From positions 2,208,001 through 2,272,000 of the forward strand of contig CM000150.2 in the NCBI GenBank assembly GCA_000004695.1: a stretch of DNA of 64,000 nt, read 5' to 3'. This DNA is from Dictyostelium discoideum (taxonomy: Eukaryota). Both the position numbers and the translations under genes were made by a program. Position 1 is the stretch's first letter, and the number at the start of each line of letters is the position of its first letter. Below are positions 1 through 64,000 of this stretch, piece by piece. The notes under the pieces were generated by a model. That model searched no databases, had not been told where the DNA came from, and saw nothing but the letters and a program-made list of their open reading frames with translations.

Positions 1-2295
1 CTATAGTATCAAACATTGCTAAACGACCTCCAAATGATTTTCCAATCAATTTAATTGGTGATAAAAGTGTGAAATTACTCTTTAAATAAATAAACCAATT
101 TGAATTTCCAATATCTTTTGGCACAAATTTAATTGGTCCAAATTTTAAAAATCCTTTTGGTTTTATTGTTTTATAAATATGTCCATAATTTTCTTTATCG
201 ATTTTAAAATTACTACCACTACTACCATTGTATTTATTATTATTTATATTGCTTGAACCACCACTACTACTACCACTACTACCACTATTGGTTGAAATTG
301 TTCCATTATCACTTTCAATCTTATTGGTTGTAGTATTTAGATTGAATAGTTGTTTTAATTGATTTGAAAGAGTACTCGATAGAGATGGTTTACCATTAAC
401 ATTTGAGGTTGAATTCATAATTTGAATTAATAGCTCATGTTGATCCATTGGTAATAATGAAATTTGAATATCACAATTGAATGGATTATGAATTAATAAA
501 AATTTAGATTGTTCTCTACCAATTTTAACTTTACCAAAATTAATGGTTTGATAATGATCTAATAATTTATTTCCTTCTTTGTTATTGTTGTTGTTGATAA
601 TTTGTAAATAATGATTAAAAAACTTTTCATCATCAACACTAATCATTGGAAGATTATTATTTTCACCTTGTTGTTGTTGAAATAGTGAATAATCATAAAT
701 TGGAAGTATTGGTTTTTCAACAGAAACTTGAGTATCAATTTTAAAATCTAAAGGTAAATCTGTTGAAACTATTACAGTCGATTTAAAAGAAATTATAGAA
801 TTTAAAGTATCTGTTGATTTTGTTGAATTTCCAATCCAAATATTCTCTCTTAATAAGTACTCTTCGGTTAAAACTTTTTGATTCTGATCTAAATAATTAA
901 TTTGTTGTTGTTGTGATTGTTGTTGTTGTTGTTGTTGTTGTTGTGGTGGTTGTTCTAATTTTGTAATTGAAATTGGATCAAATAATAAATTTGCAAAATG
1001 AGATTTCTTATTTGGTGGTAATTGATTTTTTAATAATTCAATACTAATTCTTTTATCACTACTTTCAAAATTTGTAATATTAACAATGATTGAAAATAAA
1101 TTATTAAAATAGAGTGGTCTTACAATTGATTTACGTTGATTATTAAATTTTTCATTAATATTATCAATTTCTTCAATATTTTCTTGTTTAATATCTTCAT
1201 CATAACCATTACTATTTAAAATATTAAAATTTAATTTTTCAGGTAAAATTGATAATGAACCATTGATAACATTAAAATGAATTGGAATTGAGGCTGTTTT
1301 AATTTGAGATTGAAAGTGTAATCTAAATTTACCATTATCTTTTCTAATTGATTTAGATGATAATTCAAATGATAAAATTGCACTACCACCAGATTTAATG
1401 AAAAAGATTGGATCCAAACCAGAGATTGGTAAAGGGAATTTACAATTTGCATCATTTCCTTGTGAAGTTTCAGTTGAACAACCCATTTTATTGACGGTTG
1501 AAATGGATTCAATATCGATTGTCGGACAAGTTACACCCAATAGTTTCTCTAATCTTTTATTAATTGATTTCTTACGTTCCTCTGTCAATAGGTTTGTTTC
1601 AACAATATTTTTTGGAAGTGGTGAAAGTGATAATGAAGTTAGAGTGGTTGGACTTTCAAGGATACTTTCAATTTGAACTTTAATTAATCCTTCTGGTATG
1701 GTAGCTCTATTCATTCCCAAGAGTGATAGACAATCAATATCCAACTTGAATGGATTATTATTCTTAAACTTCATAAATACCTTTTTCTTTGTATCGAGTC
1801 CAACAATACCAAAATCGATTATTTTAAACTTTTCATTATAATAATCATTAAAATTGGTTGTAATATCGATTTGACCATTAAATCTAATTAAATGAATTTG
1901 AATTAATGAAACATTTGAAAGTATATTTAAAATTGCTGGTTTACAATTTGGATAAAATGATGGTGTTGATAGTGATGAAGTTCCATTATTACTTTTACCC
2001 AACGTTTCTAAAGTTTGATTCTTTCTTTTAAATGAAATGAAAATCGATTGCCAACGTTTATTTGGATGAACAACTTGAGTTAGTGGTGCTGAATCAATCT
2101 TAAATTCATCATCTAAAATTTGAATGGTTTGAATATGAACTGGTACTGGATATTTATTAACTAATGTTAACTCTCTAATGATTGTATCCTCTTGATTAAA
2201 TAATCCATATGGAAATAATGTATCATCAACACTATAAGATAAATAACCTTGTAAAACTGTTATTTTATAAGGTACTATAATATGTTTAATTTGAC

Positions 2296-2389
<94 letters not shown>

Positions 2390-3382
2390 TCCACTACTAC
2401 CACCACCTAAAGTTTCAACAGTAATTTTATATCTACCTCTAAATTCACCAGTTTCTGTACCTTTAAATAATAAATGACCAAATTCTACATTTTGACTATG
2501 TTTTGGAACGGTTGAAAAATGTTGAATAAACTTTAAATCTCCAGATTTTTTAAATTGAATATTTTTATCAACGATTTGTTTTGGTGTTGAATTATCAAAA
2601 TCTTGAAAACCATCATAATCACGATCACTCTCTAAAAGATGTCTAACAGTTAACCTTACATCTTTTTTATTTGCATTGATAATGAATAATGGTATGGTAT
2701 CGGTTTCATTCAATTTTGTTATGAATGAAAATTCAACTTTCTTTGGATAAATATATGCACCTTCATCAACTGCTATCATTTCAACTGGTATTAAAAATAC
2801 ACCAAAATTGGTTACAATATTAACAAATCCATTAAATGTTCCTGCAACTGATGAATAAAAATATAAATCAATTAAATGTGATTTTCTATATGGTTCAATT
2901 TCCTAATTGAAAAAAAAAAAAAAAAAAAAAATTAAAATTAGAGAAAATGATTATTTAATTTTTTGTTTTTTTTTTTTTTTTAAAAAAATTACATACCCAA
3001 GTTACTTTTTCAAGTGATTGTTGTCTTGATAATTCATCAGCACCAGGTTCGTGACCAGGTGGTGAAATATAAAATGGACGACCAGTTGTAGATATATCAG
3101 AAATTTTCATTGTTTTACTATGTGGATTATAAATATTTACAGATGATAAAATCATTTTATCAACTAAAACAACATGTTCAATAATTGGATCCAACTGATA
3201 GATATTATTATCACCTTCACCAGTAACAGGAAATGTAAACTCTCCAATATTTGTAATGATCTTAAATTCAGTTTTAAAAACTCCAAGTTCTTTTGGTAAA
3301 AATACAATTGATATATTAATTGATTGTAATGGATTTAATACCTAAAAAATGAATGATTATAAAATAAATATTAGAATTTTTA

Positions 3383-3441
<59 letters not shown>

Positions 3442-5150
3442 GTTAATTTATAAAACTTACCACACTACCCAAAAAATTATTTGTAAAAAAAATTGGATGA
3501 ATATCATTTGTGAGTGATAAAACTTGAATTTTCATTTTTGTATGTGTATTTTTAAATTCAACATTTCTAAAAACTGGGACACATAAACTACTTCCCCTAA
3601 ATTCCAATGAAGCTGGACTAATTGAAAAATATTTTCTTTTACTGGCATTACTGGTACCACTACTAGTACTTGCCTCTATATTATTATTTTGAATATGATT
3701 TTTCATTCCATTTGCAATATTTAAATTAATACTTTCATCACCAAAAATACCAAATTCATCATCCTCTTCATTATTTTTATTATTATTTTTATTATTATTA
3801 TTATTATTGTTATTATTATCTTGAGTTTTCTTTGTACAGCTTGGTTGATCTAATGTTGTCGATGTTGGTGTTTTACTTGAACCTATATTATTATCGATGT
3901 CATTTTTATTTTTATTATTACTATTACTATTGGTGACTTCAATATTATTATTATTATTATTTATATTTTCACCTTTATTATTATTATTATTATTATTACT
4001 ATTACTATTAACAACTTGTGGTTTAATAGGAGTATCTCCATTAACTTTATTTATATTATCACTACTGATTTTAGTATTTGTTTTACTATTACTATTACTA
4101 CCTTTACTACCATTTTTATTACTATTACTTTTAGTGGTAGTGGTAGTAGCTTTTTGAAAAGATTTAGCAGTTAAAATTGTTGGTGTTGTACCTGTATTTG
4201 TAATTTCTATATTATTAAGATGAACATAACCTGAAAATTCTTTATCTTTAATTTTTTGATGTTGTTTCTTAATATTATTATTAATATTATTATTATTTGA
4301 ACTACTACCACTATTACTAGATGAAGAAAGTGATTTTTCTTTATCTTTTATTTTTAAGGTTGATTTCACCTTTTTTGTAGGTTGTGGTGAAGGTGGAGGT
4401 TCTGTATTTTTAATTATAGTTGATGAAATTGTATTTGGATTACTAACCACAACTGATTGTAAATAAGATGTATCTGTTGTGGTTATAAATTCCAATGTTA
4501 AACTTGCATCTTGACCATTTTGCATCTCCTTTTGAAGTGCTTTTTGTAAAAGGGTAGATTGTTTTTGAAATAATTCCTGTGTCTGTTTTTGCATTTGCTG
4601 ATTATGATATTGTTCACGTTGTTCTTTTGTCATTAATGATAATTTAACCTTTTCTCCATTAATAATAATTTCTTTTTCTTCCTCTTCTTGATCATCATCA
4701 TCATCATTATTATTATTGTTATTATTATTATTGTCTTGATTGCTATCCCTATTTTTATTTTCATCTATAATTGTTGATGGTTTTGATTTTGAAGATGAAA
4801 CTGCGGTTGCTGCTGCTGCTATGATTGACTCTGACTCCTCATTAGAAAATGAGGATGTGTCACCATCGTTAACTAATTGTGGTGACTTTGAATTTGAACT
4901 ATATTTATAATGAACTCCTAATGGTTTCTTTGCATTTCTATCATTTGAATTTTCATATACATATATTACTGAATCTTCAATCTGTGTTTGTTGTTGTTGT
5001 TGTTGTGTTGGTGTTTGTGTTTGTTTTTGATTAATTTTAATTGGTTGTACTTTCTCTTGATTCAATGCTATTATTAAAATAATAATAATAAAATAAAAAA
5101 GAAAGAATTAGAATAAACAATAAAATTATTTAATTTAATTATTCTTTTAT

Positions 5151-5182
<32 letters not shown>

Positions 5183-5336
5183 TTATTTTTTTTTATTTTT
5201 TATTTTTTTTTTTTTTTACGAAAATGTGAAATTACATACCATATGAAAATGAAGAATTTGAAACCAATAGCACTAAAACTAACAAACACAACACTATGAA
5301 ATGATAAATTGAATTGAATTTCATTCTACCATTCAT
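1..5336 (-). CDS. Large secreted/membrane protein of unknown function. It has an N-terminal signal peptide, a ~540-aa N/Q/S/T-rich low-complexity region, then a large globular region. The 5' end is complete; the 3' end runs past the window start.
   Basis: Minus-strand exon model with consistent phases: exon 1 5240..5336 (ATG at 5336; encodes MNGRMKFNSIYHFIVLCLLVLVLLVSNSSFSY, a hydrophobic signal peptide; donor GTATGT). Exon 2 3461..5067 matches the 540-aa track ORF, which really starts at a TTG behind an AG acceptor; donor GTAAGT. Exon 3 2997..3341 (donor GTATGT). Exon 4 2902..<1 is a continuous stop-free frame to the window edge and includes a ~32-residue poly-Asn tract from (ATT)n at 2297..2389. 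No family was recognised by eye. Confidence 0.6.
2297..2389 (-). repeat. (AAT)n trinucleotide array inside coding sequence, encoding a poly-Asn tract
   Basis: About 31 uninterrupted ATT units on the + strand. They lie in frame within exon 4 of the 1..5336 gene and read AAT (Asn) on the minus strand. Confidence 0.8.
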
Positions 5337-5390
5337 TTTAGTGTGTGTGTGTGAGGTAGAACTTAAATTTTTTGTGTAATTTTTTTTTTG

Positions 5391-5422
<32 letters not shown>

Positions 5423-5968
5423 AATGATTAAAAAGTTTTTTTTTTAAAATTTTTTTTTTTAAATTTTTTTTTTTTTATTTTTTTCTAATAATAAATTTGA
5501 AAAAAAATTAATAAAATAAATAAATAAATGAAATATTTGAAAAAAAAGAAAGAATAAATAAATAAATAAACAAATAATTAGAATTTTGAGAAACTGAGAA
5601 ATAAAAAAAAAAAAATAAAAAATAAAAAATAAAAAAATAAAAAATAAAAAATAAAAAAAATAAAAAAAAATTAAAAAAAATGAAAATTAAAAAAAAAAAA
5701 TAAAAAAAAAAAATTTTTTTTTTTTTAAGTCATGTCACAACTTATCTCAATTGTGGTTTGAAATGATCCATTAAAATTTTATTATCATTTTTTTTATTAT
5801 TTTTTATTATTATTTTTATCTTTTAATTTTCATTTTTTTTATTTTTATTTTTATCTTTTTTTTTTTTTTTATTTTTATTTTTTTTATTTTTATTTTTATT
5901 TTTAATTTTAATTTTCATTTTTATTTTTATTTTTATTTTTAATTTTTTTTTTTTTTTAAATTTTTTAA

Positions 5969-7930
5969 TTAGTGGGTTCCGAAATAACGATTTGAATAAA
6001 AACCACAACCAGGTAAAATGAAACCTTCGTCAGATAATTCTTTATCGATGGCACTAACTACGAATTGAACATCAGGGAATCTATAATTTAAATATAAAAT
6101 ACCTTTGAGTGAAGCAATAACGCTAACAAATATAATTTTATTTTCAGGAACACCATGATCTAATAAAACTCTAATTGCCATCTCTGATGATGCACCAGTT
6201 GCAATTGTTGGATCTAAAACTAAAACATGAGAATCTGTAACATTTGGTAATTTTTCATAGAATAACTTTTTTTTTTTTTTTTCCCATAATTTTTTAAAAT
6301 AAAATAAAATAATAATTACAGTTAAACGTTGAAATTATTTCAAAGTATAAAATAAAAAATCAGTTTTTTTTTTTTTTTTTTTTTTCCATAATTTTTTTAA
6401 AATAAAATAATAAAAAAAAAATATTAGTTAAATTAAACATTGAAATTATTTCAAAGTATAAAATTAGATTTTTTTTTTTTTTTTTTTTTTTTTATTATTA
6501 TAAAAAATAGACTTACATGTGGTTTTTTCATTTCATCAGATTGAATTAAAACTTTTCCAGTTCTAATACCTTTACAAATTGAACGAAGTGGTTGTTCCAT
6601 ACAACCACCAGCTCTTAAAACAACTAAAGCACAAATTCTACTATTTAATTCTTCACCATGATAAAGTGAACCAGTTGGAGTAGTAACAATCTTTTCAGTG
6701 AATGGTAAATAAGTTAAAGCCTCTTCAATGATTAATGAACATAAACGATCAGAATAGAAAACGAAATCACCGACTTTGGTATCCTTATTTCTAAGTATTG
6801 AAAGCATTGCTTTAATTTGATTAGTTTCCTTAATTACATGAATTGAACTTGGTAATTCCAATCCCTCCAAATCCAATTGTGCTGTCTTTTCTGGATCAAA
6901 TCCTCTCTCTTTTAATTTTAATCTAATATGATTTGTTAATAAATTAATTGCAACAATATTATCTGATCCTCTTGGCACAATAATATCTGCATATTTTTTT
7001 AACTATACATATTCATATAAAAAAATAAATAAAACATTTATTAATATATATATATATATATGTGTGTGTGTTATTTTATAATTATTTTTAATACATTACT
7101 GGAATGATATAATCATCAAATGATGGTTTAACAAATGTATTATATTGATGTAAAACACTTTCTAAAGTTCTACCTCTTTCAGCGATATCTCTTTTTAATC
7201 TTCTTGCTAAACGAACATCATCATCAGTATCTATGAAAATTTTAATATCCATTAAATCTCTTAATTCCTTTGAGTATAATGTTAAAATACCTTCTAAAAT
7301 AATAACATCAGCACCATAAACTGTATCTTGATGTACTAATCTACTATGTGTTTTAAAACAGTATTTTGGAATATTAACTTTTTTACCTGCTCTTAATTCA
7401 CTAATTGTTTTAACCATTAAATCATAATCAAATGCATCTTATTATTTTTTTTATTATTTTTTTTATTATTTTTTTTAAAATTAGTGAATTGTTTAGATAA
7501 TAATAAATTTAAATATAGAATAAATAAATAAATTAATAAATTAATAATTACTTGGATGATCAAAATTATATTTTGAAGGATCATTATCTTTTGATAAATT
7601 TTTATAGAATGAATCCATTGATAATAAAACTACCCAACGGACATTTAAGTTTGCAATGATTTTATCACAAACTGTAGTTTTACCACTAGCACTACCACCA
7701 CAAACACCAATTACTAAAGGATTTTTTAAATTACCTTTTGAATCATACCATGGTGGACGACCAGATGTATAAACTTTTTTAACAACACCTGGTGCAATTG
7801 TTGTATCATGATTATGAGTTGGTGTTGTTGTTGTTGTAGTTGTTGTTGTTGGTGCTGTTGTTGTTGATGTTGTTGTAGTTAATGATGGTGAATCATTTGT
7901 TGTTACTTTTGTAGTACTATTATCACTCAT
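5969..7930 (-). CDS. Uridine-cytidine kinase / uracil phosphoribosyltransferase fusion protein (UCKL1-like), 499 aa, 4 exons
   Basis: Exons on the minus strand: 7552..7930, 7100..7437, 6517..7002, 5969..6265. The donors are GTAATT, GTAATG and GTAAGT; every phase fits and the total is 1500 nt. The N-terminal half has the UCK P-loop GVCGGSASGKTT and the DHP.AFDYDL and DTDDDVRLARRLKRD motifs. The C-terminal half has the UPRT signature (VLLDHGVPENKIIF ... PGCGFYSNRYFGT). Exon junctions were checked against the human UCK2/UCKL1 order (…VKPSFDDYIIP|LKKYADIIVPRGSDN…, …EMKKPH|LFYEKLPNVTDSHVLVLDP…). Confidence 0.9.
6283..6470. repeat. Intronic tandem duplication of two ~90-100 bp copies inside the last intron of the UCK/UPRT gene
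   Basis: Two near-identical direct copies: 'ttttttcc(c)ataatttttt(t)aaaataaaata...gttaaac(g/a)ttgaaattatttcaaagtataaaat', at about 6283..6380 and 6375..6470. Both sit between the exon-3 donor at 6516 and the exon-4 acceptor at 6266. Confidence 0.75.
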
Positions 7931-8062
7931 TTTTATTATTATTATTTTTAATAACTATAAAACGAATATAATTATATTTGTGATCAAAATCGAAATTGAA
8001 TTTTTTTTTTTTTTTTTTTTTGTTTTTTTACTTTCACAACGCCATCACTTTTTTTTTAATTT

Positions 8063-8105
<43 letters not shown>

Positions 8106-8149
8106 AAAAAAAAAAGAATGTAAAAAAAAAAAAAAATTAATAAAAAAAA

Positions 8150-8921
8150 ATGTTAACATCCAAAGATTTTAGAGATCAAGCAATCAATTTAATTAAAAAA
8201 TGGAATAATATAATTGATGAAATTCCATGGCAATGGAATCAAATTAATGAATTAAATAATGAATCAAAAGGATATTTCACAACAAAAAGATATCATAAAA
8301 TAAATAATAATAATAATAATAATAACAATAATAATATTGAAAATAAAAATAATAATAATATTGAAAATTTTGAAGAGATTAAAGAAACAATTGATGATTC
8401 ATCAACAACAATAATAAAAAGCAATAATAATAATAATGAAAATAATATAATAATTTTCCAATTTGATATAATTTACAGTAAATCATATCAAGTACCTGTA
8501 TTATATTTAAATGGATTTTCAAGTTTTGATTCATCACCATTATCTTGGAATGAAATTTGGAATAATTTACCATTATCAAATTTAGATAAAAATCAACAAT
8601 CAACAATTCCTTATATTACTCAAGTTGTAAATATTATAATAATAATAATATAATTTTTTATTTTCCATTTTCTAATAAAAAAAATATATATATTTTAATA
8701 ATTAGGAACATCCTATATTAGGTAATCCATGTTATCAATTACATCCTTGTGAAACTGATAATTTAATGAAATTAATATTATTAAAAGAAAAAGATTATAA
8801 TGATAACAATGATAAAAAAGAATATTTTAAAGATTATTATTTATTAAGTTGGTTATCAATTATTGGGCCAATGGTTAATATTAAAATACCATTTGATTTA
8901 TTAAAAAATAATAATATATAG
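8150..8921 (+). CDS. atg10: Autophagy-related protein 10 (E2-like conjugating enzyme for Atg12), ~230 aa, 2 exons
   Basis: Exon 1 8150..8626 (donor GTAAAT). Exon 2 8706..8921 (acceptor ...aattag). Collinear match to human ATG10: YSKSYQVPVLYLNGF (human YSCSYQVPVLYFRAS), TQ.EHPILGNPCYQLHPCET with the catalytic-Cys HPC motif, and SWLSIIGPMVNIKIP. A poly-Asn insert is typical for Dictyostelium. Confidence 0.8.
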
Positions 8922-9040
8922 AATAAATAAATAAATAAATAAATAAAAAAACATTTACAAATTTGTATATTATTGTTTTTTTTTATTTTTTTTTTTTTTA
9001 TTTTTTTTTTTTTTCAAACTTTAATTAATTTAAATTTAGT

Positions 9041-10019
<979 letters not shown>

Positions 10020-10537
10020 TTATGTATGTATGTTTATTGGGGAGAGAGAAAAAAAAAAAAAAAAAAAAAAAATTTAACATTACATTTTTTCGGCCAAATT
10101 ATTTTTATTTTATTTTTTAATATTTTTTTTTTATTTTTTTTTTATTTTTTTTATTTTCGTTTAAACGAAAGATTTTTTTTTTTTTTTTTTTTTATTTTTA
10201 TTTTTTTTTGAAGATCTCACGTTTTTCTATTTACTTTTTTTTTTCCTTTTTGTAATATAAATAATTTAAATAAAATTTAATAAAACTTTTTTTTTAATTA
10301 AAAAAAAAAAAAAAAAATTTTAATTTTGTTTGTTGTAAAAAAGATATTTTTATTTTTTTTATTTTTTTTTAAGCTCGGAACTTAAAAAGTGAGGTGTTTA
10401 ATCTTCGAGCTATTGAAAATATTTTTTATTTATTTATTTATTTTTTTTTTTTTAATTTTTATTTTTTAAAAAAAAAAAAAATCATAAAACAAACAATACA
10501 ATACCGGAAATATATATATAAATAAAATAAAAAAAAA

Positions 10538-10843
10538 ATGGCAAATGAAATTTTTATATCATTTTCAAAGATTTTATATTCAAGTTTATTAATAACATCT
10601 CCTTATTGGATGTGGAAATTAGTTGGAAAATTAACTTATTTAAAGGATACAATCTCTCAAACTATTTGTATTACTTGTATTTTAGGTTCCCCAATTTCTT
10701 TAATCTATACATTGTATAGACAATTAATTAATTATGATAAAACTATTGGTACAGCATTAATTCCAATTATTCCATTCTTCACTTTTTTTTCAACACGTTT
10801 TATTCATAATAAATTACAAAAAGGATCAAATAGACAAAGATAG
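10538..10843 (+). CDS. Hypothetical small membrane protein (101 aa, two predicted hydrophobic helices)
   Basis: True ATG start. The single ORF has two hydrophobic segments (ILYSSLLITSPYWMW and ICITCILGSPISLIYTL / ALIPIIPFFTFF). No family assignment was possible by eye. Confidence 0.4.
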   Translation: MANEIFISFSKILYSSLLITSPYWMWKLVGKLTYLKDTISQTICITCILGSPISLIYTLYRQLINYDKTIGTALIPIIPFFTFFSTRFIHNKLQKGSNRQR

Positions 10844-11327
10844 ATTAATTTTTTTTTTTTTAAAAAAAAAAAAAAAACAAAAAAACAAAAAAAAAATTAT
10901 TTTTAAAAAATTATATTTTAATTAAAAAAAAAGATTTTTATTTATTTATTTATTTATTTTGGGTTAGGGTATTATTAATTTCAGAAATTATTTTTATTTA
11001 ATTTTTAATTCTAAAAATAATTAAAATTAAAAATAAATAAATAAATAAATAAATTAATAATTTTTTTATTAGATTTATTATTATTTTTTTTTTTTAATTA
11101 AACTTCAAATTTAAGATCTTTTAAAGTCATTTTTATTTTATTTTTTTTTTTTAAAATTTTATTTTATTTTTTTTTTTATTTTTTTTTTATTTTTTTTTTA
11201 TTTTTTTTTTGATATTTCATTTTTAATTTTTTTTTTTTTATTTATTTTTTCAAAAACAGTAAATTGTAATAACATTTAATTTAAAAAACGAAACCAAACA
11301 AAACAAAACTAAACAAAACGAAAGTTA

Positions 11328-11368
<41 letters not shown>

Positions 11369-11370
11369 CA

Positions 11371-11748
11371 ATGGAACCAAAAGTATTATCAATTCAATCA
11401 TGGGTTTGTCATGGTTATGTTGGTAATAAATGTGCAGTATTTGCACTTCAACATTTAGGAATTGAAGTTGATCCAATCAATTCAGTGCATTTATCAAATA
11501 ATACAGCATATCCAACATGGAAAGGTGAATCATTAACACCAAATAAATTGGGTGATTTATTCCAAGGTTTAGAAGATAATCATCTCACTTCAAATTATAC
11601 ACATGTATTAACTGGTTATAATAACTCTGTTCAAACTTTACACACAGTTTTAAAAATTGTAAAAAAATTAAAATCTGAAAATCCAAATTTAATATATGGT
11701 AAATATATATAAAAAAAAAAAAAAAATTTTAACATATTGTTTTTTATT

Positions 11749-11780
<32 letters not shown>

Positions 11781-12365
11781 TTAGTATGTGATCCAGTATT
11801 AGGTGATAATAATGAATTATATGTACCAGAAGATTTAGTTGAAGTTTATAAGAATGAAGTTATACCAAATGCAGATTATATATTTCCAAATCAAACAGAG
11901 GTTGAATTTTTAACAGGTATTAAAATTAAAAATGATCAAGATGCATTAAAAGCCATTGATCAATTTCATAAAATGGGTGTGAAAAATGTCGTAATCACAA
12001 GTTTATTCTTTGATACAAATCCAAATGATATCATTGTTATTGGTAGTACTATAAATGATGATGATAATAATAATAAATATAATCAATTTAAAATTAAAGT
12101 TGGACCAAAATTTAATGATTATTATACAGGTACTGGCGACTTGTTAAGTTCATTATTATTAGGTTGGTCAATTAGAGAACCAACTGATTTATCTTTAGTT
12201 TGTGAAAAAGCAATTTCAATCCTTTACAATATCATTAATGAAACTCATAACTCTAAAAAATCAATTCCTTCAAATAAAGAAAAACAATACTATGAATTAA
12301 GACTTGTACAATCAAGAAAATTTATTGAAAATTCTGAAATTAGATTTAAGTCTGAAAAATTATAA
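11371..12365 (+). CDS. pykA: Pyridoxal kinase, 302 aa, 2 exons
   Basis: Exon 1 11371..11698 (donor GTAAAT; phase 1). Exon 2 11785..12365 (acceptor aattag). Ribokinase-fold PdxK motifs are present: SIQSWVCHGYVGNK, HVLTGY, the junction YVCDPVLGDNNELYVPEDL, and YTGTGDLLSSLLLGW. Confidence 0.9.
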
Positions 12366-12380
12366 AAAAAAAAAAAAAAT

Positions 12381-12447
<67 letters not shown>

Positions 12448-12494
12448 TATAGTTATAAACAATAATAAATTGAACGAATTATTTAATTAAACCA

Positions 12495-12525
<31 letters not shown>

Positions 12526-12739
12526 AAACAATTTTTAAAGATTTTTTTTTTATTCACTTTTTTTTTTTAATTTTTAATTTTATTGCTTTAAAAAACATAA
12601 AAATCTTTTAGATATTTTTAGATTTTCAGGATTTTTTTTAGATTTTTTTTAAAAAAAAAATAAATTAAAATTTTTATTTTTTTTTATATAAAATTGTAGT
12701 GATTACTCTAGTGTGAATTTTTAATATTTTTTTAATCTT

Positions 12740-12755
12740 GATTATTCGAATAATC
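12740..12755. promoter_or_regulatory. Perfect 16-bp palindrome GATTATTCGAATAATC in the 5' intergenic region of the first Pmp-repeat gene
   Basis: The sequence is its own reverse complement. It lies ~330 bp upstream of the ATG at 13088, in an otherwise poly-A/T spacer. It is a candidate dimeric transcription-factor site; this is inference only. Confidence 0.3.
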
Positions 12756-13087
12756 AGAAAAATAAAAAAAAAAAGATATTAAAATTAAAATGACGTGTGA
12801 TAACCTAAATAATTTTAATTTGAAATTTCGTATGATCTTGCTTTTGAATAATTTTTAGTAATATTATTATTTAAAAAACTTATAAATAAGGGTTTTTTTT
12901 TTTTTTTTTTTTTTTTATTATTTTATATTACTAAACATTGAATCAACATATATATTAATAGTTTTATAAAAAAAAAAAAAAAAAATAAAATAAAAATAAT
13001 AATATAAAGAATAGAAAAAAAAATAAAAAAATATATAAAAAAAATAAATAAAATTATAATTCAATAATTATTTATAAAATTTTAAAA

Positions 13088-14833
13088 ATGAAATATATTT
13101 CTTTTTTTGTTACTTTAATATTAATTTCAATTTTAAATAATTTTGTTTTATCATCAGGTACAACAGTTAGTGAAGTTACATTAATAGTAAATTTAAATAA
13201 TAATAATAATTATCCAGAGAATGGAACTTGTGGTAGTACTCAATTAACATGTAATAATATAAATGATGCATTTAATTATTTTAATACAATTGCAGTTAAT
13301 GTTAATACAAGTTCACAAATCATTTATCAACAATTAAACCTTTTATTAGATGATGGTACTTATTCCATTGGAACAACAACAATTAATTTATATCAATATA
13401 ATATAACAATTTCACCATTAAATTCAGGTTCAAATAAAGTAATAATTAATAATAATAATAATTCACCAATGTTTTCTGTAATACCATTTAATAGTACTGA
13501 TGATAGTATTTGGCAAAATTCATATATTTTAATTACTGGAATTCAATTTTTAAATTTTAAACAATCAATTATTAAAGTTTCCACCATTTATTCATTTACT
13601 GATATTAAATTTCAATCATGTATTATTAATCAATATAATTCAAAAAGTTCAATTATTGAAATTAATCTATCATTTCAAGGAAGTTTACAAATTCCAAATA
13701 GTCATTTAAAAATTAATAATTCTCAAATTTCAAATATTCAAACTGATAATAATACACCATTGATTTTTGCCATTAATACTATTATTGATTTTAATCAAAA
13801 TTCAATTACAAATGCAACTGGTATTCATAGTTTTATTTCAACATCATATGGTGAATATTTAAATGTAGATTTTTCAGATTTTACAAATGTAAATAGTTCA
13901 TATGGTATTTTTGAAGTTACAAATACACATGCTTCAATTGGTGATGGTAATTACAATAATATCCAAGCAACAAGAGGTGCATCGGTTTTAACATTTACAA
14001 AAAGTGTAACTCAAGTATACTCTGCTGCTATTGCTCGTTGTAATTTCAATGGTTATAGTGGTACTAATGGTGGTGTTTTCCAAGGTTTAAATACATTAAC
14101 AAGTTTAGAAACTATTAGTTCAAGTATTTCTCAATGTACTTTTTCAAGTGGTAGTTCAAATAGTGGTGGTGCAATTTATTCAAACAATATACCACTTTCA
14201 ATTGTAAATTGTGATTTTGGTAATAATAGTGCAAGTCTTACTGGTGGATATATTTATATAAGTGGTAATTCATTATCTTTAGTAAATGTATCAATCACCA
14301 AAGCACCACTTCCTATTACTACCACTACCAATACAATAGTTGGCGATGGAATTGGTGGTTATGCTCTTTATGCTTTAAATTCAACTGTTAATATTAATAA
14401 TGGTACTTTTGGTGGTAAACTTGATTCAATCTTTTGCAATGGTTCAACAATTAATGCTGATCAATACACTACATTACAATCAGTTTATTGTAGCAATTGT
14501 AATGTAGAAGTAAGTAATAGACAAGTTTGTAATTTTGGTGGTGATTCAACTTCAACCTCAACTTCAAATTCAGGTACTGGTACTGGTACTGGCACAGGAG
14601 GAGGTATTAGCATTAGTAGTAGCAGTGGTGGTGCTAGTCAAACTCTAACTATCACCTCAACAAGTTCAACTCCTCAAACTTCTGCTTTAACTTCCAGCTC
14701 AAGCTCAGGTTCTGTTCATACTACTGTATCAACAATAACTACGACAGGTTTTACAAGCCAATCAAACCAATTTTCACCTTCTTTTTCAATTTTTATTTTT
14801 ATTTTATTACTTTTAATTTTATCGGTTCAATAA
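13088..14833 (+). CDS. Secreted, probably GPI-anchored, protein with Pmp-type (GGAI/FxxN) parallel beta-helix repeats; 581 aa; paralog A
   Basis: Single ORF with a true ATG. It has an N-terminal signal peptide (MKYISFFVTLILISILNNFVLSSG), repeated GGAIY/GGVFQG/GGYIYISGNS beta-helix-like motifs, a Ser/Thr-rich stalk, and a C-terminal hydrophobic tail (FSIFIFILLLLILSVQ). It is the tandem paralog of 15009..16754. Confidence 0.75.
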   Translation: MKYISFFVTLILISILNNFVLSSGTTVSEVTLIVNLNNNNNYPENGTCGSTQLTCNNINDAFNYFNTIAVNVNTSSQIIYQQLNLLLDDGTYSIGTTTINLYQYNITISPLNSGSNKVIINNNNNSPMFSVIPFNSTDDSIWQNSYILITGIQFLNFKQSIIKVSTIYSFTDIKFQSCIINQYNSKSSIIEINLSFQGSLQIPNSHLKINNSQISNIQTDNNTPLIFAINTIIDFNQNSITNATGIHSFISTSYGEYLNVDFSDFTNVNSSYGIFEVTNTHASIGDGNYNNIQATRGASVLTFTKSVTQVYSAAIARCNFNGYSGTNGGVFQGLNTLTSLETISSSISQCTFSSGSSNSGGAIYSNNIPLSIVNCDFGNNSASLTGGYIYISGNSLSLVNVSITKAPLPITTTTNTIVGDGIGGYALYALNSTVNINNGTFGGKLDSIFCNGSTINADQYTTLQSVYCSNCNVEVSNRQVCNFGGDSTSTSTSNSGTGTGTGTGGGISISSSSGGASQTLTITSTSSTPQTSALTSSSSSGSVHTTVSTITTTGFTSQSNQFSPSFSIFIFILLLLILSVQ

Positions 14834-15008
14834 AAAAAAAAAAAAAAAAAAATAAAATTTTTTTTGTGAAAAATCAAGTACCTATAAAATTTTTTTTGTG
14901 AAAAATAAAATACCACATTTTATCAAAAAAAAAAAATAAAAAAAAATAAAATTATGATCATTTTTTAAAGCAAAATTAAAATAAAAATATAAATAATAAA
15001 TTTTAAAA

Positions 15009-16754
15009 ATGAAATTTATTTCTTTTTTTATTACTTTAATTTTAATTTCAATTTTAAATAATTTTGTTTTATCATCAGGTACAACAGTTAGTGATGTTAC
15101 ATTAATAGTAAATTTAAATAATAATAATAGTTATCCAGTTAATGGGTCATGTGGTAGTAGTACTCAATTAACATGTAATAATATAAATGATGCAATTAAT
15201 TATTTTAATACTATTGCAGTAAATGTTAATAGAAGTTCATCACAAATCATTTATCAACAATTGAATCTTTTATTAGATGATGGTAATTATTCAACAACAG
15301 CAACAACAACAACAATTAATTTATATCAATTTAATATAACAATTTCACCATTAAATCCAAGTTCAAATAAAGTTATAATTAATGGTTTAAATTCAAATTC
15401 ATCAATGTTTTCTGTAACTCCATTTAATGGTATTGTAGATAGTAAGGGGCAAAATTCATATATTTTAATCACTGGAATTCAATTTTTAAATTTTAAACAA
15501 TCAATTATTCAAGTTTCAACCAATTATTCATTCACTGATATTAGATTTGAATCATGTATAATTGATCAATACAATTCAAATAATTCAATGATTGAAATTA
15601 ATAAATTAATTAGTCAAGATTTAATATTACCAAATAGTCATTTAAAAATTAATAATTCTCAAATTTCAAATATTCAAATTGTTAATAATGCATCATTAAT
15701 TTATGCAATTAATACAATTATTGGTATTTTTCAAACATCAGTTATCAACGCAACTAATGTTCAAAGTATTATTGAAATTTCATATGGTCAAAATTTAGAT
15801 GTTGAATATTCAGATTTCTCAAATGTGAATAGTGTTTATGGTATTTTCAATGTTTTAAATACTCAAGTCTCAATTGGTGATGGTAATTTCAATAATAACA
15901 TAGCAACAAATGGTGCATCAGTTTTAACATTTACATCAAATGTCACTAGTGTATACAATGCTGGTGTTGCTCGTTGCAATTTCAATGAGAATAGTGGTAC
16001 TGATGGTGGGGTTTTCCAAGGTGTAAATACAGATTCAAGTTTGGAAGATTACAGCTCAAGTATCACCAGTTGTACTTTTTCAGGTAGTAGTGCAAATAAT
16101 GGTGGTGCAATCTTTGTAGATAATATACCTCTTTCAATTGTTAATTGTCAATTTAGTGATGTCACTGCAAATGTTGCTGGTGCATTTGTTTATAATAGTA
16201 ATAATCATTTTGCAATGACAAATGTTACATATACTGAAAAATCATTAAATACTACAAAAACAAAAACAGCAACAACATCTGGAATTGAAGAATATGCTAT
16301 TTATATTTCAAGTTCAAGTGGTTCAATACAAAATGCTACATTTGATGATAATAGTTATTCAATTTTTTGTAATACTTCAACTGTTAAAATTGATGCAACC
16401 TCTAAGGTATCAACATTTACTTGTGCTCAGTGTAATATGGTTTTAGGTCAAAATCAAATTTGTAGTGTTGGTGGAAGTTCAGTTTCAAGCTCAACTTCTG
16501 CTTCTGGTTCAAGTTTGTCTGTAAGTAGTAGTGGTGCTCAATCATTAACTGTCACTTCAACAAGTTCAACTCCTCAAACTTCTGGTACAGGTTCAAGTTC
16601 AAGTACAAGTTCAAGTACAGGTTCAAGTACAAGTTCAAATTCTCATACTATTATTACTACCACAACAACTGGTGTATCTAATCAATTATCACCATCATTT
16701 TCAATTTTAATTTTCATTATTTTATTATCATTACTTTTAATTCAATCATTTTAA
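15009..16754 (+). CDS. Secreted, probably GPI-anchored, Pmp-repeat / beta-helix protein; 581 aa; paralog B
   Basis: Same architecture and an almost identical signal peptide (MKFISFFITLILISILNNFVLSSG). GGAIFVDN and GGVFQG repeats, a Ser/Thr-rich stalk, and a hydrophobic C-terminus (FSILIFIILLSLLLIQSF). Confidence 0.75.
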   Translation: MKFISFFITLILISILNNFVLSSGTTVSDVTLIVNLNNNNSYPVNGSCGSSTQLTCNNINDAINYFNTIAVNVNRSSSQIIYQQLNLLLDDGNYSTTATTTTINLYQFNITISPLNPSSNKVIINGLNSNSSMFSVTPFNGIVDSKGQNSYILITGIQFLNFKQSIIQVSTNYSFTDIRFESCIIDQYNSNNSMIEINKLISQDLILPNSHLKINNSQISNIQIVNNASLIYAINTIIGIFQTSVINATNVQSIIEISYGQNLDVEYSDFSNVNSVYGIFNVLNTQVSIGDGNFNNNIATNGASVLTFTSNVTSVYNAGVARCNFNENSGTDGGVFQGVNTDSSLEDYSSSITSCTFSGSSANNGGAIFVDNIPLSIVNCQFSDVTANVAGAFVYNSNNHFAMTNVTYTEKSLNTTKTKTATTSGIEEYAIYISSSSGSIQNATFDDNSYSIFCNTSTVKIDATSKVSTFTCAQCNMVLGQNQICSVGGSSVSSSTSASGSSLSVSSSGAQSLTVTSTSSTPQTSGTGSSSSTSSSTGSSTSSNSHTIITTTTTGVSNQLSPSFSILIFIILLSLLLIQSF

Positions 16755-17363
16755 CTTTTTTTTTTTTTCTTTTATCATTTTTAAAAAATAAAATTTCCAA
16801 TTCAATCAAATAATAAAGAAAATTTAAAAACTAAATAAAAATTAATTAGCATAATATTTAACCAATTTTTTATTTTTTTTTTTGTTTATTTTTGATAAGA
16901 CTTTTAAATATAAATTTTAAAAAAAAAATAATTGTGAAATTAAAACAAAATTCAAAAACAGTATAGATTAATAGGGTTGTTCGAATAATAAAAAATTTTT
17001 TTAAAAAAATTAAAAAAAAAAAAAAAAAAAAAAACCCCAAAAAATTAAAAATAAGATATTAGGGTTTTTCATGATGAAAAAACCCAATAACTTTTTTTTT
17101 TTCCAATCAATTTTTATAATATAAAAAAAAAAAAAAAACTAAAAAAATATCTTTTTTATAATAGCGCTATTATGCTTTTTTATTAAAATTAATTATTTTT
17201 TTTAATTTTTTATTACATTTTTGAAAATCAAGCAATGGCGATTTTTGGTTGGCCCCATTTCCATAAAATTTGATTTTTTTTTTTTTAATTTTTTATTACA
17301 TTTTTGGAAATCAGGCAATGGCGATTATTTTTTTTTGGTTAACCCCCTTTTTTATTTTAATCA

Positions 17364-17377
17364 CTTAAAATTTTAAG
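17364..17377. promoter_or_regulatory. 14-bp palindrome CTTAAAATTTTAAG, 107 bp upstream of the sacsin-like copy-1 ATG, inside a conserved upstream module
   Basis: Perfect palindrome. It is preceded by one or two copies of a ~30-bp motif 'CATTTTTGRAAATCARGCAATGGCGATT...GG..CCCC' (17210..17260 and 17290..17350). The same module recurs upstream of copies 2 and 3. Confidence 0.45.
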
Positions 17378-17483
17378 AGTTTAAAATAAAAAATCAAAAA
17401 TTTCTATTTTTTTTTTTTTTTAACAAAATCCTTAATTTTAATTTTAATTTTTTTTTTTTATTTTTTATTTTTAAAGAGATAAA

Positions 17484-17600
17484 ATGCCCCAAAATAAAAG
17501 TCAAACAATAAAACTATCTCATTTTTTAAGAGATAATCTTCTTAACTATCCAGTAAGTTCAAATAAATTTATTTATTTATTTATTTATTTATTTCTTTGT

Positions 17601-17643
<43 letters not shown>

Positions 17644-18060
17644 TTTTTTTTTTATCCACTTTTTACTTAATTTAATTTTTTTTTTATTTTTTTTTTTTTA
17701 TTTTTTTTCTTTAATTTTTTAATTTTTTTTTTTTCTTAATTTATTTTTTAATACTAACATGAAAAATATAATAGGAATCAAAAATATTTAGAGAATTGAT
17801 TCAAAATGCAGAAGATGCTCGAGCTGATACAGTCATAATAAAGGTTGATGAAGGCTCATATCCAAATAATGGGTTGTTAATTTCAAATGATAACCAAGAA
17901 ATTGAAAGTTCAAAAGAATTATTAGGTCCATCAATTTTAATTTATAATAATGCAACTTTTCAAGAACATGATTGGGAAGGAATTTGTCAAATTAGTCAAG
18001 GTAGTAAAAAAGAAAATTTAAAAAGTGTTGGCAATTTCGGTTTAGGTTTGTATTTTTTAT

Positions 18061-18113
<53 letters not shown>

Positions 18114-21100
18114 AAAATCTCATTCTAATTTTATTTATTTTTATTATATTGTATTATATTTTTATTTATTTTATTTTATTTTATTTATTTTTAAAATAGG
18201 TTGGAACAGTGTTTATCATATAACAGATAATCCAATTGTTTATAGTGGTAATAATGTTTGGTTCTCAGATCCAAACGAAAGAATGAGTGGTGGTTTATTC
18301 TTTGATTTAGATGACGAAGATGATTATAAGAAATGTTTTAGTTTTTTAGAGCCATTCATTCAATTTAAAGAATCAAATTGTAACCCAAAAGAATATTTTA
18401 ATGGTACAATCATTCGTCTACCATTGAGAATATTTCCAAGTGAAATCAAAAAAGGTGTATTGACAATGGATGCCATAAAGAAAATTTTAAATGAATTTTC
18501 AAAAGATATCAATGAAATATTGATTTTCTTAAAGAGTTTAGCATCAATTACCATCATTGTTAATAATCAGATAGTCAACTCTGTAAATATATCAAATTAT
18601 TCCAAAATTAAAGATCAAAGAGAAAAGGTATCTTTATTCTTAGCAAAAATTGTAGATAATGAAATGAAGGATCCAAGTAGTTCTGTAGAATTTGCTGAAA
18701 TTTTATGTAGTAAAAAATCACAATCAAATTGTGAATCTACATTTCAAATTGATTTAGAAATTTATAGAAATGGTGTCAGTCAATTAATTTCATACTTGGT
18801 TTCACAAGGTATCTATATTGATAGGAAATTAATTGAATTAGTTAAAAAGAATAAAGAAATCAAACTCATATCATATGGTGGCACTGCAATTCCAATCAAT
18901 TTAGATAGTTCAATAAAGTTCAAAGGTAAACCATTTACATTCTTACCAATTGGAGGATTGGTTTATGATATTCCTTTACATGTCAATGGTTACTTTAGAT
19001 TAAGTAATGCAAGAGATAATATCATTTATTCTCTAACTGAAGTTGAAGAAGCATCTGAATCATTATCAAAACAATGGAATATGTTTATATCAGAAACTAT
19101 TATTCCTTATTTCTATGTTAAATCGTTGCAATATTTAAAATTAAATTATGGTGGCGAACTATACAATTATTTCCCATACAAATGTAACAATCAAAATTAT
19201 CAAGGTCAAAGTCCATCATATGATATATCAATCACTACAATGAAATCAATTATCGGTGGTAAATACTTTTTAAATTACTTCAATTCCCAAGAATATTTAT
19301 CATTGAATGGTAGTTTAATTATTTCAAGTTTAGGTATGCCACCAGATTTCGTTTTAACCATATTAAATGAACGTAACATTAAAACAATCAAATTATCAAA
19401 TGAATTATTAAACCATTTTAATAATTTAAGAATTCCATTAACTTGTTATTCAAAACAATATTTATGTAGTCTATTAGTTTCGTCACCATTAAAACAATAC
19501 TCTGAAGATGTTATCAATTATATTAGTTGCACTGAAATCATTGAAGGTGGTCATTTAAATATGGTCCATATTTTACCAACAAATCCAAACAAAACTACAT
19601 TATATTATTTACAACGACCATCACTAAACCGCTTCTCATTTTATACTCATAGCTTTCTTTACACGAGTGATCAAGTCTATGATCTCTTATTCAAATATTA
19701 TGGTAATAAGTTGGCCAAACATTTAAAATTTTCTACATTACCATTAAACTTTAGACAATTAATTTCATCAATTTGTAGAAATTATATAAATATTAGAGAA
19801 ATTAAACTTTCAGATTTTATCACTAGTCTCAACTCCATCAACAACCTCCAATTTTTAAGTGATAGTATAATAACAATTTGGAATTGTATCGATGAATTAA
19901 AAAGAAAAGAAACTTTAGAATTATCTCATATCCAATCATTACAAATTATCCCATATAGATTAAGTCCAACTGAAACTGATGTCACTAGTTTTGATAAATC
20001 TTCATTGTTAATGTACAAATCAAATTTCTTACCAATTGAACCAATCTTAAACAAACTAAAAATCTATTTAATAAAAGAAGGACATCAAATCAATAGTTTA
20101 TTAGATGGAAATGCTCAAATCCCAATTTTATTAGGCTATCTTCAAAGGGTAAATTTATCATTAGACTCAAAGGAAATCGATAAATTAAGAATATTTTTAG
20201 TTGAATCAATGTTCCAAATTTCTTTATCACAAGATTATACTTCAATTTTTTATAATTTACCAATTCACCCATGCATTGGAAATAGTAACCAAAAGTTTAG
20301 TAGTATTACAACCAGTAGTTACTGTGTGGATTATGAAAAAATTGATCAATATGAAATTCCAGGATTAAAATTAATAAAGGTTAATGAATTAACAAAATAT
20401 AGAAATCTTTTCGATACAATACCAGCAAGAATCATTTTAAAAGGTGAAAAAGAAGTTTATAGATTTTATTTAATTCAAAATATTAGTTCCTTTGAATTAA
20501 ACCACTCAATTGAAATTATTAAAAACTTTTTAACTCTTTATAGTAATCATTATACCAATGATAGTGAATTAAGAAAATTACAATTTATTCCATCTGAAAA
20601 TGGTGTTTATTCAACTCCTGATTCATTTTATGTTTTAGATCCACTTGAAAAAGAATTAATTAGAAAAATCGAACCATTCAAGATTTTAAATTCATCTTTG
20701 GATGTTTTTATTGGTTATTTAAGAATATTTGGATTGGTTAATAGACCTTCAGATAGTCATATATGTTCCAAGATTTCAAGTTTACTTTCCAATCAAGATT
20801 CAATAGAAACTTATCAAACTTTTATTAATTATTTAAATCAAAGAGGTGAGAATATTACTGTTTCAATAATTAATTCTTTCAAAGATATTCCATTTATTCC
20901 ACCCAGTGAATTTGATACCTATGACGGATTTGCTCCATATAAATATAAAATTTCATTATCAGAGTGCGCATTATCAAGTTATAAAGATTGTTTATTCACT
21001 GTAAAAACTCCAATTAAAGTAATTTTCAATTACAACAACCCCATTTACAAATACCTATCATCAAATTTAAATGATAACATTATTCAGCATTTGATTAATT

Positions 21101-21853
21101 TAAATGCTATGGAATTCAATGATGAAACATCATTCAACCCCAATGAAGTTTTCGACAATACCTATAAAAGAATTGATAGTTTAATTTTTACAAATTCCAT
21201 ACTAAATGATGAACAAAAAAAGAAAATCTCTCAAATTCAATTAATTTGGTTAGATGGCCAATTAGTACCAAAAGAAAACATATTTTACAATAGTCCAAAC
21301 CCAAATTTAGATTTTGAACCTTACTTTTTTTTCACAAAACCAAAACAAGATCATCTCTTTAAATTTTTAAAATTAAAAGATAAACCAGATTTAAATGATT
21401 TCATTAGATTAATCAAATCTATTCAAGATACATACGATAAAGATAGCTCAAATTCAATAGATTTATTTGAATTGGTTATTTTCTCTCTACAAAATTCTGC
21501 ATTGAATAAAGAATTACTTCTTAATTCAAAAATAAAGTTACCAACCACTGATAATCAATTTATTGAATTTGAAAAAGTAATTTACGTTGATCATTCATGT
21601 TTACCTCAAGAATTTATTGATTTAGGACACAGTGCATTACATAATAAAATTTCTGAAAACACTGCATCAAAACTCAATATTACCAAACTTTCTCAATTGA
21701 TTCAAAGTCAGGTAGCATTTGATAATTCGTTTGGACAAAAAGAAGAATTAGTCGATCGTTTGAAACAAATTTTACATGATTATAAAGTAGAAGTATTTTT
21801 AAATGAAATGGTTCAAGTATGTATTATCTTTCAAATTAATAATTTAATTTTTA

Positions 21854-21909
<56 letters not shown>

Positions 21910-24900
21910 AAATTGCACTAATTTTTTTATTTATTTTTTTGAAATTATACTAATTTTTTTATTTTTTTTAGAATGCTCATGATGCTGGATCAACAGAAGT
22001 AAAATTAATTTTAGATTGTAATTCTTTAAAACAACAATTTTTAAAAGAAAATCCAGAGATAAGTACAGTATGCAAAGATCTTTCATCATACTTTGAAAGT
22101 TCTTTACTTTTTTATAATAATTCAGTTTTTACAGAAAAAGATATTAAAAATGTTCAAGTAATGTCAGCATCAATTAAAAAACAAGATGAAAAGTGTATTG
22201 GTCAACATGGTTTAGGTATTAATTCAATGTATTCATTCAGTGATTGTCCATGTATATTAAGTGGTGAATATTTGATGATTTTCGATCCATTCGTAACACA
22301 TATCGGTCAATCAATAAACTATTCACATGGTGCTAAATATAAAATTTCACAATACAAAACATATTTAAAATACTTTAAACCATTTCAACATTTACAATCA
22401 ATTTTAGGTTTTGATTTAGATGATGGTAAATTCAATGGAACAATCATTCGTTTACCACTTCGTAAAACATTAAATGATGATCGTTTTATTAGTCCACAGA
22501 AATGGAACGAAGTAAATGTTTTAGATTATTTAAAAAGAGTAAAAGCAAGTAATTTAGAAAATTTAATGTTTTTCACAAACATAGATTCTTTAGAGGTTTC
22601 AATATTACCAGTGGGAAGTAAAAAATTAGAACAACAAATTTCAATTCAGAAAAAATCAAGTTTATCATTAATTACAAACCAATATAATAATTTAATGAAT
22701 ATTCCAACACAAGCATCAGAATATACATTCACTATTATACCATCAGAGAAATCAAAGATAACTGAAAAATATATTATAGGTCAAGTAATTGAAGAAGATT
22801 TCAAAGATCCTTCAGAATATCCAGATAATAAAGCATTGAAATTTTTATCAATTTATAATAATGAAAAAAGAAAATCAGTTGGAGGTGTCGCATTTAAATT
22901 ACCAGATTTCTCACTTTCTGAATACAAATTCACACCAAAATCATTTTGTTATTTACCATATAAAGATTTAATTTCAAATATTCCAGTTCACATTCATGCA
23001 AACTTTTCAACAACAAGTTCACGTGATATTTTAGAAAATGCCAAATCTTCAAATTTATATAATATTGAAGAGATACTCTCTAAAAAGGTTAATCAAGTAA
23101 TACAACAATCAGATAGTTTCCAACTTTGTTGGAATCAATTAATTGTAACTGAAATTATAGCACCACTCTATATTAATACATTAACTCTTTTCAAAAACAA
23201 ATATATTAAAGGTAATGATATAGATAAAATTTCAAAATATCATAATTTCTATTACTCTCGTTTCCCAGTATTAAGTGATTCATTATCAAATCATTCAATT
23301 CTCGAAATGTTAGCAAATAAGTTTTACTCATTAGTAAATTCAGAGAATTCCGATGTATTCATCCATTACCCTGGTGTCGAAATTAAAAAGAGTCCAAAAG
23401 ATACATTTTATGCAGACTTAGGTTTCTTATCAAATCCTTATTCAGCTTCAATATTAAAGTGTATAAGTTACCTTGGTTTCAATGTTAATATTTGTCCAAC
23501 TGATATTTATTCTAGTTTTAAGTCACTACCAAACTGGTTAACAGAATATACAATATCAAATGCCTTGAAAGGAGAGAATTTAAATCCTCAAGTAATAAAT
23601 ACTCAAGATATTGCAAATATAATATTATATTTCTCAAAAATTCAATATCTAGATAACTGCCAAGTATTGATTTTCAATGATAAAACAAGGGGTTTTGTTA
23701 ATATTGAAAACAAAATAATAAACCAACTATATAACCAAACTCATTTTGAAATGACTCAAGATGTTTTAAATTTAAAATTCATTGACAGTGAACTTACCGA
23801 TATTATCAAAATGCTTATAGATCCTCTCATTTTGGATTCACTTAAAACGATTAACATCTTTGATTTCAACTATGTATGTATCCATATATCATATTATTGA
23901 TATTTTAATTTTAATATTAACATTTTTTTTTTTTTTTTTTACAAAACTAGGTTGATTTTTATTTCCACTATCTCTTACCAAATTTCGATATATTATCAGC
24001 TGAAAAAAACATTTTGTTTTTAAACAAATTATTGGAATACTTTACATTTGAAAAAAACTCTGATTATAAATCAATCAACCATCCTCTAATATCCGAAGAA
24101 AGAATAAATAAACTAAAAGGTTCAAAAGTTTTTCCTTTTGTTAAAAAGGGTGTTCAAGAGTTTTCTTTAATTTCAAAATTATCCGATCCAACATTTAAAC
24201 AATATGATTTCATATTAGATTATCCAGATTTAGAGCATTCAAAAGAAAATATCAAAATATTTAGATGTTTAGGTATTCGAGACAAATTAAAGAAAAATGA
24301 TATTGTATACCAATTCAAAAAGATTTCATCAGAAGTTTATAGTGGAAACACACCTTTGGAAACTTTAATTGAAAGAGCACGTCTATTATGGAAATCAGAA
24401 AAATGTTTAAAAGTATTTTATGAATTGTCAGAATTAAATATTGTACCAGTCAAAGAAAGTAATATCATTGGGAGTAGAAAAATATCATTAGGTTTGATGC
24501 CAATTACCAAAGTATGCCACCATCTCTATGAAGATCTTTATTTTTCAGTAAAACTACTTCAAGATGTAGATATTCCATACCCACCAGGATATAATCCAAT
24601 TGATTGTGAAAAAATATTTAAAAATTTCGTCAATCTTCTTACAAACATCAGAGATTGGAAATTGATTCAAGTAAATGGTGATTTAGTAATAGACCCCAAA
24701 ATCATACAAATGTTAATATCAATGTGTGGTCATTTAGAAAACTATACTGGTAATTTCTCATCAGAACTTGTAGAAAGAATTCAAAGTATCCCAGTATTAA
24801 ACTCTACAACATCTATTGAATTTACAAATATAGTCATGGGAACTAATGCAAATTGTTTGAGACCATTTTTCAATATTTTACCTCCAAACTTTTCAACTTT

Positions 24901-26074
24901 TAGACATTTTTTCAGTAAAATTGGTGTAATAGAATTAAATGTAAACACGATTGTAATGGGATTAAATAGATTTTTAGATGATGAGATTAATACTATCGAA
25001 GGAATTGGATCGTTAAGCTATCTTTATGGATTATTATTTAGTTTTGGTAGTGAATTGGAAACATTTAAAAATGAACACTCATCATTACCAGTTTTCACTA
25101 AAAAAGGATTTATAAAACCATCGAATCAAGTTTATTCGTTCGATGGTGTACCCATTAAAAGAATTAATACTGAATCATTTTATGAAATCCATGATTCAAT
25201 TAAAGATAATTATGAACAATTGGGTGTTTTAGAATTATCTTCAGTATTAAGAGAAGAACTAGACAATGATCTCACCAACCTTGAAAATGAAGATTTGGAG
25301 GATTCAATTGGAAAGTATTTGAATACCCTTATCAAAGAAAATCAAGAATTTATTTCAAGAGTTAATCATCTACAGTTAAGCAGAATCTTGAATATTACAG
25401 TTAAATCAGGAGACATTAGAACCACATTCATTTTAAATGAACAAAATATCACTAAATACTCAAAAACCAAATGTTATTATGATCAATCAAATTCAACTCT
25501 TTATTTAGAGAAAGAAATTACTAAAAATGAAGCATTCAATTACCTATTTAATTCCACTGGTTTGAATGTAACCTCTTCAATTGTATTAAATCTAGAAAGA
25601 GAGTTTGTAAATGATGAACCAACTGTCGATCCAGTTGATAATTTCTTGGCTCAAACTAATCAAAATGTGGTTGTTAATTTAGTTGATGACAACCATTCAG
25701 CTTTAATCCGAAAAAATCTTTGTAGACACTACAACACCATTGCACTAAGAAATCGTGAAGCTGCTGAAACTTTATTCGACAACCAATCGTTAATCAGACA
25801 ATCTATATACTTTTACTATATTTCAACAGATATGCTACTAAGAAGTCTTTTGGTTTTTTATTATGATAATAATGTTCCAGGTTCTCTTTCAATTACTCGT
25901 ATGAGAGATTTATTATCCAGAAACTCAACCACAACCATACCACACATTCCAGATCGTTTTAACAAATTCGAAGAGGCACACTTGAAAAACTCAAATATAA
26001 ATCGTAATGATCTAGTTGAATTTCGTTCAATTACTTCTCAACTATTAAACATTTCTAATCAAATGATGAATTAG
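17484..26074 (+). CDS. Sacsin-like giant protein, copy 1 (~2660 aa, 5 exons) with two GHKL/Bergerat-type ATPase sacsin-repeat-region modules
   Basis: Exons: 17484..17552, 17775..18045, 18200..21816, 21972..23873, 23951..26074. Donors GTAAGT, GTTTGT, GTATGT, GTATGT; all phases check. The N-terminus (LSHFLRDNLLNYP|ESKIFRELIQNAEDA...GNFGLG|WNSVYHITDNP...FDLDD...GTIIRLPLR) is collinear with the vertebrate sacsin SRR ([25 protein letters not shown]...GKFGLGFNSVYHITD...GTLFRLSFR). A second module starts at exon 4 (VQ|NAHDAGSTEVKLILD...IGQHGLGINSMYSFSDCP...MIFDPF...GTIIRLPLR). Confidence 0.8.
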
Positions 26075-26797
26075 TAGAATATAAATAAATAATATTTTAA
26101 CTTTCTAAATCTAAAATTATAACTATTAATCATTTTTAGAGTTTGAAATTATTTTTATCTTTTTATATACTTTTTTTGATTATTATTAGAGTGCTCAATT
26201 ATTTGTCTCTTCTGTCATCTGTTTTTTTCATTTTTCACTTTTTTCTTTTTTATTTAAATATAGAAAATTGTTTTTTTGTTTATCTCAATTTTTTTTTTTT
26301 TTTTTTAAAGTCAAGTGGTAATCAAGAAAAAAAATTAATTCAAGTTTAAATTGTGTCAACACTTAATAAAAATAGATTTATAGGTATTTAATTTTTAAAA
26401 ATCTTTATTTCCTGATAAACATGTACCTGTTAAACCTTAATAATTGTTGATTAAAAATCAGGTTAAATTAAAATTAAAATTATTGTTGAATGAATTTTAA
26501 ATTTTATATCTTTTTTGTGTATTGAAAAAATTTAAATCATTGTTTAAAAAAAAAAAAAAAAAAAAAAAATTAAGGCAAAATCAAAAAATTTAAATTTAAT
26601 GGTGGTATTGTTCTGATAATAAAAAGTTAAAAAAAATAAAAAAAAATAAAAAAAATAAAAACCAAAAGTCACTGTAAATGAGCAAAAAAAAAAAACCCCA
26701 ACATCTTTTTTTTTGACCTATTTTTGTTTTCCCCCACAAATAAAAATTTGTAATTTTTTTATTTTTTATCAGAGCATTTTTGGAAATCAGGTAACTG

Positions 26798-26828
<31 letters not shown>

Positions 26829-26853
26829 GGTAGCCCTTTTTTTATTTTAAACG

Positions 26854-26867
26854 CTTAGAATTTTAAG
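26854..26867. promoter_or_regulatory. Imperfect copy of the 14-bp palindrome (CTTAGAATTTTAAG), 272 bp upstream of the sacsin-like copy-2 ATG
   Basis: It sits within the conserved module at 26760..26870, next to 'CATTTTTGGAAATCAGGTAACTGTGATT' and 'GGTAGCCC'. Confidence 0.4.
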
Positions 26868-27138
26868 TGATTAATAATAAATAATGAAAAAAAAAAAAAA
26901 AAAAAAATTTGTATTAATTTTTTTTTTTTAACAAAAATATATATTTTTTTATATTTTTTTCTTATTTTTTTATTTTTTTATTTTTTTTATAATTTACATT
27001 AGTATTTCTAATATTTTCCATTAAATAGAAATTTTTTTTTTTTTTTTTTATTTTTTTATTTTTTTATTTTTTTTATAATTTACATTAGTATTTCTATTAT
27101 TTTCCATTAATTTGAAATTTTATTTAAATAAAGATAAA

Positions 27139-30100
27139 ATGCCCCAAAATAAAATTCAAACAATAAAACCAGCTCATTTTTTAAGAGATAATCTTCTTAA
27201 CTATCCAGTAAGGTCAAAAATTATTTATTTATTAATTTTTTTTCATCCTTTTTTTTTTTTTTTTTTTTCATTTTTCCAATTTTTTTTTTTTTTTTTTCTT
27301 TTTATTTTTTAGTACAGACATAAATAATATAATTATATTAACAAAAAAATATAATAGGAATCAAAAATATTTAGAGAATTGATTCAAAATGCAGAAGATG
27401 CTCGAGCTGATACAGTCATAATAAAGGTTGATGAAGGCTCATATCCAAATAATGGGTTATTAATTTCAAATGATAACCAAGAAATTCAAAGTTCAAAAGA
27501 ATTATTAGGTCCATCAATTTTAATTTATAATAATGCAACTTTTCAAAAACATGATTGGGAAGGAATTTGTCAAATTAGTCAAGGTAGTAAAAAAGAAAAT
27601 CTAAAAAGTGTTGGCAATTTCGGTTTAGGTTTGTATTTTTTATTTTTTTAAAAAAAAAAATAATAAAAAAAAAAAATAAAAAAATATCTTATTCTAATTT
27701 TATTTTTATTATCTTATATTACATTATTTTATGTTATTGTATTTTTATTTATTTTTAAAATAGGTTGGAATAGTGTTTATCATATAACAGATAATCCAAT
27801 TGTTTATAGTGGTAATAATGTTTGGTTTGCAGATCCAAATGAGAGAATGAGTGGTGGTTTATTCTTTGATTTGGATGATGAAGATGATTATAACAAATGT
27901 CTTAGTTTTTTAGAGCCATTCATTCAATTTAAAGAATCAAATTGTAACCCAAAAGAATATTTTAATGGTACAATCATTCGTCTACCATTGAGAATATATC
28001 CAAGTGAAATCAAAAAAGCTGTATTAACAATGGATGCCATAAAGAAAATTTTAAATGAATTTTCAAAAGATATCAATGAAATATTGATTTTCTTAAAGAG
28101 TTTAGCATCAATTACCATCATTGTTAATAACCAGATAATCAACTCGGTTTCTATATCAAATTATTCCAAAATTAAAGAGAAAAGAGAAAAGGTATCTTTA
28201 TTCTTAGCAAACATTGTAGATAATGAAATGAACAATCCAAGTAGTGCTGTAGAATTAGCTGAAATTTTATGTAGTAATAAATCACAATCAAATTGTGAAT
28301 CTACATTTCAAATTGATTTAGAAATTTATAGAAATGGTGCCAGTCAATTAATTTCATACTTGGTTTCACAAGGTATCTATATTGATAGGAAATTAATTGA
28401 ATTAGTTAAAAAGAATAAAGAAATCAAACTCATATCATATGGTGGTGTAGCAGTTCCGATCAGTTTAGATGGTCCAATAAATTTCAAAGGTAAACCATTT
28501 ACATTTTTACCAATTGGAGCATTAGTTTATGATATTCCTTTACATGTCAATGGTTACTTTAGATTAAGTAATGCAAGAGATAATATCATTTATTCTCTAA
28601 CTGAAGTTGAAGAAGCATCTGAATCATTATCAAAACAATGGAATATGTTTATATCAGAAACTATTATTCCTTATTTCTATGTTAAATCGTTGGAATATTT
28701 AAAATTAAATTATGGTGGCGAACTATACAATTATTTCCCATACAAATGTAACAATCAAAATTATCAAGGTCAAAGCCCATCATATGATATATCAATCACT
28801 ACAATGAAATCAATTATTGGTGGTAAATACTTTTTGAATTATTTCAATCCCTCAGAGTATTTACCATTGAATGGTAGTTTAATTATTTCAAGTTCAGATA
28901 TGCCACCAGATTTCATTTTAACCATATTAAAAGAACGTAACATTAAAACAATCAAATTATCAAATGAATTATTAAACCATTTTAATAATTTAAGAATTCC
29001 ATTAACTTGTTATTCAAAACAATATTTATGTAGTCTATTAGTTTCATCACCATTAAAACAATACTCTGAAGATGTTATCAATTACATTTGTTGCACTGAA
29101 ATCGTTCAAGGTGGTCATTTAAATAAAGTCAAAATTTTACCAACAAATCCAAACAAAAATACATTAGATTGTTTAAAATTATCTCAAACACTCTCAGATA
29201 TATGTAATAATACAAATCAATTCCTTTGCATGAGTGATCAAGTCTATGATCTCTTATTCGGTTACCATGGCCAAAGCTTGACCTATCATTTAAAACTATC
29301 TACAATGCCACCAAACTTTAGAAAATTTATTTCACTAATTTGTGAAAAATATTCAAATATTAAAGAAATTAAACTTTCAAATTTTCTCACTAGTCTCAAA
29401 TCTTTAAGCAGCCAGTTTTTAAATGAAAATATAATAACAGTTTGGAATTGTATCAAAGAATTAGAAAAAAATGAAACTTTACAATTATCAAAAATTAGAT
29501 CCATACCAATTGTTCCATTTAGATCGAGTACAACTCAGACTGGCGTAACTAGTTATGATAAATCTTCATTGTTAATGTACAGATCAAAATTTTTACCAAT
29601 TGAACCAATCTTAAACAAATTAAATATATATTTAGTAGAAGAAGAGCATCAATTCAATAGTTTATTAAGTGGAAATGATCAAATTTCAAAAATGTTAGAT
29701 TATCTTCAAAAGGTATATTTATCATTAGATTCAGATGAAATTGATAAATTAAGAATTTTTTTAGTCGAATTGATTCACCAAGCTTCTTTATCAAAAGCTG
29801 ATATTTCAATTTTTTATAATTTACCAATTCACCCATGCATTGGAAGCAGTGATCAAAAGTTTAGTAGTATTACATATAAAAGCATATGTGTGGACTATGA
29901 AAAAATTGATCAATATGAAATTAAAGGATTGAAATTAATAAAGGTTAATGAATTATCAAAATATAAAAGCATTGTCGATTCTATTCCAACAAAACAAATT
30001 TTTAAAGGTGAAAAACAGATTTATAGGTTTTATTTAATTCCAAACATTGGTTCCTTTGAATTAAATGTTTCAATTGAAATTATTACAAAATTTTTAACTC

Positions 30101-33100
30101 TTTATGGTAATCATTATGTCGACGATGGTGAATTAAGAAAACTAAAATTTATTCCATCTGAAAATGGTGTTTATTCAACTCCTGATTCATTTTATGTTTT
30201 AGGTCCACTTGAAAGGGATTTAATAAGAAATTTCGAACCATCTAAAATTTTAAATCAATCTTTGGATGGTTTAACTGGTTATTTATCTAAATTTGGCTTA
30301 AAATTTAAACTATCAGATAAACATATATGTTCAAAGGTTATTGATTTTCTTTCAAATCAAGATTCAATAGAAACCTATAAAAATTTTATGGATTATTTAA
30401 ATCAAAGAGGTGAGAATATTGGTGATTCATTAATTGATTTCAAAGATATCCCATTTATTCCATCCAGTGAATTCGATACCTATGATGGATTTGGCTCAAA
30501 TGAATCTAAAATTTCATTATCAGAGTGTACACTATCAAGTTATAAAGATTGTTTATTCACTGTAAAAACTCCAATTAAAGTAACCAAAAATTACAACAAC
30601 CCCATTAACAAATACCTATCATCAAATTTAAATGATAACATTATTCAGCATTTGATTAATTTAAATTCTATGGAATTCAATGATGAAACATCATTCGATC
30701 CAAATATAATTTTCCACAATACCTATAAAGAAATTGATTATTTAATTAAAAATTTCAAACTAAATGATGAACAAAAAAAGAAAATCTCTCAAATTCAATT
30801 AATTTGGTTAGATGGCCAATTAGTACCAAAAGAAAAAATATTTTATAATAGTCCAAACCCAAATTTAGATTTTAAACCTTACTTCTTTGTAACCAAACCA
30901 AAACAAGAACATCTCTTTAAATTTTTAAAACTAAAAGATAAACCAGATTTAAATGATTTCATTAGATTAATCAAATCTATTCAAGATACATATGAGAAAG
31001 AGAGCTCAAATTCAATAGAGTTATTTGAATTGGTTATCTATTCTCTCCAAAACCCTGCATTCAATAAAGAATCACTTATCGATTCAAAAATAAAATTACC
31101 AACCACTGATAATCAATTTGTTGAATTTGAAAAAGTAATTTACGTTGATCATTCATGTTTACCTCAAGAATTCATTGATTTAGGACACAGTGCATTACAT
31201 AATAAAATTTCTGAAAACACTGCATCAAAACTCAATATTATCAAACTTTCTCAATTGATTCAAAGTCAAGTAGCATTTGATCATTCATTTGGACAAAAAG
31301 AAGATTTAGTAGATCGTTTGAAACAAATTTTAAATGATTATAAAGTAGAAGTATTTTTAAATGAAATGGTTCAAGTATGTATTATCTTTCAAATTATTGA
31401 TTTAATTATTACTTTTTTTTTTTATTGAAATTGTACTAATTTTTTTTATTTTATTTTTTTAGAATGCTCATGATGCTGGATCAACAGAAGTAAAATTAAT
31501 TTTAGATTGTAATTCTTTAAAACAACAATTTTTAAAAGAAAATCCAGAGATAAGTACACTATGTAAAGATCTTCCATCATACTTTGAAAGTTCTTTACTT
31601 TTTTATAATAATTCAGTATTTACAGACGACGATATAAAGAATGTTCAAGCAATGACAGCATCAATTAAAAAGCAAGATGAAAAGTGTATTGGTCAACATG
31701 GTTTAGGTATTAATTCAATGTATTCATTCAGTGATTGTCCATGTATATTAAGTGGTGAATATTTGATGATTTTCGATCCATTCGTAACACATATCGGTCA
31801 ATCAATAAACTATTCACATGGTGCTAAATATAAAATTTCACAATACAAACCATATTTAAAATACTTTAAACCATTTCAACATTTACAATCAATTTTTGAT
31901 TTTGATTTAGATGATGGTAAATTCAATGGAACAATCATTCGTTTACCACTTCGTAAGATACAAAACGATGGTAATCGTCATATTAGTCCACAGAAATGGA
32001 ACGAAGCAAATGTTTTAGATTATTTAAAAAGAGTAAAAGCAAGTAATTTAGAAAATTTAATGTTTTTCACAAACATAGATTCTTTAGAGGTTTCAATATT
32101 ACCAGTGGGAAGTAAAAAATTAGAACAACAAATTTCAATTCATAAAAAATCAAGTTTATCATTAATTACAAACCAATATAATAATTTAATGAATATTCCA
32201 ACACAAGTATCAGAATATACATTCACTATTATACCATCAGAGAAATCAAAGATAACTGAAAAATATATTATAGGTCAAGTAATTGAAGAAGATTTCAAAG
32301 ATCTATCAGAATATCCAGATAATAAAGCATTGAAATTTTTATCAATCTATAATAATGAAAAAAGAAAACCAGTTGGAGGTGTCGCATTTAAATTACCAGA
32401 TTTCTCACTTCCTGAATACAAATTCACACCAAAATCATTTTGTTATTTACCATACAAAGATTTAATTTCAAATATTCCAGTTCACATTCATGCAAACTTT
32501 TCAACAACAAGTTCACGTGATATTTTAGAAAATGCCAAATCTTCAAATTTATATAATATTGAAGAGATACTCTCTAAAAAGGTTGATCAAGTAATACAAC
32601 AATCAGATAGTTTCCAACTTTTTTGGAATCAATTAATTGTAACTGAAATTATAGCACCACTCTACATTAATACATTAACTCTTTTCAAAAACAAATATAT
32701 TAAAGGTAATGATATAGATATAATTTCAAAATATCATGATTTCTATTACTCTCGTTTCCCAGTATTAAGTGATTCGTTGTCAAATCATTCAATTCTAGAA
32801 ATGTTAGCAAATAAGTTTTACTCATTAGTAAATTCAGAGAATTCCGATGTATTCATCCATTACCCTGGTGTTGAAGTTTTAAAGAAACCAAAAGATACAT
32901 TTTATGCAGAGTTGAGTTTCTTCTTATCAAATGCATATTCAGATTCAATTTTAAAGTGTATTAGTCACATTGGTTTCAATGTTAATGTTTGTCCATTTAA
33001 AATTTATTTTAGTTTTAAGTCACCAGATAACTGGTTAACAGAAGAAACAATATCAAATGCCTTGAAAGGAGAGAATTTAAATCCTCGAGTAATAAATACT

Positions 33101-35566
33101 CAAGATATTGCAAATATAATATTATATTTCTCAAAAATGCCAGAATATCTAGATAACTGCCAAGTATTGATTTTCAATGATAAAACAAGGGGTTTTGTTA
33201 ATATTGAAAACAAAATAATAAACCAACTATATAACCAAACTCATTTTGAAATGACTCAAGATGTTTTAAATTTAAAATTCATTGACAGTGAACTTACCAA
33301 TATTATCAAAATGTGTAAAAATCCTCTCATTTTGAATTCACTTAAAACGATTAACATCTTTGATTTCAACTATGTATGTATTCATATATCATATTAACAC
33401 TTTAATTTTAATATTAATTTTTTTTTTTTTTTACAAAACTAGGTTGATTTTTATTTCCACTATCTCTTACCAAATTTCAATATATTATCAGCTGAAAAAA
33501 ATATCTCATTTTTAAACAAATTATTGGAATACTTTACATTTGAAAAGAACTATGATTTTAAATCAATAGACCATCTTCTAATATCTAAAGATAGAATAAA
33601 AATACTAAAAGGTTCAAAAGTTTTTCCTTTTGTTAAAAATGGTATTCAAGAGTTTACTTTAATTTCAAAATTATTCAATCCAACATTTAAACAACATGAT
33701 TTCATATTAGATTATCCAGATTTAGATCATTCAAAAGAAAATATCAAAATTTTTAGATATTTAGGTATCAGAGATATATTAAAGAAAAATGATATTGTAA
33801 ATCAATTCAAAAAGATATCGTCAGAAGTTTATAGTGGAAACACACCTTTGGAAACCTTAATTGAAAGAGCACGTCTATTATGGAAATCAGAAAAATGTGT
33901 CAAAGTATTTAATGAATTGATAGAATTAAATATTGTACCAGTCAAAGAAAGTAATATCACTGGTAGTAGAAAAATATCATTAGGATTGATGCCAATTACC
34001 CAAGTATGCCACCATCTCTATGAAGATCTATATTTTTCAGTAAAACTACTTCAAGATGTAGATATTAAATACCCACCAGGATATGGTCACATTGACTGTG
34101 AAAAAATATTTGAAAATTTCGTTAATCTTCTTACAAACATCATAGATTGGAAAGAAGTAAAAGTAAATGGTAGTTTAGTAATAGACCCCAAAATCATACA
34201 AATGCTAATATCAATGTGTGGTCATTTAGAAAACTATACTGGTAATTTCTCATCAGAACTTGTAGAAAGAATTCAACGTATCCCAGTATTAAACTCTACA
34301 ATATCTATTGAATTTACAAATATAGTCATGGGAACTGATGCAAATAATTTGAAACCATTTTTCAATATTTTACCTTCAAATTTTTCAACTTTTAGAAATT
34401 TTTTCAGTAAAATTGGTGTAATAGAATTAAATCTAAACACAATTGTAATGGGATTAAATAGATTTTTACATGATGAGATTGATACTGCCGAAGGAATTAG
34501 ATCGTTAAACTATCTCTATGAATTATTATTTAGTTTTGGTAGTGAATTGGAAACATTTAAAGATGAACACCCAACATTACCAGTTTTCACTAAAAAAAGA
34601 TTTATAAAACCATCCAATCAAGTTTATTCATTCTCTGGTGTACCCACCGCAAGAATTTATACTGAATCATTTTATGAAATCCATGATTCAATTAGAGATA
34701 ATTATAAACAATTGGGTGTTTTAGAATTATCTTCAATATTAAGAGAAGAACTAGACAATGAACTCACCAACCTTGAAAATGAAGATTTGGAGGATTCAAT
34801 TGGAAAATTTTTAAATACCTTTATTAAGGAAAATCAACAATTTATTTCAAGAGTTAATCATCTACAGTTGAGTCAAATCTTGAAAATTACAGTTAAATCA
34901 GGAGACATTAGAACCAAATTCATTTTAAATGGACAAGATATCACTAAAAACTCAAAAACCAAATGTTTTTATGATCAACCAAATTCAACTCTTTATTTAG
35001 AAAAAGGTATTTCTAAAAGTGAAGCATTCAATTACCTATTTAATTCCACTGGTTTGAATGTAAACTCTTCAATTGTATCAAATCTAGAAAGAGAGTTTGT
35101 AAATGATGAACCAATTGTCGATCCAGTTGATAATTTCTTGGCTCAAACTAATCAAAATGTGGTTGTTAATTCTATTGATGACAACCATACAACTTTAATC
35201 CAAAAAATTCATTGTAGACACTACAACACCATTGCACTAAGAAATCGTGAAGCTGCTGAAACTTTATTCTACAATCAATCATTAATTAGACAATCAATTT
35301 ACTTTTACTATGTTTCAACAGATATGCTACTAAGAAGTCTTTTGGTTTTTTATTTTGATAATAATATTCCAGATTCTCTTTCAATTACTCGTATGAGAGA
35401 TGTATTATCCAGAAAATCAACTACAACCATACCACACATTCCAGATCGTTTCAATGATTTCAAAGAAGCCCACTTAAAAACAACAAACATCAATAGTAAT
35501 GATCTAATTGAATTTCGTTCAATTACTTCTCAACTATTAAACATTTCTAATCAAATGATGAATTAA
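27139..35566 (+). CDS. Sacsin-like giant protein, copy 2 (~2661 aa, 5 exons)
   Basis: Exons: 27139..27207, 27358..27628, 27764..31374, 31463..33373, 33443..35566. Same splice motifs and phases as copy 1. All frames are open; no disabling mutation was seen. Confidence 0.8.
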
Positions 35567-35980
35567 TAGAAAATAAATAAATAATATATTAACTTTCTTT
35601 ACGTCAACCAAATTCAATTTATATTTTATACAAATGTATTTTTTATATTTTATATAAAAAAAAAAAAATTATGACCATTAATTATTTTAGAGTTTGTAAT
35701 TCTTTTTATTATCCTATTTTTATAATGAATTTGTTTCTGAATGAAACAATCGGTGATGGATTTAACCATACATTTGATTCAAATAAATTAGAAAATACAA
35801 TAATTAAATAAAAATAAATATATAAAAAAATTGTGTGCTTTTTTATTTTTTTTTTTTTTTTTTTTTTACATTATTGGAAATGAGGCAATAAAACCCCATT
35901 TGAATTAATTTTTTTTTTTTTTTTATTTTTGAGAATCTGGCAATTGAGATTTAACCCCCTTTTTTATTTATAATTTATCT

Positions 35981-35994
35981 CTTAAAATTTTAAG
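35981..35994. promoter_or_regulatory. 14-bp palindrome CTTAAAATTTTAAG, 147 bp upstream of the sacsin-like copy-3 ATG
   Basis: Perfect palindrome inside the conserved module at 35870..36000. The module has two copies of the GGAAAT(C/G)AGGCAAT motif and a CCCC block. Confidence 0.45.
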
Positions 35995-36140
35995 TGGTAA
36001 ATAATAAAAAAAAAAATTTTTTTTTTATTTTTTTTTTTTTTAATACTAATCATCACCACTTTTTTTTTTCTTTTTTTTTTTATTATTTACCTTAGTATTT
36101 TTATTTATTACATATTTAAATATTATTTTTAAAAGAGATA

Positions 36141-39100
36141 ATGCCCAAAACTAAAGATCAAAGACTCAAAGTATCTCATTCTTTAAGAAATAATCTTCTA
36201 AACTATCCAGTAAGTTCAAATAAATTTAAATTTTTTTTTTAAATTAAATTCTTTTTTTTTTATTTTTTTTACAAACACAAAAATTGTTTTTTTTTTTTTT
36301 TTTTTATGCTGACATGAAAAATATAATGATATTAATAAATTATAAAAAAAATATATGATAGGAATCAAAAATAGTTAGAGAGTTGATTCAAAATGCAGAA
36401 GATGCTCTAGCTGATACATTCATAATAAAGGTTGATGAAGGCTCATATCCAAATAATGGGTTATTAATTTCAAATGATAACCAAGAAATTGAAAGTTCAA
36501 AAGAATTATTAGGTCCATCAATTTTAATTTATAATAATGCAACTTTTCATGAACAGGATTGGGAAGGCATTTGTGAAATTAATCAAGGTAGTAAAAAAGA
36601 AAATTTAAAAAGTGTTGGCAATTTCGGTTTAGGTTTGTACTTTTTATTTTTTAAAAAAAAAAAATATATACATCTTATTCTAATTTTATTAATTCTTAAA
36701 ATAGGTTGGAACAGTGTTTATCATATAACAGATAATCCAATTGTTTATAGTGGTAATAATGTTTGGTTTGCAGATCCAAATGAAAGAATTGGTGGTGGTT
36801 TATTCTTTGATTTGGACGATGAAGATGATTATAACAAATGTTTTAGTTTTTTAGAGCCATTCATTCAATTCAAAGAATCAAATTGTAACCCAAAAGAATA
36901 TTTTAATGGTACAATCATTCGTCTACCATTGAGAATATATCCAAGTGAAATCAAAAAAGCTGTATTAACAATGGATGCCATAAAGAAAATTTTAAATGAA
37001 TTTTCAAAAGATATCAATGAAATATTGATTTTCTTAAAGAGTTTAGCATCAATTACCATCATTGTTAATAATCAGATAGTCAACTCTGTAAAAATAAAAA
37101 ATTATTCCAAAATTAAAGATCAAAGAGAAAAGGTATCTTTATTCTTATCAAAAATTGTAGATAATGAAATGAACAATCCAAGTAGTGCTGTAGAATTAGC
37201 TGAAATTTTATGCAGTAATAAATCACAATCAAATTGTGAATCTACATTTCAAATTGATTTAGAAATTTATAGAAATGGTGTCAGTCAATTAATTTCATAC
37301 TTGGTTTCGCAAGGTATCTATATTGATAGGAAATTAATTGAATTAGTTAAAAAGAATAAAGAAATCAAACTCATATCATATGGTGGTGTAGCAGTTCCAA
37401 TCAGTTTAGATAGTTCAATAAATTTCAAAGGTAAACCATTTACATTTTTACCAATTGGAGCATTAGTTTATGATATTCCTTTACATGTCAATGGTTACTT
37501 TAGATTAAGTAATGCAAGAGATAATATCATTTATTCGTTAACTGAAGTTGAAGAAGCATCTGAATCATTATCAAAACAATGGAATAAGTTTATATCAGAA
37601 ACTATTATTCCTTATTTCTATGTTAAATCGTTGGAATATTTAAAATCAAATTATCTTGTCAAACTATACAATTATTTCCCATACAAATGTAACAATGAAA
37701 ATTATCAAGGTCAAAGCCCAGCATATGATATATCAATCACTACAATGAAATCAATTATCGGTGGTAAATACTTTTTAAATTACTTCAATTCCCATGAATA
37801 TTTACCATTGATAGGTAGTTTAATCATTTCAAGTTCAGATATACCACCAGATTTCGTTTTAACCATCATTCGTGAACGTAACATTAAAACAATCTTTTTA
37901 TCAAATGAATTATTAAACCATTTTAATAATTTAAGAATTTCTTTACTTTGTTATTCTAAACAATATTTATGTAGTCTATTAGTTTCATCACCATTAAAAC
38001 AATACTCTGAAGATGTTATCAATTACATTTGTTGCACTGAAATCATTGAAGGTGGTCATTTAAATATGGTCAATATTTTACCAACAAATTCAAATAATAT
38101 TACATTAGATTGTTTAAAATCAACTCAAACACTCCCATATTTCCCATGCCAAAATTACCATAGTAATTTCGGCAGCCATATTAATTTTGGCATGGGACAC
38201 TCATATATAAATATAAATCAATTCCTTTACATGAGTGATCAAGTCTATGATCTCTTATTCAGGTACCATGGCCAAAGCTTGACCTTCCATTTAAAAATAT
38301 CAACAATGCCACCAAACTTTAGAAAATTTATTTCAGCAATTTGTAGAAAATATTGGAATATTGGAGAAATTAAACTTTCAAATTTTCTCACTAGTCTCAA
38401 ATCTTTAAGCAACAAATTTTTAAAAGAACATATAATAACAGTTTGGGGTTGTATCGATGAATTAGGCATAAATGAAACTTTAGAATTATCAAAAATTAGA
38501 TCCATACCTATTGTTCCATATAGATCGAGTCCAACTCAGACTGATGTCACTAGTTATGATAAATCTTCATTGTTAATGTACAGATCAAAACTCTTGCCAA
38601 TTGAACCAATATTAAACAAATTAAATATATATATAATAGAGGAAGAACATCAATTCAATAATTTATTACATGCAACGGCTTATATTTCAAAATTGTTAAA
38701 TTATCTTAAAAATGTAGATTTATCATTAGATTCAGATGAAATTGATAAATTAAGAATTTTTTTAGTCGAATCGATTCACCAAGCCTCTATTGCCGATATT
38801 TCAATTTTTTATAATTTACCAATTCACCCATGCATTGGAAACAGTGATCAAAAGTTTAGTAGTATAACTAATAATAGCATATGTGTGGATTATGAAAAAA
38901 TTGATCAATATGAAATTAAAGGATTGAAATTAATAAAGGTTAATGAATTATCAAAATATAAAAGAATTGTCGACTATATACCAACAAAACAAATTTTAAT
39001 AGGAGAAAAACAGGTTTATAGGTATTATTTAATTCAAAATATTAGTTCCTTTGAATTAAATGTTTCAATTGAAATTATTACAGAATTTTTAACTCTTTAT

Positions 39101-42100
39101 GGTAATCATTATATCAATGATGGTGCATTAAGAAAATTTAAATTTATTCCATCTGAAAATGATGTTTATTCAACTCCTGATTCATTTTATGTTTTAAGTC
39201 AACTCGAAAGGGATTTAATAAGAAATTTCGAACCATCTAAAATTTTAAATCAATCTTTGGATGGTTTAACTGGTTATTTATCTAAATTTGGCTTAAAATT
39301 TAAACCATCAGATAAACATATATGTTCAAAGGTTATTGATTTTCTTTCAAATCAAGATTCAATAGAAACCTATCAAACTTTTATGGATTATTTAAATCAA
39401 AGAGGTGAGAATATTGGTGATTCATTAATTGATTCTTTCAAAGATATCCCATTTATTCCATCCAGTGAATTCGATACCTATGATGGATTTGGCTCAAATG
39501 AATCTAAAATTTCTTTATCAGAGTGTGCATTATCAAGTTATAAAGATTGTTTATTCACTGTAAAAACTCCAATTAAAGTAATCAAAAATTACAAAAACCC
39601 CATTAACAAATACCTATCATCAAATTTAAATGATAACATTATTCAGCATTTGATTAATTTAAATTCTATGGAATTCAATGATGAAACATCATTCGATCCA
39701 AATATAATTTTCAACAATACCTATAAAAGAATTGATGATTTAATTAAAACTTCCAAACTAAATGATGAACAAAAAAAGAAAATCTCTCAAATTCAATTAA
39801 TTTGGTTAGATGGCCAATTAGTACCAAAAGAAAAAATATTTTATAATAGTCCAAACCCAAATTTAGATTTTAAACCTTACTTTTTTATCACCAAACCTAC
39901 ACAAGAACATCTCTTTAAATTTTTAAAATTAAAAGAAATACCAGATTTAAATGATTTCATTAGATTAATCAAATCTATTCAAGATACATATGATAAAGAG
40001 AGCTCAAATTCAATAGATTTATTTGAATTGGTTATTTATTCTCTCCAAAACCCTGCATTCAATAAAGAATTACTTATTGATTCAAAAATAAAATTACCAA
40101 CCACTGATAATCAATTTGTTGAATTTGAAAAAGTAATTTACATTGATCATTCATGTTTACCTCAAGAATTCATTGATTTAGGACACAGTGCATTACATAA
40201 TAAAATTTCTGAAAACACTGCATCAAAACTCAGTATTACAAAACTTTCTCAATTGATTCAAAGTCAAGTAGCATTTGAGAATTCATTTGGACAAAAAGAA
40301 GAATTAGTCGATCGTTTGAAACAAATTTTACGTGATTATAAAGTAGAAGTATTTTTAAACGAAATGGTTCAAGTATGTATTATCTTTCAAATTATTGATT
40401 TAATCATTACTCTTTTTTTTTTGAAATTGTACTAATTTTTTTTATTTTTTTTTAGAATGCTCATGATGCTGGATCAACAGAAGTAAAATTAATTTTAGAT
40501 TGTAATTCTTTAAAACAACAATTTTTAAAAGAAAATCCAGAGATAAGTACACTATGTAAAGATCTTCCATCATACTTTGAAAGTTCTTTACTTTTTTATA
40601 ATAATTCAGTTTTTACAGAAAAAGATATTAAAAATGTTCAAGTAATGTCAGCATCAATTAAAAAACAAGATGAAAATTCTATTGGTCAACATGGTTTAGG
40701 TATTAATTCTATGTATTCATTCAGTGATTGTCCATGTATATTAAGTGGTGAATATTTGATGATTTTCGATCCATTCGTAACACATATCGGTCAATCAATA
40801 AACTATTCACATGGTGCTAAATATAAAATTTCAGAATACAAAACATTTTTAAAATACTTTAAACCATTTCAACATTTACAATCAATTTTAGGTTTTGATT
40901 TAGATGATGGTAAATTTAATGGAACAATCATTCGTTTACCACTTCGTAAAACATTAAATGATGATCGTTTTATTAGTCCACAGAAATGGAACGAAGTAAA
41001 TGTTTTAGATTATTTAAAAAGAGTAAAAGCAAGTAATTTAGAAAATTTAATGTTTTTCACCAACATAGATTCTTTAGAGGTTTCAATATTACCAGTGGGA
41101 AGTAAAAAATTAGAACAACAAATTTCAATTCATAAAGAATCAAGTTTATCATTAATTACAAACCAATATAATAATTTAATGAATATTCCAACACAAGCAT
41201 CAGAATATACATTCACTATTATTCCATCAGAGAAATCAAAGATAACTGAAAAATATATTATAGGTCAAGTAATTGAAGAAGATTTCAAAGATCTATCAGA
41301 ATATCCAGATAATAAAGCATTGAAATTTTTATCAATCTATAATAATGAAAAAAGAAAACCAGTTGGAGGTGTCGCATTTAAATTAATAGATTTCTCACTT
41401 CCTGAATACAATTTCACACCAAAATCATTTTGTTTCTTGCCATATAAAGATTTAATTTCAAATATTCCAGTTCACATTCATGCAAACTTTTCAACAACAA
41501 GTTCACGTGATATTTTAGAAAATGTCAAATCTTCAAATTTATATAATATTGAAGAGATACTCTCTAAAAAGGATAATCAAGTAATACAAACAGATAGTTT
41601 ACAACTTTGTTGGAATCAATTAATTGTAACTGAAATTATAGCACCACTCTACATTAATACATTAACTCTTTTCAAAAACAAATATATTAAAGGTAATGAT
41701 ATAGATATAATTTCAAAATATCATGATTTCTATTACTCTCGTTTCCCAGTATTAAGTGATTCGTTGTCAAATCATTCAATTCTCGAAATGTTAGCAAATA
41801 AGTTTTACTCATTATTAGATTCAGATGTATTCATCCATTACCCTGGGGTTGAAATTAAAAAGAATCATAAAGATACATTTTATGCAGAGTTGAGTTTTTT
41901 ATCAAATTCTTGTTCAGTTTCAATACTAAAGTGTATTAGTCACATTGGTTTCAATGTTAAGGTTATTCCGTTTAAAATTTTTTTTAGTTTTAAGTCACTA
42001 CCAAACTGGTTAACAGAATATACAATATCAATGGCCTTGAAAGGAGAGGATTTAAATCCTCAAGTAATAAATACTCAAGATATTGCAAATTTAATATTAT

Positions 42101-44535
42101 ATCTCTCAAAAATGCCAGAATATCTAGATAACTGCCAAGTATTGATTTTCAATGATAAAACAAGGGATTTTCTAAATATTGAAAACAAAATAATAAACCA
42201 ACTATATAACCAAACTCATTATGAAATGACTCAAGATGTTTTAGATTTAAAATTCATTGATAGAGAACTTACCGATATTATCAAAATGCTTTTAGATCCT
42301 CTCATTTTGGATTCACTTAAAACGATTAACATCTTTGATTTCAACTATGTATGTATTCATATATCATATTAATATTTTTTTAATTATACATTAACATTTT
42401 TTTTACAAAACTAGGTTGATTTTTATTTCCACTATCTCTTACCAAATTTCAATATATTATCAGCTGAAAAAAATATTTCATTTTTAAACAAATTATTGGA
42501 ATGCTTTACATTTGAAAAGAACTCTGATTTTAAATCAATCAACCATCCTCTAATATCTAAAGAAAGAATTAAAATACTAAAAGGTTCAAAAGTTTTTCCT
42601 TTTGTTAAAAACGGTATTCGAGAGTTTACTTTAATTTCAAAATTATTCAATCCAACATTTAAACAACATGATTTCATATTAGATTATCCAGATTTATATC
42701 ATTCAAAAGAAAATATTGAAATATTTAGATATTTAGGTATCAGAGATAAATTAAAGAAAAACGATATTGTAAATCAATTCAAAAAGATCTCATCAGAAGT
42801 TTATAGTGAAAATACACCTTTGAGCATTTTAATTGAAAGAGCACGTCTATTATGGAAATCAGAAAAATGTGTCAAAGTATTTAATGAATTGTTAGAATTA
42901 AATATTGTACCAGTCAAAGAAAGTAATATCATTGGCAGTAGAAAAATATCATTAGGATTGATGCCAACTACCGAAGTATGCCAACATCGCTATGAAGATC
43001 TTTATTTTTCAGTAAAACTACTTCAAGATGTAGATATTAAATACCCACCAGGATATAATCAAATTGATTGTGAAAAAATATTTGAAAATTTCGTTAATCT
43101 TCTTACAAACATCAGAGATTGGAAATTGATTCAAGTAAATGGTAATTTAGTTACAGACCCCAAAATCATACAAATGTTAATATCGATGTGTAGTCATTTG
43201 GAAAACTATACAGGAAATTTCTCATCAGAACTTGTAGAAAGAATTCAACGTATCCCAGTATTAAACTCTACAATATCTATTGAATTTACAAATATAGTCA
43301 TGGGAACTGATGCAAATAATTTGAAACCATTTTTCAATATTTTACCTCCAAATTTTTCAACTTTTAGACATTTTTTCAGTAAAATTGGTGTAATAGAATT
43401 AAATCTAAACACAATTGTAATGGGATTAAATAGATTTTTACATGATGAGATTAATACTACCGAAGGAATTAGATCGTTAAACTATCTTTATGAATTATTA
43501 TTTAGTTTTGGTAGAGAATTGGAAACATTTAAAAATGAACACTCACCATTACCAGTTTTCACTAAAAAAGGATTTATAAAACCATCGAATCAAGTTTATT
43601 TATTCGATGGTGTACCCATTAAAAGAATTAATACTACATCGTTTTATGAAATCCATGATTCAATTAGAGATAATTATGAACAATTGGGTGTTTTACAATT
43701 ATCTTCAGTTTTAAGAGAAGAATTAGACAATGAACTCACCAACCTTGAAAATGAAGATTTGGAGAATTCAATTGGAAAGTTTTTAAATACCCTTATCAAA
43801 GAAAATCAAGAATTTATTTCAAGAGTAAATCATCTTCAGTTAAGCGGAATCTTGAATATTACAGTTAAAACAGGATATATTAGAACTAAATTCATTTTTA
43901 ATCGAAAAGATATCACTAAAACCTCAAAAACCAAATGCTTTTATGATCATTTAAATTCAACTCTTTATATAGGCATAGAAAAAGGTATTACCATAAGTAA
44001 AGCATTCAAATACCTATTTAACTCCACTGGTTTGAATGTAAACCCCTCAATGGTATCAAATCTAAAAAGAGAGTTTGTTAATGATGAACCAACTGATGAT
44101 AATTTATTCTTGACTCTAAACGTTGTTAATTTTGTTGATGTTAACCAAACAAAAATCCAAAAAAATCAATGTAGACACTACAACACCATTGCATTAAGAA
44201 ATTTTCAACTTGCTGATACTTTACTCAACAATCAATCATTTATAAGAGAAGCCTCATACCATTACTATGTTTCAACAGAAATGTCAATGAGAAGTCTTTT
44301 GGTTTTTAATTATAATGATATCCCCTATGCTTTTTCAATTACTCGTTTAAGAGGTTTATTATCTAGAATAAGTATTACAACTGAAACCATACCACAGATT
44401 CCAGATCTTTACAATAATTACAGACACACTCATTTAAAAAATGAAGAAATCAATCGTAGGGAACTATTAAGATTTCGTTCAATTTCAAATCAATTATTAA
44501 ACATCTCTAATCAAAAACTAAATGAAAATATATAA
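36141..44535 (+). CDS. Sacsin-like giant protein, copy 3 (~2673 aa, 5 exons), the most divergent copy
   Basis: Exons: 36141..36209, 36362..36632, 36705..40372, 40456..42348, 42415..44535. Intron 2 (36633..36704) is 72 nt and stop-free, which is why the track ORF 36383..40435 reads through it. Exon 1 is diverged (MPKTKDQRLKVSHSLRNNLLNYP), there is a 54-bp insertion with an inverted repeat in exon 3, and the C-terminal ~150 aa differ. Confidence 0.78.
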
Positions 44536-44671
44536 ATAATAATAAAAATAATAATTTAATTTTTAAATTTAATAAATGTGTATTTATTTATTTTTTTTTT
44601 TTTATTATTATTTTTTTTTTTTTTTTTGAAAAAATAATAGGAATAAAATATAAACTACCTATATAAATTTT

Positions 44672-44710
44672 TATTATATTTTATTATATTTTATTATATT
44701 TTATTTTATT

Positions 44711-44753
<43 letters not shown>

Positions 44754-44814
44754 TTGTATTTATTGTATTTATTGTATTTATTGTATTTATTGTATTTATT
44801 GTATTTATTGTATT

Positions 44815-44848
<34 letters not shown>
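44672..44848. repeat. Compound micro/minisatellite: (TTATTATATTT)3, (TTTA)n, (GTATTTATT)7, then a T30 run
   Basis: Read directly from the sequence. It lies between the end of the sacsin array and the 3' end of the convergent glycosyltransferase gene. It generates the artefactual track ORF 44754..44957. Confidence 0.85.
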
Positions 44849-44851
<3 letters not shown>

Positions 44852-44862
44852 CCAAAGTTTTA

Positions 44863-46746
44863 TTAAAATGATTTATCTTTACAAATACAAATTCTTGAAG
44901 CTTCGGATTTCTTTGGAGGTTTTGAAGTACAACTTAATTTACTATATTGATTTGTAGTCCAACAAATGCCATCTTTATCTTTGATTGGATAAAATGTATC
45001 GGTATTATTACTTGGTATATAGTTTACTTGACTACAATGTTGTTCCAATTGTAGTAAAACTATAGTACTATCAGTTAATAACATCATATCAGATTCTAAA
45101 CATGATACTTTATGTTTTTCACAAAAGTCTTTACAAGAGAAAACTTTTTCAGCCAAAGTAATATCCAATGAGAGATCTTTATCAGTTCTAAATAGCATAG
45201 TACTTGTTAAAGGATTTGTGATGGTTGGATCAAATTCTTCCTTTGGAAAATCATTGAAAAGTATACGTTGACTTTTATTTCTTTGTTGTTGACTATAGAA
45301 TGGTGAATAGGTACCAACCAAATAAACTCTTTTGCCAAAGAAAGTGGTCTCAATAACACCTTTATAGATACCTCTAACAGCGCCACCATTGCCTCTACCA
45401 ACCATTTGAAGTTTATCGATAACTGCATCCCATCTTGGATCGTCATTTGATTTTGCTGGTACATAATAAACGAATCTATTTGAAGTTGAGAACATCATTG
45501 GTATTGAATTTAAAGTATCAACTTCGGTGGCTCTCATAATACGTTTCTTTACTTGAAGATCGTATTCGGGTGAGAGATATTTTGAAAGATTCATATGATA
45601 GGTATGAATGGTGGTAATCTTTGGAAGATAGAAATTATAATTACCCCAACCATCTTTCTCTGGTTGATCTTTGAAGATTGAATCATAGTTTCGTTCTAAT
45701 AATGGAGCATGTTGCGAACGTGGAATCTCTGGAAAAATACAAGAATCACCAGAACGCATTGATTGTTGAACTATAACATCCCATGGTGTAGTTGATTCGA
45801 TTTGCCAATTTGGTTCAATACGTTTTTTATAGATTTCTCTTGAGATTAGGAAACCAAGTCCACCGAAATGATCTTGACGAAGGAATGAGAACTTATTCTC
45901 AAAGTTTGATCTTGATTGCTCAACATTCCATTTGAAACCATTATCATTCCATGCAGAAATACCAAATATGCTTGGATCATAATTCATCAACTTTGAAAGA
46001 TGATTAAAATACTCCAATGAATCTGGTGACATAATTAAATCCTCTTCTAAAAAGATAACTTTATCACTGGTTTCATTATTAAACATAAATGAAAAGATTT
46101 CTTTATAATGTGAATTCATATAGTATTGTTTCTCTTCATTTGATAACACTTGATTGGAATTTGAACCCTCTTGAGATTTCTTTGAAATACGATACTCTTT
46201 GGTTACATTATACTTTGATAATATATTTTGAACTGATTTACCATCATTGAAAACTTTAATTCTATCAATGTTTGCATTACAATTATTGATTAGATTTGCA
46301 AGTAAACGATCTAAATGTTTTGGTTTATTTGATGTCACAATTGCAATGGGTGGATGATCATATAACCTATCAAGATTAGCTGTGATATCAGAGTTCTTTT
46401 TAATTCTAAATTTTCTAACTCTTTCATTGTCTGGTCTAATTTCATCTAACCATTTAACTTTATATAAATCTGATTCAATGGTTGCGTTATTTAATTTCAT
46501 ATTCTCTTTAATTGTTTTAGTTAATTGACTATCACTCCATTCTGCTCTCTGTTGTTGTTGTTGTTGTTGTGGTTGTTGACCTTTATTATTATTATTACCT
46601 CCAACTACACCACCAACACCTCTTTGAGATCTCTCTCTAAAATTCTCTTCATCACTTGAAAAAATGAAATAAAATATGAGTAAAATAAAAACAGCTCCAA
46701 ATATTAACCTCTTTTTATTCGTAATTAAATTTTTACTATCAATTAT

Positions 46747-46749
<3 letters not shown>
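44863..46749 (-). CDS. GT13-family glycosyltransferase (GlcNAc-transferase I / MGAT1-like), type II membrane protein, ~628 aa
   Basis: Single exon. The real ATG is at 46749 (MIIDSKNLITNKKRLIFGAVFILLIFYFIFSS is a signal anchor). The track ORF start at 46881 merely runs through the upstream poly-T. GnT-I catalytic motifs: DHPPIAIVTSNKPKHLDRLL, VIFLEEDLIMSPDSLEYF, FGISAWNDNGF, DHFGGLGFLISREIY..IEPNW, SCIFPEIPRSQH. A C-terminal Cys-containing extension is present. Confidence 0.8.
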
Positions 46750-46816
<67 letters not shown>

Positions 46817-47546
46817 GGTTTTTTTTTTTTTTTTATATATGTATATTTATTTGTGAATGTGTAAAAAAATATGATTACCAAATTAAAATAAAAAAAAAAA
46901 ATTAAAACATTTTGTGTGTGTGTTTTTTTTTTTTTTCTTTTTTATGACAAAAAAAAAAAAAAAAAAATAAATTAAATAAAATTAAAACATTTTTTGTAAA
47001 CAAAGAAAAAAATAAAAAAATACAAAATCAAAATAAAGTCAATGGTGTGTGTGTGTTAAATGAATAAAATTTTTTTTTTTTTTTCACTTTTTTCAGTTAT
47101 GTGTGTTATAATTAATTATAAATCCAAATTCAAATAATGACTAATTATTTATATTGAGCTTTCATTATTACCTATTTTTTTCTTTTTAAAAATTATTTGT
47201 ATTTTTTTTTTTTCAAATAATGTTCTTTTGGAAAAAAAAAAAAATCCAAAAAAAAAAAATAAAATTTTGATTTGTTGAAAACCAATTTCTGATTTTTTTT
47301 TTTTTTTTTTCAGCCGAAATCAACAAACTGTTTTAAAATAAAAAAAAAATTTAAAAAATAATAAAAATAATAAATAATAATAAACAAAAGACCATTAAAT
47401 AATAATTACCATTTTAGATTTTTAATAAAAAATGATGATTTTGTTTTGGATTTTTAATCTAAATCAATCGCTATTATGTATTTATTAATTTGGCATATAA
47501 TACAATTTTCCAAAGTGTACATCGTTTGGCTTATTCTTTGTTGTTG

Positions 47547-47586
<40 letters not shown>

Positions 47587-48022
47587 CTTGAATTCGTAGG
47601 TGGAAATAATTAGTCTGTTTTCTAACCATTGGTAATCAATACAAGAATTTGGATGGAATTTCTGGTCATATAGAACTGTCGCTCTTAAAAAAAAAAAAAA
47701 AAAAAAAAATTTAAATAAAATAAAATAAAATAAAATAAAATTAAAATTTTGATCATATCAAGCTTTTTTTTTTATTTTATTTTATTTTTTTTTTATTTAT
47801 TTTTTTTATTTTTTTTTTTTTTTTCGAATTTTGTTTTTTTTTTAATTTTTTTTTTTTTTTTTTTCTTGTGATCAAATTCATTGTTTTTGAATAATAAATA
47901 ATAATAATAATAATAATAATAAATAATAAATAAATAAATAGAATTTTCATAATTTTCAAATAATTAGAAATTCTTTTTTTTTTTTTTAAAAATTATTATA
48001 TATATATATTAAAAAAAAAAAA

Positions 48023-49759
48023 ATGAAAACTCCAACTAAATATTTCATTATATTTATTTTATTAGCTGCTTTAGCAGTTTTTGTATCTGAAGCCACTTCA
48101 AAAGTTGGACAACAAACAACCACAACTACTCAACAAGTTAAATGTTCAGGTTTACAATGTACTCTCAATAAACTTATTGTTGCTGGTATGTAAATTGATA
48201 AAAAAAAAAAAAAAAAATAAAAATAAAAATAAAAAAAAAGAATTTTTAAAAATCCAAATTAATTAATATTTTTACAAATATATTAATATTAAATTTATTT
48301 TATTTTATTTTTATTTTTTATAGTTGGTAAATTTACAATTAAACAAATTTTAGTTGGAATTGTTATTGTATTAGCAACAATTGCATTACATCAACAATAT
48401 GTTATTACACAAAAGAAAGGATCATTACCAGGACCATCATTCGTTCCACCATTCTTTGGTATGCTTTTCCAATTGATCTTCACTCCATTCTCATTCTATG
48501 AAAAACAAGAAAAGTATGGACCAATCTCATGGACATCAATTATGAATAAATTTGTACTTTTTGTCACTGATGCCGAGATCAATCGTCAAGTTTTCAAGGA
48601 AGAGAATGCCAAATTGTACCTTTCATTGGGTGCAAAGAAGATTCTCACTGAAAAGGCCATTCCATTCATTGAAGGTGCTCCACACAGACAATTACGTAAA
48701 CAATTGTTACCATTATTCACCATTCGTGCTCTTTCATCCTATCTTCCAATTCAAGAATCCATCGTCGATGAACATATTGCCATGTGGATTAAAAACGGTA
48801 AAGCCGATATCAACGCTCGTAACAATTGTCGTGATCTCAATATGGCCATTTCAACCGGTGTTTTCGTAGGTAACAATACACCAGAATCTGTTCGTGATGA
48901 TATTGCCAAGAATTTCTTTGTCATGAATGAAGGTTTCCTTTGTCTCCCAATCGATTTACCAGGTACCACTCTCCGTAAGGCAATCAATGCTCGTGTTCGT
49001 TTAGTTGAGATCTTCACTGATATCATCGCCAAAAGTCGTAAGAGAATGGGTGATGGTGAAAAACCACAATCTCTCATTGATCTCTGGGTTGAACATTTCC
49101 TCAATTGTCCAGAAGAAGAAAGAGATGAACTCAGCAATGACACTATTATCTTTACTCTCTTAAGTTTCATGTTTGCCTCTCAAGATGCTCTCACCTCTTC
49201 ATTGGTTTGGACCGTTCAATTAATGGCTGAACATCCAGATATTCTCGCTAAAGTTAGAGCCGAACAAGCTAGCCTCCGTCCAAATAATGAAAAATTAGAC
49301 CTTGATACCATGAGACAAGCCACCTACACTCGTATGGTAGTTTCTGAAATCCTTCGTTTCCGTCCACCAGCTGTTATGGTTCCACATGAAAACATTGAAG
49401 ATATCGTCATTGGTGATAATGTTCACGTTCCAAAGGGTACTATGATTCTTCCATCCATTTGGTCTGCTCACTTCCAAGAAGGTGGTTACTCTGATCCATA
49501 CAAATTCGATCCACAACGTTTCGATTCTGTCCGTAAGGAAGATGTCACTTGTGCTAAAAACTCACTCGTCTTTGGTGCTGGTCCACACTTTTGTATTGGT
49601 AAAGAACTCGCTAAAAATCAAATCGAAGTTTTCTTAACTAAATTAGCAATGTCAACTGAATGGACTCACAACAAAACTCCAGGTGGTGATGAAATTATCT
49701 TTGGTCCAACTATTTTCCCAAAGGATGGTTGTAACATTACTATTAAAGCTCGTAATTAA
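48023..49759 (+). CDS. Cytochrome P450, sterol C22-desaturase-like (ERG5/CYP61-CYP710 clade), 532 aa, probably 2 exons
   Basis: Exon 2 48324..49759 contains QKKGSLPGPSFVPPFFG...KYGPISWTSIMNKFVLFVTDAE (yeast Erg5: IKKGSIAGPKFKFWPIIGPF...[20 protein letters not shown]), FTLLSFMFASQDALTSS, EILRFRPPAVMVPH, and the heme loop FGAGPHFCIGKELA. Putative exon 1 48023..48185 (ATG at 48023; donor GTATGT at 48186; acceptor tatag at 48323; phase 1 to phase 1) adds a hydrophobic N-terminus with a Thr-rich linker. Exon 1 is the less certain part. Confidence 0.8.
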
Positions 49760-50508
49760 ATTTAAATATTTAATTTCAATTTAAAATTTAAAAAATAAAA
49801 ATAAAAATAAAATAAAAAAATAAACAACAATACATATAATTTTGTTATTATTTAAATAAAAACTTTATTTATTTTTTTTTATTTAAATAATAACAAAATT
49901 ATTTATTAACTTATTTTTTTAAATCTATTATTATTATTATTATTTTCTCATTTTAAAAAGATTAATTTTTGTCAATATTTTTTTTTTTTTTTTTTTTTTT
50001 TTGAATTATAAAAATTGTAATCAAAATATTTTTTAATTTTTTTTTATTTTAATAATTCCAAAAATAGATCAAAAAAAAAAAAAAATATCCTTTTTTTTTT
50101 TAATTTCATTAAATAATTAATTCACCATTGTTCAATACTTTTATTTATATTGAAAAAAAAAATGAAAGCTTCTTATTGATTTTACCACTCACACACATTT
50201 TCACACCAAATTCAAAAAATTACTTAATATTAATTCCAACAGTTAACACAGTATGTGTGTTTGTGTGTGAGTGAGTAGTGGATATCATTGTGTTATATTA
50301 AATAATTAATGAAAAAAAAAAAAAAAAAAAAAAAAAAAATAATAATAATAATAATAATAATATATGGAATAAAATAAAATAATAATTTTAAAAATATAAA
50401 TAATTAAAATAAAATAAAAAAAAAAAAAAATCACTATACAAACAGATTGGCATTATTAATAACAATACAAATTTATCTGTACAAAATTATAATTAAAAAT
50501 AAATAATT

Positions 50509-50554
<46 letters not shown>

Positions 50555-50755
50555 AAATCAAATATAAATAATATATAATATAATATATATATATTTATAT
50601 TTATATTTTTTTTTTTTTTTTTTATTTTTTTATTTTTTAAAAAAAAGGAATAGGAAAAAAAAAAAAAGTGGTTTTGTTGTTTTGTACATCACCACAATAA
50701 AAAATTTAAAATTAAACTCAAAATCGAAATAATTTAATCATTATTTAAATCACAA

Positions 50756-52867
50756 ATGAATCAAAATTTTGGGTTTAAACTTTTTTTCCTTTTTTTCTTT
50801 TTTTATTTTTTTTTTGGTATAAATTGTTCTCAACAACAACAAAAACAAGAACTTCAAAATAAAAATTATAATAATATTTTAAATTATTTAAATGAAACTT
50901 TTAATAATAATAATAATAATAATGATAAAAGTAATATAAATAATAATTTAAATAATAATAATAATATTAAATTATGGGTATTTTTTAATTCAAAAGAAAT
51001 AATAAAAGTTAATAATAATAATCATAATGATATTAAATTAAAAATTGGTATTAATAATGAATCAATAAAAAGAAGATCAAAATTATTAAAAAAACAAATT
51101 ATAGATGATACAGATTTACCAGTTTCAGAAAATTATATAAATCAAATTTTACAATGTAATAATAAAATTGTTAAACTTGGATATAAATCGAATTGGTTAA
51201 ATTCAATTTCAATTTCACTTTTATTTGATGATACAGATAAAGTTTCATCAGCATCCTCATCTTTTTCACCATTGTCTAGAATTGAAATTATTGAAAATAT
51301 TACAAAATGTATAGTTTTGAAACCATTTGTTGAAAAGATTGATATTGTTTCAAAATTAAAAAAAGTTAAAGAATCAGAGACAGTTACACCAACACCACCA
51401 TTGGAGAGTACTTCAGTTAATGAAACATTTTATGGTAAATCAGCAGATGGTATTAAACAGATATCAATGGATAAATTGATAGAGATGGGATTGGATGGTA
51501 GTGGGGTTGTAATATTAATAATTGATGATGGATTCTATAAGGATCATCAGTGTTTTAAAAAATTAAGGATTCTTGGTGAACTAAATTTGGATCAACAATC
51601 TCCCCATATGAATGATACACAAGATAGACCAATGATGGAGGAAGACCATGATCATGGTACTGCAACACTATCAGTTTTATCATGCGATATGCCAGGTGTG
51701 ATGATTGGTGGAGCACGTAATGCATCCTATCTATTGGCAAGAATAACGATATTCGATGAAATCGATAGTTACATTGAAGAGGACCAATGGGTAGTAGCAT
51801 TGGAATGGGGTGAAAAAATGGGTGCTGATTTAGTTTCATCATCTCTTAGTTATTTATTATCTTTCAATTACAGCTTTGCCGGATTGGATGGTAAAACCTC
51901 TCACACAACAATTGCAACCAATTTGGCAAGTTCCAAAGGTGTACTTATTGTAAATAGTATGGGTAATAATGATTTTAGTATATATGGTGCACCAAATGAT
52001 GGTGAAAATGTCATATCGGTAGGTGCTGTAGATAGAAGGGGTAATATGGCATACTTTTCATCTATTGGTCCAACTGCAGATGGTAGAATCAAACCTGATA
52101 CCCTAGCATTGGGAATTGATATCTATGTAGCATCCATTAGTGGTCCTTCAAATTTCACTCGTATGAGCGGAACATCATTCTCTTGTCCATTGGTCGCTTC
52201 TGCAATTGCATTACTAATGCAAGCTAAACCCAATTGGACTTCAACACAACTTCACGAGGCAGTTATTGATTCTTGCGAATGGTCAATTTATCCACATTAT
52301 TACATGGGTTGGGGTATTTTTAATGTATCGAAAGCATTATCATATAAACCAATTCCAATGAATAATACTTGTTTTAATAATTGTAATTCAAGTGGTTTAT
52401 GTTGTAAAATTTCAAATAACAATTTTAATAATAATAATAATAGTTTATCCACACATTCAACATCCTCATCATCAATATCTCAACAAAATTATTTTAATTC
52501 ATGTAATTGTGCAAATGCATATTATGGTAGATATTGTCAATATAAAAGGATAGAATGTGGTTATCGTTGTAAATATGATTTTCTAGGTGAAACAAAATGT
52601 CAAAAAAATAATTTTAATGATAAAATTTCATTTAGGTGTATAAAATCATCACAATATAATAATTCAATTGTAAATTTTGACCCATATAAAATTCCAACCA
52701 CTTGTAAAATTATTGGTGATACTCGTCCTAATCAAAATAAATTTATTAATGACGATAATGATAATGATGATAATAATAATTCTTCAAATAATAACAATAA
52801 TAATAATTTCAATTTATTTAATAATTATTTATTTAAATTATTTATTTTAATTTTAATTTTAATTTAA
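50756..52867 (+). CDS. Secreted subtilisin-like serine protease (S8 family) with a C-terminal Cys-rich, EGF-like module; 703 aa; paralog A
   Basis: Signal peptide plus an N-terminal pro-region. Catalytic triad in the canonical Asp-His-Ser order of contexts: VVILIIDDGF (Asp), HDHGTATLS (His), GTSFSCPLVASAIALL (Ser), with the oxyanion Asn in MGNND. C-terminal module with a poly-Asn linker (CNCANAYYGRYCQYKRIECGYRCKYDF...C) and a hydrophobic tail. Confidence 0.85.
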   Translation: MNQNFGFKLFFLFFFFYFFFGINCSQQQQKQELQNKNYNNILNYLNETFNNNNNNNDKSNINNNLNNNNNIKLWVFFNSKEIIKVNNNNHNDIKLKIGINNESIKRRSKLLKKQIIDDTDLPVSENYINQILQCNNKIVKLGYKSNWLNSISISLLFDDTDKVSSASSSFSPLSRIEIIENITKCIVLKPFVEKIDIVSKLKKVKESETVTPTPPLESTSVNETFYGKSADGIKQISMDKLIEMGLDGSGVVILIIDDGFYKDHQCFKKLRILGELNLDQQSPHMNDTQDRPMMEEDHDHGTATLSVLSCDMPGVMIGGARNASYLLARITIFDEIDSYIEEDQWVVALEWGEKMGADLVSSSLSYLLSFNYSFAGLDGKTSHTTIATNLASSKGVLIVNSMGNNDFSIYGAPNDGENVISVGAVDRRGNMAYFSSIGPTADGRIKPDTLALGIDIYVASISGPSNFTRMSGTSFSCPLVASAIALLMQAKPNWTSTQLHEAVIDSCEWSIYPHYYMGWGIFNVSKALSYKPIPMNNTCFNNCNSSGLCCKISNNNFNNNNNSLSTHSTSSSSISQQNYFNSCNCANAYYGRYCQYKRIECGYRCKYDFLGETKCQKNNFNDKISFRCIKSSQYNNSIVNFDPYKIPTTCKIIGDTRPNQNKFINDDNDNDDNNNSSNNNNNNNFNLFNNYLFKLFILILILI

Positions 52868-52958
52868 TATTGCAATAATATAATTAATAATAATAATAAT
52901 TTATTTATATAAAATTAATATAAATAAATAAATATATAAATATATTAAATATATATCT

Positions 52959-52995
<37 letters not shown>

Positions 52996-53573
52996 ATTGA
53001 AAAAAAAAAAAAAAAAAAAAAAAAAAATTATTTTAAAGACACACCACGATACATCATCAAATTACAAATTTTTTTTATTATAAATTAAAAATTTTTTATT
53101 TTTTAAATAATTAAAAAAATGCTATGTTAATTTTTTTTTATATAAATTTATATATATAATTAAATACCCTTTTTTGTCATACCATTGTTTTTTTTATTAT
53201 TTTTTTTAATAATTTTGATAATCTATTAATAGTATTAAAATTAAATAGTTCTATTTTTAGAAATTTTTGTATGTTTGGGATTATAGTGAGTGTTTTATAT
53301 GTGAATTTAAAAAAAACCCCTCTTTTTTTCAAAATCAAATATACGCAGACAAACATTTGTTTTTTTAATTATATTTTATTTTTTTTTATTTTTTATTTTT
53401 TTTTTTTTATTTATTCAAATATTTCTTTTCTATTTTATTACTTCGTATAAAAAAAAAAAACAAAAAAAAAAACCAATTATTAAATTCCATCATTGCAAAT
53501 ATTTATAAAAAATATATATTAAAAATATAATTTTATAATAATAAACAATTATTGTTTTAAAAAAAAAAAAAAG

Positions 53574-53617
<44 letters not shown>

Positions 53618-53645
53618 AATAAATAAATAATTAAAATTTAATAAA

Positions 53646-55586
53646 ATGAAAATAAATTATATTTTATTATTAATTTTATTATTAATTAAATTAATAAACT
53701 CTTTTAATTATGAATTTGATGGCAAATATAAAATTTCAGAAAAATTAACTGACCATTTAATAAATAATCAAGATGAAGAAAATATTAAAATTTGGGTTAC
53801 TTTTAATTCAAAAAAAAAAGAAAATTTTTATAATATCGAAGAGTTTTCAAAAAACAATGGATTAAAAAAAGAATCAATAGAAAGAAGAATCAATAGATGT
53901 CATGATAAAAATAAAATTATTGATGATAGTGATATTATAATTAATCAAGATTTTATAAATCAAGTTTTAACCTGTGGTAATGAAAATACAATTAAATTAA
54001 TTCAAAAATCAAATTGGTTAAATTCAATCTCAATCTCACTTTTAAAAGAAACTTCAAATAAATTAATTGATTGTATAAAATCATTAGAATTTGTTGAAAC
54101 TGTAGATTTAGTTACAAAATTTAAAAAGAAAACAACGACAACAACAACAACTAAACCATTATCATCATCATCTAATGAATTTAATGGTTGTTTAAAAAAT
54201 GATGAAGATAATTCAAAATTTGAAAAAGAATTTAATAATTTAATTGAAAAGAAATTATTAGATTTAAAAAATAAATTATATTCATCATCAGCATCAGCAT
54301 CAGCATCAGCATCATCTTCTGATTCATATTTCAATGAAATTCCTGATAAATATTATGGTTATTCAAATACTGGATTGAGACAAATTAATGTTGATAAATT
54401 ACATGAAATGGGATATGATGGTTTTGGAATTAAAATTTTAATAACAGATACTGGTTATAGAAAATCTCATGAGGTTTTTAAACATATGAAAATTATTGGT
54501 GAATATAATTTCTTAAAGAATAAAAATAATACACAAGATGATTTTGATCCATTTTTTAAAGATGTAAATGAACAACAAACTGGCCATGGCACATTTACAT
54601 TATCAACTTTGGGTGGTTATAGACCTGGTGTTTTAATAGGTGCAGCATATAATGCATCATTTTTATTAGCTGAAACTGAAAATGCTACAAGTGATTTCCC
54701 ATTGGAGGAAGATAATTGGATTGCAGCTATTGAATGGGGTGAAAGCCATGGAGCTCAATTAGTATCCTCTTCATTGGGTTACGAAAATTGGTATACCTAT
54801 GCAAATAAGGATGGTCATTTTTCAAAAATTTCAAGAGTGGCAACAATGGCAGTTAATAAAGGAATGGTGGTAGTAATGGGTGTTGGTAATTCTGGTGATT
54901 TGGGTATGGGAATACCTGCAGATGCAGAATACGTTATATCAGTGGGTGCAATTGATTCAAATGGAGAAAGAACTGAATTCTCTTCAATTGGGCCCACTGC
55001 TGATGGGAGAATAAAACCAGAGGTAATGGCATTGGGACTTGGTAATTTAGTTGCACATAATTTAAACGATACCACCTATGATCGATTTGATGGCACAAGT
55101 TTCTCTTGCCCATTGGTAGCATCTGGTATAGCATTATTAATGCAGGCTCATCCAAATTGGTCACCAAAACAAATTTATGAAGCTGTGATTAGTAGTGCTT
55201 CAAAATCTAAATCACCAGATTATTTAATGGGTTTTGGTATTTTTAATGCCCTAAAAGCATATGAACACAATCCAACAAATTCATCCGATTGTACAATTAA
55301 TGGAATTGGCTGTTCAAATTCAAATGGTAGATGTAATTTACAATCAAAGCAATGTCAATGTGAATTACCATTTTATGGACAGTTTTGCCAATACAATAGA
55401 ATTCCTTGTGGTCAAAGATGTTTATTTTTAAATTCAACTTGTGGAATTCCTTCTAATAATTTTAATGTATCATTTACATGTATTGAACCAAACATTGGTG
55501 ATTTTTCAAATCAATCTCCAAAATTAAATAACAACAATTTTTATAAATCATTATTTATAATATTTTTATTTTTTATTTCAATTTAA
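53646..55586 (+). CDS. Secreted subtilisin-like serine protease (S8) with a Cys-rich C-terminal module; 646 aa; paralog B
   Basis: Same domain order: ILITDTGY (Asp), QTGHGTFTLS (His), GTSFSCPLVASGIALLMQAHPNW (Ser), then a Cys module (CSNSNGRCNLQSKQCQCELPFYGQFCQYNRIPCGQRC) and a hydrophobic C-terminus. Confidence 0.85.
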   Translation: MKINYILLLILLLIKLINSFNYEFDGKYKISEKLTDHLINNQDEENIKIWVTFNSKKKENFYNIEEFSKNNGLKKESIERRINRCHDKNKIIDDSDIIINQDFINQVLTCGNENTIKLIQKSNWLNSISISLLKETSNKLIDCIKSLEFVETVDLVTKFKKKTTTTTTTKPLSSSSNEFNGCLKNDEDNSKFEKEFNNLIEKKLLDLKNKLYSSSASASASASSSDSYFNEIPDKYYGYSNTGLRQINVDKLHEMGYDGFGIKILITDTGYRKSHEVFKHMKIIGEYNFLKNKNNTQDDFDPFFKDVNEQQTGHGTFTLSTLGGYRPGVLIGAAYNASFLLAETENATSDFPLEEDNWIAAIEWGESHGAQLVSSSLGYENWYTYANKDGHFSKISRVATMAVNKGMVVVMGVGNSGDLGMGIPADAEYVISVGAIDSNGERTEFSSIGPTADGRIKPEVMALGLGNLVAHNLNDTTYDRFDGTSFSCPLVASGIALLMQAHPNWSPKQIYEAVISSASKSKSPDYLMGFGIFNALKAYEHNPTNSSDCTINGIGCSNSNGRCNLQSKQCQCELPFYGQFCQYNRIPCGQRCLFLNSTCGIPSNNFNVSFTCIEPNIGDFSNQSPKLNNNNFYKSLFIIFLFFISI

Positions 55587-56501
55587 TAAATATTTTTAAT
55601 TTTAACAAATAAATAAAATTTATTATTATTATTTTTTTCTTATTTGTTAAATAGTTTTTCTTTTTTTTTTTTATTTTTCTTTTATTTAATAATATAAAAT
55701 TTTTATTAATTTTGTAGTGCATAGAGCAATTGCTTTTAGCTCGATTTCTTAGTAGAAAGAAATTGTTGTTGTTGATATGGTTTCTGTTTTTGTTTGTATG
55801 AATTTGAAGAGGTGTGACTGTAGAGTGAGAGCAATGGTGAGAGTATTTTTTATTTTTTTTTTTTTTAAAAAAGGTTAATAATTAATTGAAATTAAAAATG
55901 GACAAAATTTATATTTAAATATATTTTTAGTTATTTGAATGTATATTAAATATGTTTTTATTTATATAAATATCAAATAAATAAATTAATCCAATATTAA
56001 TTATTATAATTTTTTTTATTATTTTTTTGTAAGGTTTGATAATTTTTGCACATCTCCAGCTCTCAGACAAAACATTTCTTTTTTATTTTTCTTTTTATTA
56101 AAAAAAAAAAAAAAAAAAAAAGAAATCGCCTACCCGGAAAGCTGGAGTGAGCCAAAAGTTAATCAAATTTTACCAATAAAAATAATAATAATAATAATAA
56201 ATATTAATTTTTTTTTACTAAATTCTAAGTGAATTTCTTTTTTACCAAATTCTAAAGTGACTTTATTTGATAATAAAAAAAAAAAAAAAAAAAAAAAAAT
56301 TTATATATATATTTTTAATTAATAAAAAAAAAAAAAAATATATAAAAAAATTAACAAAAAAGAAAAATATTCAATAAAAAAAAAATATTCAATAAAAAAA
56401 AAAAAAAAAAAATAGAAAATGAAAAGTAAAAAAAAACAATTTAATTATTTGTACTAATTTTTCTTTATTTAATAAAAATTAATAAAAAAAAAAAAATAAT
56501 T

Positions 56502-57089
56502 TTAAATACAAATTCCAGATGAAATTGGTAAATTTAAAAGATTACCTGAGGGACTACACATTTTAGTCCAATTTGAGCATTGTGACATACCTTCCATTTG
56601 AAGACACAAAGAGGAGTAAATTGGAAGTACAGCACAGCTTGGACTTAATTTTGTACATTTTTCACAGCCATCCATTGCCATATCATTACAAATACTTTTA
56701 ATACTTGAAAAGATATCCATAGTTTTTGGGAGATTTTTAATTGATTGTATTCTTGAACATTGTTTAATAACAGAATCTTTTGAACATAACTTTTTAAAGT
56801 TATTACATCCACTCATTCCTGGCATATCATGGGTACAACTATCACCGAGTATTGAAAATTCATCACAAGTACCATTTGAAGATCTCACTTGTTTACATGA
56901 TTTTTGAATTGAACAAATTGGCATGTATGGCATACTAGAGCATAGACGGTTAATATCTACTCTAATATTAAATATTGGATATTCATAATTAACACAACTT
57001 GGGTCATTTGAATGTGTAACACAATCAATTTCTCCTTTAATTTTATATATAAAACTAATTAAAATTAATAATATATTTAATATTTTCAT
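56502..57089 (-). CDS. Secreted cysteine-rich protein with repeated Met/Cys motifs (possible metal-binding ectodomain), 195 aa
   Basis: True ATG with a signal peptide (MKILNILLILISFIYKIKG). There are 20+ Cys, and four repeats of a C..(M)P.M..C / DM.G(M)..C pattern: SSMPYMPIC, HDMPGMSGC, NDMAMDGCEKC, QMEGMSQC. Single exon. Confidence 0.6.
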   Translation of the reverse strand: MKILNILLILISFIYKIKGEIDCVTHSNDPSCVNYEYPIFNIRVDINRLCSSMPYMPICSIQKSCKQVRSSNGTCDEFSILGDSCTHDMPGMSGCNNFKKLCSKDSVIKQCSRIQSIKNLPKTMDIFSSIKSICNDMAMDGCEKCTKLSPSCAVLPIYSSLCLQMEGMSQCSNWTKMCSPSGNLLNLPISSGICI

Positions 57090-57490
57090 TCTTTAATTTT
57101 TTTTTTTTTTTTTACTTTTGCACAAACTTTTATTTTATTTTATTTATATTTAATAAATTTATCGATCAACAAAAAAAATAAAAAAAAAAAAAAATAAAAA
57201 AATAAAAAAAAAATAAAGTTGTTAAAGGGAGGAAAGTGTTAAAAATGAAAAAAGAAAAATACAATTTTAATTTTTTTTATCAAATAGAAATATAAATTAA
57301 TAAACCAATTATTATTAAAATTTAGTAAAAAATAATATTAAAAAAATATAAATTAACTTTGTTTAACAGAAATTTTAAATAGTAACTTTATAATTTTAAA
57401 ATAAATATTTGACCACAAACCATGGATTTTTAAAATGTTTTTTTTCCTTAATGTTTAAGACTCCTCAGTTATTTAACATAATTTTAAAGC

Positions 57491-57503
57491 AGGAATCGAA
57501 CAC
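57491..57503 (-). promoter_or_regulatory. External B-box copy (GTGTTCGATTCCT) ~30-40 bp downstream of the tRNA-Asp 3' end
   Basis: It is a second match to the Pol III B-box consensus GGTTCGAATCC just beyond the tRNA, on the same strand. Dictyostelium tRNA genes characteristically carry such a downstream 'ex-B' box; that is established knowledge, and the placement is what the sequence shows. Confidence 0.55.
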
Positions 57504-57531
57504 TTGGCCATTCTTTCGAATTCTTAAAAAG

Positions 57532-57603
57532 CTCCCTGTCCGGGAATTGAACCCGGGCCTTTCGCGTGACAGGCGAAAATCCTCACCACTAGACCAACAA
57601 GGA
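57532..57603 (-). tRNA. tRNA-Asp (anticodon GUC), 72 nt
   Basis: Minus-strand sequence TCCTTGTTGGTCTAGTGGTGAGGATTTTCGCCTGTCACGCGAAAGGCCCGGGTTCAATTCCCGGACAGGGAG folds as a cloverleaf. The 7-bp acceptor stem has one G-U pair. Anticodon stem TTCGC/GCGAA with loop CTGTCAC. T stem CCGGG/CCCGG with loop TTCAATT. Discriminator G. Confidence 0.9.
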
Positions 57604-58320
57604 TTATTTGATGATTTTTTATTTTAAATATGTTTAAGCGTTTTTTTTTAAATTATGAACAAATCAAAGAAAAAAAAAAAACAAATATATTTTAAATTTT
57701 TTTCAGTGAATAGGTTTTTAGGAAAAACGAAATTGGTTTATTTATTATTGTGATTTATATCAACCATTATTGTAATTAATGGTGTCTGTTTTTGAAAAAA
57801 AAATTAATATCCATAACTTAATAACCTTAAAATTTAATTAAATTTTTTTTTTTTTTTTTTTTTTTATCTTGAGATTATTATTTTAATTTTATCCAAATAA
57901 TAAAAAAAATATATATATATTTCCTTAAAAATATTTACACTTTACATTTGAAATTTATTTAAGTTTTTTTTCTTTTAAAATAATATTAAAATTAAATAAA
58001 AATATATATATATTTTTATTTGAATCCAAATTTTTTTTTCATTTTTTTTTTTCATTTTTTATTTTTTTTTTTATTTTTTTTTTTATTTTTTTTTTATTTT
58101 TTTTTTATTTTTTTTTTTTTTTAATTTTTTTATTTTTTGTCCGAGTTTAAAAACAAACAAAAAACAGTACCCACACAAAAAATTTATAAATAGTTTAAAA
58201 TAAAAATAATATCAAAATAAACACATATAAATGATTTATTAAAAAAAAAAAACAATAAAATAAAATAAATTAATAAATAAAAAAAAACAATAAAATTAAA
58301 TAAATTAATAAATAAATTAA

Positions 58321-58355
<35 letters not shown>

Positions 58356-58620
58356 AATTATTTATATATAAAATAAAAACCACACCCAAAAAAATTTTAT
58401 TTAAAAAAAAAAAAATAGTTTATAAAATTTTATTTTAAAAAAAAAAATAGTTTTTTTTATAAAACTATTTTTTTTTTTTACATATACAAATAAATATACT
58501 TCAAAATAAAAAAGGTGTTTTAAAGAAAAAAAAAGAAAAAGATAAATATTAAATAAATCCTATCAATAATAAATTATAGTAATAATAGTAATAGTAATTT
58601 TTGTATAAAAAAAAAAACAG

Positions 58621-58658
<38 letters not shown>

Positions 58659-58963
58659 ATACGTAATTTTTTTTTTTTTTTTTTTTTTTTTTGTGTGTGA
58701 TTCGCACTTAAACACAACAATAAAAAAAGAAACAAAACAGAGACTCCAATAATAAAAAAAAAACAAAAAAAAAAAAAAAAACAAAGATATACGTATAAAT
58801 TTTTTTTTTTAATTTTTTTTTTAATTTTTTTTTAATTTTTTTTTTATTATTGACAACACCATATAACATTAAAACACCAATTTTCTCGAGAAAATAATAG
58901 TAATAATAAATAAATAATAATAGTAATAGTAATAGTAAAAATAAATATAATAATAAAAATAAA

Positions 58964-60379
58964 ATGAAAATTGATTGTAAAAGAGTTTCATTAATTGGTT
59001 CACCTGAACCTAGATGGGGACATACTGGTACAACTTTACCTAATGGTAGTGGATTTATAGTATTTGGTGGAAATAGTAATAGAGCATTCAACGATATACA
59101 ATATTATAATATCTTTAATAATAGTTGGTCAAAAATTGAAGCAGTTGGAAATGCACCATCAGAAAGATATGGACATAGTGCAGTACTATATCAATCACAA
59201 TCAAGACCCTATAGTGATTCTTATCAAATTATATTTTTTGGTGGTAGAGCTACAAGTAAACCATTCTCAGATATTAATATATTATATGTAAATAGTAAGT
59301 TTAGTCTAGAATTCTATTTTTATTTTTTATTTTTTTTATTTGGAAAAATAAATATTCACTTTTTTTTTATTATTATTTTTTTTTATTATTTTTTAATTAA
59401 AAAAAACAAAGGTAATAGAAGTTTTATTTGGAAACAAGTTACAACTAAATCAATTGAAGGTAGAGCAGGACATACAGCAGTAGTTTATCGTCAAAATTTA
59501 GTAGTATTTGGTGGACATAATAATCATAAGAGTAAATATTACAATAGTGTATTATTATTTAGTTTAGAGTCGAACGAATGGAGACAACAGGTATGTGGAG
59601 GTGTTATACCATCAGCACGTGCAACTCATTCAACATTTCAAGTTAATAATAATAAAATGTTTATATTTGGTGGATACGATGGTAAAAAGTATTATAATGA
59701 TATCTACTATTTGGATTTAGAGACATGGATTTGGAAAAAGGTGGAAGCTAAAGGTACACCTCCCAAACCAAGGAGTGGTCATTCAGCAACAATGATTCAG
59801 AATAATAAGTTAATGATTTTCGGTGGATGTGGATCAGATTCAAACTTTTTAAATGACATTCATATACTACATATTGAGGGTGCAAATGAGTATAGGTGGG
59901 AGCAACCCTCCTATTTAGGTTTAGAGATTCCTCAAGCTAGATTTAGACATACAACCAATTTCATTGGTGGTAGAGTTTACATTTATGCTGGTACTGGATC
60001 TGGTAATTTAATGGGTGATCTTCACACTTTAGAATTCTTGGATGATAATAATACTCCTTTAATACCAATTACAATCTCAATACCAATCACAAATTCAAAT
60101 AGTATTGTTGGTTCACCTAATACCTCAATTAGTTGTGGTGTTAGTAATAGTGGTGCTAGTAGTAGTAGTGGTGGTGGTATTAGTGGTCATCCTTCAATTT
60201 TATCATCTTCATCTTCATCTTCTTATTTATCAACTTCACCATTATCAACTTCATCTTTAGCTTCAAGTTATCAAAGTTCTCAAAGTTTACAATTTAATCA
60301 AAATCAAAATCAAAATAATAATAATAATAATAACAATAATAATAATAATAATATTCAAACAACAACTACAACAACAACA

Positions 60380-60434
<55 letters not shown>

Positions 60435-61242
60435 TTGAGTCTAATCAACAACAACAACAAATTCAACACCAAACATCACCAATGTCAGTATTATCAAGAT
60501 CAAATTCAAATATAAGTTTAAATTCATTAAATTCATCAAGTTCATCAATATTATCAACACCATCAACACTTTCAACAACAACTACAACTACAACAACATC
60601 ACATGCATCACATACATCACATACATCAAATAGATCAAATGGAAGTAGAGGTGGAATACCATCAATACCACCATTTAATGGAAGATCATCAAATCATAAT
60701 AATAATAATAATAGTAACAGTAATAATTATAATAATCATCAACAAACCAAAACTAATTCTGCCGAAGAACTAATATTGGAAGAGTTAAAATCTTTGAATA
60801 TTTATGATCAAGCTGCTTGTAATAAAGATTTTCAAACCAATTTAAAAAGAGTTGAAGAACTTTTTAATCAAAAAATTAAACATGAACAAAAGTATCGACA
60901 ATCATTGGAAGAGAAATTGGGTAAAGCAAATCATCAAGTTTCTTTATTAACAAATCAAATTCAAAGTATCATTCAAAAAGATGAATTAACCTCTTTGAAA
61001 AAGGAATATAGTGAATTGAAAAAGAAACATAGTTTACTCTATTCAGAGGATATTGATGATTTACCAACTGAAACTTGTTTAAAACTTGAAGAAATTCATG
61101 TAAAATCTTTAGAAAAATTAAGAGTTAAAAAATTACCATCTTCTAATCAATTATCAACATTACAACAACAAATACCACAACAACCAACAACAATAATATG
61201 TAATAATAGTCAAATAATTCAACAACAACCACTACCACCATT

Positions 61243-61300
<58 letters not shown>

Positions 61301-61912
61301 CCATTAGAAATTCAAGAACAATTAACAATGTTACAATTACAACTTTCACAATTATCTCAACAACAACAAAACCAAATCGATAAACAACAAAAACAAGAAA
61401 AATTACAACAAGAACAACAACAACAACAATTGAAAAATATTAATAGATTATCAATTTCATCAAATAGTTCAACATTATCATCAAAAGATAGTTTTTATTT
61501 TGAATCAAAGATTCAAGAATTATCAAATCAATTAAAAGAGAAACAACAAGCTATTACCGATCGTGATAATAAAATTAAAGACTTTGAAAATCAATTAAAT
61601 AAATATAAATTAATCGGATTGGATTCATTGGATCATTATCAGCTTTTAGAGTTGGAATCAAGTTTTCATAATGGTTTAAAACAAATTGGTTCTATAAAAG
61701 ATCAAAGATACCTCAATCGTTTGGTTTCACTGGAAAAAGAGAAAGATCAATTAAAAGATCAAAATAGTTGTGTCATTTGCGCTTCAAACCCTCCAAATAT
61801 TGTATTACTACCATGTAGACATAGTTCATTATGTTCAGATTGTTGTTCAAAATTAACAAAATGTCCAATTTGTAGATCCCATATTGAAAATAAGATTTCA
61901 ATTTATCAATAA
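58964..61912 (+). CDS. Kelch-repeat beta-propeller / coiled-coil / C-terminal RING-finger protein (putative E3 ubiquitin ligase), ~943 aa, 2 exons
   Basis: Exon 1 58964..59294 (donor GTAAGT). The intron 59295..59411 is 117 nt and happens to be in frame, which is why the track ORF reads through it. Exon 2 59412..61912. There are six or more Kelch-like blades (WGHTGT, YGHSAV, AGHTAV, ATHSTF, SGHSAT, FRHTTN, each followed by a hydrophobic/GG segment), then poly-N/Q/S linkers, a heptad-rich coiled-coil segment, and the [40 protein letters not shown]. Confidence 0.8.
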
Positions 61913-62571
61913 TTTTAAAAAATTGAAAGAAAAAAAAAAAAAAAAAAAAAAATAGCAATAATACCGATAAATTTATATATTTAAATGTAAATAAGTAAAA
62001 ATATTATATCTTTTTTTATAATATTATTAAATTAAAAAAAATAAAAAAAATTTAAAAAAAAATAAAAAAATAAAAATTAAAATTTAAAAAGTTTAGGTTT
62101 ATTTTTGTAATAAATATATAATCAATAAATAGAATATATTCTTAATTCTTGATTATTAAAAAAAAGTATATTATTTTTTTTATTTTTTTATTAATAATTA
62201 ATGGTATCAATCAAAATAACTGGAAAAAAGTGATAAACTAATTTAATTTTTCAAATGAAAAAGATGGAACTTTTTTTTTTTTTTTTTTTTTTTTTTATGG
62301 CTATTAATACATACGTAAGGTTTATAAATATTGAATGCAAAATAAATAAATAAATAAATATATATATATATATATAAATTAATTCCTCTATCCAATAATC
62401 TTTTTTAAATTATCTTATTAAATATACATTATCCAAAAAAATCAACATGATCCAATTTTGAAGAAAGAATAGTTAAAAATATTACTATTCATTTTTTTTA
62501 AATCTCCCCTCCTTAATTTCTAATAAAGCTTGATTTATTGTATTTTTTTTTTTTTAAAAATTAAAAAAAAA

Positions 62572-62907
<336 letters not shown>

Positions 62908-63072
62908 GAATGATTATTTAATAAAATGTAAAATGAAAAAAAAAAAGAAAAAATAAAGAAAAAAAGGTGGAAAAAAAGAATAATGAGAATTGATTTTTTT
63001 TTTTTTTTTTTTGAAAATGTTAAATAAATATACAAAACAAAATGATTTAAGCCATCAATACCTAGAAAAAGC

Positions 63073-64000
63073 TTATAATTTTCTTAATTCTTTGTTTCTA
63101 GCAAAGAAAGAAGTTATTACAATTAGACCACCACAAACAGTAAATCCAACACCGGCAATCCAAAAGAAACCATCATTAATATCACCATTTGCAGCGGATT
63201 TATCCATACCAGTACCAAGTCCATAACTTAATAAAGAAATGATAATAGCATACATAGCAAATAAGAAACCCAAGACAGAGGCTAATGGTGTACCTGATGG
63301 AGCATCATCTTCGTCACTAATATCATTCTCAACCTCAACTGATTGAGATGATGATGACTCTTGTTGTTGTTGTTGATTATTATTGGTAGATTGTTCACCT
63401 AATTCTTTAGCAAGATCATCAACAGATTCTTCTGGAGTCATTGGTTTAATAGTTAAATTAGTTGTACTAGTATTTATATCGGAAATATCTGATTTTTCAC
63501 TATCAGTATCTGAATTTTCTTGATGAACATTATCACTATCATGATTGTCATGAGAATTTAATGGGAATTTTGATTGGATGAATGAAAGGAGTGAAATATC
63601 ACCAGCAGCCCAGAAAGCGGAAACTAAAGTCCAAATTGGAATCATTGAACAAGCAATAGCGGTTGGAGAACTTAATTTTGGTGGGTAAACCAATACCCAA
63701 ACTAAAGAGCAGAAAAGACCATCAATTCTAACCCACCATAATGGATTCTTTAATCTATTACCAAATTTGACAACCAAAATTGAACCAACAGCTTCACCGA
63801 AATTAGAACCACCAGTAAGGATACCACTTAAAGAGCCTTGGTGTAAAACCTTTTTAGCAAAAGTTGGGAATAATAAATTCTCTAATAATCTATGTAAAAC
63901 TTGTGGTAATACATAGGTTGTAATAATCCACCAATATTTAACACTAAGAATATGACGAGCACCAACTAATAATGAATAAAAGTAATGGTAGATTCCAGAG
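63073..64000 (-). CDS. C-terminal part of a polytopic membrane transporter (BT1 / MFS-like); the N-terminus lies beyond the window end
   Basis: The minus-strand frame is open from the window edge to the stop at 63073. The track's 'M' at 63777 is an internal TTG. Hydrophobic helices (ILTGGSNFGEAVGSILVV, WWVRIDGLFCSLVWVLVY, IPIWTLVSAFWAAG, ASVLGFLFAMYAIIISLLSYGLG, FFWIAGVGFTVCGGLIVI) are separated by an acidic Ser/Asp/Asn/Gln-rich cytoplasmic loop. The family call is tentative. Confidence 0.55.
   Translation of the reverse strand, partial: SGIYHYFYSLLVGARHILSVKYWWIITTYVLPQVLHRLLENLLFPTFAKKVLHQGSLSGILTGGSNFGEAVGSILVVKFGNRLKNPLWWVRIDGLFCSLVWVLVYPPKLSSPTAIACSMIPIWTLVSAFWAAGDISLLSFIQSKFPLNSHDNHDSDNVHQENSDTDSEKSDISDINTSTTNLTIKPMTPEESVDDLAKELGEQSTNNNQQQQQESSSSQSVEVENDISDEDDAPSGTPLASVLGFLFAMYAIIISLLSYGLGTGMDKSAANGDINDGFFWIAGVGFTVCGGLIVITSFFARNKELRKL

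Follow-up and report, generated by a model that had tools for sequence, protein, structure and literature searches.

We propose that three giant genes lying head to tail in the Dictyostelium discoideum genome are probably functional sacsin-family paralogues that descend, through tandem duplication in the D. discoideum lineage, from one ancestral gene located upstream of GNT-I. Profile matches, structure matches and ATP-site residues place the predicted proteins in the sacsin family. From the N-terminus, each protein comprises two Hsp90-like sacsin repeat modules (an ATP-binding N domain plus a middle-like domain with the catalytic Arg), a linker that is long and variable, a conserved post-repeat module and a HEPN domain of divergent sequence. 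The genes are already annotated, and they constitute a fresh member of an established family rather than a novel type of system.

Organization of the gene array

Self-BLASTN and a repeat search of the window, the whole 64,000-nucleotide stretch analysed, delimit three direct units at approximately 17463-26114, 27051-35598 and 36060-44572. The units are 84-95% identical in nucleotide sequence by self-BLASTN, the spacers between them measure 1,064 and 574 bp, and the ATG-to-ATG distance is 9,655 bp from copy A to copy B and 9,002 bp from copy B to copy C. All three genes are on the forward strand, and each has an uninterrupted coding sequence in a five-exon model with GT-AG introns. Copy A (DDB_G0268848, 17484..26074) has exons at 17484-17552, 17775-18045, 18200-21816, 21972-23873 and 23951-26074, and its stop-free model encodes 2660 aa, 100% identical to the public protein. 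The models of copy B (DDB_G0268850, 27139..35566; exons 27139-27207, 27358-27628, 27764-31374, 31463-33373 and 33443-35566; 2661 aa) and copy C (DDB_G0268852, 36141..44535; exons 36141-36209, 36362-36632, 36705-40372, 40456-42348 and 42415-44535; 2673 aa) are likewise identical to the public proteins. Intron lengths vary among the copies and exon reading frames are preserved; GC content is 26% in exons and 7-12% in introns.

A preliminary description, made from the DNA letters alone, had reported a tandem triplication of intact giant sacsin-like genes with a shared five-exon structure and about 2660 aa each, and these models confirm it. The sequence motifs quoted there were all found in the translated models. 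The conserved upstream modules it reported are also present: a three-way upstream alignment and pattern search found G/C-containing boxes (TTGGAAATCAGGCAA ... AACCCCCTTTTTTATT ... CTTAAAATTTTAAG) 107-272 bp 5' of the ATG in all three copies, on the forward strand at 17221..17377 (A), 26780-26867 (B) and 35874-35994 (C). Rfam and tRNA scans detected no RNA genes within the array. Public D. discoideum AX4 labels for the three genes read hypothetical or "Sacsin/Nov domain", and a full-text literature search returned no papers mentioning any of the three identifiers.

Two sacsin repeat modules

Module 1 covers residues 8-440 of copy A (17505..19179, including introns 1 and 2; 27160-28743 in B and 36162-37684 in C; forward strand) and consists of an Hsp90-like N domain and a middle-like domain. 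It is defined by matches to the sacsin SR1 structures in the PDB (5v44-5v47; E ~1e-35, residues 9-235) and by BLASTP against human sacsin (residues 8-420). Module 2 covers residues 1291-1740 (21730..23234, across intron 3; 31288-32728 in B and 40286-41715 in C; forward strand), based on a Pfam SACS stretch at 1294-1541 and on BLASTP against human sacsin (residues 1291-1719). The full Pfam SACS (PF25794) match, in two stretches, scores 395.9 bits (cut-off 32.8) with an E value of 1.1e-118, and the NCBIfam NF047352 match scores 113.5 bits (cut-off 50). These profiles and the SR1 structures support the earlier claim that both modules are of the sacsin-type Bergerat (GHKL) fold. The generic GHKL profile HATPase_c_3 gave E 0.013, under its cut-off, and Hsp90 N-domain structures matched at E 0.12-0.9. 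GHKL membership is assigned through the match to sacsin SR1, whose structure PMC9880540 describes as Hsp90-like. The second module had been said to begin exactly at an exon boundary, which is not the case: exon 4 begins at Asn1320, within ATP-binding motif I, and thus after both the first residue of the Pfam match (1294) and catalytic Glu1316, which exon 3 encodes.

ATP-site residues were taken from the list for sacsin in Table 1 of PMC9880540. Conserved residues are E30, N34, D37, N81, F85, D89, K101, G109, G112, G114, T183 and R385 in module 1 and E1316, N1320, D1323, N1368, F1372, D1376, K1388, G1396, G1399, G1401, T1476 and R1670 in module 2. Across all six modules, each listed residue is kept, or swapped as in another sacsin repeat or in a way tolerated according to that source. 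In copies A, B and C alike, both modules keep the catalytic Glu, the Asn that binds Mg, the Gly-rich loop and the R474-equivalent Arg of the middle domain. These residues suggest that the modules could be active ATPases; whether the modules of sacsin bind ATP is debated, according to the same paper. By analogy with the mechanism suggested for sacsin, the two GHKL modules may bind and hydrolyse ATP to move a large scaffold, chaperone-like or clamp-like, through a cycle of conformations.

C-terminal region and related proteins

The post-repeat module corresponds to the first 550 aa of exon 5 (residues 1954-2503 of copy A; 23951..25600, with 33443-35092 in B and 42415-44070 in C; forward strand). 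Its profile matches sacsin-family proteins with a terminal RING, U-box or HEPN domain, from other Amoebozoa and from eukaryotes beyond them. In an AF2 model of the 707-aa exon 5 region, core residues 220-550 have pLDDT 80-92 and the tail has pLDDT 30-58; Foldseek found no PDB match to this core (all E > 0.5).

The C-terminus (residues 2544-2660 of copy A, 25721..26071; 35213-35563 in B and 44170-44532 in C; forward strand) is predicted to adopt a divergent HEPN helical-bundle fold, as modelled for copy C. Pfam HEPN aligns in the same register to copy C and four orthologous lineages (E 0.003-0.017; 15.7-18 bits, under the cut-off of 22), and does not match copies A and B. A first hhalign comparison of the last 170 aa with HEPN tails gave no match (probability 0.4%), and better-delimited tails aligned with HEPN at P = 0.0009-0.006; a search of the tail profile against PDB sequences found no HEPN. 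The Rx4-6H endoRNase motif is absent from the helix-4 region, which reads DRFNKFEEAH (R-x7-H) in A and B and YRHTH in C, and the position of the helix-4 Arg differs between copies and is not conserved. The absence of this RNase motif, also reported for human sacsin HEPN (PMC3710099), predicts a non-catalytic HEPN. Because this motif is missing, the tail would probably function in dimerization or in nucleotide or RNA binding, not in cleavage; we infer this role, as we do the biological process of the array proteins. The preliminary description recognized neither DnaJ nor HEPN in this region. It was right about DnaJ, as neither Ubl nor DnaJ domains have a Pfam match at E <= 1 in the array proteins, but it missed the divergent HEPN, which makes these proteins more sacsin-like than had been supposed.

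Like vertebrate sacsin, the array proteins have repeated Hsp90-like N and middle-like modules with all proposed ATP-binding and catalytic residues. They differ in having two repeat modules rather than three, a length of ~2,660 rather than ~4,580 aa, no ubiquitin-like or DnaJ domain, and a recent tandem arrangement. Identity to human sacsin by BLASTP is 23-31% and limited to the two repeat modules. They are not full-architecture sacsin orthologues, which would be expected to have Ubl, three repeat regions, XPCB and DnaJ before HEPN. In sacsin-like proteins of 4,100-4,750 aa, the region after the last repeat matches the post-repeat module of the array. This module is also found in sacsin-family proteins of other Amoebozoa (e.g., Soliformovum and Pelomyxa), which have SACS modules where the sequence is complete, but have a terminal E3-ligase domain (RING or U-box) where the array has HEPN.

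Slime-mould sacsin homologues with HEPN were noted previously (PMC3710099). Proteins of Heterostelium album, Tieghemostelium lacteum and Polysphondylium violaceum (2,533-2,733 aa) resemble the array proteins in size and in the order of their parts, with two SACS modules, a homologous post-repeat module and a clear HEPN at the C-terminus. They are 26-29% identical to the array proteins, in which HEPN has diverged below the Pfam threshold. By alignment, D. discoideum-group proteins have ~100 aa fewer between the post-repeat module and HEPN than those of other dictyostelids; a MAFFT alignment of the tails to other dictyostelid proteins was left out, as it placed them against the wrong region.

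Selection and relation to defence ATPases

Comparisons among the paralogues give Ka/Ks of 0.56-0.59. Those of positional orthologues of copies 1, 2 and last give 0.42-0.50 (Fisher p <= 6e-6 vs neutrality), every one of them significantly below 1. Pooled values exclude the out-of-frame FIW_2 exon 3 and the frameshifted FIR_2 end, which contaminate the pool. Purifying selection on the copies is therefore significant yet weak. By region, Ka/Ks is lowest in the ATPase modules (0.35 and 0.41) and higher in the linker (0.61) and tail (0.68). This regional clustering of divergence agrees with the local diversification described earlier, and the fast evolution of the linker and tail suggests changing partners or substrates. 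Between D. discoideum assemblies, the array proteins diverge by ~10%. A reading of this value as extreme polymorphism was toned down: flanking non-coding DNA is 91-93% identical and neighbouring fast genes are 91-95% identical, so these assemblies are simply diverged from AX4 (conserved enzymes are 98-100% identical).

Six PADLOC TmtA profiles match the ATPase module, the best at E 4e-65 (residues 19-390), and both modules match, with coverage confined to profile positions 25-320 of 1,370. The kinship to defence ATPases raised in the preliminary description thus holds at the domain level. Tiamat TmtA shares a sacsin-type ATPase module with the array, but Tiamat is a single prokaryotic gene with a reported PD-(D/E)XK nuclease domain (bioRxiv 10.1101/2024.10.26.620412), whereas the array genes are eukaryotic, contain introns and lack the full-length TmtA architecture; no PD-(D/E)XK nuclease domain was found in the array proteins. 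Judged by sequence, the relation to Tiamat is domain homology, not system membership.

A conflict or defence role would be plausible. One interpretation is that the array serves in conflict or immunity, with sacsin-type ATPase sensors or switches coupled to a HEPN effector, comparable to the single-gene bacterial defence system Tiamat and to virus-induced animal sacsin-like genes; copy-number change and the fast linker and tail would then be products of an arms race against pathogens or selfish elements. In addition to the TmtA match, HEPN is a typical conflict effector, fusions of sacsin-like proteins to DEATH domains have been described (PMC3710099), and poly(I:C) induces a sacsin-like gene in a fish (PMC11357929). 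Assemblies have 3-4 units each, and D. purpureum has independent tandem arrays. The array proteins are 73% identical to that of D. citrinum, compared to 92-99% for neighbouring enzymes, and four short windows of copy A (residues 633-690, 1081-1140, 1829-1885 and 2221-2280) have pN/pS of 1.25-1.77. However, Ka/Ks is below 1 overall and per domain, HEPN lacks a conserved Rx4-6H, the TmtA match is confined to the ATPase module, and the high-divergence region is also synonymously divergent, as would be expected of older or unconverted sequence and not of selection. We consider this interpretation unlikely.

Origin and turnover of the copies

The comparison of copy number proposed earlier revealed a single copy at the same syntenic position in each of D. 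citrinum, D. firmibasis and D. dimigraforme, and four units in each of two further assemblies labelled D. discoideum, compared to three in AX4. All D. discoideum copies are monophyletic relative to D. citrinum. Because the sister species carry one copy at the same position, the array arose within D. discoideum. Assembly GCA_054859385.1 has a degraded unit, two other units are frameshifted (FIW_2 in exon 3 and FIR_2 at the C-terminus), and exons are mosaic between copies. The history of the array is one of birth and death plus exchange between copies. The earlier view of a maintained array rather than decaying duplicates applies to the three intact AX4 copies, with coding sequences under Ka/Ks significantly below 1, but not to the species as a whole, where units number three or four, one is degraded and exons are exchanged. 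Given the high Ka/Ks near 0.5, the degraded unit and the two frameshifted units, part of the array may be dispensable.

Another reading is that recent duplication produced redundant copies, which relaxed constraint now lets drift to loss, with one copy's function being enough. One copy suffices in related species, assemblies differ in unit number, the degraded and frameshifted units fit such a drift, and Ka/Ks of 0.42-0.59 is far above the level implied for neighbouring enzymes by their identity between assemblies. We nevertheless find it improbable, as 8-kb frames remain open in all three AX4 copies at 26% coding GC and Ks 0.11-0.15, Ka/Ks is significantly below 1 for positional orthologues, and none of the six modules has lost an ATP-site residue. 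That the triplication is an assembly artefact, for which the general error-proneness of 9-kb tandem repeats is the only ground and no specific support was found, is rejected as having almost no likelihood, since the units diverge by 5-16% and differ in intron and spacer lengths, and two independent assemblies also have tandem arrays at the same position.

Implications

The molecular mechanism of sacsin, the protein behind the human ataxia ARSACS, is debated. At present, the array stands as an annotated gene family whose history of birth and death is ordinary. It is unlikely to be an amoebal innate-immunity or conflict array, in which a sacsin/Tiamat-type ATPase switch with HEPN represents a defence architecture common to bacteria and eukaryotes. 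If it were, its arms-race signature would consist of the changes in copy number, the mosaic exchange and the hypervariable patches in the linker, and D. discoideum would let the cellular role of the sacsin family be approached in a genetically tractable organism. The recent expansion, copy-number variation and ATPase homology to an anti-phage protein provide a testable case for conflict, over housekeeping, functions in some sacsin-family members. A shorter, two-module sacsin relative with every proposed ATP-site residue and a sacsin-type HEPN, in a genetically tractable amoeba, could be a model.

Gene models of the array

The window is AT-rich (17-31% GC) and contains three direct units, at approximately 17463-26114, 27051-35598 and 36060-44572, that share 84-95% nucleotide identity by self-BLASTN. 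Gene models were built by reading splice junctions directly, which gave five exons with GT-AG introns in each unit, all on the plus strand: copy A (17484-17552, 17775-18045, 18200-21816, 21972-23873 and 23951-26074; 2660 aa; DDB_G0268848), copy B (27139-27207, 27358-27628, 27764-31374, 31463-33373 and 33443-35566; 2661 aa; DDB_G0268850) and copy C (36141-36209, 36362-36632, 36705-40372, 40456-42348 and 42415-44535; 2673 aa; DDB_G0268852). Because the translations are 100% identical to the D. discoideum AX4 proteins of these names, the models match the public annotation, in which NCBI lists the products as hypothetical proteins and UniProt as Sacsin/Nov domain-containing proteins. A tandem array of three intact five-exon genes, as the preliminary description had proposed from the sequence, is thus correct. 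These genes belong to a known family and already carried annotations, and sacsin homologues in slime moulds had been noted before; a full-text search of the searchable library found no literature naming any of the three genes.

GC content is 26% in the exons, compared to 7-12% in the introns. Reading frames are kept despite differences in intron length among copies A, B and C (222, 150 and 152 nt for intron 1; 154, 135 and 72 nt for intron 2; 155, 88 and 83 nt for intron 3; 77, 69 and 66 nt for intron 4), and boxes containing G and C are conserved 107-272 bp 5' of each start codon. A run of about 50 T residues in intron 3 of copy A (21857-21908), found in neither of the other copies, explains much of the length difference at that intron. 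Intron 2 of copy C (36633-36704) is 72 nt long, divisible by three and free of stop codons, such that an open reading frame (36362-40432) passes through it uninterrupted; its retention would insert 24 in-frame residues into the Gly-rich ATP-binding loop.

Two ATPase modules with intact predicted sites

Each protein has two stretches that match the Pfam Sacsin domain PF25794 (E 1.1e-118), here called modules 1 and 2 and separated by a linker. Residues 9-235 match crystal structures of sacsin SR1 (E ~1e-35), and an NCBIfam match is to the sacsin N-terminal ATP-binding-like domain. Alignment with human sacsin by BLASTP covers only residues 8-420 and 1291-1719, corresponding to an Hsp90-like N domain plus a middle-like domain. 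These searches place both modules as sacsin-type, and the preliminary interpretation was essentially right. It was inexact in starting module 2 at an exon boundary: since exons 1-3 comprise 1319 codons, exon 4 begins at Asn1320, inside ATP-binding motif I, and the catalytic Glu1316 is encoded in exon 3.

Perna et al. (PMC9880540) listed the sacsin residues proposed to act in ATP binding and hydrolysis. Across both modules of copies A, B and C, every one of them is either kept or acceptably replaced, meaning by a residue found in another sacsin repeat or treated as tolerated in that study. The kept set includes the catalytic Glu (E30/E1316), the Mg-binding Asn (N34/N1320), the Gly-rich loop, Thr183/1476 and the middle-domain Arg (R385/R1670). 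The intactness of the predicted ATP-site residues in all six modules is a new finding.

Post-repeat module and C-terminal domain

Exon 5 encodes 707 aa, of which the first ~550 are homologous to sacsin-like proteins of other dictyostelids (2,533-2,733 aa) that end in a clear HEPN domain. An exon 5 profile searched against 1.84 billion representatives matched 49 proteins, among them sacsin-like proteins of 4,100-4,750 aa, matched immediately after the last repeat, and proteins of ~1,000-1,750 aa with a terminal RING, U-box or HEPN domain, some from other Amoebozoa. Because the profile matches proteins with differing end domains, the family looks modular, with ATPase repeats followed by a conserved post-repeat module and then a variable end domain. 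The core of the post-repeat module (exon 5 residues 220-550) was modeled by AF2 with pLDDT 80-92, and this model had no match in PDB.

The last ~117 residues, the tail, are predicted to form a divergent sacsin-type HEPN domain, which is new. Sequence comparison gives weak but concordant evidence. Pfam HEPN matched the copy C tail and its counterparts in D. citrinum, D. dimigraforme, D. firmibasis and D. purpureum in one common register, with E values of 0.003-0.017 and scores that in every case fall below the gathering score; the tails of copies A and B gave no Pfam HEPN match. By hhalign, the tail aligned over the whole domain with the HEPN tails of other dictyostelids and animal sacsins (P = 0.0009-0.006). 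The fold evidence is strong: the AF2 model of the copy C tail, based on an alignment of close relatives without canonical HEPN sequences, has five helices with pLDDT 85.5 and pTM 0.82. The C-terminal region had previously been considered unrecognizable as DnaJ or HEPN. This view stands for DnaJ, as Pfam detected no Ubl or DnaJ domain in the protein, and gives way for HEPN in this divergent form. Inspection of the tails of A, B and C found no Rx4-6H RNase motif, and the Arg in this region is not conserved even among the three copies. The same loss was described for human sacsin by Anantharaman et al. (PMC3710099), who had also noted slime-mould sacsin homologues with HEPN.

Origin and turnover of the array

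Two features of the array, its restriction to D. discoideum and its turnover, are also new findings. A single gene occupies the corresponding position in each of D. citrinum, D. firmibasis and D. dimigraforme, immediately upstream of the gene for a GNT-I family glycosyltransferase (44863-46881, minus strand). This gene, a cytochrome P450 gene (48461-49759, plus strand) and a spermine synthase gene (9041-9688, minus strand) are conserved flanking genes that served as synteny anchors across species. In neighbor-joining trees of exons 3, 4 and 5, the intact D. discoideum copies cluster against D. citrinum, from which we infer duplications within the D. discoideum lineage; a truncated pseudogene copy falls outside this cluster in the exon 4 and exon 5 trees. 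D. purpureum has a separate tandem array at a different locus, with at least three full genes and a truncated fourth, whose copies resemble one another closely and share only 33% identity with the D. discoideum proteins. Because the fourth copy (L005, contig GL871052.1) was called in two pieces, P0014 (2190 aa) and a C-terminal fragment of 328 aa (P0122), it may be split or degraded.

Four units are present in each of two further assemblies that bear the name D. discoideum, GCA_054859355.1 and GCA_054859385.1. Barring misassembly, the third unit of GCA_054859385.1 is a pseudogene, with frameshifts and two internal deletions that remove residues 1615-1972 and 2305-2637. A frameshift is also present in two other units of these assemblies, FIW_2 and FIR_2. 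Relative to the AX4 exons, exon 3 of FIW_2 (L001/L004) is out of frame with 97 stops, and the end of exon 5 of FIR_2 (L002) gives a truncated C terminus, though both are annotated as intact; either the frameshifts are genuine and the gene caller bypassed them, or the assemblies contain indels.

Positional orthologues are still recognizable across assemblies, and tree placement shifts from exon to exon. The last copy of one assembly, for instance, is placed with copy 2 by exon 3 and with the other last copies by exon 5. These shifts, combined with Ks values that span 0.03 to 0.43 along the gene, indicate exchange between copies.

Constraint and rate of evolution

The AX4 paralogues have Ks of 0.11-0.15 and Ka/Ks of 0.56-0.59, compared to Ka/Ks of 0.42-0.50 for positional orthologues between assemblies, and Fisher tests rejected neutrality for copy 1, copy 2 and the last copy (p ≤ 6e-6). 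pN/pS is lowest in the ATPase modules (0.35 and 0.41) and higher in the linker (0.61), after module 2 (0.52-0.63) and in the tail (0.68). As raw ratios, pN/pS exceeds 1 in 60-codon windows at copy A residues 633-690, 1081-1140, 1829-1885 and 2221-2280; synonymous divergence is raised as well in the most divergent region. An insertion of ~20 residues in copy C (PYFPCQNYHSNFGSHINFGMGHSYININ; 38100-38220, about aa 640-670) falls within the part of the linker that varies most, which has a pooled pN/pS of 1.73.

Identity to D. citrinum is 96% for spermine synthase, 98.8% for P450 and 92% for GNT-I, compared to 69-80% for the sacsin-like exons; across D. discoideum assemblies, identity is 98-100% for these enzymes and reaches at most 88-91% for the sacsin-like exons. 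The sacsin-like genes are therefore constrained, yet evolve several times faster than the adjacent enzymes.

Other loci in the window were also recorded. Two tandem 581-aa open reading frames (13088-14833 and 15009-16754, plus strand; ~84% DNA identity), which begin with a hydrophobic, signal-peptide-like stretch (MKYISFFVTLILI), have no Pfam match; the pair is also found in D. citrinum and D. firmibasis and is fast-evolving (75-77% identity to D. citrinum). An adjacent pair of subtilase (Peptidase_S8) genes (50756-52867 and 53646-55586, plus strand), ~38% identical to each other, is also fast-evolving, with 91-95% identity between assemblies. A tRNA-Asp (GTC) gene (57531-57603, minus strand) is the sole Rfam or ARAGORN match, and a 982-aa open reading frame (58964-61912, plus strand) encodes Kelch repeats, with a C3HC4 RING finger at the C terminus.

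Relation to defence systems

PADLOC profiles for TmtA, the sole component of the anti-phage system Tiamat, match both ATPase modules (E 4e-65), over only the N-terminal ~300 profile positions. The likeness lies in the ATPase domain. Tiamat reportedly carries a PD-(D/E)XK nuclease (bioRxiv 10.1101/2024.10.26.620412), which is absent from the D. discoideum proteins, and the relation is one of domain homology rather than membership. This homology, the predicted HEPN domain at the C-terminal end and the copy-number variation of the array lend some weight to a possible role in conflict, as do reports from animals of DEATH-fused sacsin-like proteins (PMC3710099) and of a sacsin-like gene induced by a virus mimic (PMC11357929). 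On these grounds, we assign a modest probability to the possibility that the array may serve D. discoideum in conflict.

Follow-up and report, generated by a model that had tools for sequence, protein, structure and literature searches.

Promoters of Dictyostelium and related systems

Promoters for RNA polymerase II in Dictyostelium consist of short G/C-containing upstream elements in A/T-rich DNA, a TATA box, an oligo(dT) stretch and the start site. Kimmel and Firtel are said to have given the classical descriptions of this layout. The region considered here lies upstream of three sacsin-like genes of D. discoideum AX4, in a window of 64,000 nucleotides (the whole stretch of DNA that was analysed, to which all AX4 coordinates refer). 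It shows a comparable arrangement: a block of recognisable sequence, here called the module, is placed 100-360 bp 5' of the ATG and forms G/C-containing islands in ~85% A/T DNA, and a TATA-like A/T box and a T-run follow directly downstream of it. The likeness is one of sequence. Unlike in the described promoters, the core of the module has no excess conservation, and there is no match to the known site types that were compared: HSE (nGAAnnTTCnnGAAn), STAT (TTCnnnGAA), CArG (CC(A/T)6GG), MEF2, GATA and Myb patterns occur in the module at shuffle expectation, and none of them is positionally conserved there.

Other systems come close in single features. The module resembles promoters that are duplicated together with tandem paralogues in that it is inherited with each ~9.1 kb unit, that it is less alike the older the duplicates are, and that the copy number of the array varies between strains. 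It differs from them in that the gene body is better kept (92-95% identity) than exon 1, intron 1 and the DNA 5' of the gene (74-86%). A further comparison is with the dyad sites of dimeric factors, since the module contains a perfect 14-bp dyad (C-TTAAAA/TTTTAA-G) that has changed less in the D. discoideum complex than the sequence flanking it. Unlike such sites, two copies have it in broken form and three related species lack it, and palindromes of this kind occur here by composition alone. Finally, in Class I RNA genes a distance of ~60 nt separates the DUSE element from the start, or from a TGTG box, downstream of it (PMC7919456). Copy 2 of the array and its orthologue likewise have a CCC-containing box 60 nt upstream of a TGTG motif.

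Taken together, the block is probably promoter-proximal DNA of the sacsin-like gene that was copied with each ~9.1 kb duplication in the D. discoideum lineage; we would give this reading of the sequence a probability of about 0.6.

Anatomy of the module

The array consists of three head-to-tail sacsin-like units of ~9.1 kb, which are 86-94% identical. Each encodes a protein of ~2,650 amino acids with a Sacsin/Nov domain (PF25794), and the ATGs are found at 17484 (copy 1), 27139 (copy 2) and 36141 (copy 3). Two paralogues of 581 amino acids lie upstream of the array, and GNT-I, whose product matches the AX4 protein with 100% identity, lies downstream on the opposite strand.

Nine copies of the module were compared: the three of AX4, three from D. 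discoideum ACTFIR (L001, copies A to C), and one each from two 'D. cf. discoideum' assemblies (L002 and L003) and from D. discoideum ACTFIW (L009). Automated multiple alignments misplaced copies with large indels, and the blocks were registered by hand instead. Registered in this way, the nine copies are collinear islands of complex sequence amid variable homopolymer and microsatellite DNA. In all of them, from five genomes, the module is on the gene strand and upstream of a sacsin-like ATG. The first part consists of one or two tandem units, each made up of TTTTTGGAAATC(A/T)GGCAAT ... GATT, a T-run and GGT(T)AACCCC(C). Then come the palindrome, the TATA-like A/T box, another T-run, a block of the AACAAAATCATTTCCAC type, TTTAC(A/C)TTAGTATTTCTATTA and the ATG. 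The features of the three AX4 copies are collected in Table 1.

Table 1. Features of the sacsin-like array and of the upstream module in D. discoideum AX4 (window coordinates)
Feature	Position	Strand	Description
Sacsin-like array	17484-44535		
Copy 1 distal unit 'a'	17193..17275	+	core TTTTTGAAAATCAAGCAAT 17218-17236; GGCGATT 17237-17243; GGTTGGCCCC 17247-17256
Copy 1 proximal unit 'b'	17276..17357	+	core TTTTTGGAAATCAGGCAAT 17301-17319; GGCGATT 17320-17326; T-run; C-box GGTTAACCCCC 17337-17347; then TTTTTTATTT
Copy 1 palindrome CTTAAAATTTTAAG	17364..17377	none	perfect, 14 bp
Copy 1 putative core promoter	17380..17431	+	TATA-like TTTAAAATAAAAAA 17380-17393; T-run 17407-17421; initiator-like AACAAAATCC 17422-17431
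Copy 1 exon 1	17484..17552	+	ATG 17484; 23 codons, then GTAAGT donor
Copy 2 C-rich block TTTTCCCCCACAAATAAAA	26727..26745	+	contains DUSE-like CCCACAA 26733-26739
Copy 2 single unit	26777..26836	+	core TTTTTGGAAATCAGGTAAC 26777-26795; TGTGATT 26796-26802; long T-run; degenerate C-box GGTAGCCC 26829-26836
Copy 2 palindrome variant CTTAGAATTTTAAG	26854..26867	none	1 mismatch; dyad imperfect
Copy 2 86-bp tandem duplication, presumed 5' leader	26939..27110	+	92% identical; both repeats carry the conserved block TTTACATTAGTATTTCTA(A/T)TATTTTCCATTAA
Copy 3 distal unit 'a'	35871..35904	+	degenerate core TTATTGGAAATGAGGCAAT 35871-35889; then AAAACCCCATTTGAA 35890-35904
Copy 3 proximal unit 'b'	35926..35969	+	core TTTTTGAGAATCTGGCAAT 35926-35944; TGAGATT; C-box TAACCCCC 35952-35959; then TTTTTTATTT
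Copy 3 palindrome CTTAAAATTTTAAG	35981..35994	none	perfect, 14 bp
Copy 3 putative core promoter and leader	35996..36106	+	TATA-like GGTAAATAATAAAAA from 35996; T-run; AATACTAATCATCACCAC 36042-36059; leader block TTTACCTTAGTATTTTTATTT 36086-36106; ATG 36141

The elements had been described in the original prediction, which was made by reading the AX4 window, and their positions agree with those given there to within a few bases. The 21-nt core GGAAATCAGGCAATGGCGATT, for which 0 matches are expected from shuffles, is exact at 17306-17326, and has two mismatches at 17223-17243, four at 26782-26802 and five at 35931-35951; the matches in copies 2 and 3 are quite degenerate. The predicted unit numbers (two, one and two in copies 1 to 3) were recovered, with the distal unit of copy 3 present as a degenerate half-copy (35871-35889). 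The 14-bp palindrome was also recovered as predicted, exact in copies 1 and 3 and with one mismatch in copy 2. A box of the form GG...CCCC(C), said to follow the core in every copy, is found in copy 1 after both units. Copies 2 and 3 preserve it only in part: what is left in copy 2 is GGTAGCCC, and copy 3 has AAAACCCC and TAACCCCC without the GG. The distance to the ATG had been put at 100-270 bp and had to be corrected to 107-364 bp across the three AX4 copies. It is longer in copy 2 because of the 86-bp duplication in the leader.

The two units of copy 1 are an 83-bp tandem duplication, in which 17193-17246 and 17276-17329 are 93% identical at a spacing of 83, and this duplication is recent. 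The C-rich block of copy 2 is shared with L001 copy A, and degenerate forms of it are present in L002 and L003. Blocks homologous to the initiator-like region of copy 1 (AACAAAATCATTTCCAC or AACCAAATCATTTCCAC) are found in L003, L001 copy C and L009.

Some further sequence features of these regions are worth recording. About 35 bp 5' of the copy 1 module, TAATAGCGCTATTA (17159-17172) is a second 14-bp palindrome without mismatches; its centre contains G/C, and it is missing upstream of copies 2 and 3. In copy 3, GGTAAATAATAAAAAAAAAAA and TTTTTTTTTTTATTATTTACC (35996-36016 and 36071-36091, 54 nt apart) form a perfect inverted repeat of 21 nt in the stretch from the palindrome to the leader block. 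It may be due to chance, because the sequence is A/T-rich. Long (ATT)n and (AAT)n microsatellites are expanded in the sacsin upstream regions of some strains (L003 at 8340-8480 and 8750-8860, L001 at 16395-16537, and L009 upstream of its last copy), and the distance from module to ATG is thereby shifted by more than 100 bp.

A putative promoter

TATA-like A/T boxes, T-runs and blocks of the AACAAAATCATTTCCAC type are present 3' of the palindrome in most copies, as sequence matches only. Because this layout fits a TATA box followed by oligo-dT and then initiation, RNA polymerase II would be predicted to start directly behind the T-run, with the palindrome ~45-60 bp further upstream. With the start placed there, the palindrome and the G/C-containing units would act as proximal upstream elements. 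Among the parts of the module the palindrome is the best candidate, and a reasonable one, for the site of a dimeric factor, and a regulatory role of the module appears plausible.

An alternative is that transcription starts further upstream, so that the motifs lie in the 5' untranslated region and act, if at all, as RNA. The 107-364 bp to the ATG would be compatible with a long leader of this kind, and short ATG-initiated reading frames do occur inside the copy 1 units. However, copies 2 and 3 have not kept these reading frames, and neither strand gave a stable RNA fold (z between -0.02 and +1.95). A leader would also have to accommodate T-runs of up to ~30 nt and a variable number of units inside the block, and the TATA-like box, the T-run and the conserved initiator-like block are all placed downstream of the module. 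We regard this alternative as quite improbable, and promoter-proximal DNA upstream of the start as the better description.

The original prediction went one step further and proposed a promoter or factor site shared by the three genes. Its positional side has held up: the module is where a promoter is expected, core-promoter-like features follow it, and it has the character neither of an RNA gene nor, in 193 kb of sequence, of a dispersed repeat. Its argument from conservation has not, as the units are recent tandem duplicates that are 86-94% identical. Conservation from unit to unit is for this reason no evidence of function, and any co-regulation of the three genes would come from inheritance of the same promoter and not from a shared element that is maintained independently.

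Descent and constraint within the D. discoideum complex

The copies of the module are homologous by descent. Its three occurrences in AX4 are not independent, because they are homologous parts of tandem ~9.1 kb duplicates, and since the sacsin-like genes share their descent, a shared upstream block is what one would expect. A rival reading is that the motifs are a neutral relic. They would then have no sequence-specific function and be the non-homopolymer remains of recently duplicated intergenic DNA, still recognisable since slippage scrambles A/T runs and leaves complex sequence alone. This explanation is possible, if clearly less probable than the promoter, and it draws on the recent origin of the units.

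The rate of change of the core also speaks for it. Mean pairwise identity is 86% in exon 1, 73-76% in intron 1, 84% in intron 2 and 92-95% in exons 2-3, and in the 19-nt core it is 78%, with 12 of 19 columns variable. The core thus carries no excess constraint and diverges like the introns (78% compared to 73-84%), as a neutral relic should. The palindrome is a different case. Its mean identity among seven copies is 95.9%, with 2 of 14 columns variable, while its immediate flanks are 52-72% identical, with 18 of 21 columns variable (Fisher p = 5e-5 against the palindrome). None of the 67 14-column windows in the introns reaches the same identity; the best of them are the splice donors, at 0.925. 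These values argue against a relic, but the excess is modest and post-hoc: the probability of two or fewer variable columns in the palindrome is between 0.005 and 0.16 depending on the neutral rate that is assumed, for a window that was chosen after the fact. Moreover, the palindrome is mutated in two copies, AX4 copy 2 and its orthologue L001 copy A, by different substitutions, and it has been lost in L001 copy B.

Palindromes are also common in this DNA, which is again what a relic would predict. With up to two mismatches the palindrome was found 6 times in the window against 6.2 expected, and it is thus not rarer than chance. The window has 56 perfect 14-bp palindromes, a density of 2.3 for each kb of AT-rich DNA, and those that contain G/C number 8 against 9.6 expected. 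What the relic does not account for is the position directly 5' of a TATA-like box and a T-run, where proximal elements of a promoter are expected.

Comparison with other species

The syntenic loci of three further genomes were reached by way of members of the GNT-I protein cluster, and that of D. firmibasis was obtained separately. A block scan of the sacsin upstream regions found no module blocks in D. citrinum and D. firmibasis, and the palindrome was not found in the upstream regions of D. citrinum, D. dimigraforme or D. firmibasis. With profiles built from D. discoideum-complex copies only, nothing rose above background upstream of the orthologues in the same three species. In D. dimigraforme, a pairwise alignment shows a 42-nt remnant of the core and C-box (TTTTTGAGAGATCT...GGTGATTTAACCCC) at -222 to -180, with an alignment score for the unit of 44 compared to 26.3 +/- 2.9 in shuffles, none of 400 being as high. 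The position of the palindrome is a gap in this alignment. No part of the module except unit 'b' of copy 3 matches significantly beyond the D. discoideum complex, and this match is the one in D. dimigraforme.

One candidate in D. firmibasis had to be rejected. The pattern TTTG[AG]AAAT-N6-14-G[CT]GATT matched five of five sacsin upstream regions in the 193 kb and seemed to mark a copy of the module in this species. It had been written after viewing the D. firmibasis sequence, however, and was overfitted; under a blind nhmmer profile the site ranked ~30 with E = 64, and in a later profile search it ranked 52.

The intergenic DNA between the adjacent and divergent GNT-I and p450 genes serves as a comparison. 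This region has 15.5% GC and no stop-free stretch longer than 90 amino acids, and it can be aligned end-to-end with D. citrinum, D. dimigraforme and D. firmibasis (z = 87, 77 and 25, respectively) at 83-91% identity. Because the neighbouring region aligns in the same three species, the sacsin upstream region is unusually fast-evolving or has been replaced. A module that is missing from D. citrinum and D. firmibasis in spite of conserved intergenic DNA next door again fits a neutral relic, whereas the survival of the core and C-box unit in an otherwise poorly alignable region of D. dimigraforme does not. It should also be noted that D. citrinum has an intact sacsin-like gene of 2,655 amino acids without any module block, and the module is therefore dispensable for keeping the gene intact.

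On balance, promoter-proximal DNA copied with the gene remains the preferred reading. The region turns over fast and is specific to the D. discoideum complex, with only the core and C-box unit traceable further, to D. dimigraforme. Its rapid evolution and its absence from close relatives make the module, taken as promoter-proximal DNA, an ordinary lineage-specific feature, an uncharacterised example of duplicated promoter DNA.

RNA genes and mobile elements

Could the block contain a gene of its own? An RNA gene was considered and rejected: there is no Rfam family, neither at the gathering threshold nor at E <= 10, and the single-sequence folds are no stabler than those of shuffled sequences on both strands. 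There is no tRNA in the module either. The only match of ARAGORN and Rfam in the window is a tRNA-Asp (GTC) at 57531-57603 on the minus strand.

A more specific form of this idea is a small non-coding RNA gene driven by DUSE and nested upstream of the sacsin-like genes. In copy 2, AACTGTG (26793-26799) is found exactly 60 nt downstream of the DUSE-like CCCACAA; this spacing agrees with the described promoters (PMC7919456), and L001 copy A has the same arrangement. Here the likeness ends, as the consensus is restricted to one paralogue lineage, that of copy 2 and L001 copy A, and is degenerate or absent in the other copies. The motif CCCAYAA is not enriched in the window but under-represented (3 found against 12.7 expected), and what we take to be the 11-nt motif of Class I genes does not occur near the DUSE-like site of copy 2. 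Unlike at DUSE promoters, there is no Class I-like RNA or stem next to it: the lack of a stable fold and of any Rfam match even at E <= 10 counts against such a gene, and so does a sequence that evolves with indels at a neutral-like rate. Such a gene is therefore very hard to credit.

Equally little speaks for a fragment of a dispersed repeat or transposon that by chance was located 5' of the ancestral gene before the duplications and was copied with it. Tandem sub-duplications within the block, such as the 83 bp of copy 1, are compatible with this origin. But in the 193 kb from seven loci the core pattern is found only 5' of sacsin-like ATGs, apart from one chance match in coding sequence, and it keeps the same relative position in the syntenic loci of five genomes. 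Neither terminal inverted repeats nor target-site duplications were seen beyond low-complexity A/T matches. A mobile origin is highly improbable.

The literature offered nothing relevant on the palindrome string or on the regulation of sacsin genes in Dictyostelium.

Possible significance for the array

It is a more ambitious proposal that a lineage-specific factor binds the core and C-box unit as well as the 14-bp dyad, and that these make up a young module which drives coordinated expression of the array. We consider this rather unlikely. If it were true, a young module would have arisen or been remodelled in the D. discoideum complex in the service of a fast-evolving array with variable copy number, a pattern that recalls gene families of the conflict or immunity type. 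Should the palindrome or the core and C-box unit be factor sites, they would offer a small and well-delimited handle on the regulation of the array in a model amoeba, and would also illustrate how rapidly promoters turn over from one sibling species to another. The locus also carries a caution, namely that tandem duplicates of recent origin will be similar upstream through descent, and that this similarity is by itself no proof of a conserved regulatory element.

Copy number, divergence and neighbouring genes

The copy number of the array differs among strains and species, from 1 to at least 4, in a comparison that covers L001, L002, L003, L004, L007, L008, L009 and the AX4 window. There are at least two sacsin-like copies in ACTFIY, at least two in ACTFIW, three in AX4 and at least four in D. 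discoideum ACTFIR. In D. cf. discoideum ACTFIZ, D. citrinum and D. firmibasis the annotation has just one copy between the genes on either side, which in the latter two are a gene of the 581-aa type and GNT-I. D. dimigraforme shows one copy, with no gene call in the 1.3 kb of upstream sequence covered. No sacsin gene adjoins GNT-I in D. purpureum or in P. violaceum, and protein searches for distant orthologues found only proteins of the D. discoideum complex and relatives that are ~28% identical.

The genes themselves evolve fast. Identity of the sacsin-like gene to AX4 is ~80% in D. citrinum, ~76% in D. dimigraforme and ~70% in D. firmibasis; the values for GNT-I are 90%, 89% and 83%, and the divergence of the sacsin-like gene outpaces that of its neighbours (AX4 against L004, L007 and L008). 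Among the paralogues, compared over 17484-18200, 27139-27850, 36141-36705 and their homologues, exon 1 (86% identical), intron 1 (73%) and upstream DNA are clearly more diverged than the gene body (exons 2-3, 92-95%). This difference suggests that the body has been homogenised by gene conversion up to near intron 1 and that the promoter has not.

There are two types of exon 1, one beginning MPQNKSQTIK... in copies 1 and 2 and one beginning MPKTKDQRLK... in copy 3. Intron 2 of copy 3 (36633-36704, 72 nt) is in frame and has no stop codons. A naive reading-frame call consequently runs on into the intron, and the conserved ATPase motif GNFGLG/WNSVYH is split at the point marked by the slash.

The tandem 581-aa paralogues directly 5' of the array (13088-14833 and 15009-16754) are 76% identical at the nucleotide level. 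They contain no Pfam domain, and an exact look-up of the 581-aa protein of the window returned no record. D. citrinum, D. firmibasis and D. cf. discoideum have the orthologue at the same position. Finally, the spacer between copies 1 and 2 contains a 54-bp inversion, where AX4 26431-26484 is 94% identical in reverse to 516-569 of ACTFIR (L001) with collinear flanks; one end of it, 26464-26484, matches in either orientation.

Follow-up and report, generated by a model that had tools for sequence, protein, structure and literature searches.

A 66-nt in-frame insertion in a Dictyostelium discoideum sacsin-like gene contains an inverted-repeat unit with a relative in an intergenic spacer of another strain

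Copy 3 of a tandemly triplicated sacsin-domain gene in D. discoideum AX4 carries an in-frame exonic insertion, a derived state, which is made up of a unit with inverted-repeat ends and a short duplication of its target and whose length is thereby exactly accounted for (Table 1). A second copy of the unit is found at a non-homologous site in the strain ACTFIR, and direct repeats flank the unit at both sites. As comparison of the two sequences suggests, the inserted sequence was not made on the spot, having a 58-nt relative in an ACTFIR spacer. We give an even chance to the reading that the insertion is a very small MITE-like element that landed in frame in a weakly constrained patch.

Table 1. 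The copy 3 insertion, its parts and its host gene. Positions are those of the window, the whole 64-kb stretch of DNA that was analysed.
Feature	Position	Strand	Remarks
Host gene, copy 3 of the tandemly triplicated sacsin-domain gene	36141..44535	+	~2650 aa, several short introns
Net insertion, 66 nt (22 codons)	38135..38200	+	encodes PYFPCQNYHSNFGSHINFGMGH; measured against the closest alleles
Left target copy, CCCATA	38134..38139	+	one T>C change from ancestral CTCATA
Inverted-repeat unit, candidate miniature element, 60 nt	38140..38199	+	TTTCCCATGCCAAAATTA, 24-nt core, TAATTTTGGCATGGGACA; bounded by homology to L001:9692-9749
Left arm, 18 nt	38140..38157	+	perfect part 38142-38157
24-nt core	38158..38181	+	contains CCATAGTAATTTCGGCAG (38158-38175), first unit of an 18-nt tandem pair
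Right arm, 18 nt	38182..38199	+	perfect part 38182-38197; ends ...ACA
Right target copy, CTCATA	38200..38205	+	runs on into ancestral TATAAATATAAATCAATTCC

The start codon context of the host gene, ATGCCCAAAAC, sits at 36141, and its large open reading frames (36383-40435, 40645-42372 and 42496-44535) are parallel to those in copies 1 and 2. The gene matches the Pfam Sacsin domain (PF25794) with E-values of 5e-42 and 2e-38, and gene models at the same position in other genomes are 2647-2655 aa long. Measured from anchor to anchor, the segment that holds the insertion spans 213 nt in copy 3, 150 and 153 nt in copies 1 and 2, and 138-159 nt in all other homologues; the closest alleles, which are ACTFIR copies, have 147 nt between the anchors, with the flanks ...CAAACTCTC and TCATATATAAATATAAATCAATTCC on the two sides of the insertion point. 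The original prediction of an insertion that is absent from copies 1 and 2, stays in frame and is free of stop codons agrees with these data (the open frame reads ...TL PYFPCQNYHSNFGSHINFGMGH SY...), while its length of 54 nt has to be revised to a net gain of 66 nt. All other coding indels that separate the three AX4 copies are far smaller, at 3-12 nt. The empty sites read ACACT/AACT-CTCATA-TATAAAT, with one CTCATA only (as seen in two ACTFIR copies), so that the 60-nt unit plus a 6-nt target duplication add up to exactly the 66 nt gained. A longer flanking duplication of 12-14 nt was considered and dropped, as the ACTFIR copy places TGT/ACA inside the unit. The composition of the insertion is foreign to the gene: its G+C content is 39% as compared to 26% for the gene, 9 of its 22 codons end in G or C against a background of 17% (P = 0.007), and the rare codons GGC (twice), AGC and TGC are found in it. 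We detected no features of an introner (an intron-generating MITE): GT is absent from the 5' boundary and its vicinity, there is a single GTAAT...CAG pair with a span of 13 nt, and the frame stays open.

Eight genomes were compared, which represent six taxa with established or provisional names: AX4, three further strains of D. discoideum or cf. discoideum, one additional cf. discoideum genome, D. citrinum, D. dimigraforme and D. firmibasis. The insertion is missing from the 11 other distinct copies sampled in them and is thus derived, not ancestral; in particular, the palindrome was looked for in other strains and species as an ancestral sequence lost from copies 1 and 2, and was absent. Nor are its arms a common simple sequence: a search of 240 kb of Dictyostelium DNA found them at this site and in a single related copy only.

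Read directly, the palindrome consists of CCCATGCCAAAATTA at 38143-38157, the spacer ccatagtaatttcggcagccatat at 38158-38181 and TAATTTTGGCATGGG at 38182-38196. With T38142 and A38197 included, the arms form the predicted perfect 16-bp inverted repeat around the 24-nt spacer, and the stem grows to 18 nt with a single mismatch (T38141/C38198). It is the only inverted repeat in the window to pass our scan for perfect repeats (arm of at least 14 nt, loop of at most 60 nt, at least 3 G/C per arm); as judged by composition-preserving shuffles, an arm of at least 16 nt with at least 3 G/C is expected rarely (found in 1 of 200 shuffles, mean 0.005 per window). Folded as single-stranded DNA, the region reaches -14.8 kcal/mol (z = -4.9), which none of 200 shuffles equalled. 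The unit has further internal structure. The second member of its 18-nt tandem pair, CCATATTAATTTTGGCAT (38176-38193), extends into the right arm and is identical to the first at 15 of 18 positions, and the first 17 nt of the core (38158-38174) form, together with the left arm, a nested near-palindrome (38147-38174, 24/28 by blastn).

The ACTFIR copy (L001:9692-9749) is 58 nt long and 83% identical to the AX4 unit. It lies in an intergenic spacer of the sacsin-like array, ~250-310 nt before the ATG of one member of the ACTFIR array, at a site non-homologous to the AX4 exon. The two sequences are identical in 50 of 60 aligned columns (nhmmer E-values of 1e-17 and 9e-14) and in 39 of 43 over the core (blastn, E-value of 9e-12), and the layout of arm, 24-nt core and arm is the same in both. 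The arms are 17 or 18 nt long: those in ACTFIR (9692-9708 and 9733-9749) pair at 15 of 17 positions with two 1-nt bulges, and those in AX4 at 17 of 18 (16 of 16 in the inner part). Both copies end in CA, and the ACTFIR copy starts with TG. The homology common to the two copies stops exactly at the inverted-repeat ends (TGT...ACA in ACTFIR, TTT...ACA in AX4), with no alignment beyond; an alternative alignment, in which CCCATGC of AX4 is paired with the CCCATGC just outside the ACTFIR unit, would blur these boundaries and needs a 13-nt gap. The 18-nt tandem pair is found in the ACTFIR copy too (CAATATTAATTTCAGCTG and CCATATTAATTTTGGCATG), which indicates that it was brought in by the unit and did not arise in the AX4 exon.

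The ACTFIR copy is flanked by TGCAAC and TACAAC, which match at five of six positions, the empirical chance of at least 5/6 at fixed boundaries being 0.003-0.016. Since the flanking repeats are only 5/6 at both sites and can also be read as perfect 4-nt repeats with a 2-nt offset, the true length of the duplication could be 4-6 bp. No empty site for the ACTFIR copy was found among the other spacers, where the surrounding ~170 nt are without a clear homologue, and alignments of its left arm to other spacers stayed at noise level, so we rejected an origin of this arm from ancestral promoter sequence. An nhmmer search of 240 kb of Dictyostelium DNA returned no copies of the unit beyond these two, which belong to the same gene array in different strains. 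Rfam gave no match on the ACTFIR spacer and only a tRNA on the window.

If the unit is a mobile element, it would be a non-autonomous sequence of 58-60 bp, whose 24-bp core lies between terminal inverted repeats of 17-18 bp and whose ends are of the TG...CA type, and it would have entered the exon of copy 3 on the branch that led to AX4. Fill-in of a staggered cut at its target, CTCATA, would have duplicated 6 bp; the reading frame would have survived because 60 + 6 = 66 is a multiple of three and there is no stop in the frame used, and the element would now be translated as 22 additional residues, in a patch tolerant of length changes. A transposase would presumably have moved the element, and the extra peptide is probably neutral. 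Of the earlier suggestion that the palindrome is a transposon or an excision footprint, the transposon-like part gains support and the footprint does not: instead of the few end or target bases that excision would leave, both arms, the core and the target duplication are still in place, and the complete arms and 24-nt core match a full-length copy over 58-60 nt.

The likeness to MITEs extends to terminal inverted repeats at the ends of the element in both AX4 and ACTFIR, lack of coding capacity, a short target duplication (CCCATA/CTCATA in AX4, TGCAAC/TACAAC in ACTFIR), and presence or absence between close genomes with a precise, single-copy empty site. The unit also occurs at two non-homologous sites, an exon and a spacer, both of them within one gene array in the 240 kb searched. 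It differs from MITEs in its size (58-60 bp, MITEs usually being 100-600 bp long), in the two copies seen coming from a single array, in its imperfect target duplications and in the lack of an identified autonomous partner; a literature search with sequence strings found no autonomous relative with matching terminal repeats, and nothing usable turned up in the literature for strings of the unit sequence, for the gene identifiers or for the end sequences of Dictyostelium transposons. MITEs exonised in frame include known cases.

The D. discoideum elements TDD-4 and TDD-5 are cut-and-paste transposons with TG...CA (TGTNR) ends and 5-bp target duplications, other Ginger2 elements having 4 bp (PMC2836005); a 6-bp duplication has also been given for Ginger2 (PMC6839031). 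Our unit shares with TDD-4/5 the host species, a target duplication of a few bp and TG/CA at three of the four termini of its two copies. The termini read TGTCA... and ...GTACA in ACTFIR, and TTTCC... and ...GGACA in AX4; the ACTFIR start thus fits TGTNR, which is complete at one of the four ends, and the AX4 left end is TT. Unlike the unit, TDD-4/5 are ~3.8 kb long with inverted repeats of 260-297 bp, their duplications are 5 bp where that of the unit reads 6 bp, and their RTATAY target preference is not seen at the unit. We tentatively suggest, as a possibility on the weaker side, that an undescribed family of inverted-repeat elements exists in D. discoideum, ultra-short (58-60 bp) and with TG...CA ends, which would be mobilised in trans by an integrase-type transposase (e.g. 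that of TDD-4/5) and would have been active so recently that laboratory and wild strains differ in it; one member would have added 22 residues directly to the product of a sacsin-like gene that evolves fast and varies in copy number.

The location of the second copy also fits the main alternative, a rather doubtful one: ectopic templated insertion, in which, upon a break or a stalled fork in the exon, repair synthesis would have copied ~60 nt from a quasi-palindrome in the promoter-proximal spacer of the array itself. The donor would have been situated ~2.4 kb upstream in cis, or in a neighbouring or sister copy; synthesis of the MMBIR/FoSTeS, SDSA or polymerase-theta type would have re-entered 6 nt behind its exit, duplicating CTCATA, and the spacer copy would later have been lost from AX4 by array turnover. 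The only other copy found is indeed in a spacer of the same array in another strain, in the same orientation relative to the gene as the AX4 unit, and the gene downstream of it is one of those whose coding sequences most resemble AX4 copy 3 near the site (92-94%). Frequent conversion and unequal exchange have made the array a mosaic, and its spacers therefore turn over. The donor is, however, absent from all three AX4 spacers in the window, the copied segment would have had to start and stop exactly at the inverted-repeat ends of the donor, and the 5/6 repeat flanking the ACTFIR copy is left unexplained. Microhomology at the junctions amounts to 0-3 nt (at most 2 nt at the left one), and the only template-like sequence is the ACTFIR spacer; while ACA, in which the unit ends and which also occurs in the target AACACTC, could have served as the return microhomology, a return there requires an extra 2-nt deletion. 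The alt-NHEJ components PolQ and ligase III occur in D. discoideum (PMC8529158), and the templated ('filler') insertions of polymerase-theta end joining and SD-MMEJ resemble our case in copying tens of bases from elsewhere and in leaving small junction duplications (PMC4912351, PMC5728401, PMC5068794). The template of such insertions is usually no more than tens of bases from the break, whereas here the sole known relative belongs to another strain and is at a distance of kilobases, and the segment copied would be a complete inverted-repeat unit.

An origin of the hairpin in place, one of the two options of the original prediction, is very unlikely. Replication template switching or snap-back synthesis would have copied one arm from the other within the exon, yet arms and core are absent from all 12 empty sites, which leaves no local template; neither arm was found as the reverse complement of adjacent ancestral sequence, the mark of short template-switch events, either at the empty sites or elsewhere in the window, nor was a donor. 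The complete unit, internal tandem pair included, is present elsewhere, so template switching is not the origin and contributed at most later polishing. Such secondary action is consistent with the better pairing of the AX4 arms as compared to those of ACTFIR, and with one position that differs between the copies on both arms, complementarily, as arm homogenisation by template switching would have it. Template switching in coding DNA is a known process (PMC8604942, PMC8794818), and short template-switch mutations and quasi-palindrome correction make or perfect inverted repeats in genes (PMC5453318, PMC8794818, PMC8604942). The coordinated change on both arms and the more perfect AX4 arms resemble quasi-palindrome correction; short template-switch events differ in that they copy adjacent pre-existing sequence, and nothing of the unit pre-exists at this site. 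Comparisons of the insert with its own flanks and with homologous patches scored within shuffles, with the exception of a 13-mer in D. firmibasis.

This 13-mer, CCAAAATTAATAT at the homologous patch of the D. firmibasis orthologue, is the reverse complement of 38178-38190 (13/13; shuffle p = 0.003 for a single comparison) and could be taken as a trace of an ancestral sequence deleted from all other copies, but its orientation is opposite, it is borderline after correction for 24 comparisons, and the absence of the sequence from D. citrinum, D. dimigraforme, cf. discoideum and the other D. discoideum copies would call for many independent losses; an artefact of assembly or cloning in the AX4 reference, conceivable as the insertion rests on one assembly of the AX4 lineage, would leave the exact frame, the target duplication and the match to intergenic DNA in an independent long-read assembly of another strain unexpected, and the two possibilities together are scarcely credible. 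The paired arms and the 21- and 24-mers of the unit are absent from the public prokaryote genomes and metagenomes scanned, which weakly disfavours capture of prey DNA. A resemblance of an arm to the sacsin start codon region (ATGCCAAAATT in D. firmibasis) was set aside as an 11-mer at chance level.

The palindrome accounts for one length change and not for the hypervariability of the region, of which it had been proposed to be the mutational source: there is no other perfect inverted repeat of at least 12 nt containing G/C in the variable region of any sampled sacsin-like copy, and outside the window the only two such repeats are single 12-nt pairs at chance level, elsewhere in L002 and L006. 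In the variable region (38061-39400) dS is 0.32 as compared to 0.09 in the flanks and dN/dS is 0.6-0.7, non-synonymous divergence being raised as well. Since both kinds of divergence are raised, the region would be older, un-homogenised sequence under weak constraint and not a product of hairpin-driven mutation; the hypervariability appears to reflect weak constraint together with patchy gene conversion between the members of the array.

Should the unit be a mobile element, it would provide a clean and datable example of a single-step change from mobile to coding sequence, with empty sites, target duplication and a sister copy all available, and the catalogue of Dictyostelium repeats would gain a non-autonomous family of very small elements. 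Should it instead have been copied, promoter-spacer DNA would have been pasted into an exon within one tandem array.

At the protein level, a HMMER search with the 36-aa insertion peptide against 1.84 billion representatives returned one spurious repetitive match only, and an AlphaFold model of a 380-aa fragment, made with a 5-row alignment, had an unusable pLDDT of 34.5. In a protein word-index search, a 500-aa query matched at least three fragmentary models from other strains, and P0002 has long exact stretches in common with an 83-aa query around the insertion.

Measured between two conserved anchors across the AX4 copies and their homologues, the stretch carrying the palindrome is 213 nt long in AX4 copy 3, as compared to 150 and 153 nt in AX4 copies 1 and 2; 153, 147 and 147 nt in three copies of D. 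discoideum ACTFIR; 153 nt in one copy of D. discoideum ACTFIW; and, in one copy each, 147 nt in cf. discoideum ACTFIZ, 159 nt in cf. discoideum ACTFIY, 147 nt in D. citrinum, 138 nt in D. dimigraforme and 138 nt in D. firmibasis. Every one of these lengths is divisible by three. Since all other sampled copies measure only 138–159 nt, the insertion is derived and confined to AX4 copy 3, and its absence from copies 1 and 2 is as originally predicted. Relative to the ACTFIR copies with flanks nearest to copy 3 (...CAAACTCTC|TCATATATAAATATAAATCAATTCC), the net gain is 66 nt, or 22 codons, which dwarfs every other coding indel between the three AX4 copies (3–12 nt). The original prediction of a palindromic insertion thus holds, while its extent, first placed at 38143–38196, is corrected by the anchor lengths.

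Coordinates of the features discussed (AX4 positions are those of the window; L001–L008 are the compared loci of other Dictyostelium genomes)
Feature	Locus	Position	Strand	Remark
Two 581-aa ORFs	AX4	13088-16754		tandem paralogues, starting at 13088 and 15009; exact match to DDB_G0268844 and DDB_G0268846
Sacsin-like array	AX4; syntenic in L001–L008	17700-44560		
Conserved spacer blocks	AX4	35849-35896, 26755-26794, 17279-17319		
Conserved spacer blocks	L001	9768-9815		
Conserved spacer blocks	L002	8558-8597		
Copy 3 gene	AX4	36141-44535		insertion in second exon
Variable region	AX4	38061-39400		
Insertion	AX4	38135-38200		66 nt
Inverted-repeat unit	AX4	38140-38199		60 nt
Perfect stem	AX4	38142-38157 / 38182-38197		16 bp
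Copy 3 3' end	AX4	44000-44560		
GlcNAc-transferase gene	AX4	44863-46749	minus	628/628 identical to XP_647017.1
Downstream ORF pair	AX4	50756-55586		703 and 646 aa
tRNA-Asp (GTC) gene	AX4	57531-57603	minus	sole Rfam or ARAGORN match in the window
G/C-rich block	L001 (ACTFIR)	9600-9691		~90 nt, directly 5' of the unit
Match to insertion	L001 (ACTFIR)	9703-9745		39/43 identical
Variable patch	L003 (D. firmibasis)	3448-3585	minus	reverse-complement coordinates
Integrase gene fragment	L008 (D. dimigraforme)	1-696	minus	H2C2 and rve domains

The predicted arms, spacer, coordinates and open frame were borne out by direct reading and translation. The perfect stem, which extends to 18 nt with one mismatch, is the sole perfect inverted repeat of ≥14 nt with ≥3 G/C in the 64 kb; an equally long one was obtained once in 200 shuffles. 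As single-stranded DNA the palindrome folds at −14.8 kcal/mol (z = −4.9), and its arms were found nowhere else in the window, even with mismatches allowed beyond chance expectation. In this very A+T-rich window (~23% G+C), the insert has a G+C content of 39% versus 26% for the gene, and 9 of its 22 codons end in G or C versus a background of 17% (P = 0.007), with the rare codons GGC (twice), AGC and TGC among them. The insert does not resemble DNA moulded by use as Dictyostelium coding sequence. Modelled with AlphaFold, the 380 aa around it reached a pLDDT of 34.5, too low to be of use.

A sensitive blastn search with the 66 nt against 240 kb of Dictyostelium DNA returned one significant off-site match (E = 9e-12), located in an intergenic spacer of ACTFIR, 250–310 nt upstream of an array member's start codon and just 5' of a conserved promoter-like block common to all spacers. 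The ACTFIR unit reads TGTCACATTCCAAATTA, then CAATATTAATTTCAGCTGCCATAT, then TAATTTTGGCATGTACA. Its layout is that of the AX4 unit: the arms pair at 15/17 positions with two 1-nt bulges, the 24-nt core is identical at 20/24 positions, an internal 18–19-nt tandem pair is common to both, and 50 of 60 aligned columns agree overall. A profile of the two copies found no third copy in the 240 kb.

The two units cease to be similar precisely where the inverted repeat has its outer ends (TGT...ACA for ACTFIR, TTT...ACA for AX4), so that the AX4 gain consists of the 60-nt unit plus 6 nt. The filled site reads ACACT-CCCATA-(unit)-CTCATA-TATAAAT, and empty sites read ACT-CTCATA-TATAAAT; CCCATA/CTCATA is a 6-bp target duplication in which a T>C change came later. 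Around the ACTFIR unit stand TGCAAC and TACAAC, a 5/6 match with an empirical chance probability of 0.003–0.016 at fixed boundaries. Short flanking duplications occur at two independent, non-homologous sites, the AX4 exon and the ACTFIR spacer. An alternative alignment of the left arm with a 13-nt gap scores lower under ordinary gap costs.

The insertion is real, derived and one-off: a 60-nt inverted-repeat unit that already existed, accompanied by a 6-nt target duplication. The combination of inverted-repeat ends, short flanking duplications, a precise empty site and presence or absence among strains is the classical mark of a small non-autonomous transposon; most likely the unit is a tiny MITE-like element that became coding sequence, a reading to which we give about even chances. 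Its TG...CA-type ends recall those of TDD-4 and TDD-5, integrase-type Ginger2 elements native to D. discoideum (PMC2836005; PMC6839031). This likeness of end type is a lead only: duplications of 5 bp are reported for those elements, as against 6 bp here, and the TGTNR pattern is found at one of the four unit ends. What let the insertion survive is a length of 60 + 6 nt, a multiple of three, together with a stop-free frame, an outcome with a roughly estimated chance of ~0.08 at this composition. The patch that received it varies freely in length, and dN/dS is ~1 in the adjacent 74 nt, albeit on small counts.

The main, less likely alternative is that a template switch during repair or replication copied one of the array's own spacer palindromes into the exon. 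Both known copies of the unit lie within the same gene array in the same orientation, and PolQ and ligase III are present in D. discoideum (PMC8529158). The copy closest to AX4 copy 3 switches every few hundred bases along the gene, which makes the array a patchwork of conversion tracts from which a donor spacer could have been lost since. Against copying, the donor is absent from AX4's three spacers, the copied block coincides with a complete inverted-repeat unit, and the ACTFIR unit carries its own flanking repeat.

Hairpin-mediated template switching in place, the first of the originally proposed sources, fails as an origin: the site had neither arm beforehand, and the unit is present at another place. 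It may have polished the arms secondarily: their pairing is better in AX4 than in ACTFIR, and at one position both arms differ between the two, complementarily. Two subfamilies of an element would show such a pattern as well. The tandem repeat and nested near-palindrome, at first read as signs of stepwise synthesis within the exon, arrived with the unit, as the layout shared with the ACTFIR copy indicates. With the whole unit still in place, an excision footprint is rejected too.

Nor does a palindrome process appear to drive diversification, as had been suggested: none of the sampled copies has a second such palindrome in its variable region, and all that a scan of the eight loci turned up were two 12-nt pairs at chance level, in other parts of L002 and L006. 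Synonymous and non-synonymous divergence are both raised in the variable region, where dS is 0.32 versus 0.09 in the flanks, and dN/dS is 0.6–0.7 versus 0.45–0.5; between copies 1 and 3, dS is 0.33 and dN 0.19, as compared to 0.09 and 0.04 upstream. This looks like older, weakly constrained sequence that homogenisation has missed, and not like the product of targeted hypermutation. In D. firmibasis the patch carries CCAAAATTAATAT, which matches the reverse complement of 38178–38190 at 13/13 positions; the shuffle p is 0.003 for this single comparison and becomes borderline once 24 comparisons are corrected for. This coincidence is not shared by closer relatives.

In the ACTFIR spacer, the relatively G/C-rich block next to the unit carries internal repeats TGGTGAAA and TTTTTTCCCC(A/T)AC, has no homologue in any other spacer compared and may belong to a larger insertion. 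Each array member is preceded by conserved G/C-containing blocks, CATTTTTGGAAATCAGGCAATAA..ACCCCATTT and then ATTTTTGGAAATCTGGCAA..AACCCCCTTTT, which are probably promoter elements and outside which the spacers are not alignable; 18 nt separate the first block from the ACTFIR unit upstream of it.

The array itself comprises three tandem units of 9–9.5 kb between the 581-aa pair and the GlcNAc-transferase gene, each encoding a protein of ~2650 aa with Sacsin domains (PF25794). The full identity of the GlcNAc-transferase and of the 581-aa pair to recorded sequences marks the window as D. discoideum AX4 DNA, or as DNA that cannot be told apart from it. Copy number varies at this syntenic locus: there is a single copy in D. 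firmibasis, D. citrinum, D. dimigraforme and ACTFIZ, two or more in ACTFIY and ACTFIW, three in AX4, and four or more in ACTFIR, where one is split among several gene calls. At its 3' end, copy 3 shares 72–82% identity with copies 1 and 2 and 94–97% with the last copies in ACTFIR and ACTFIW. Its neighbouring genes are tandem pairs too, and a general tendency to tandem duplication seems to mark the region; the downstream ORF pair matches in position a peptidase S8 gene pair in L004–L006. Close to the syntenic locus of D. dimigraforme, the integrase gene fragment, truncated at the locus end, is a retroelement or integrase-type transposon.
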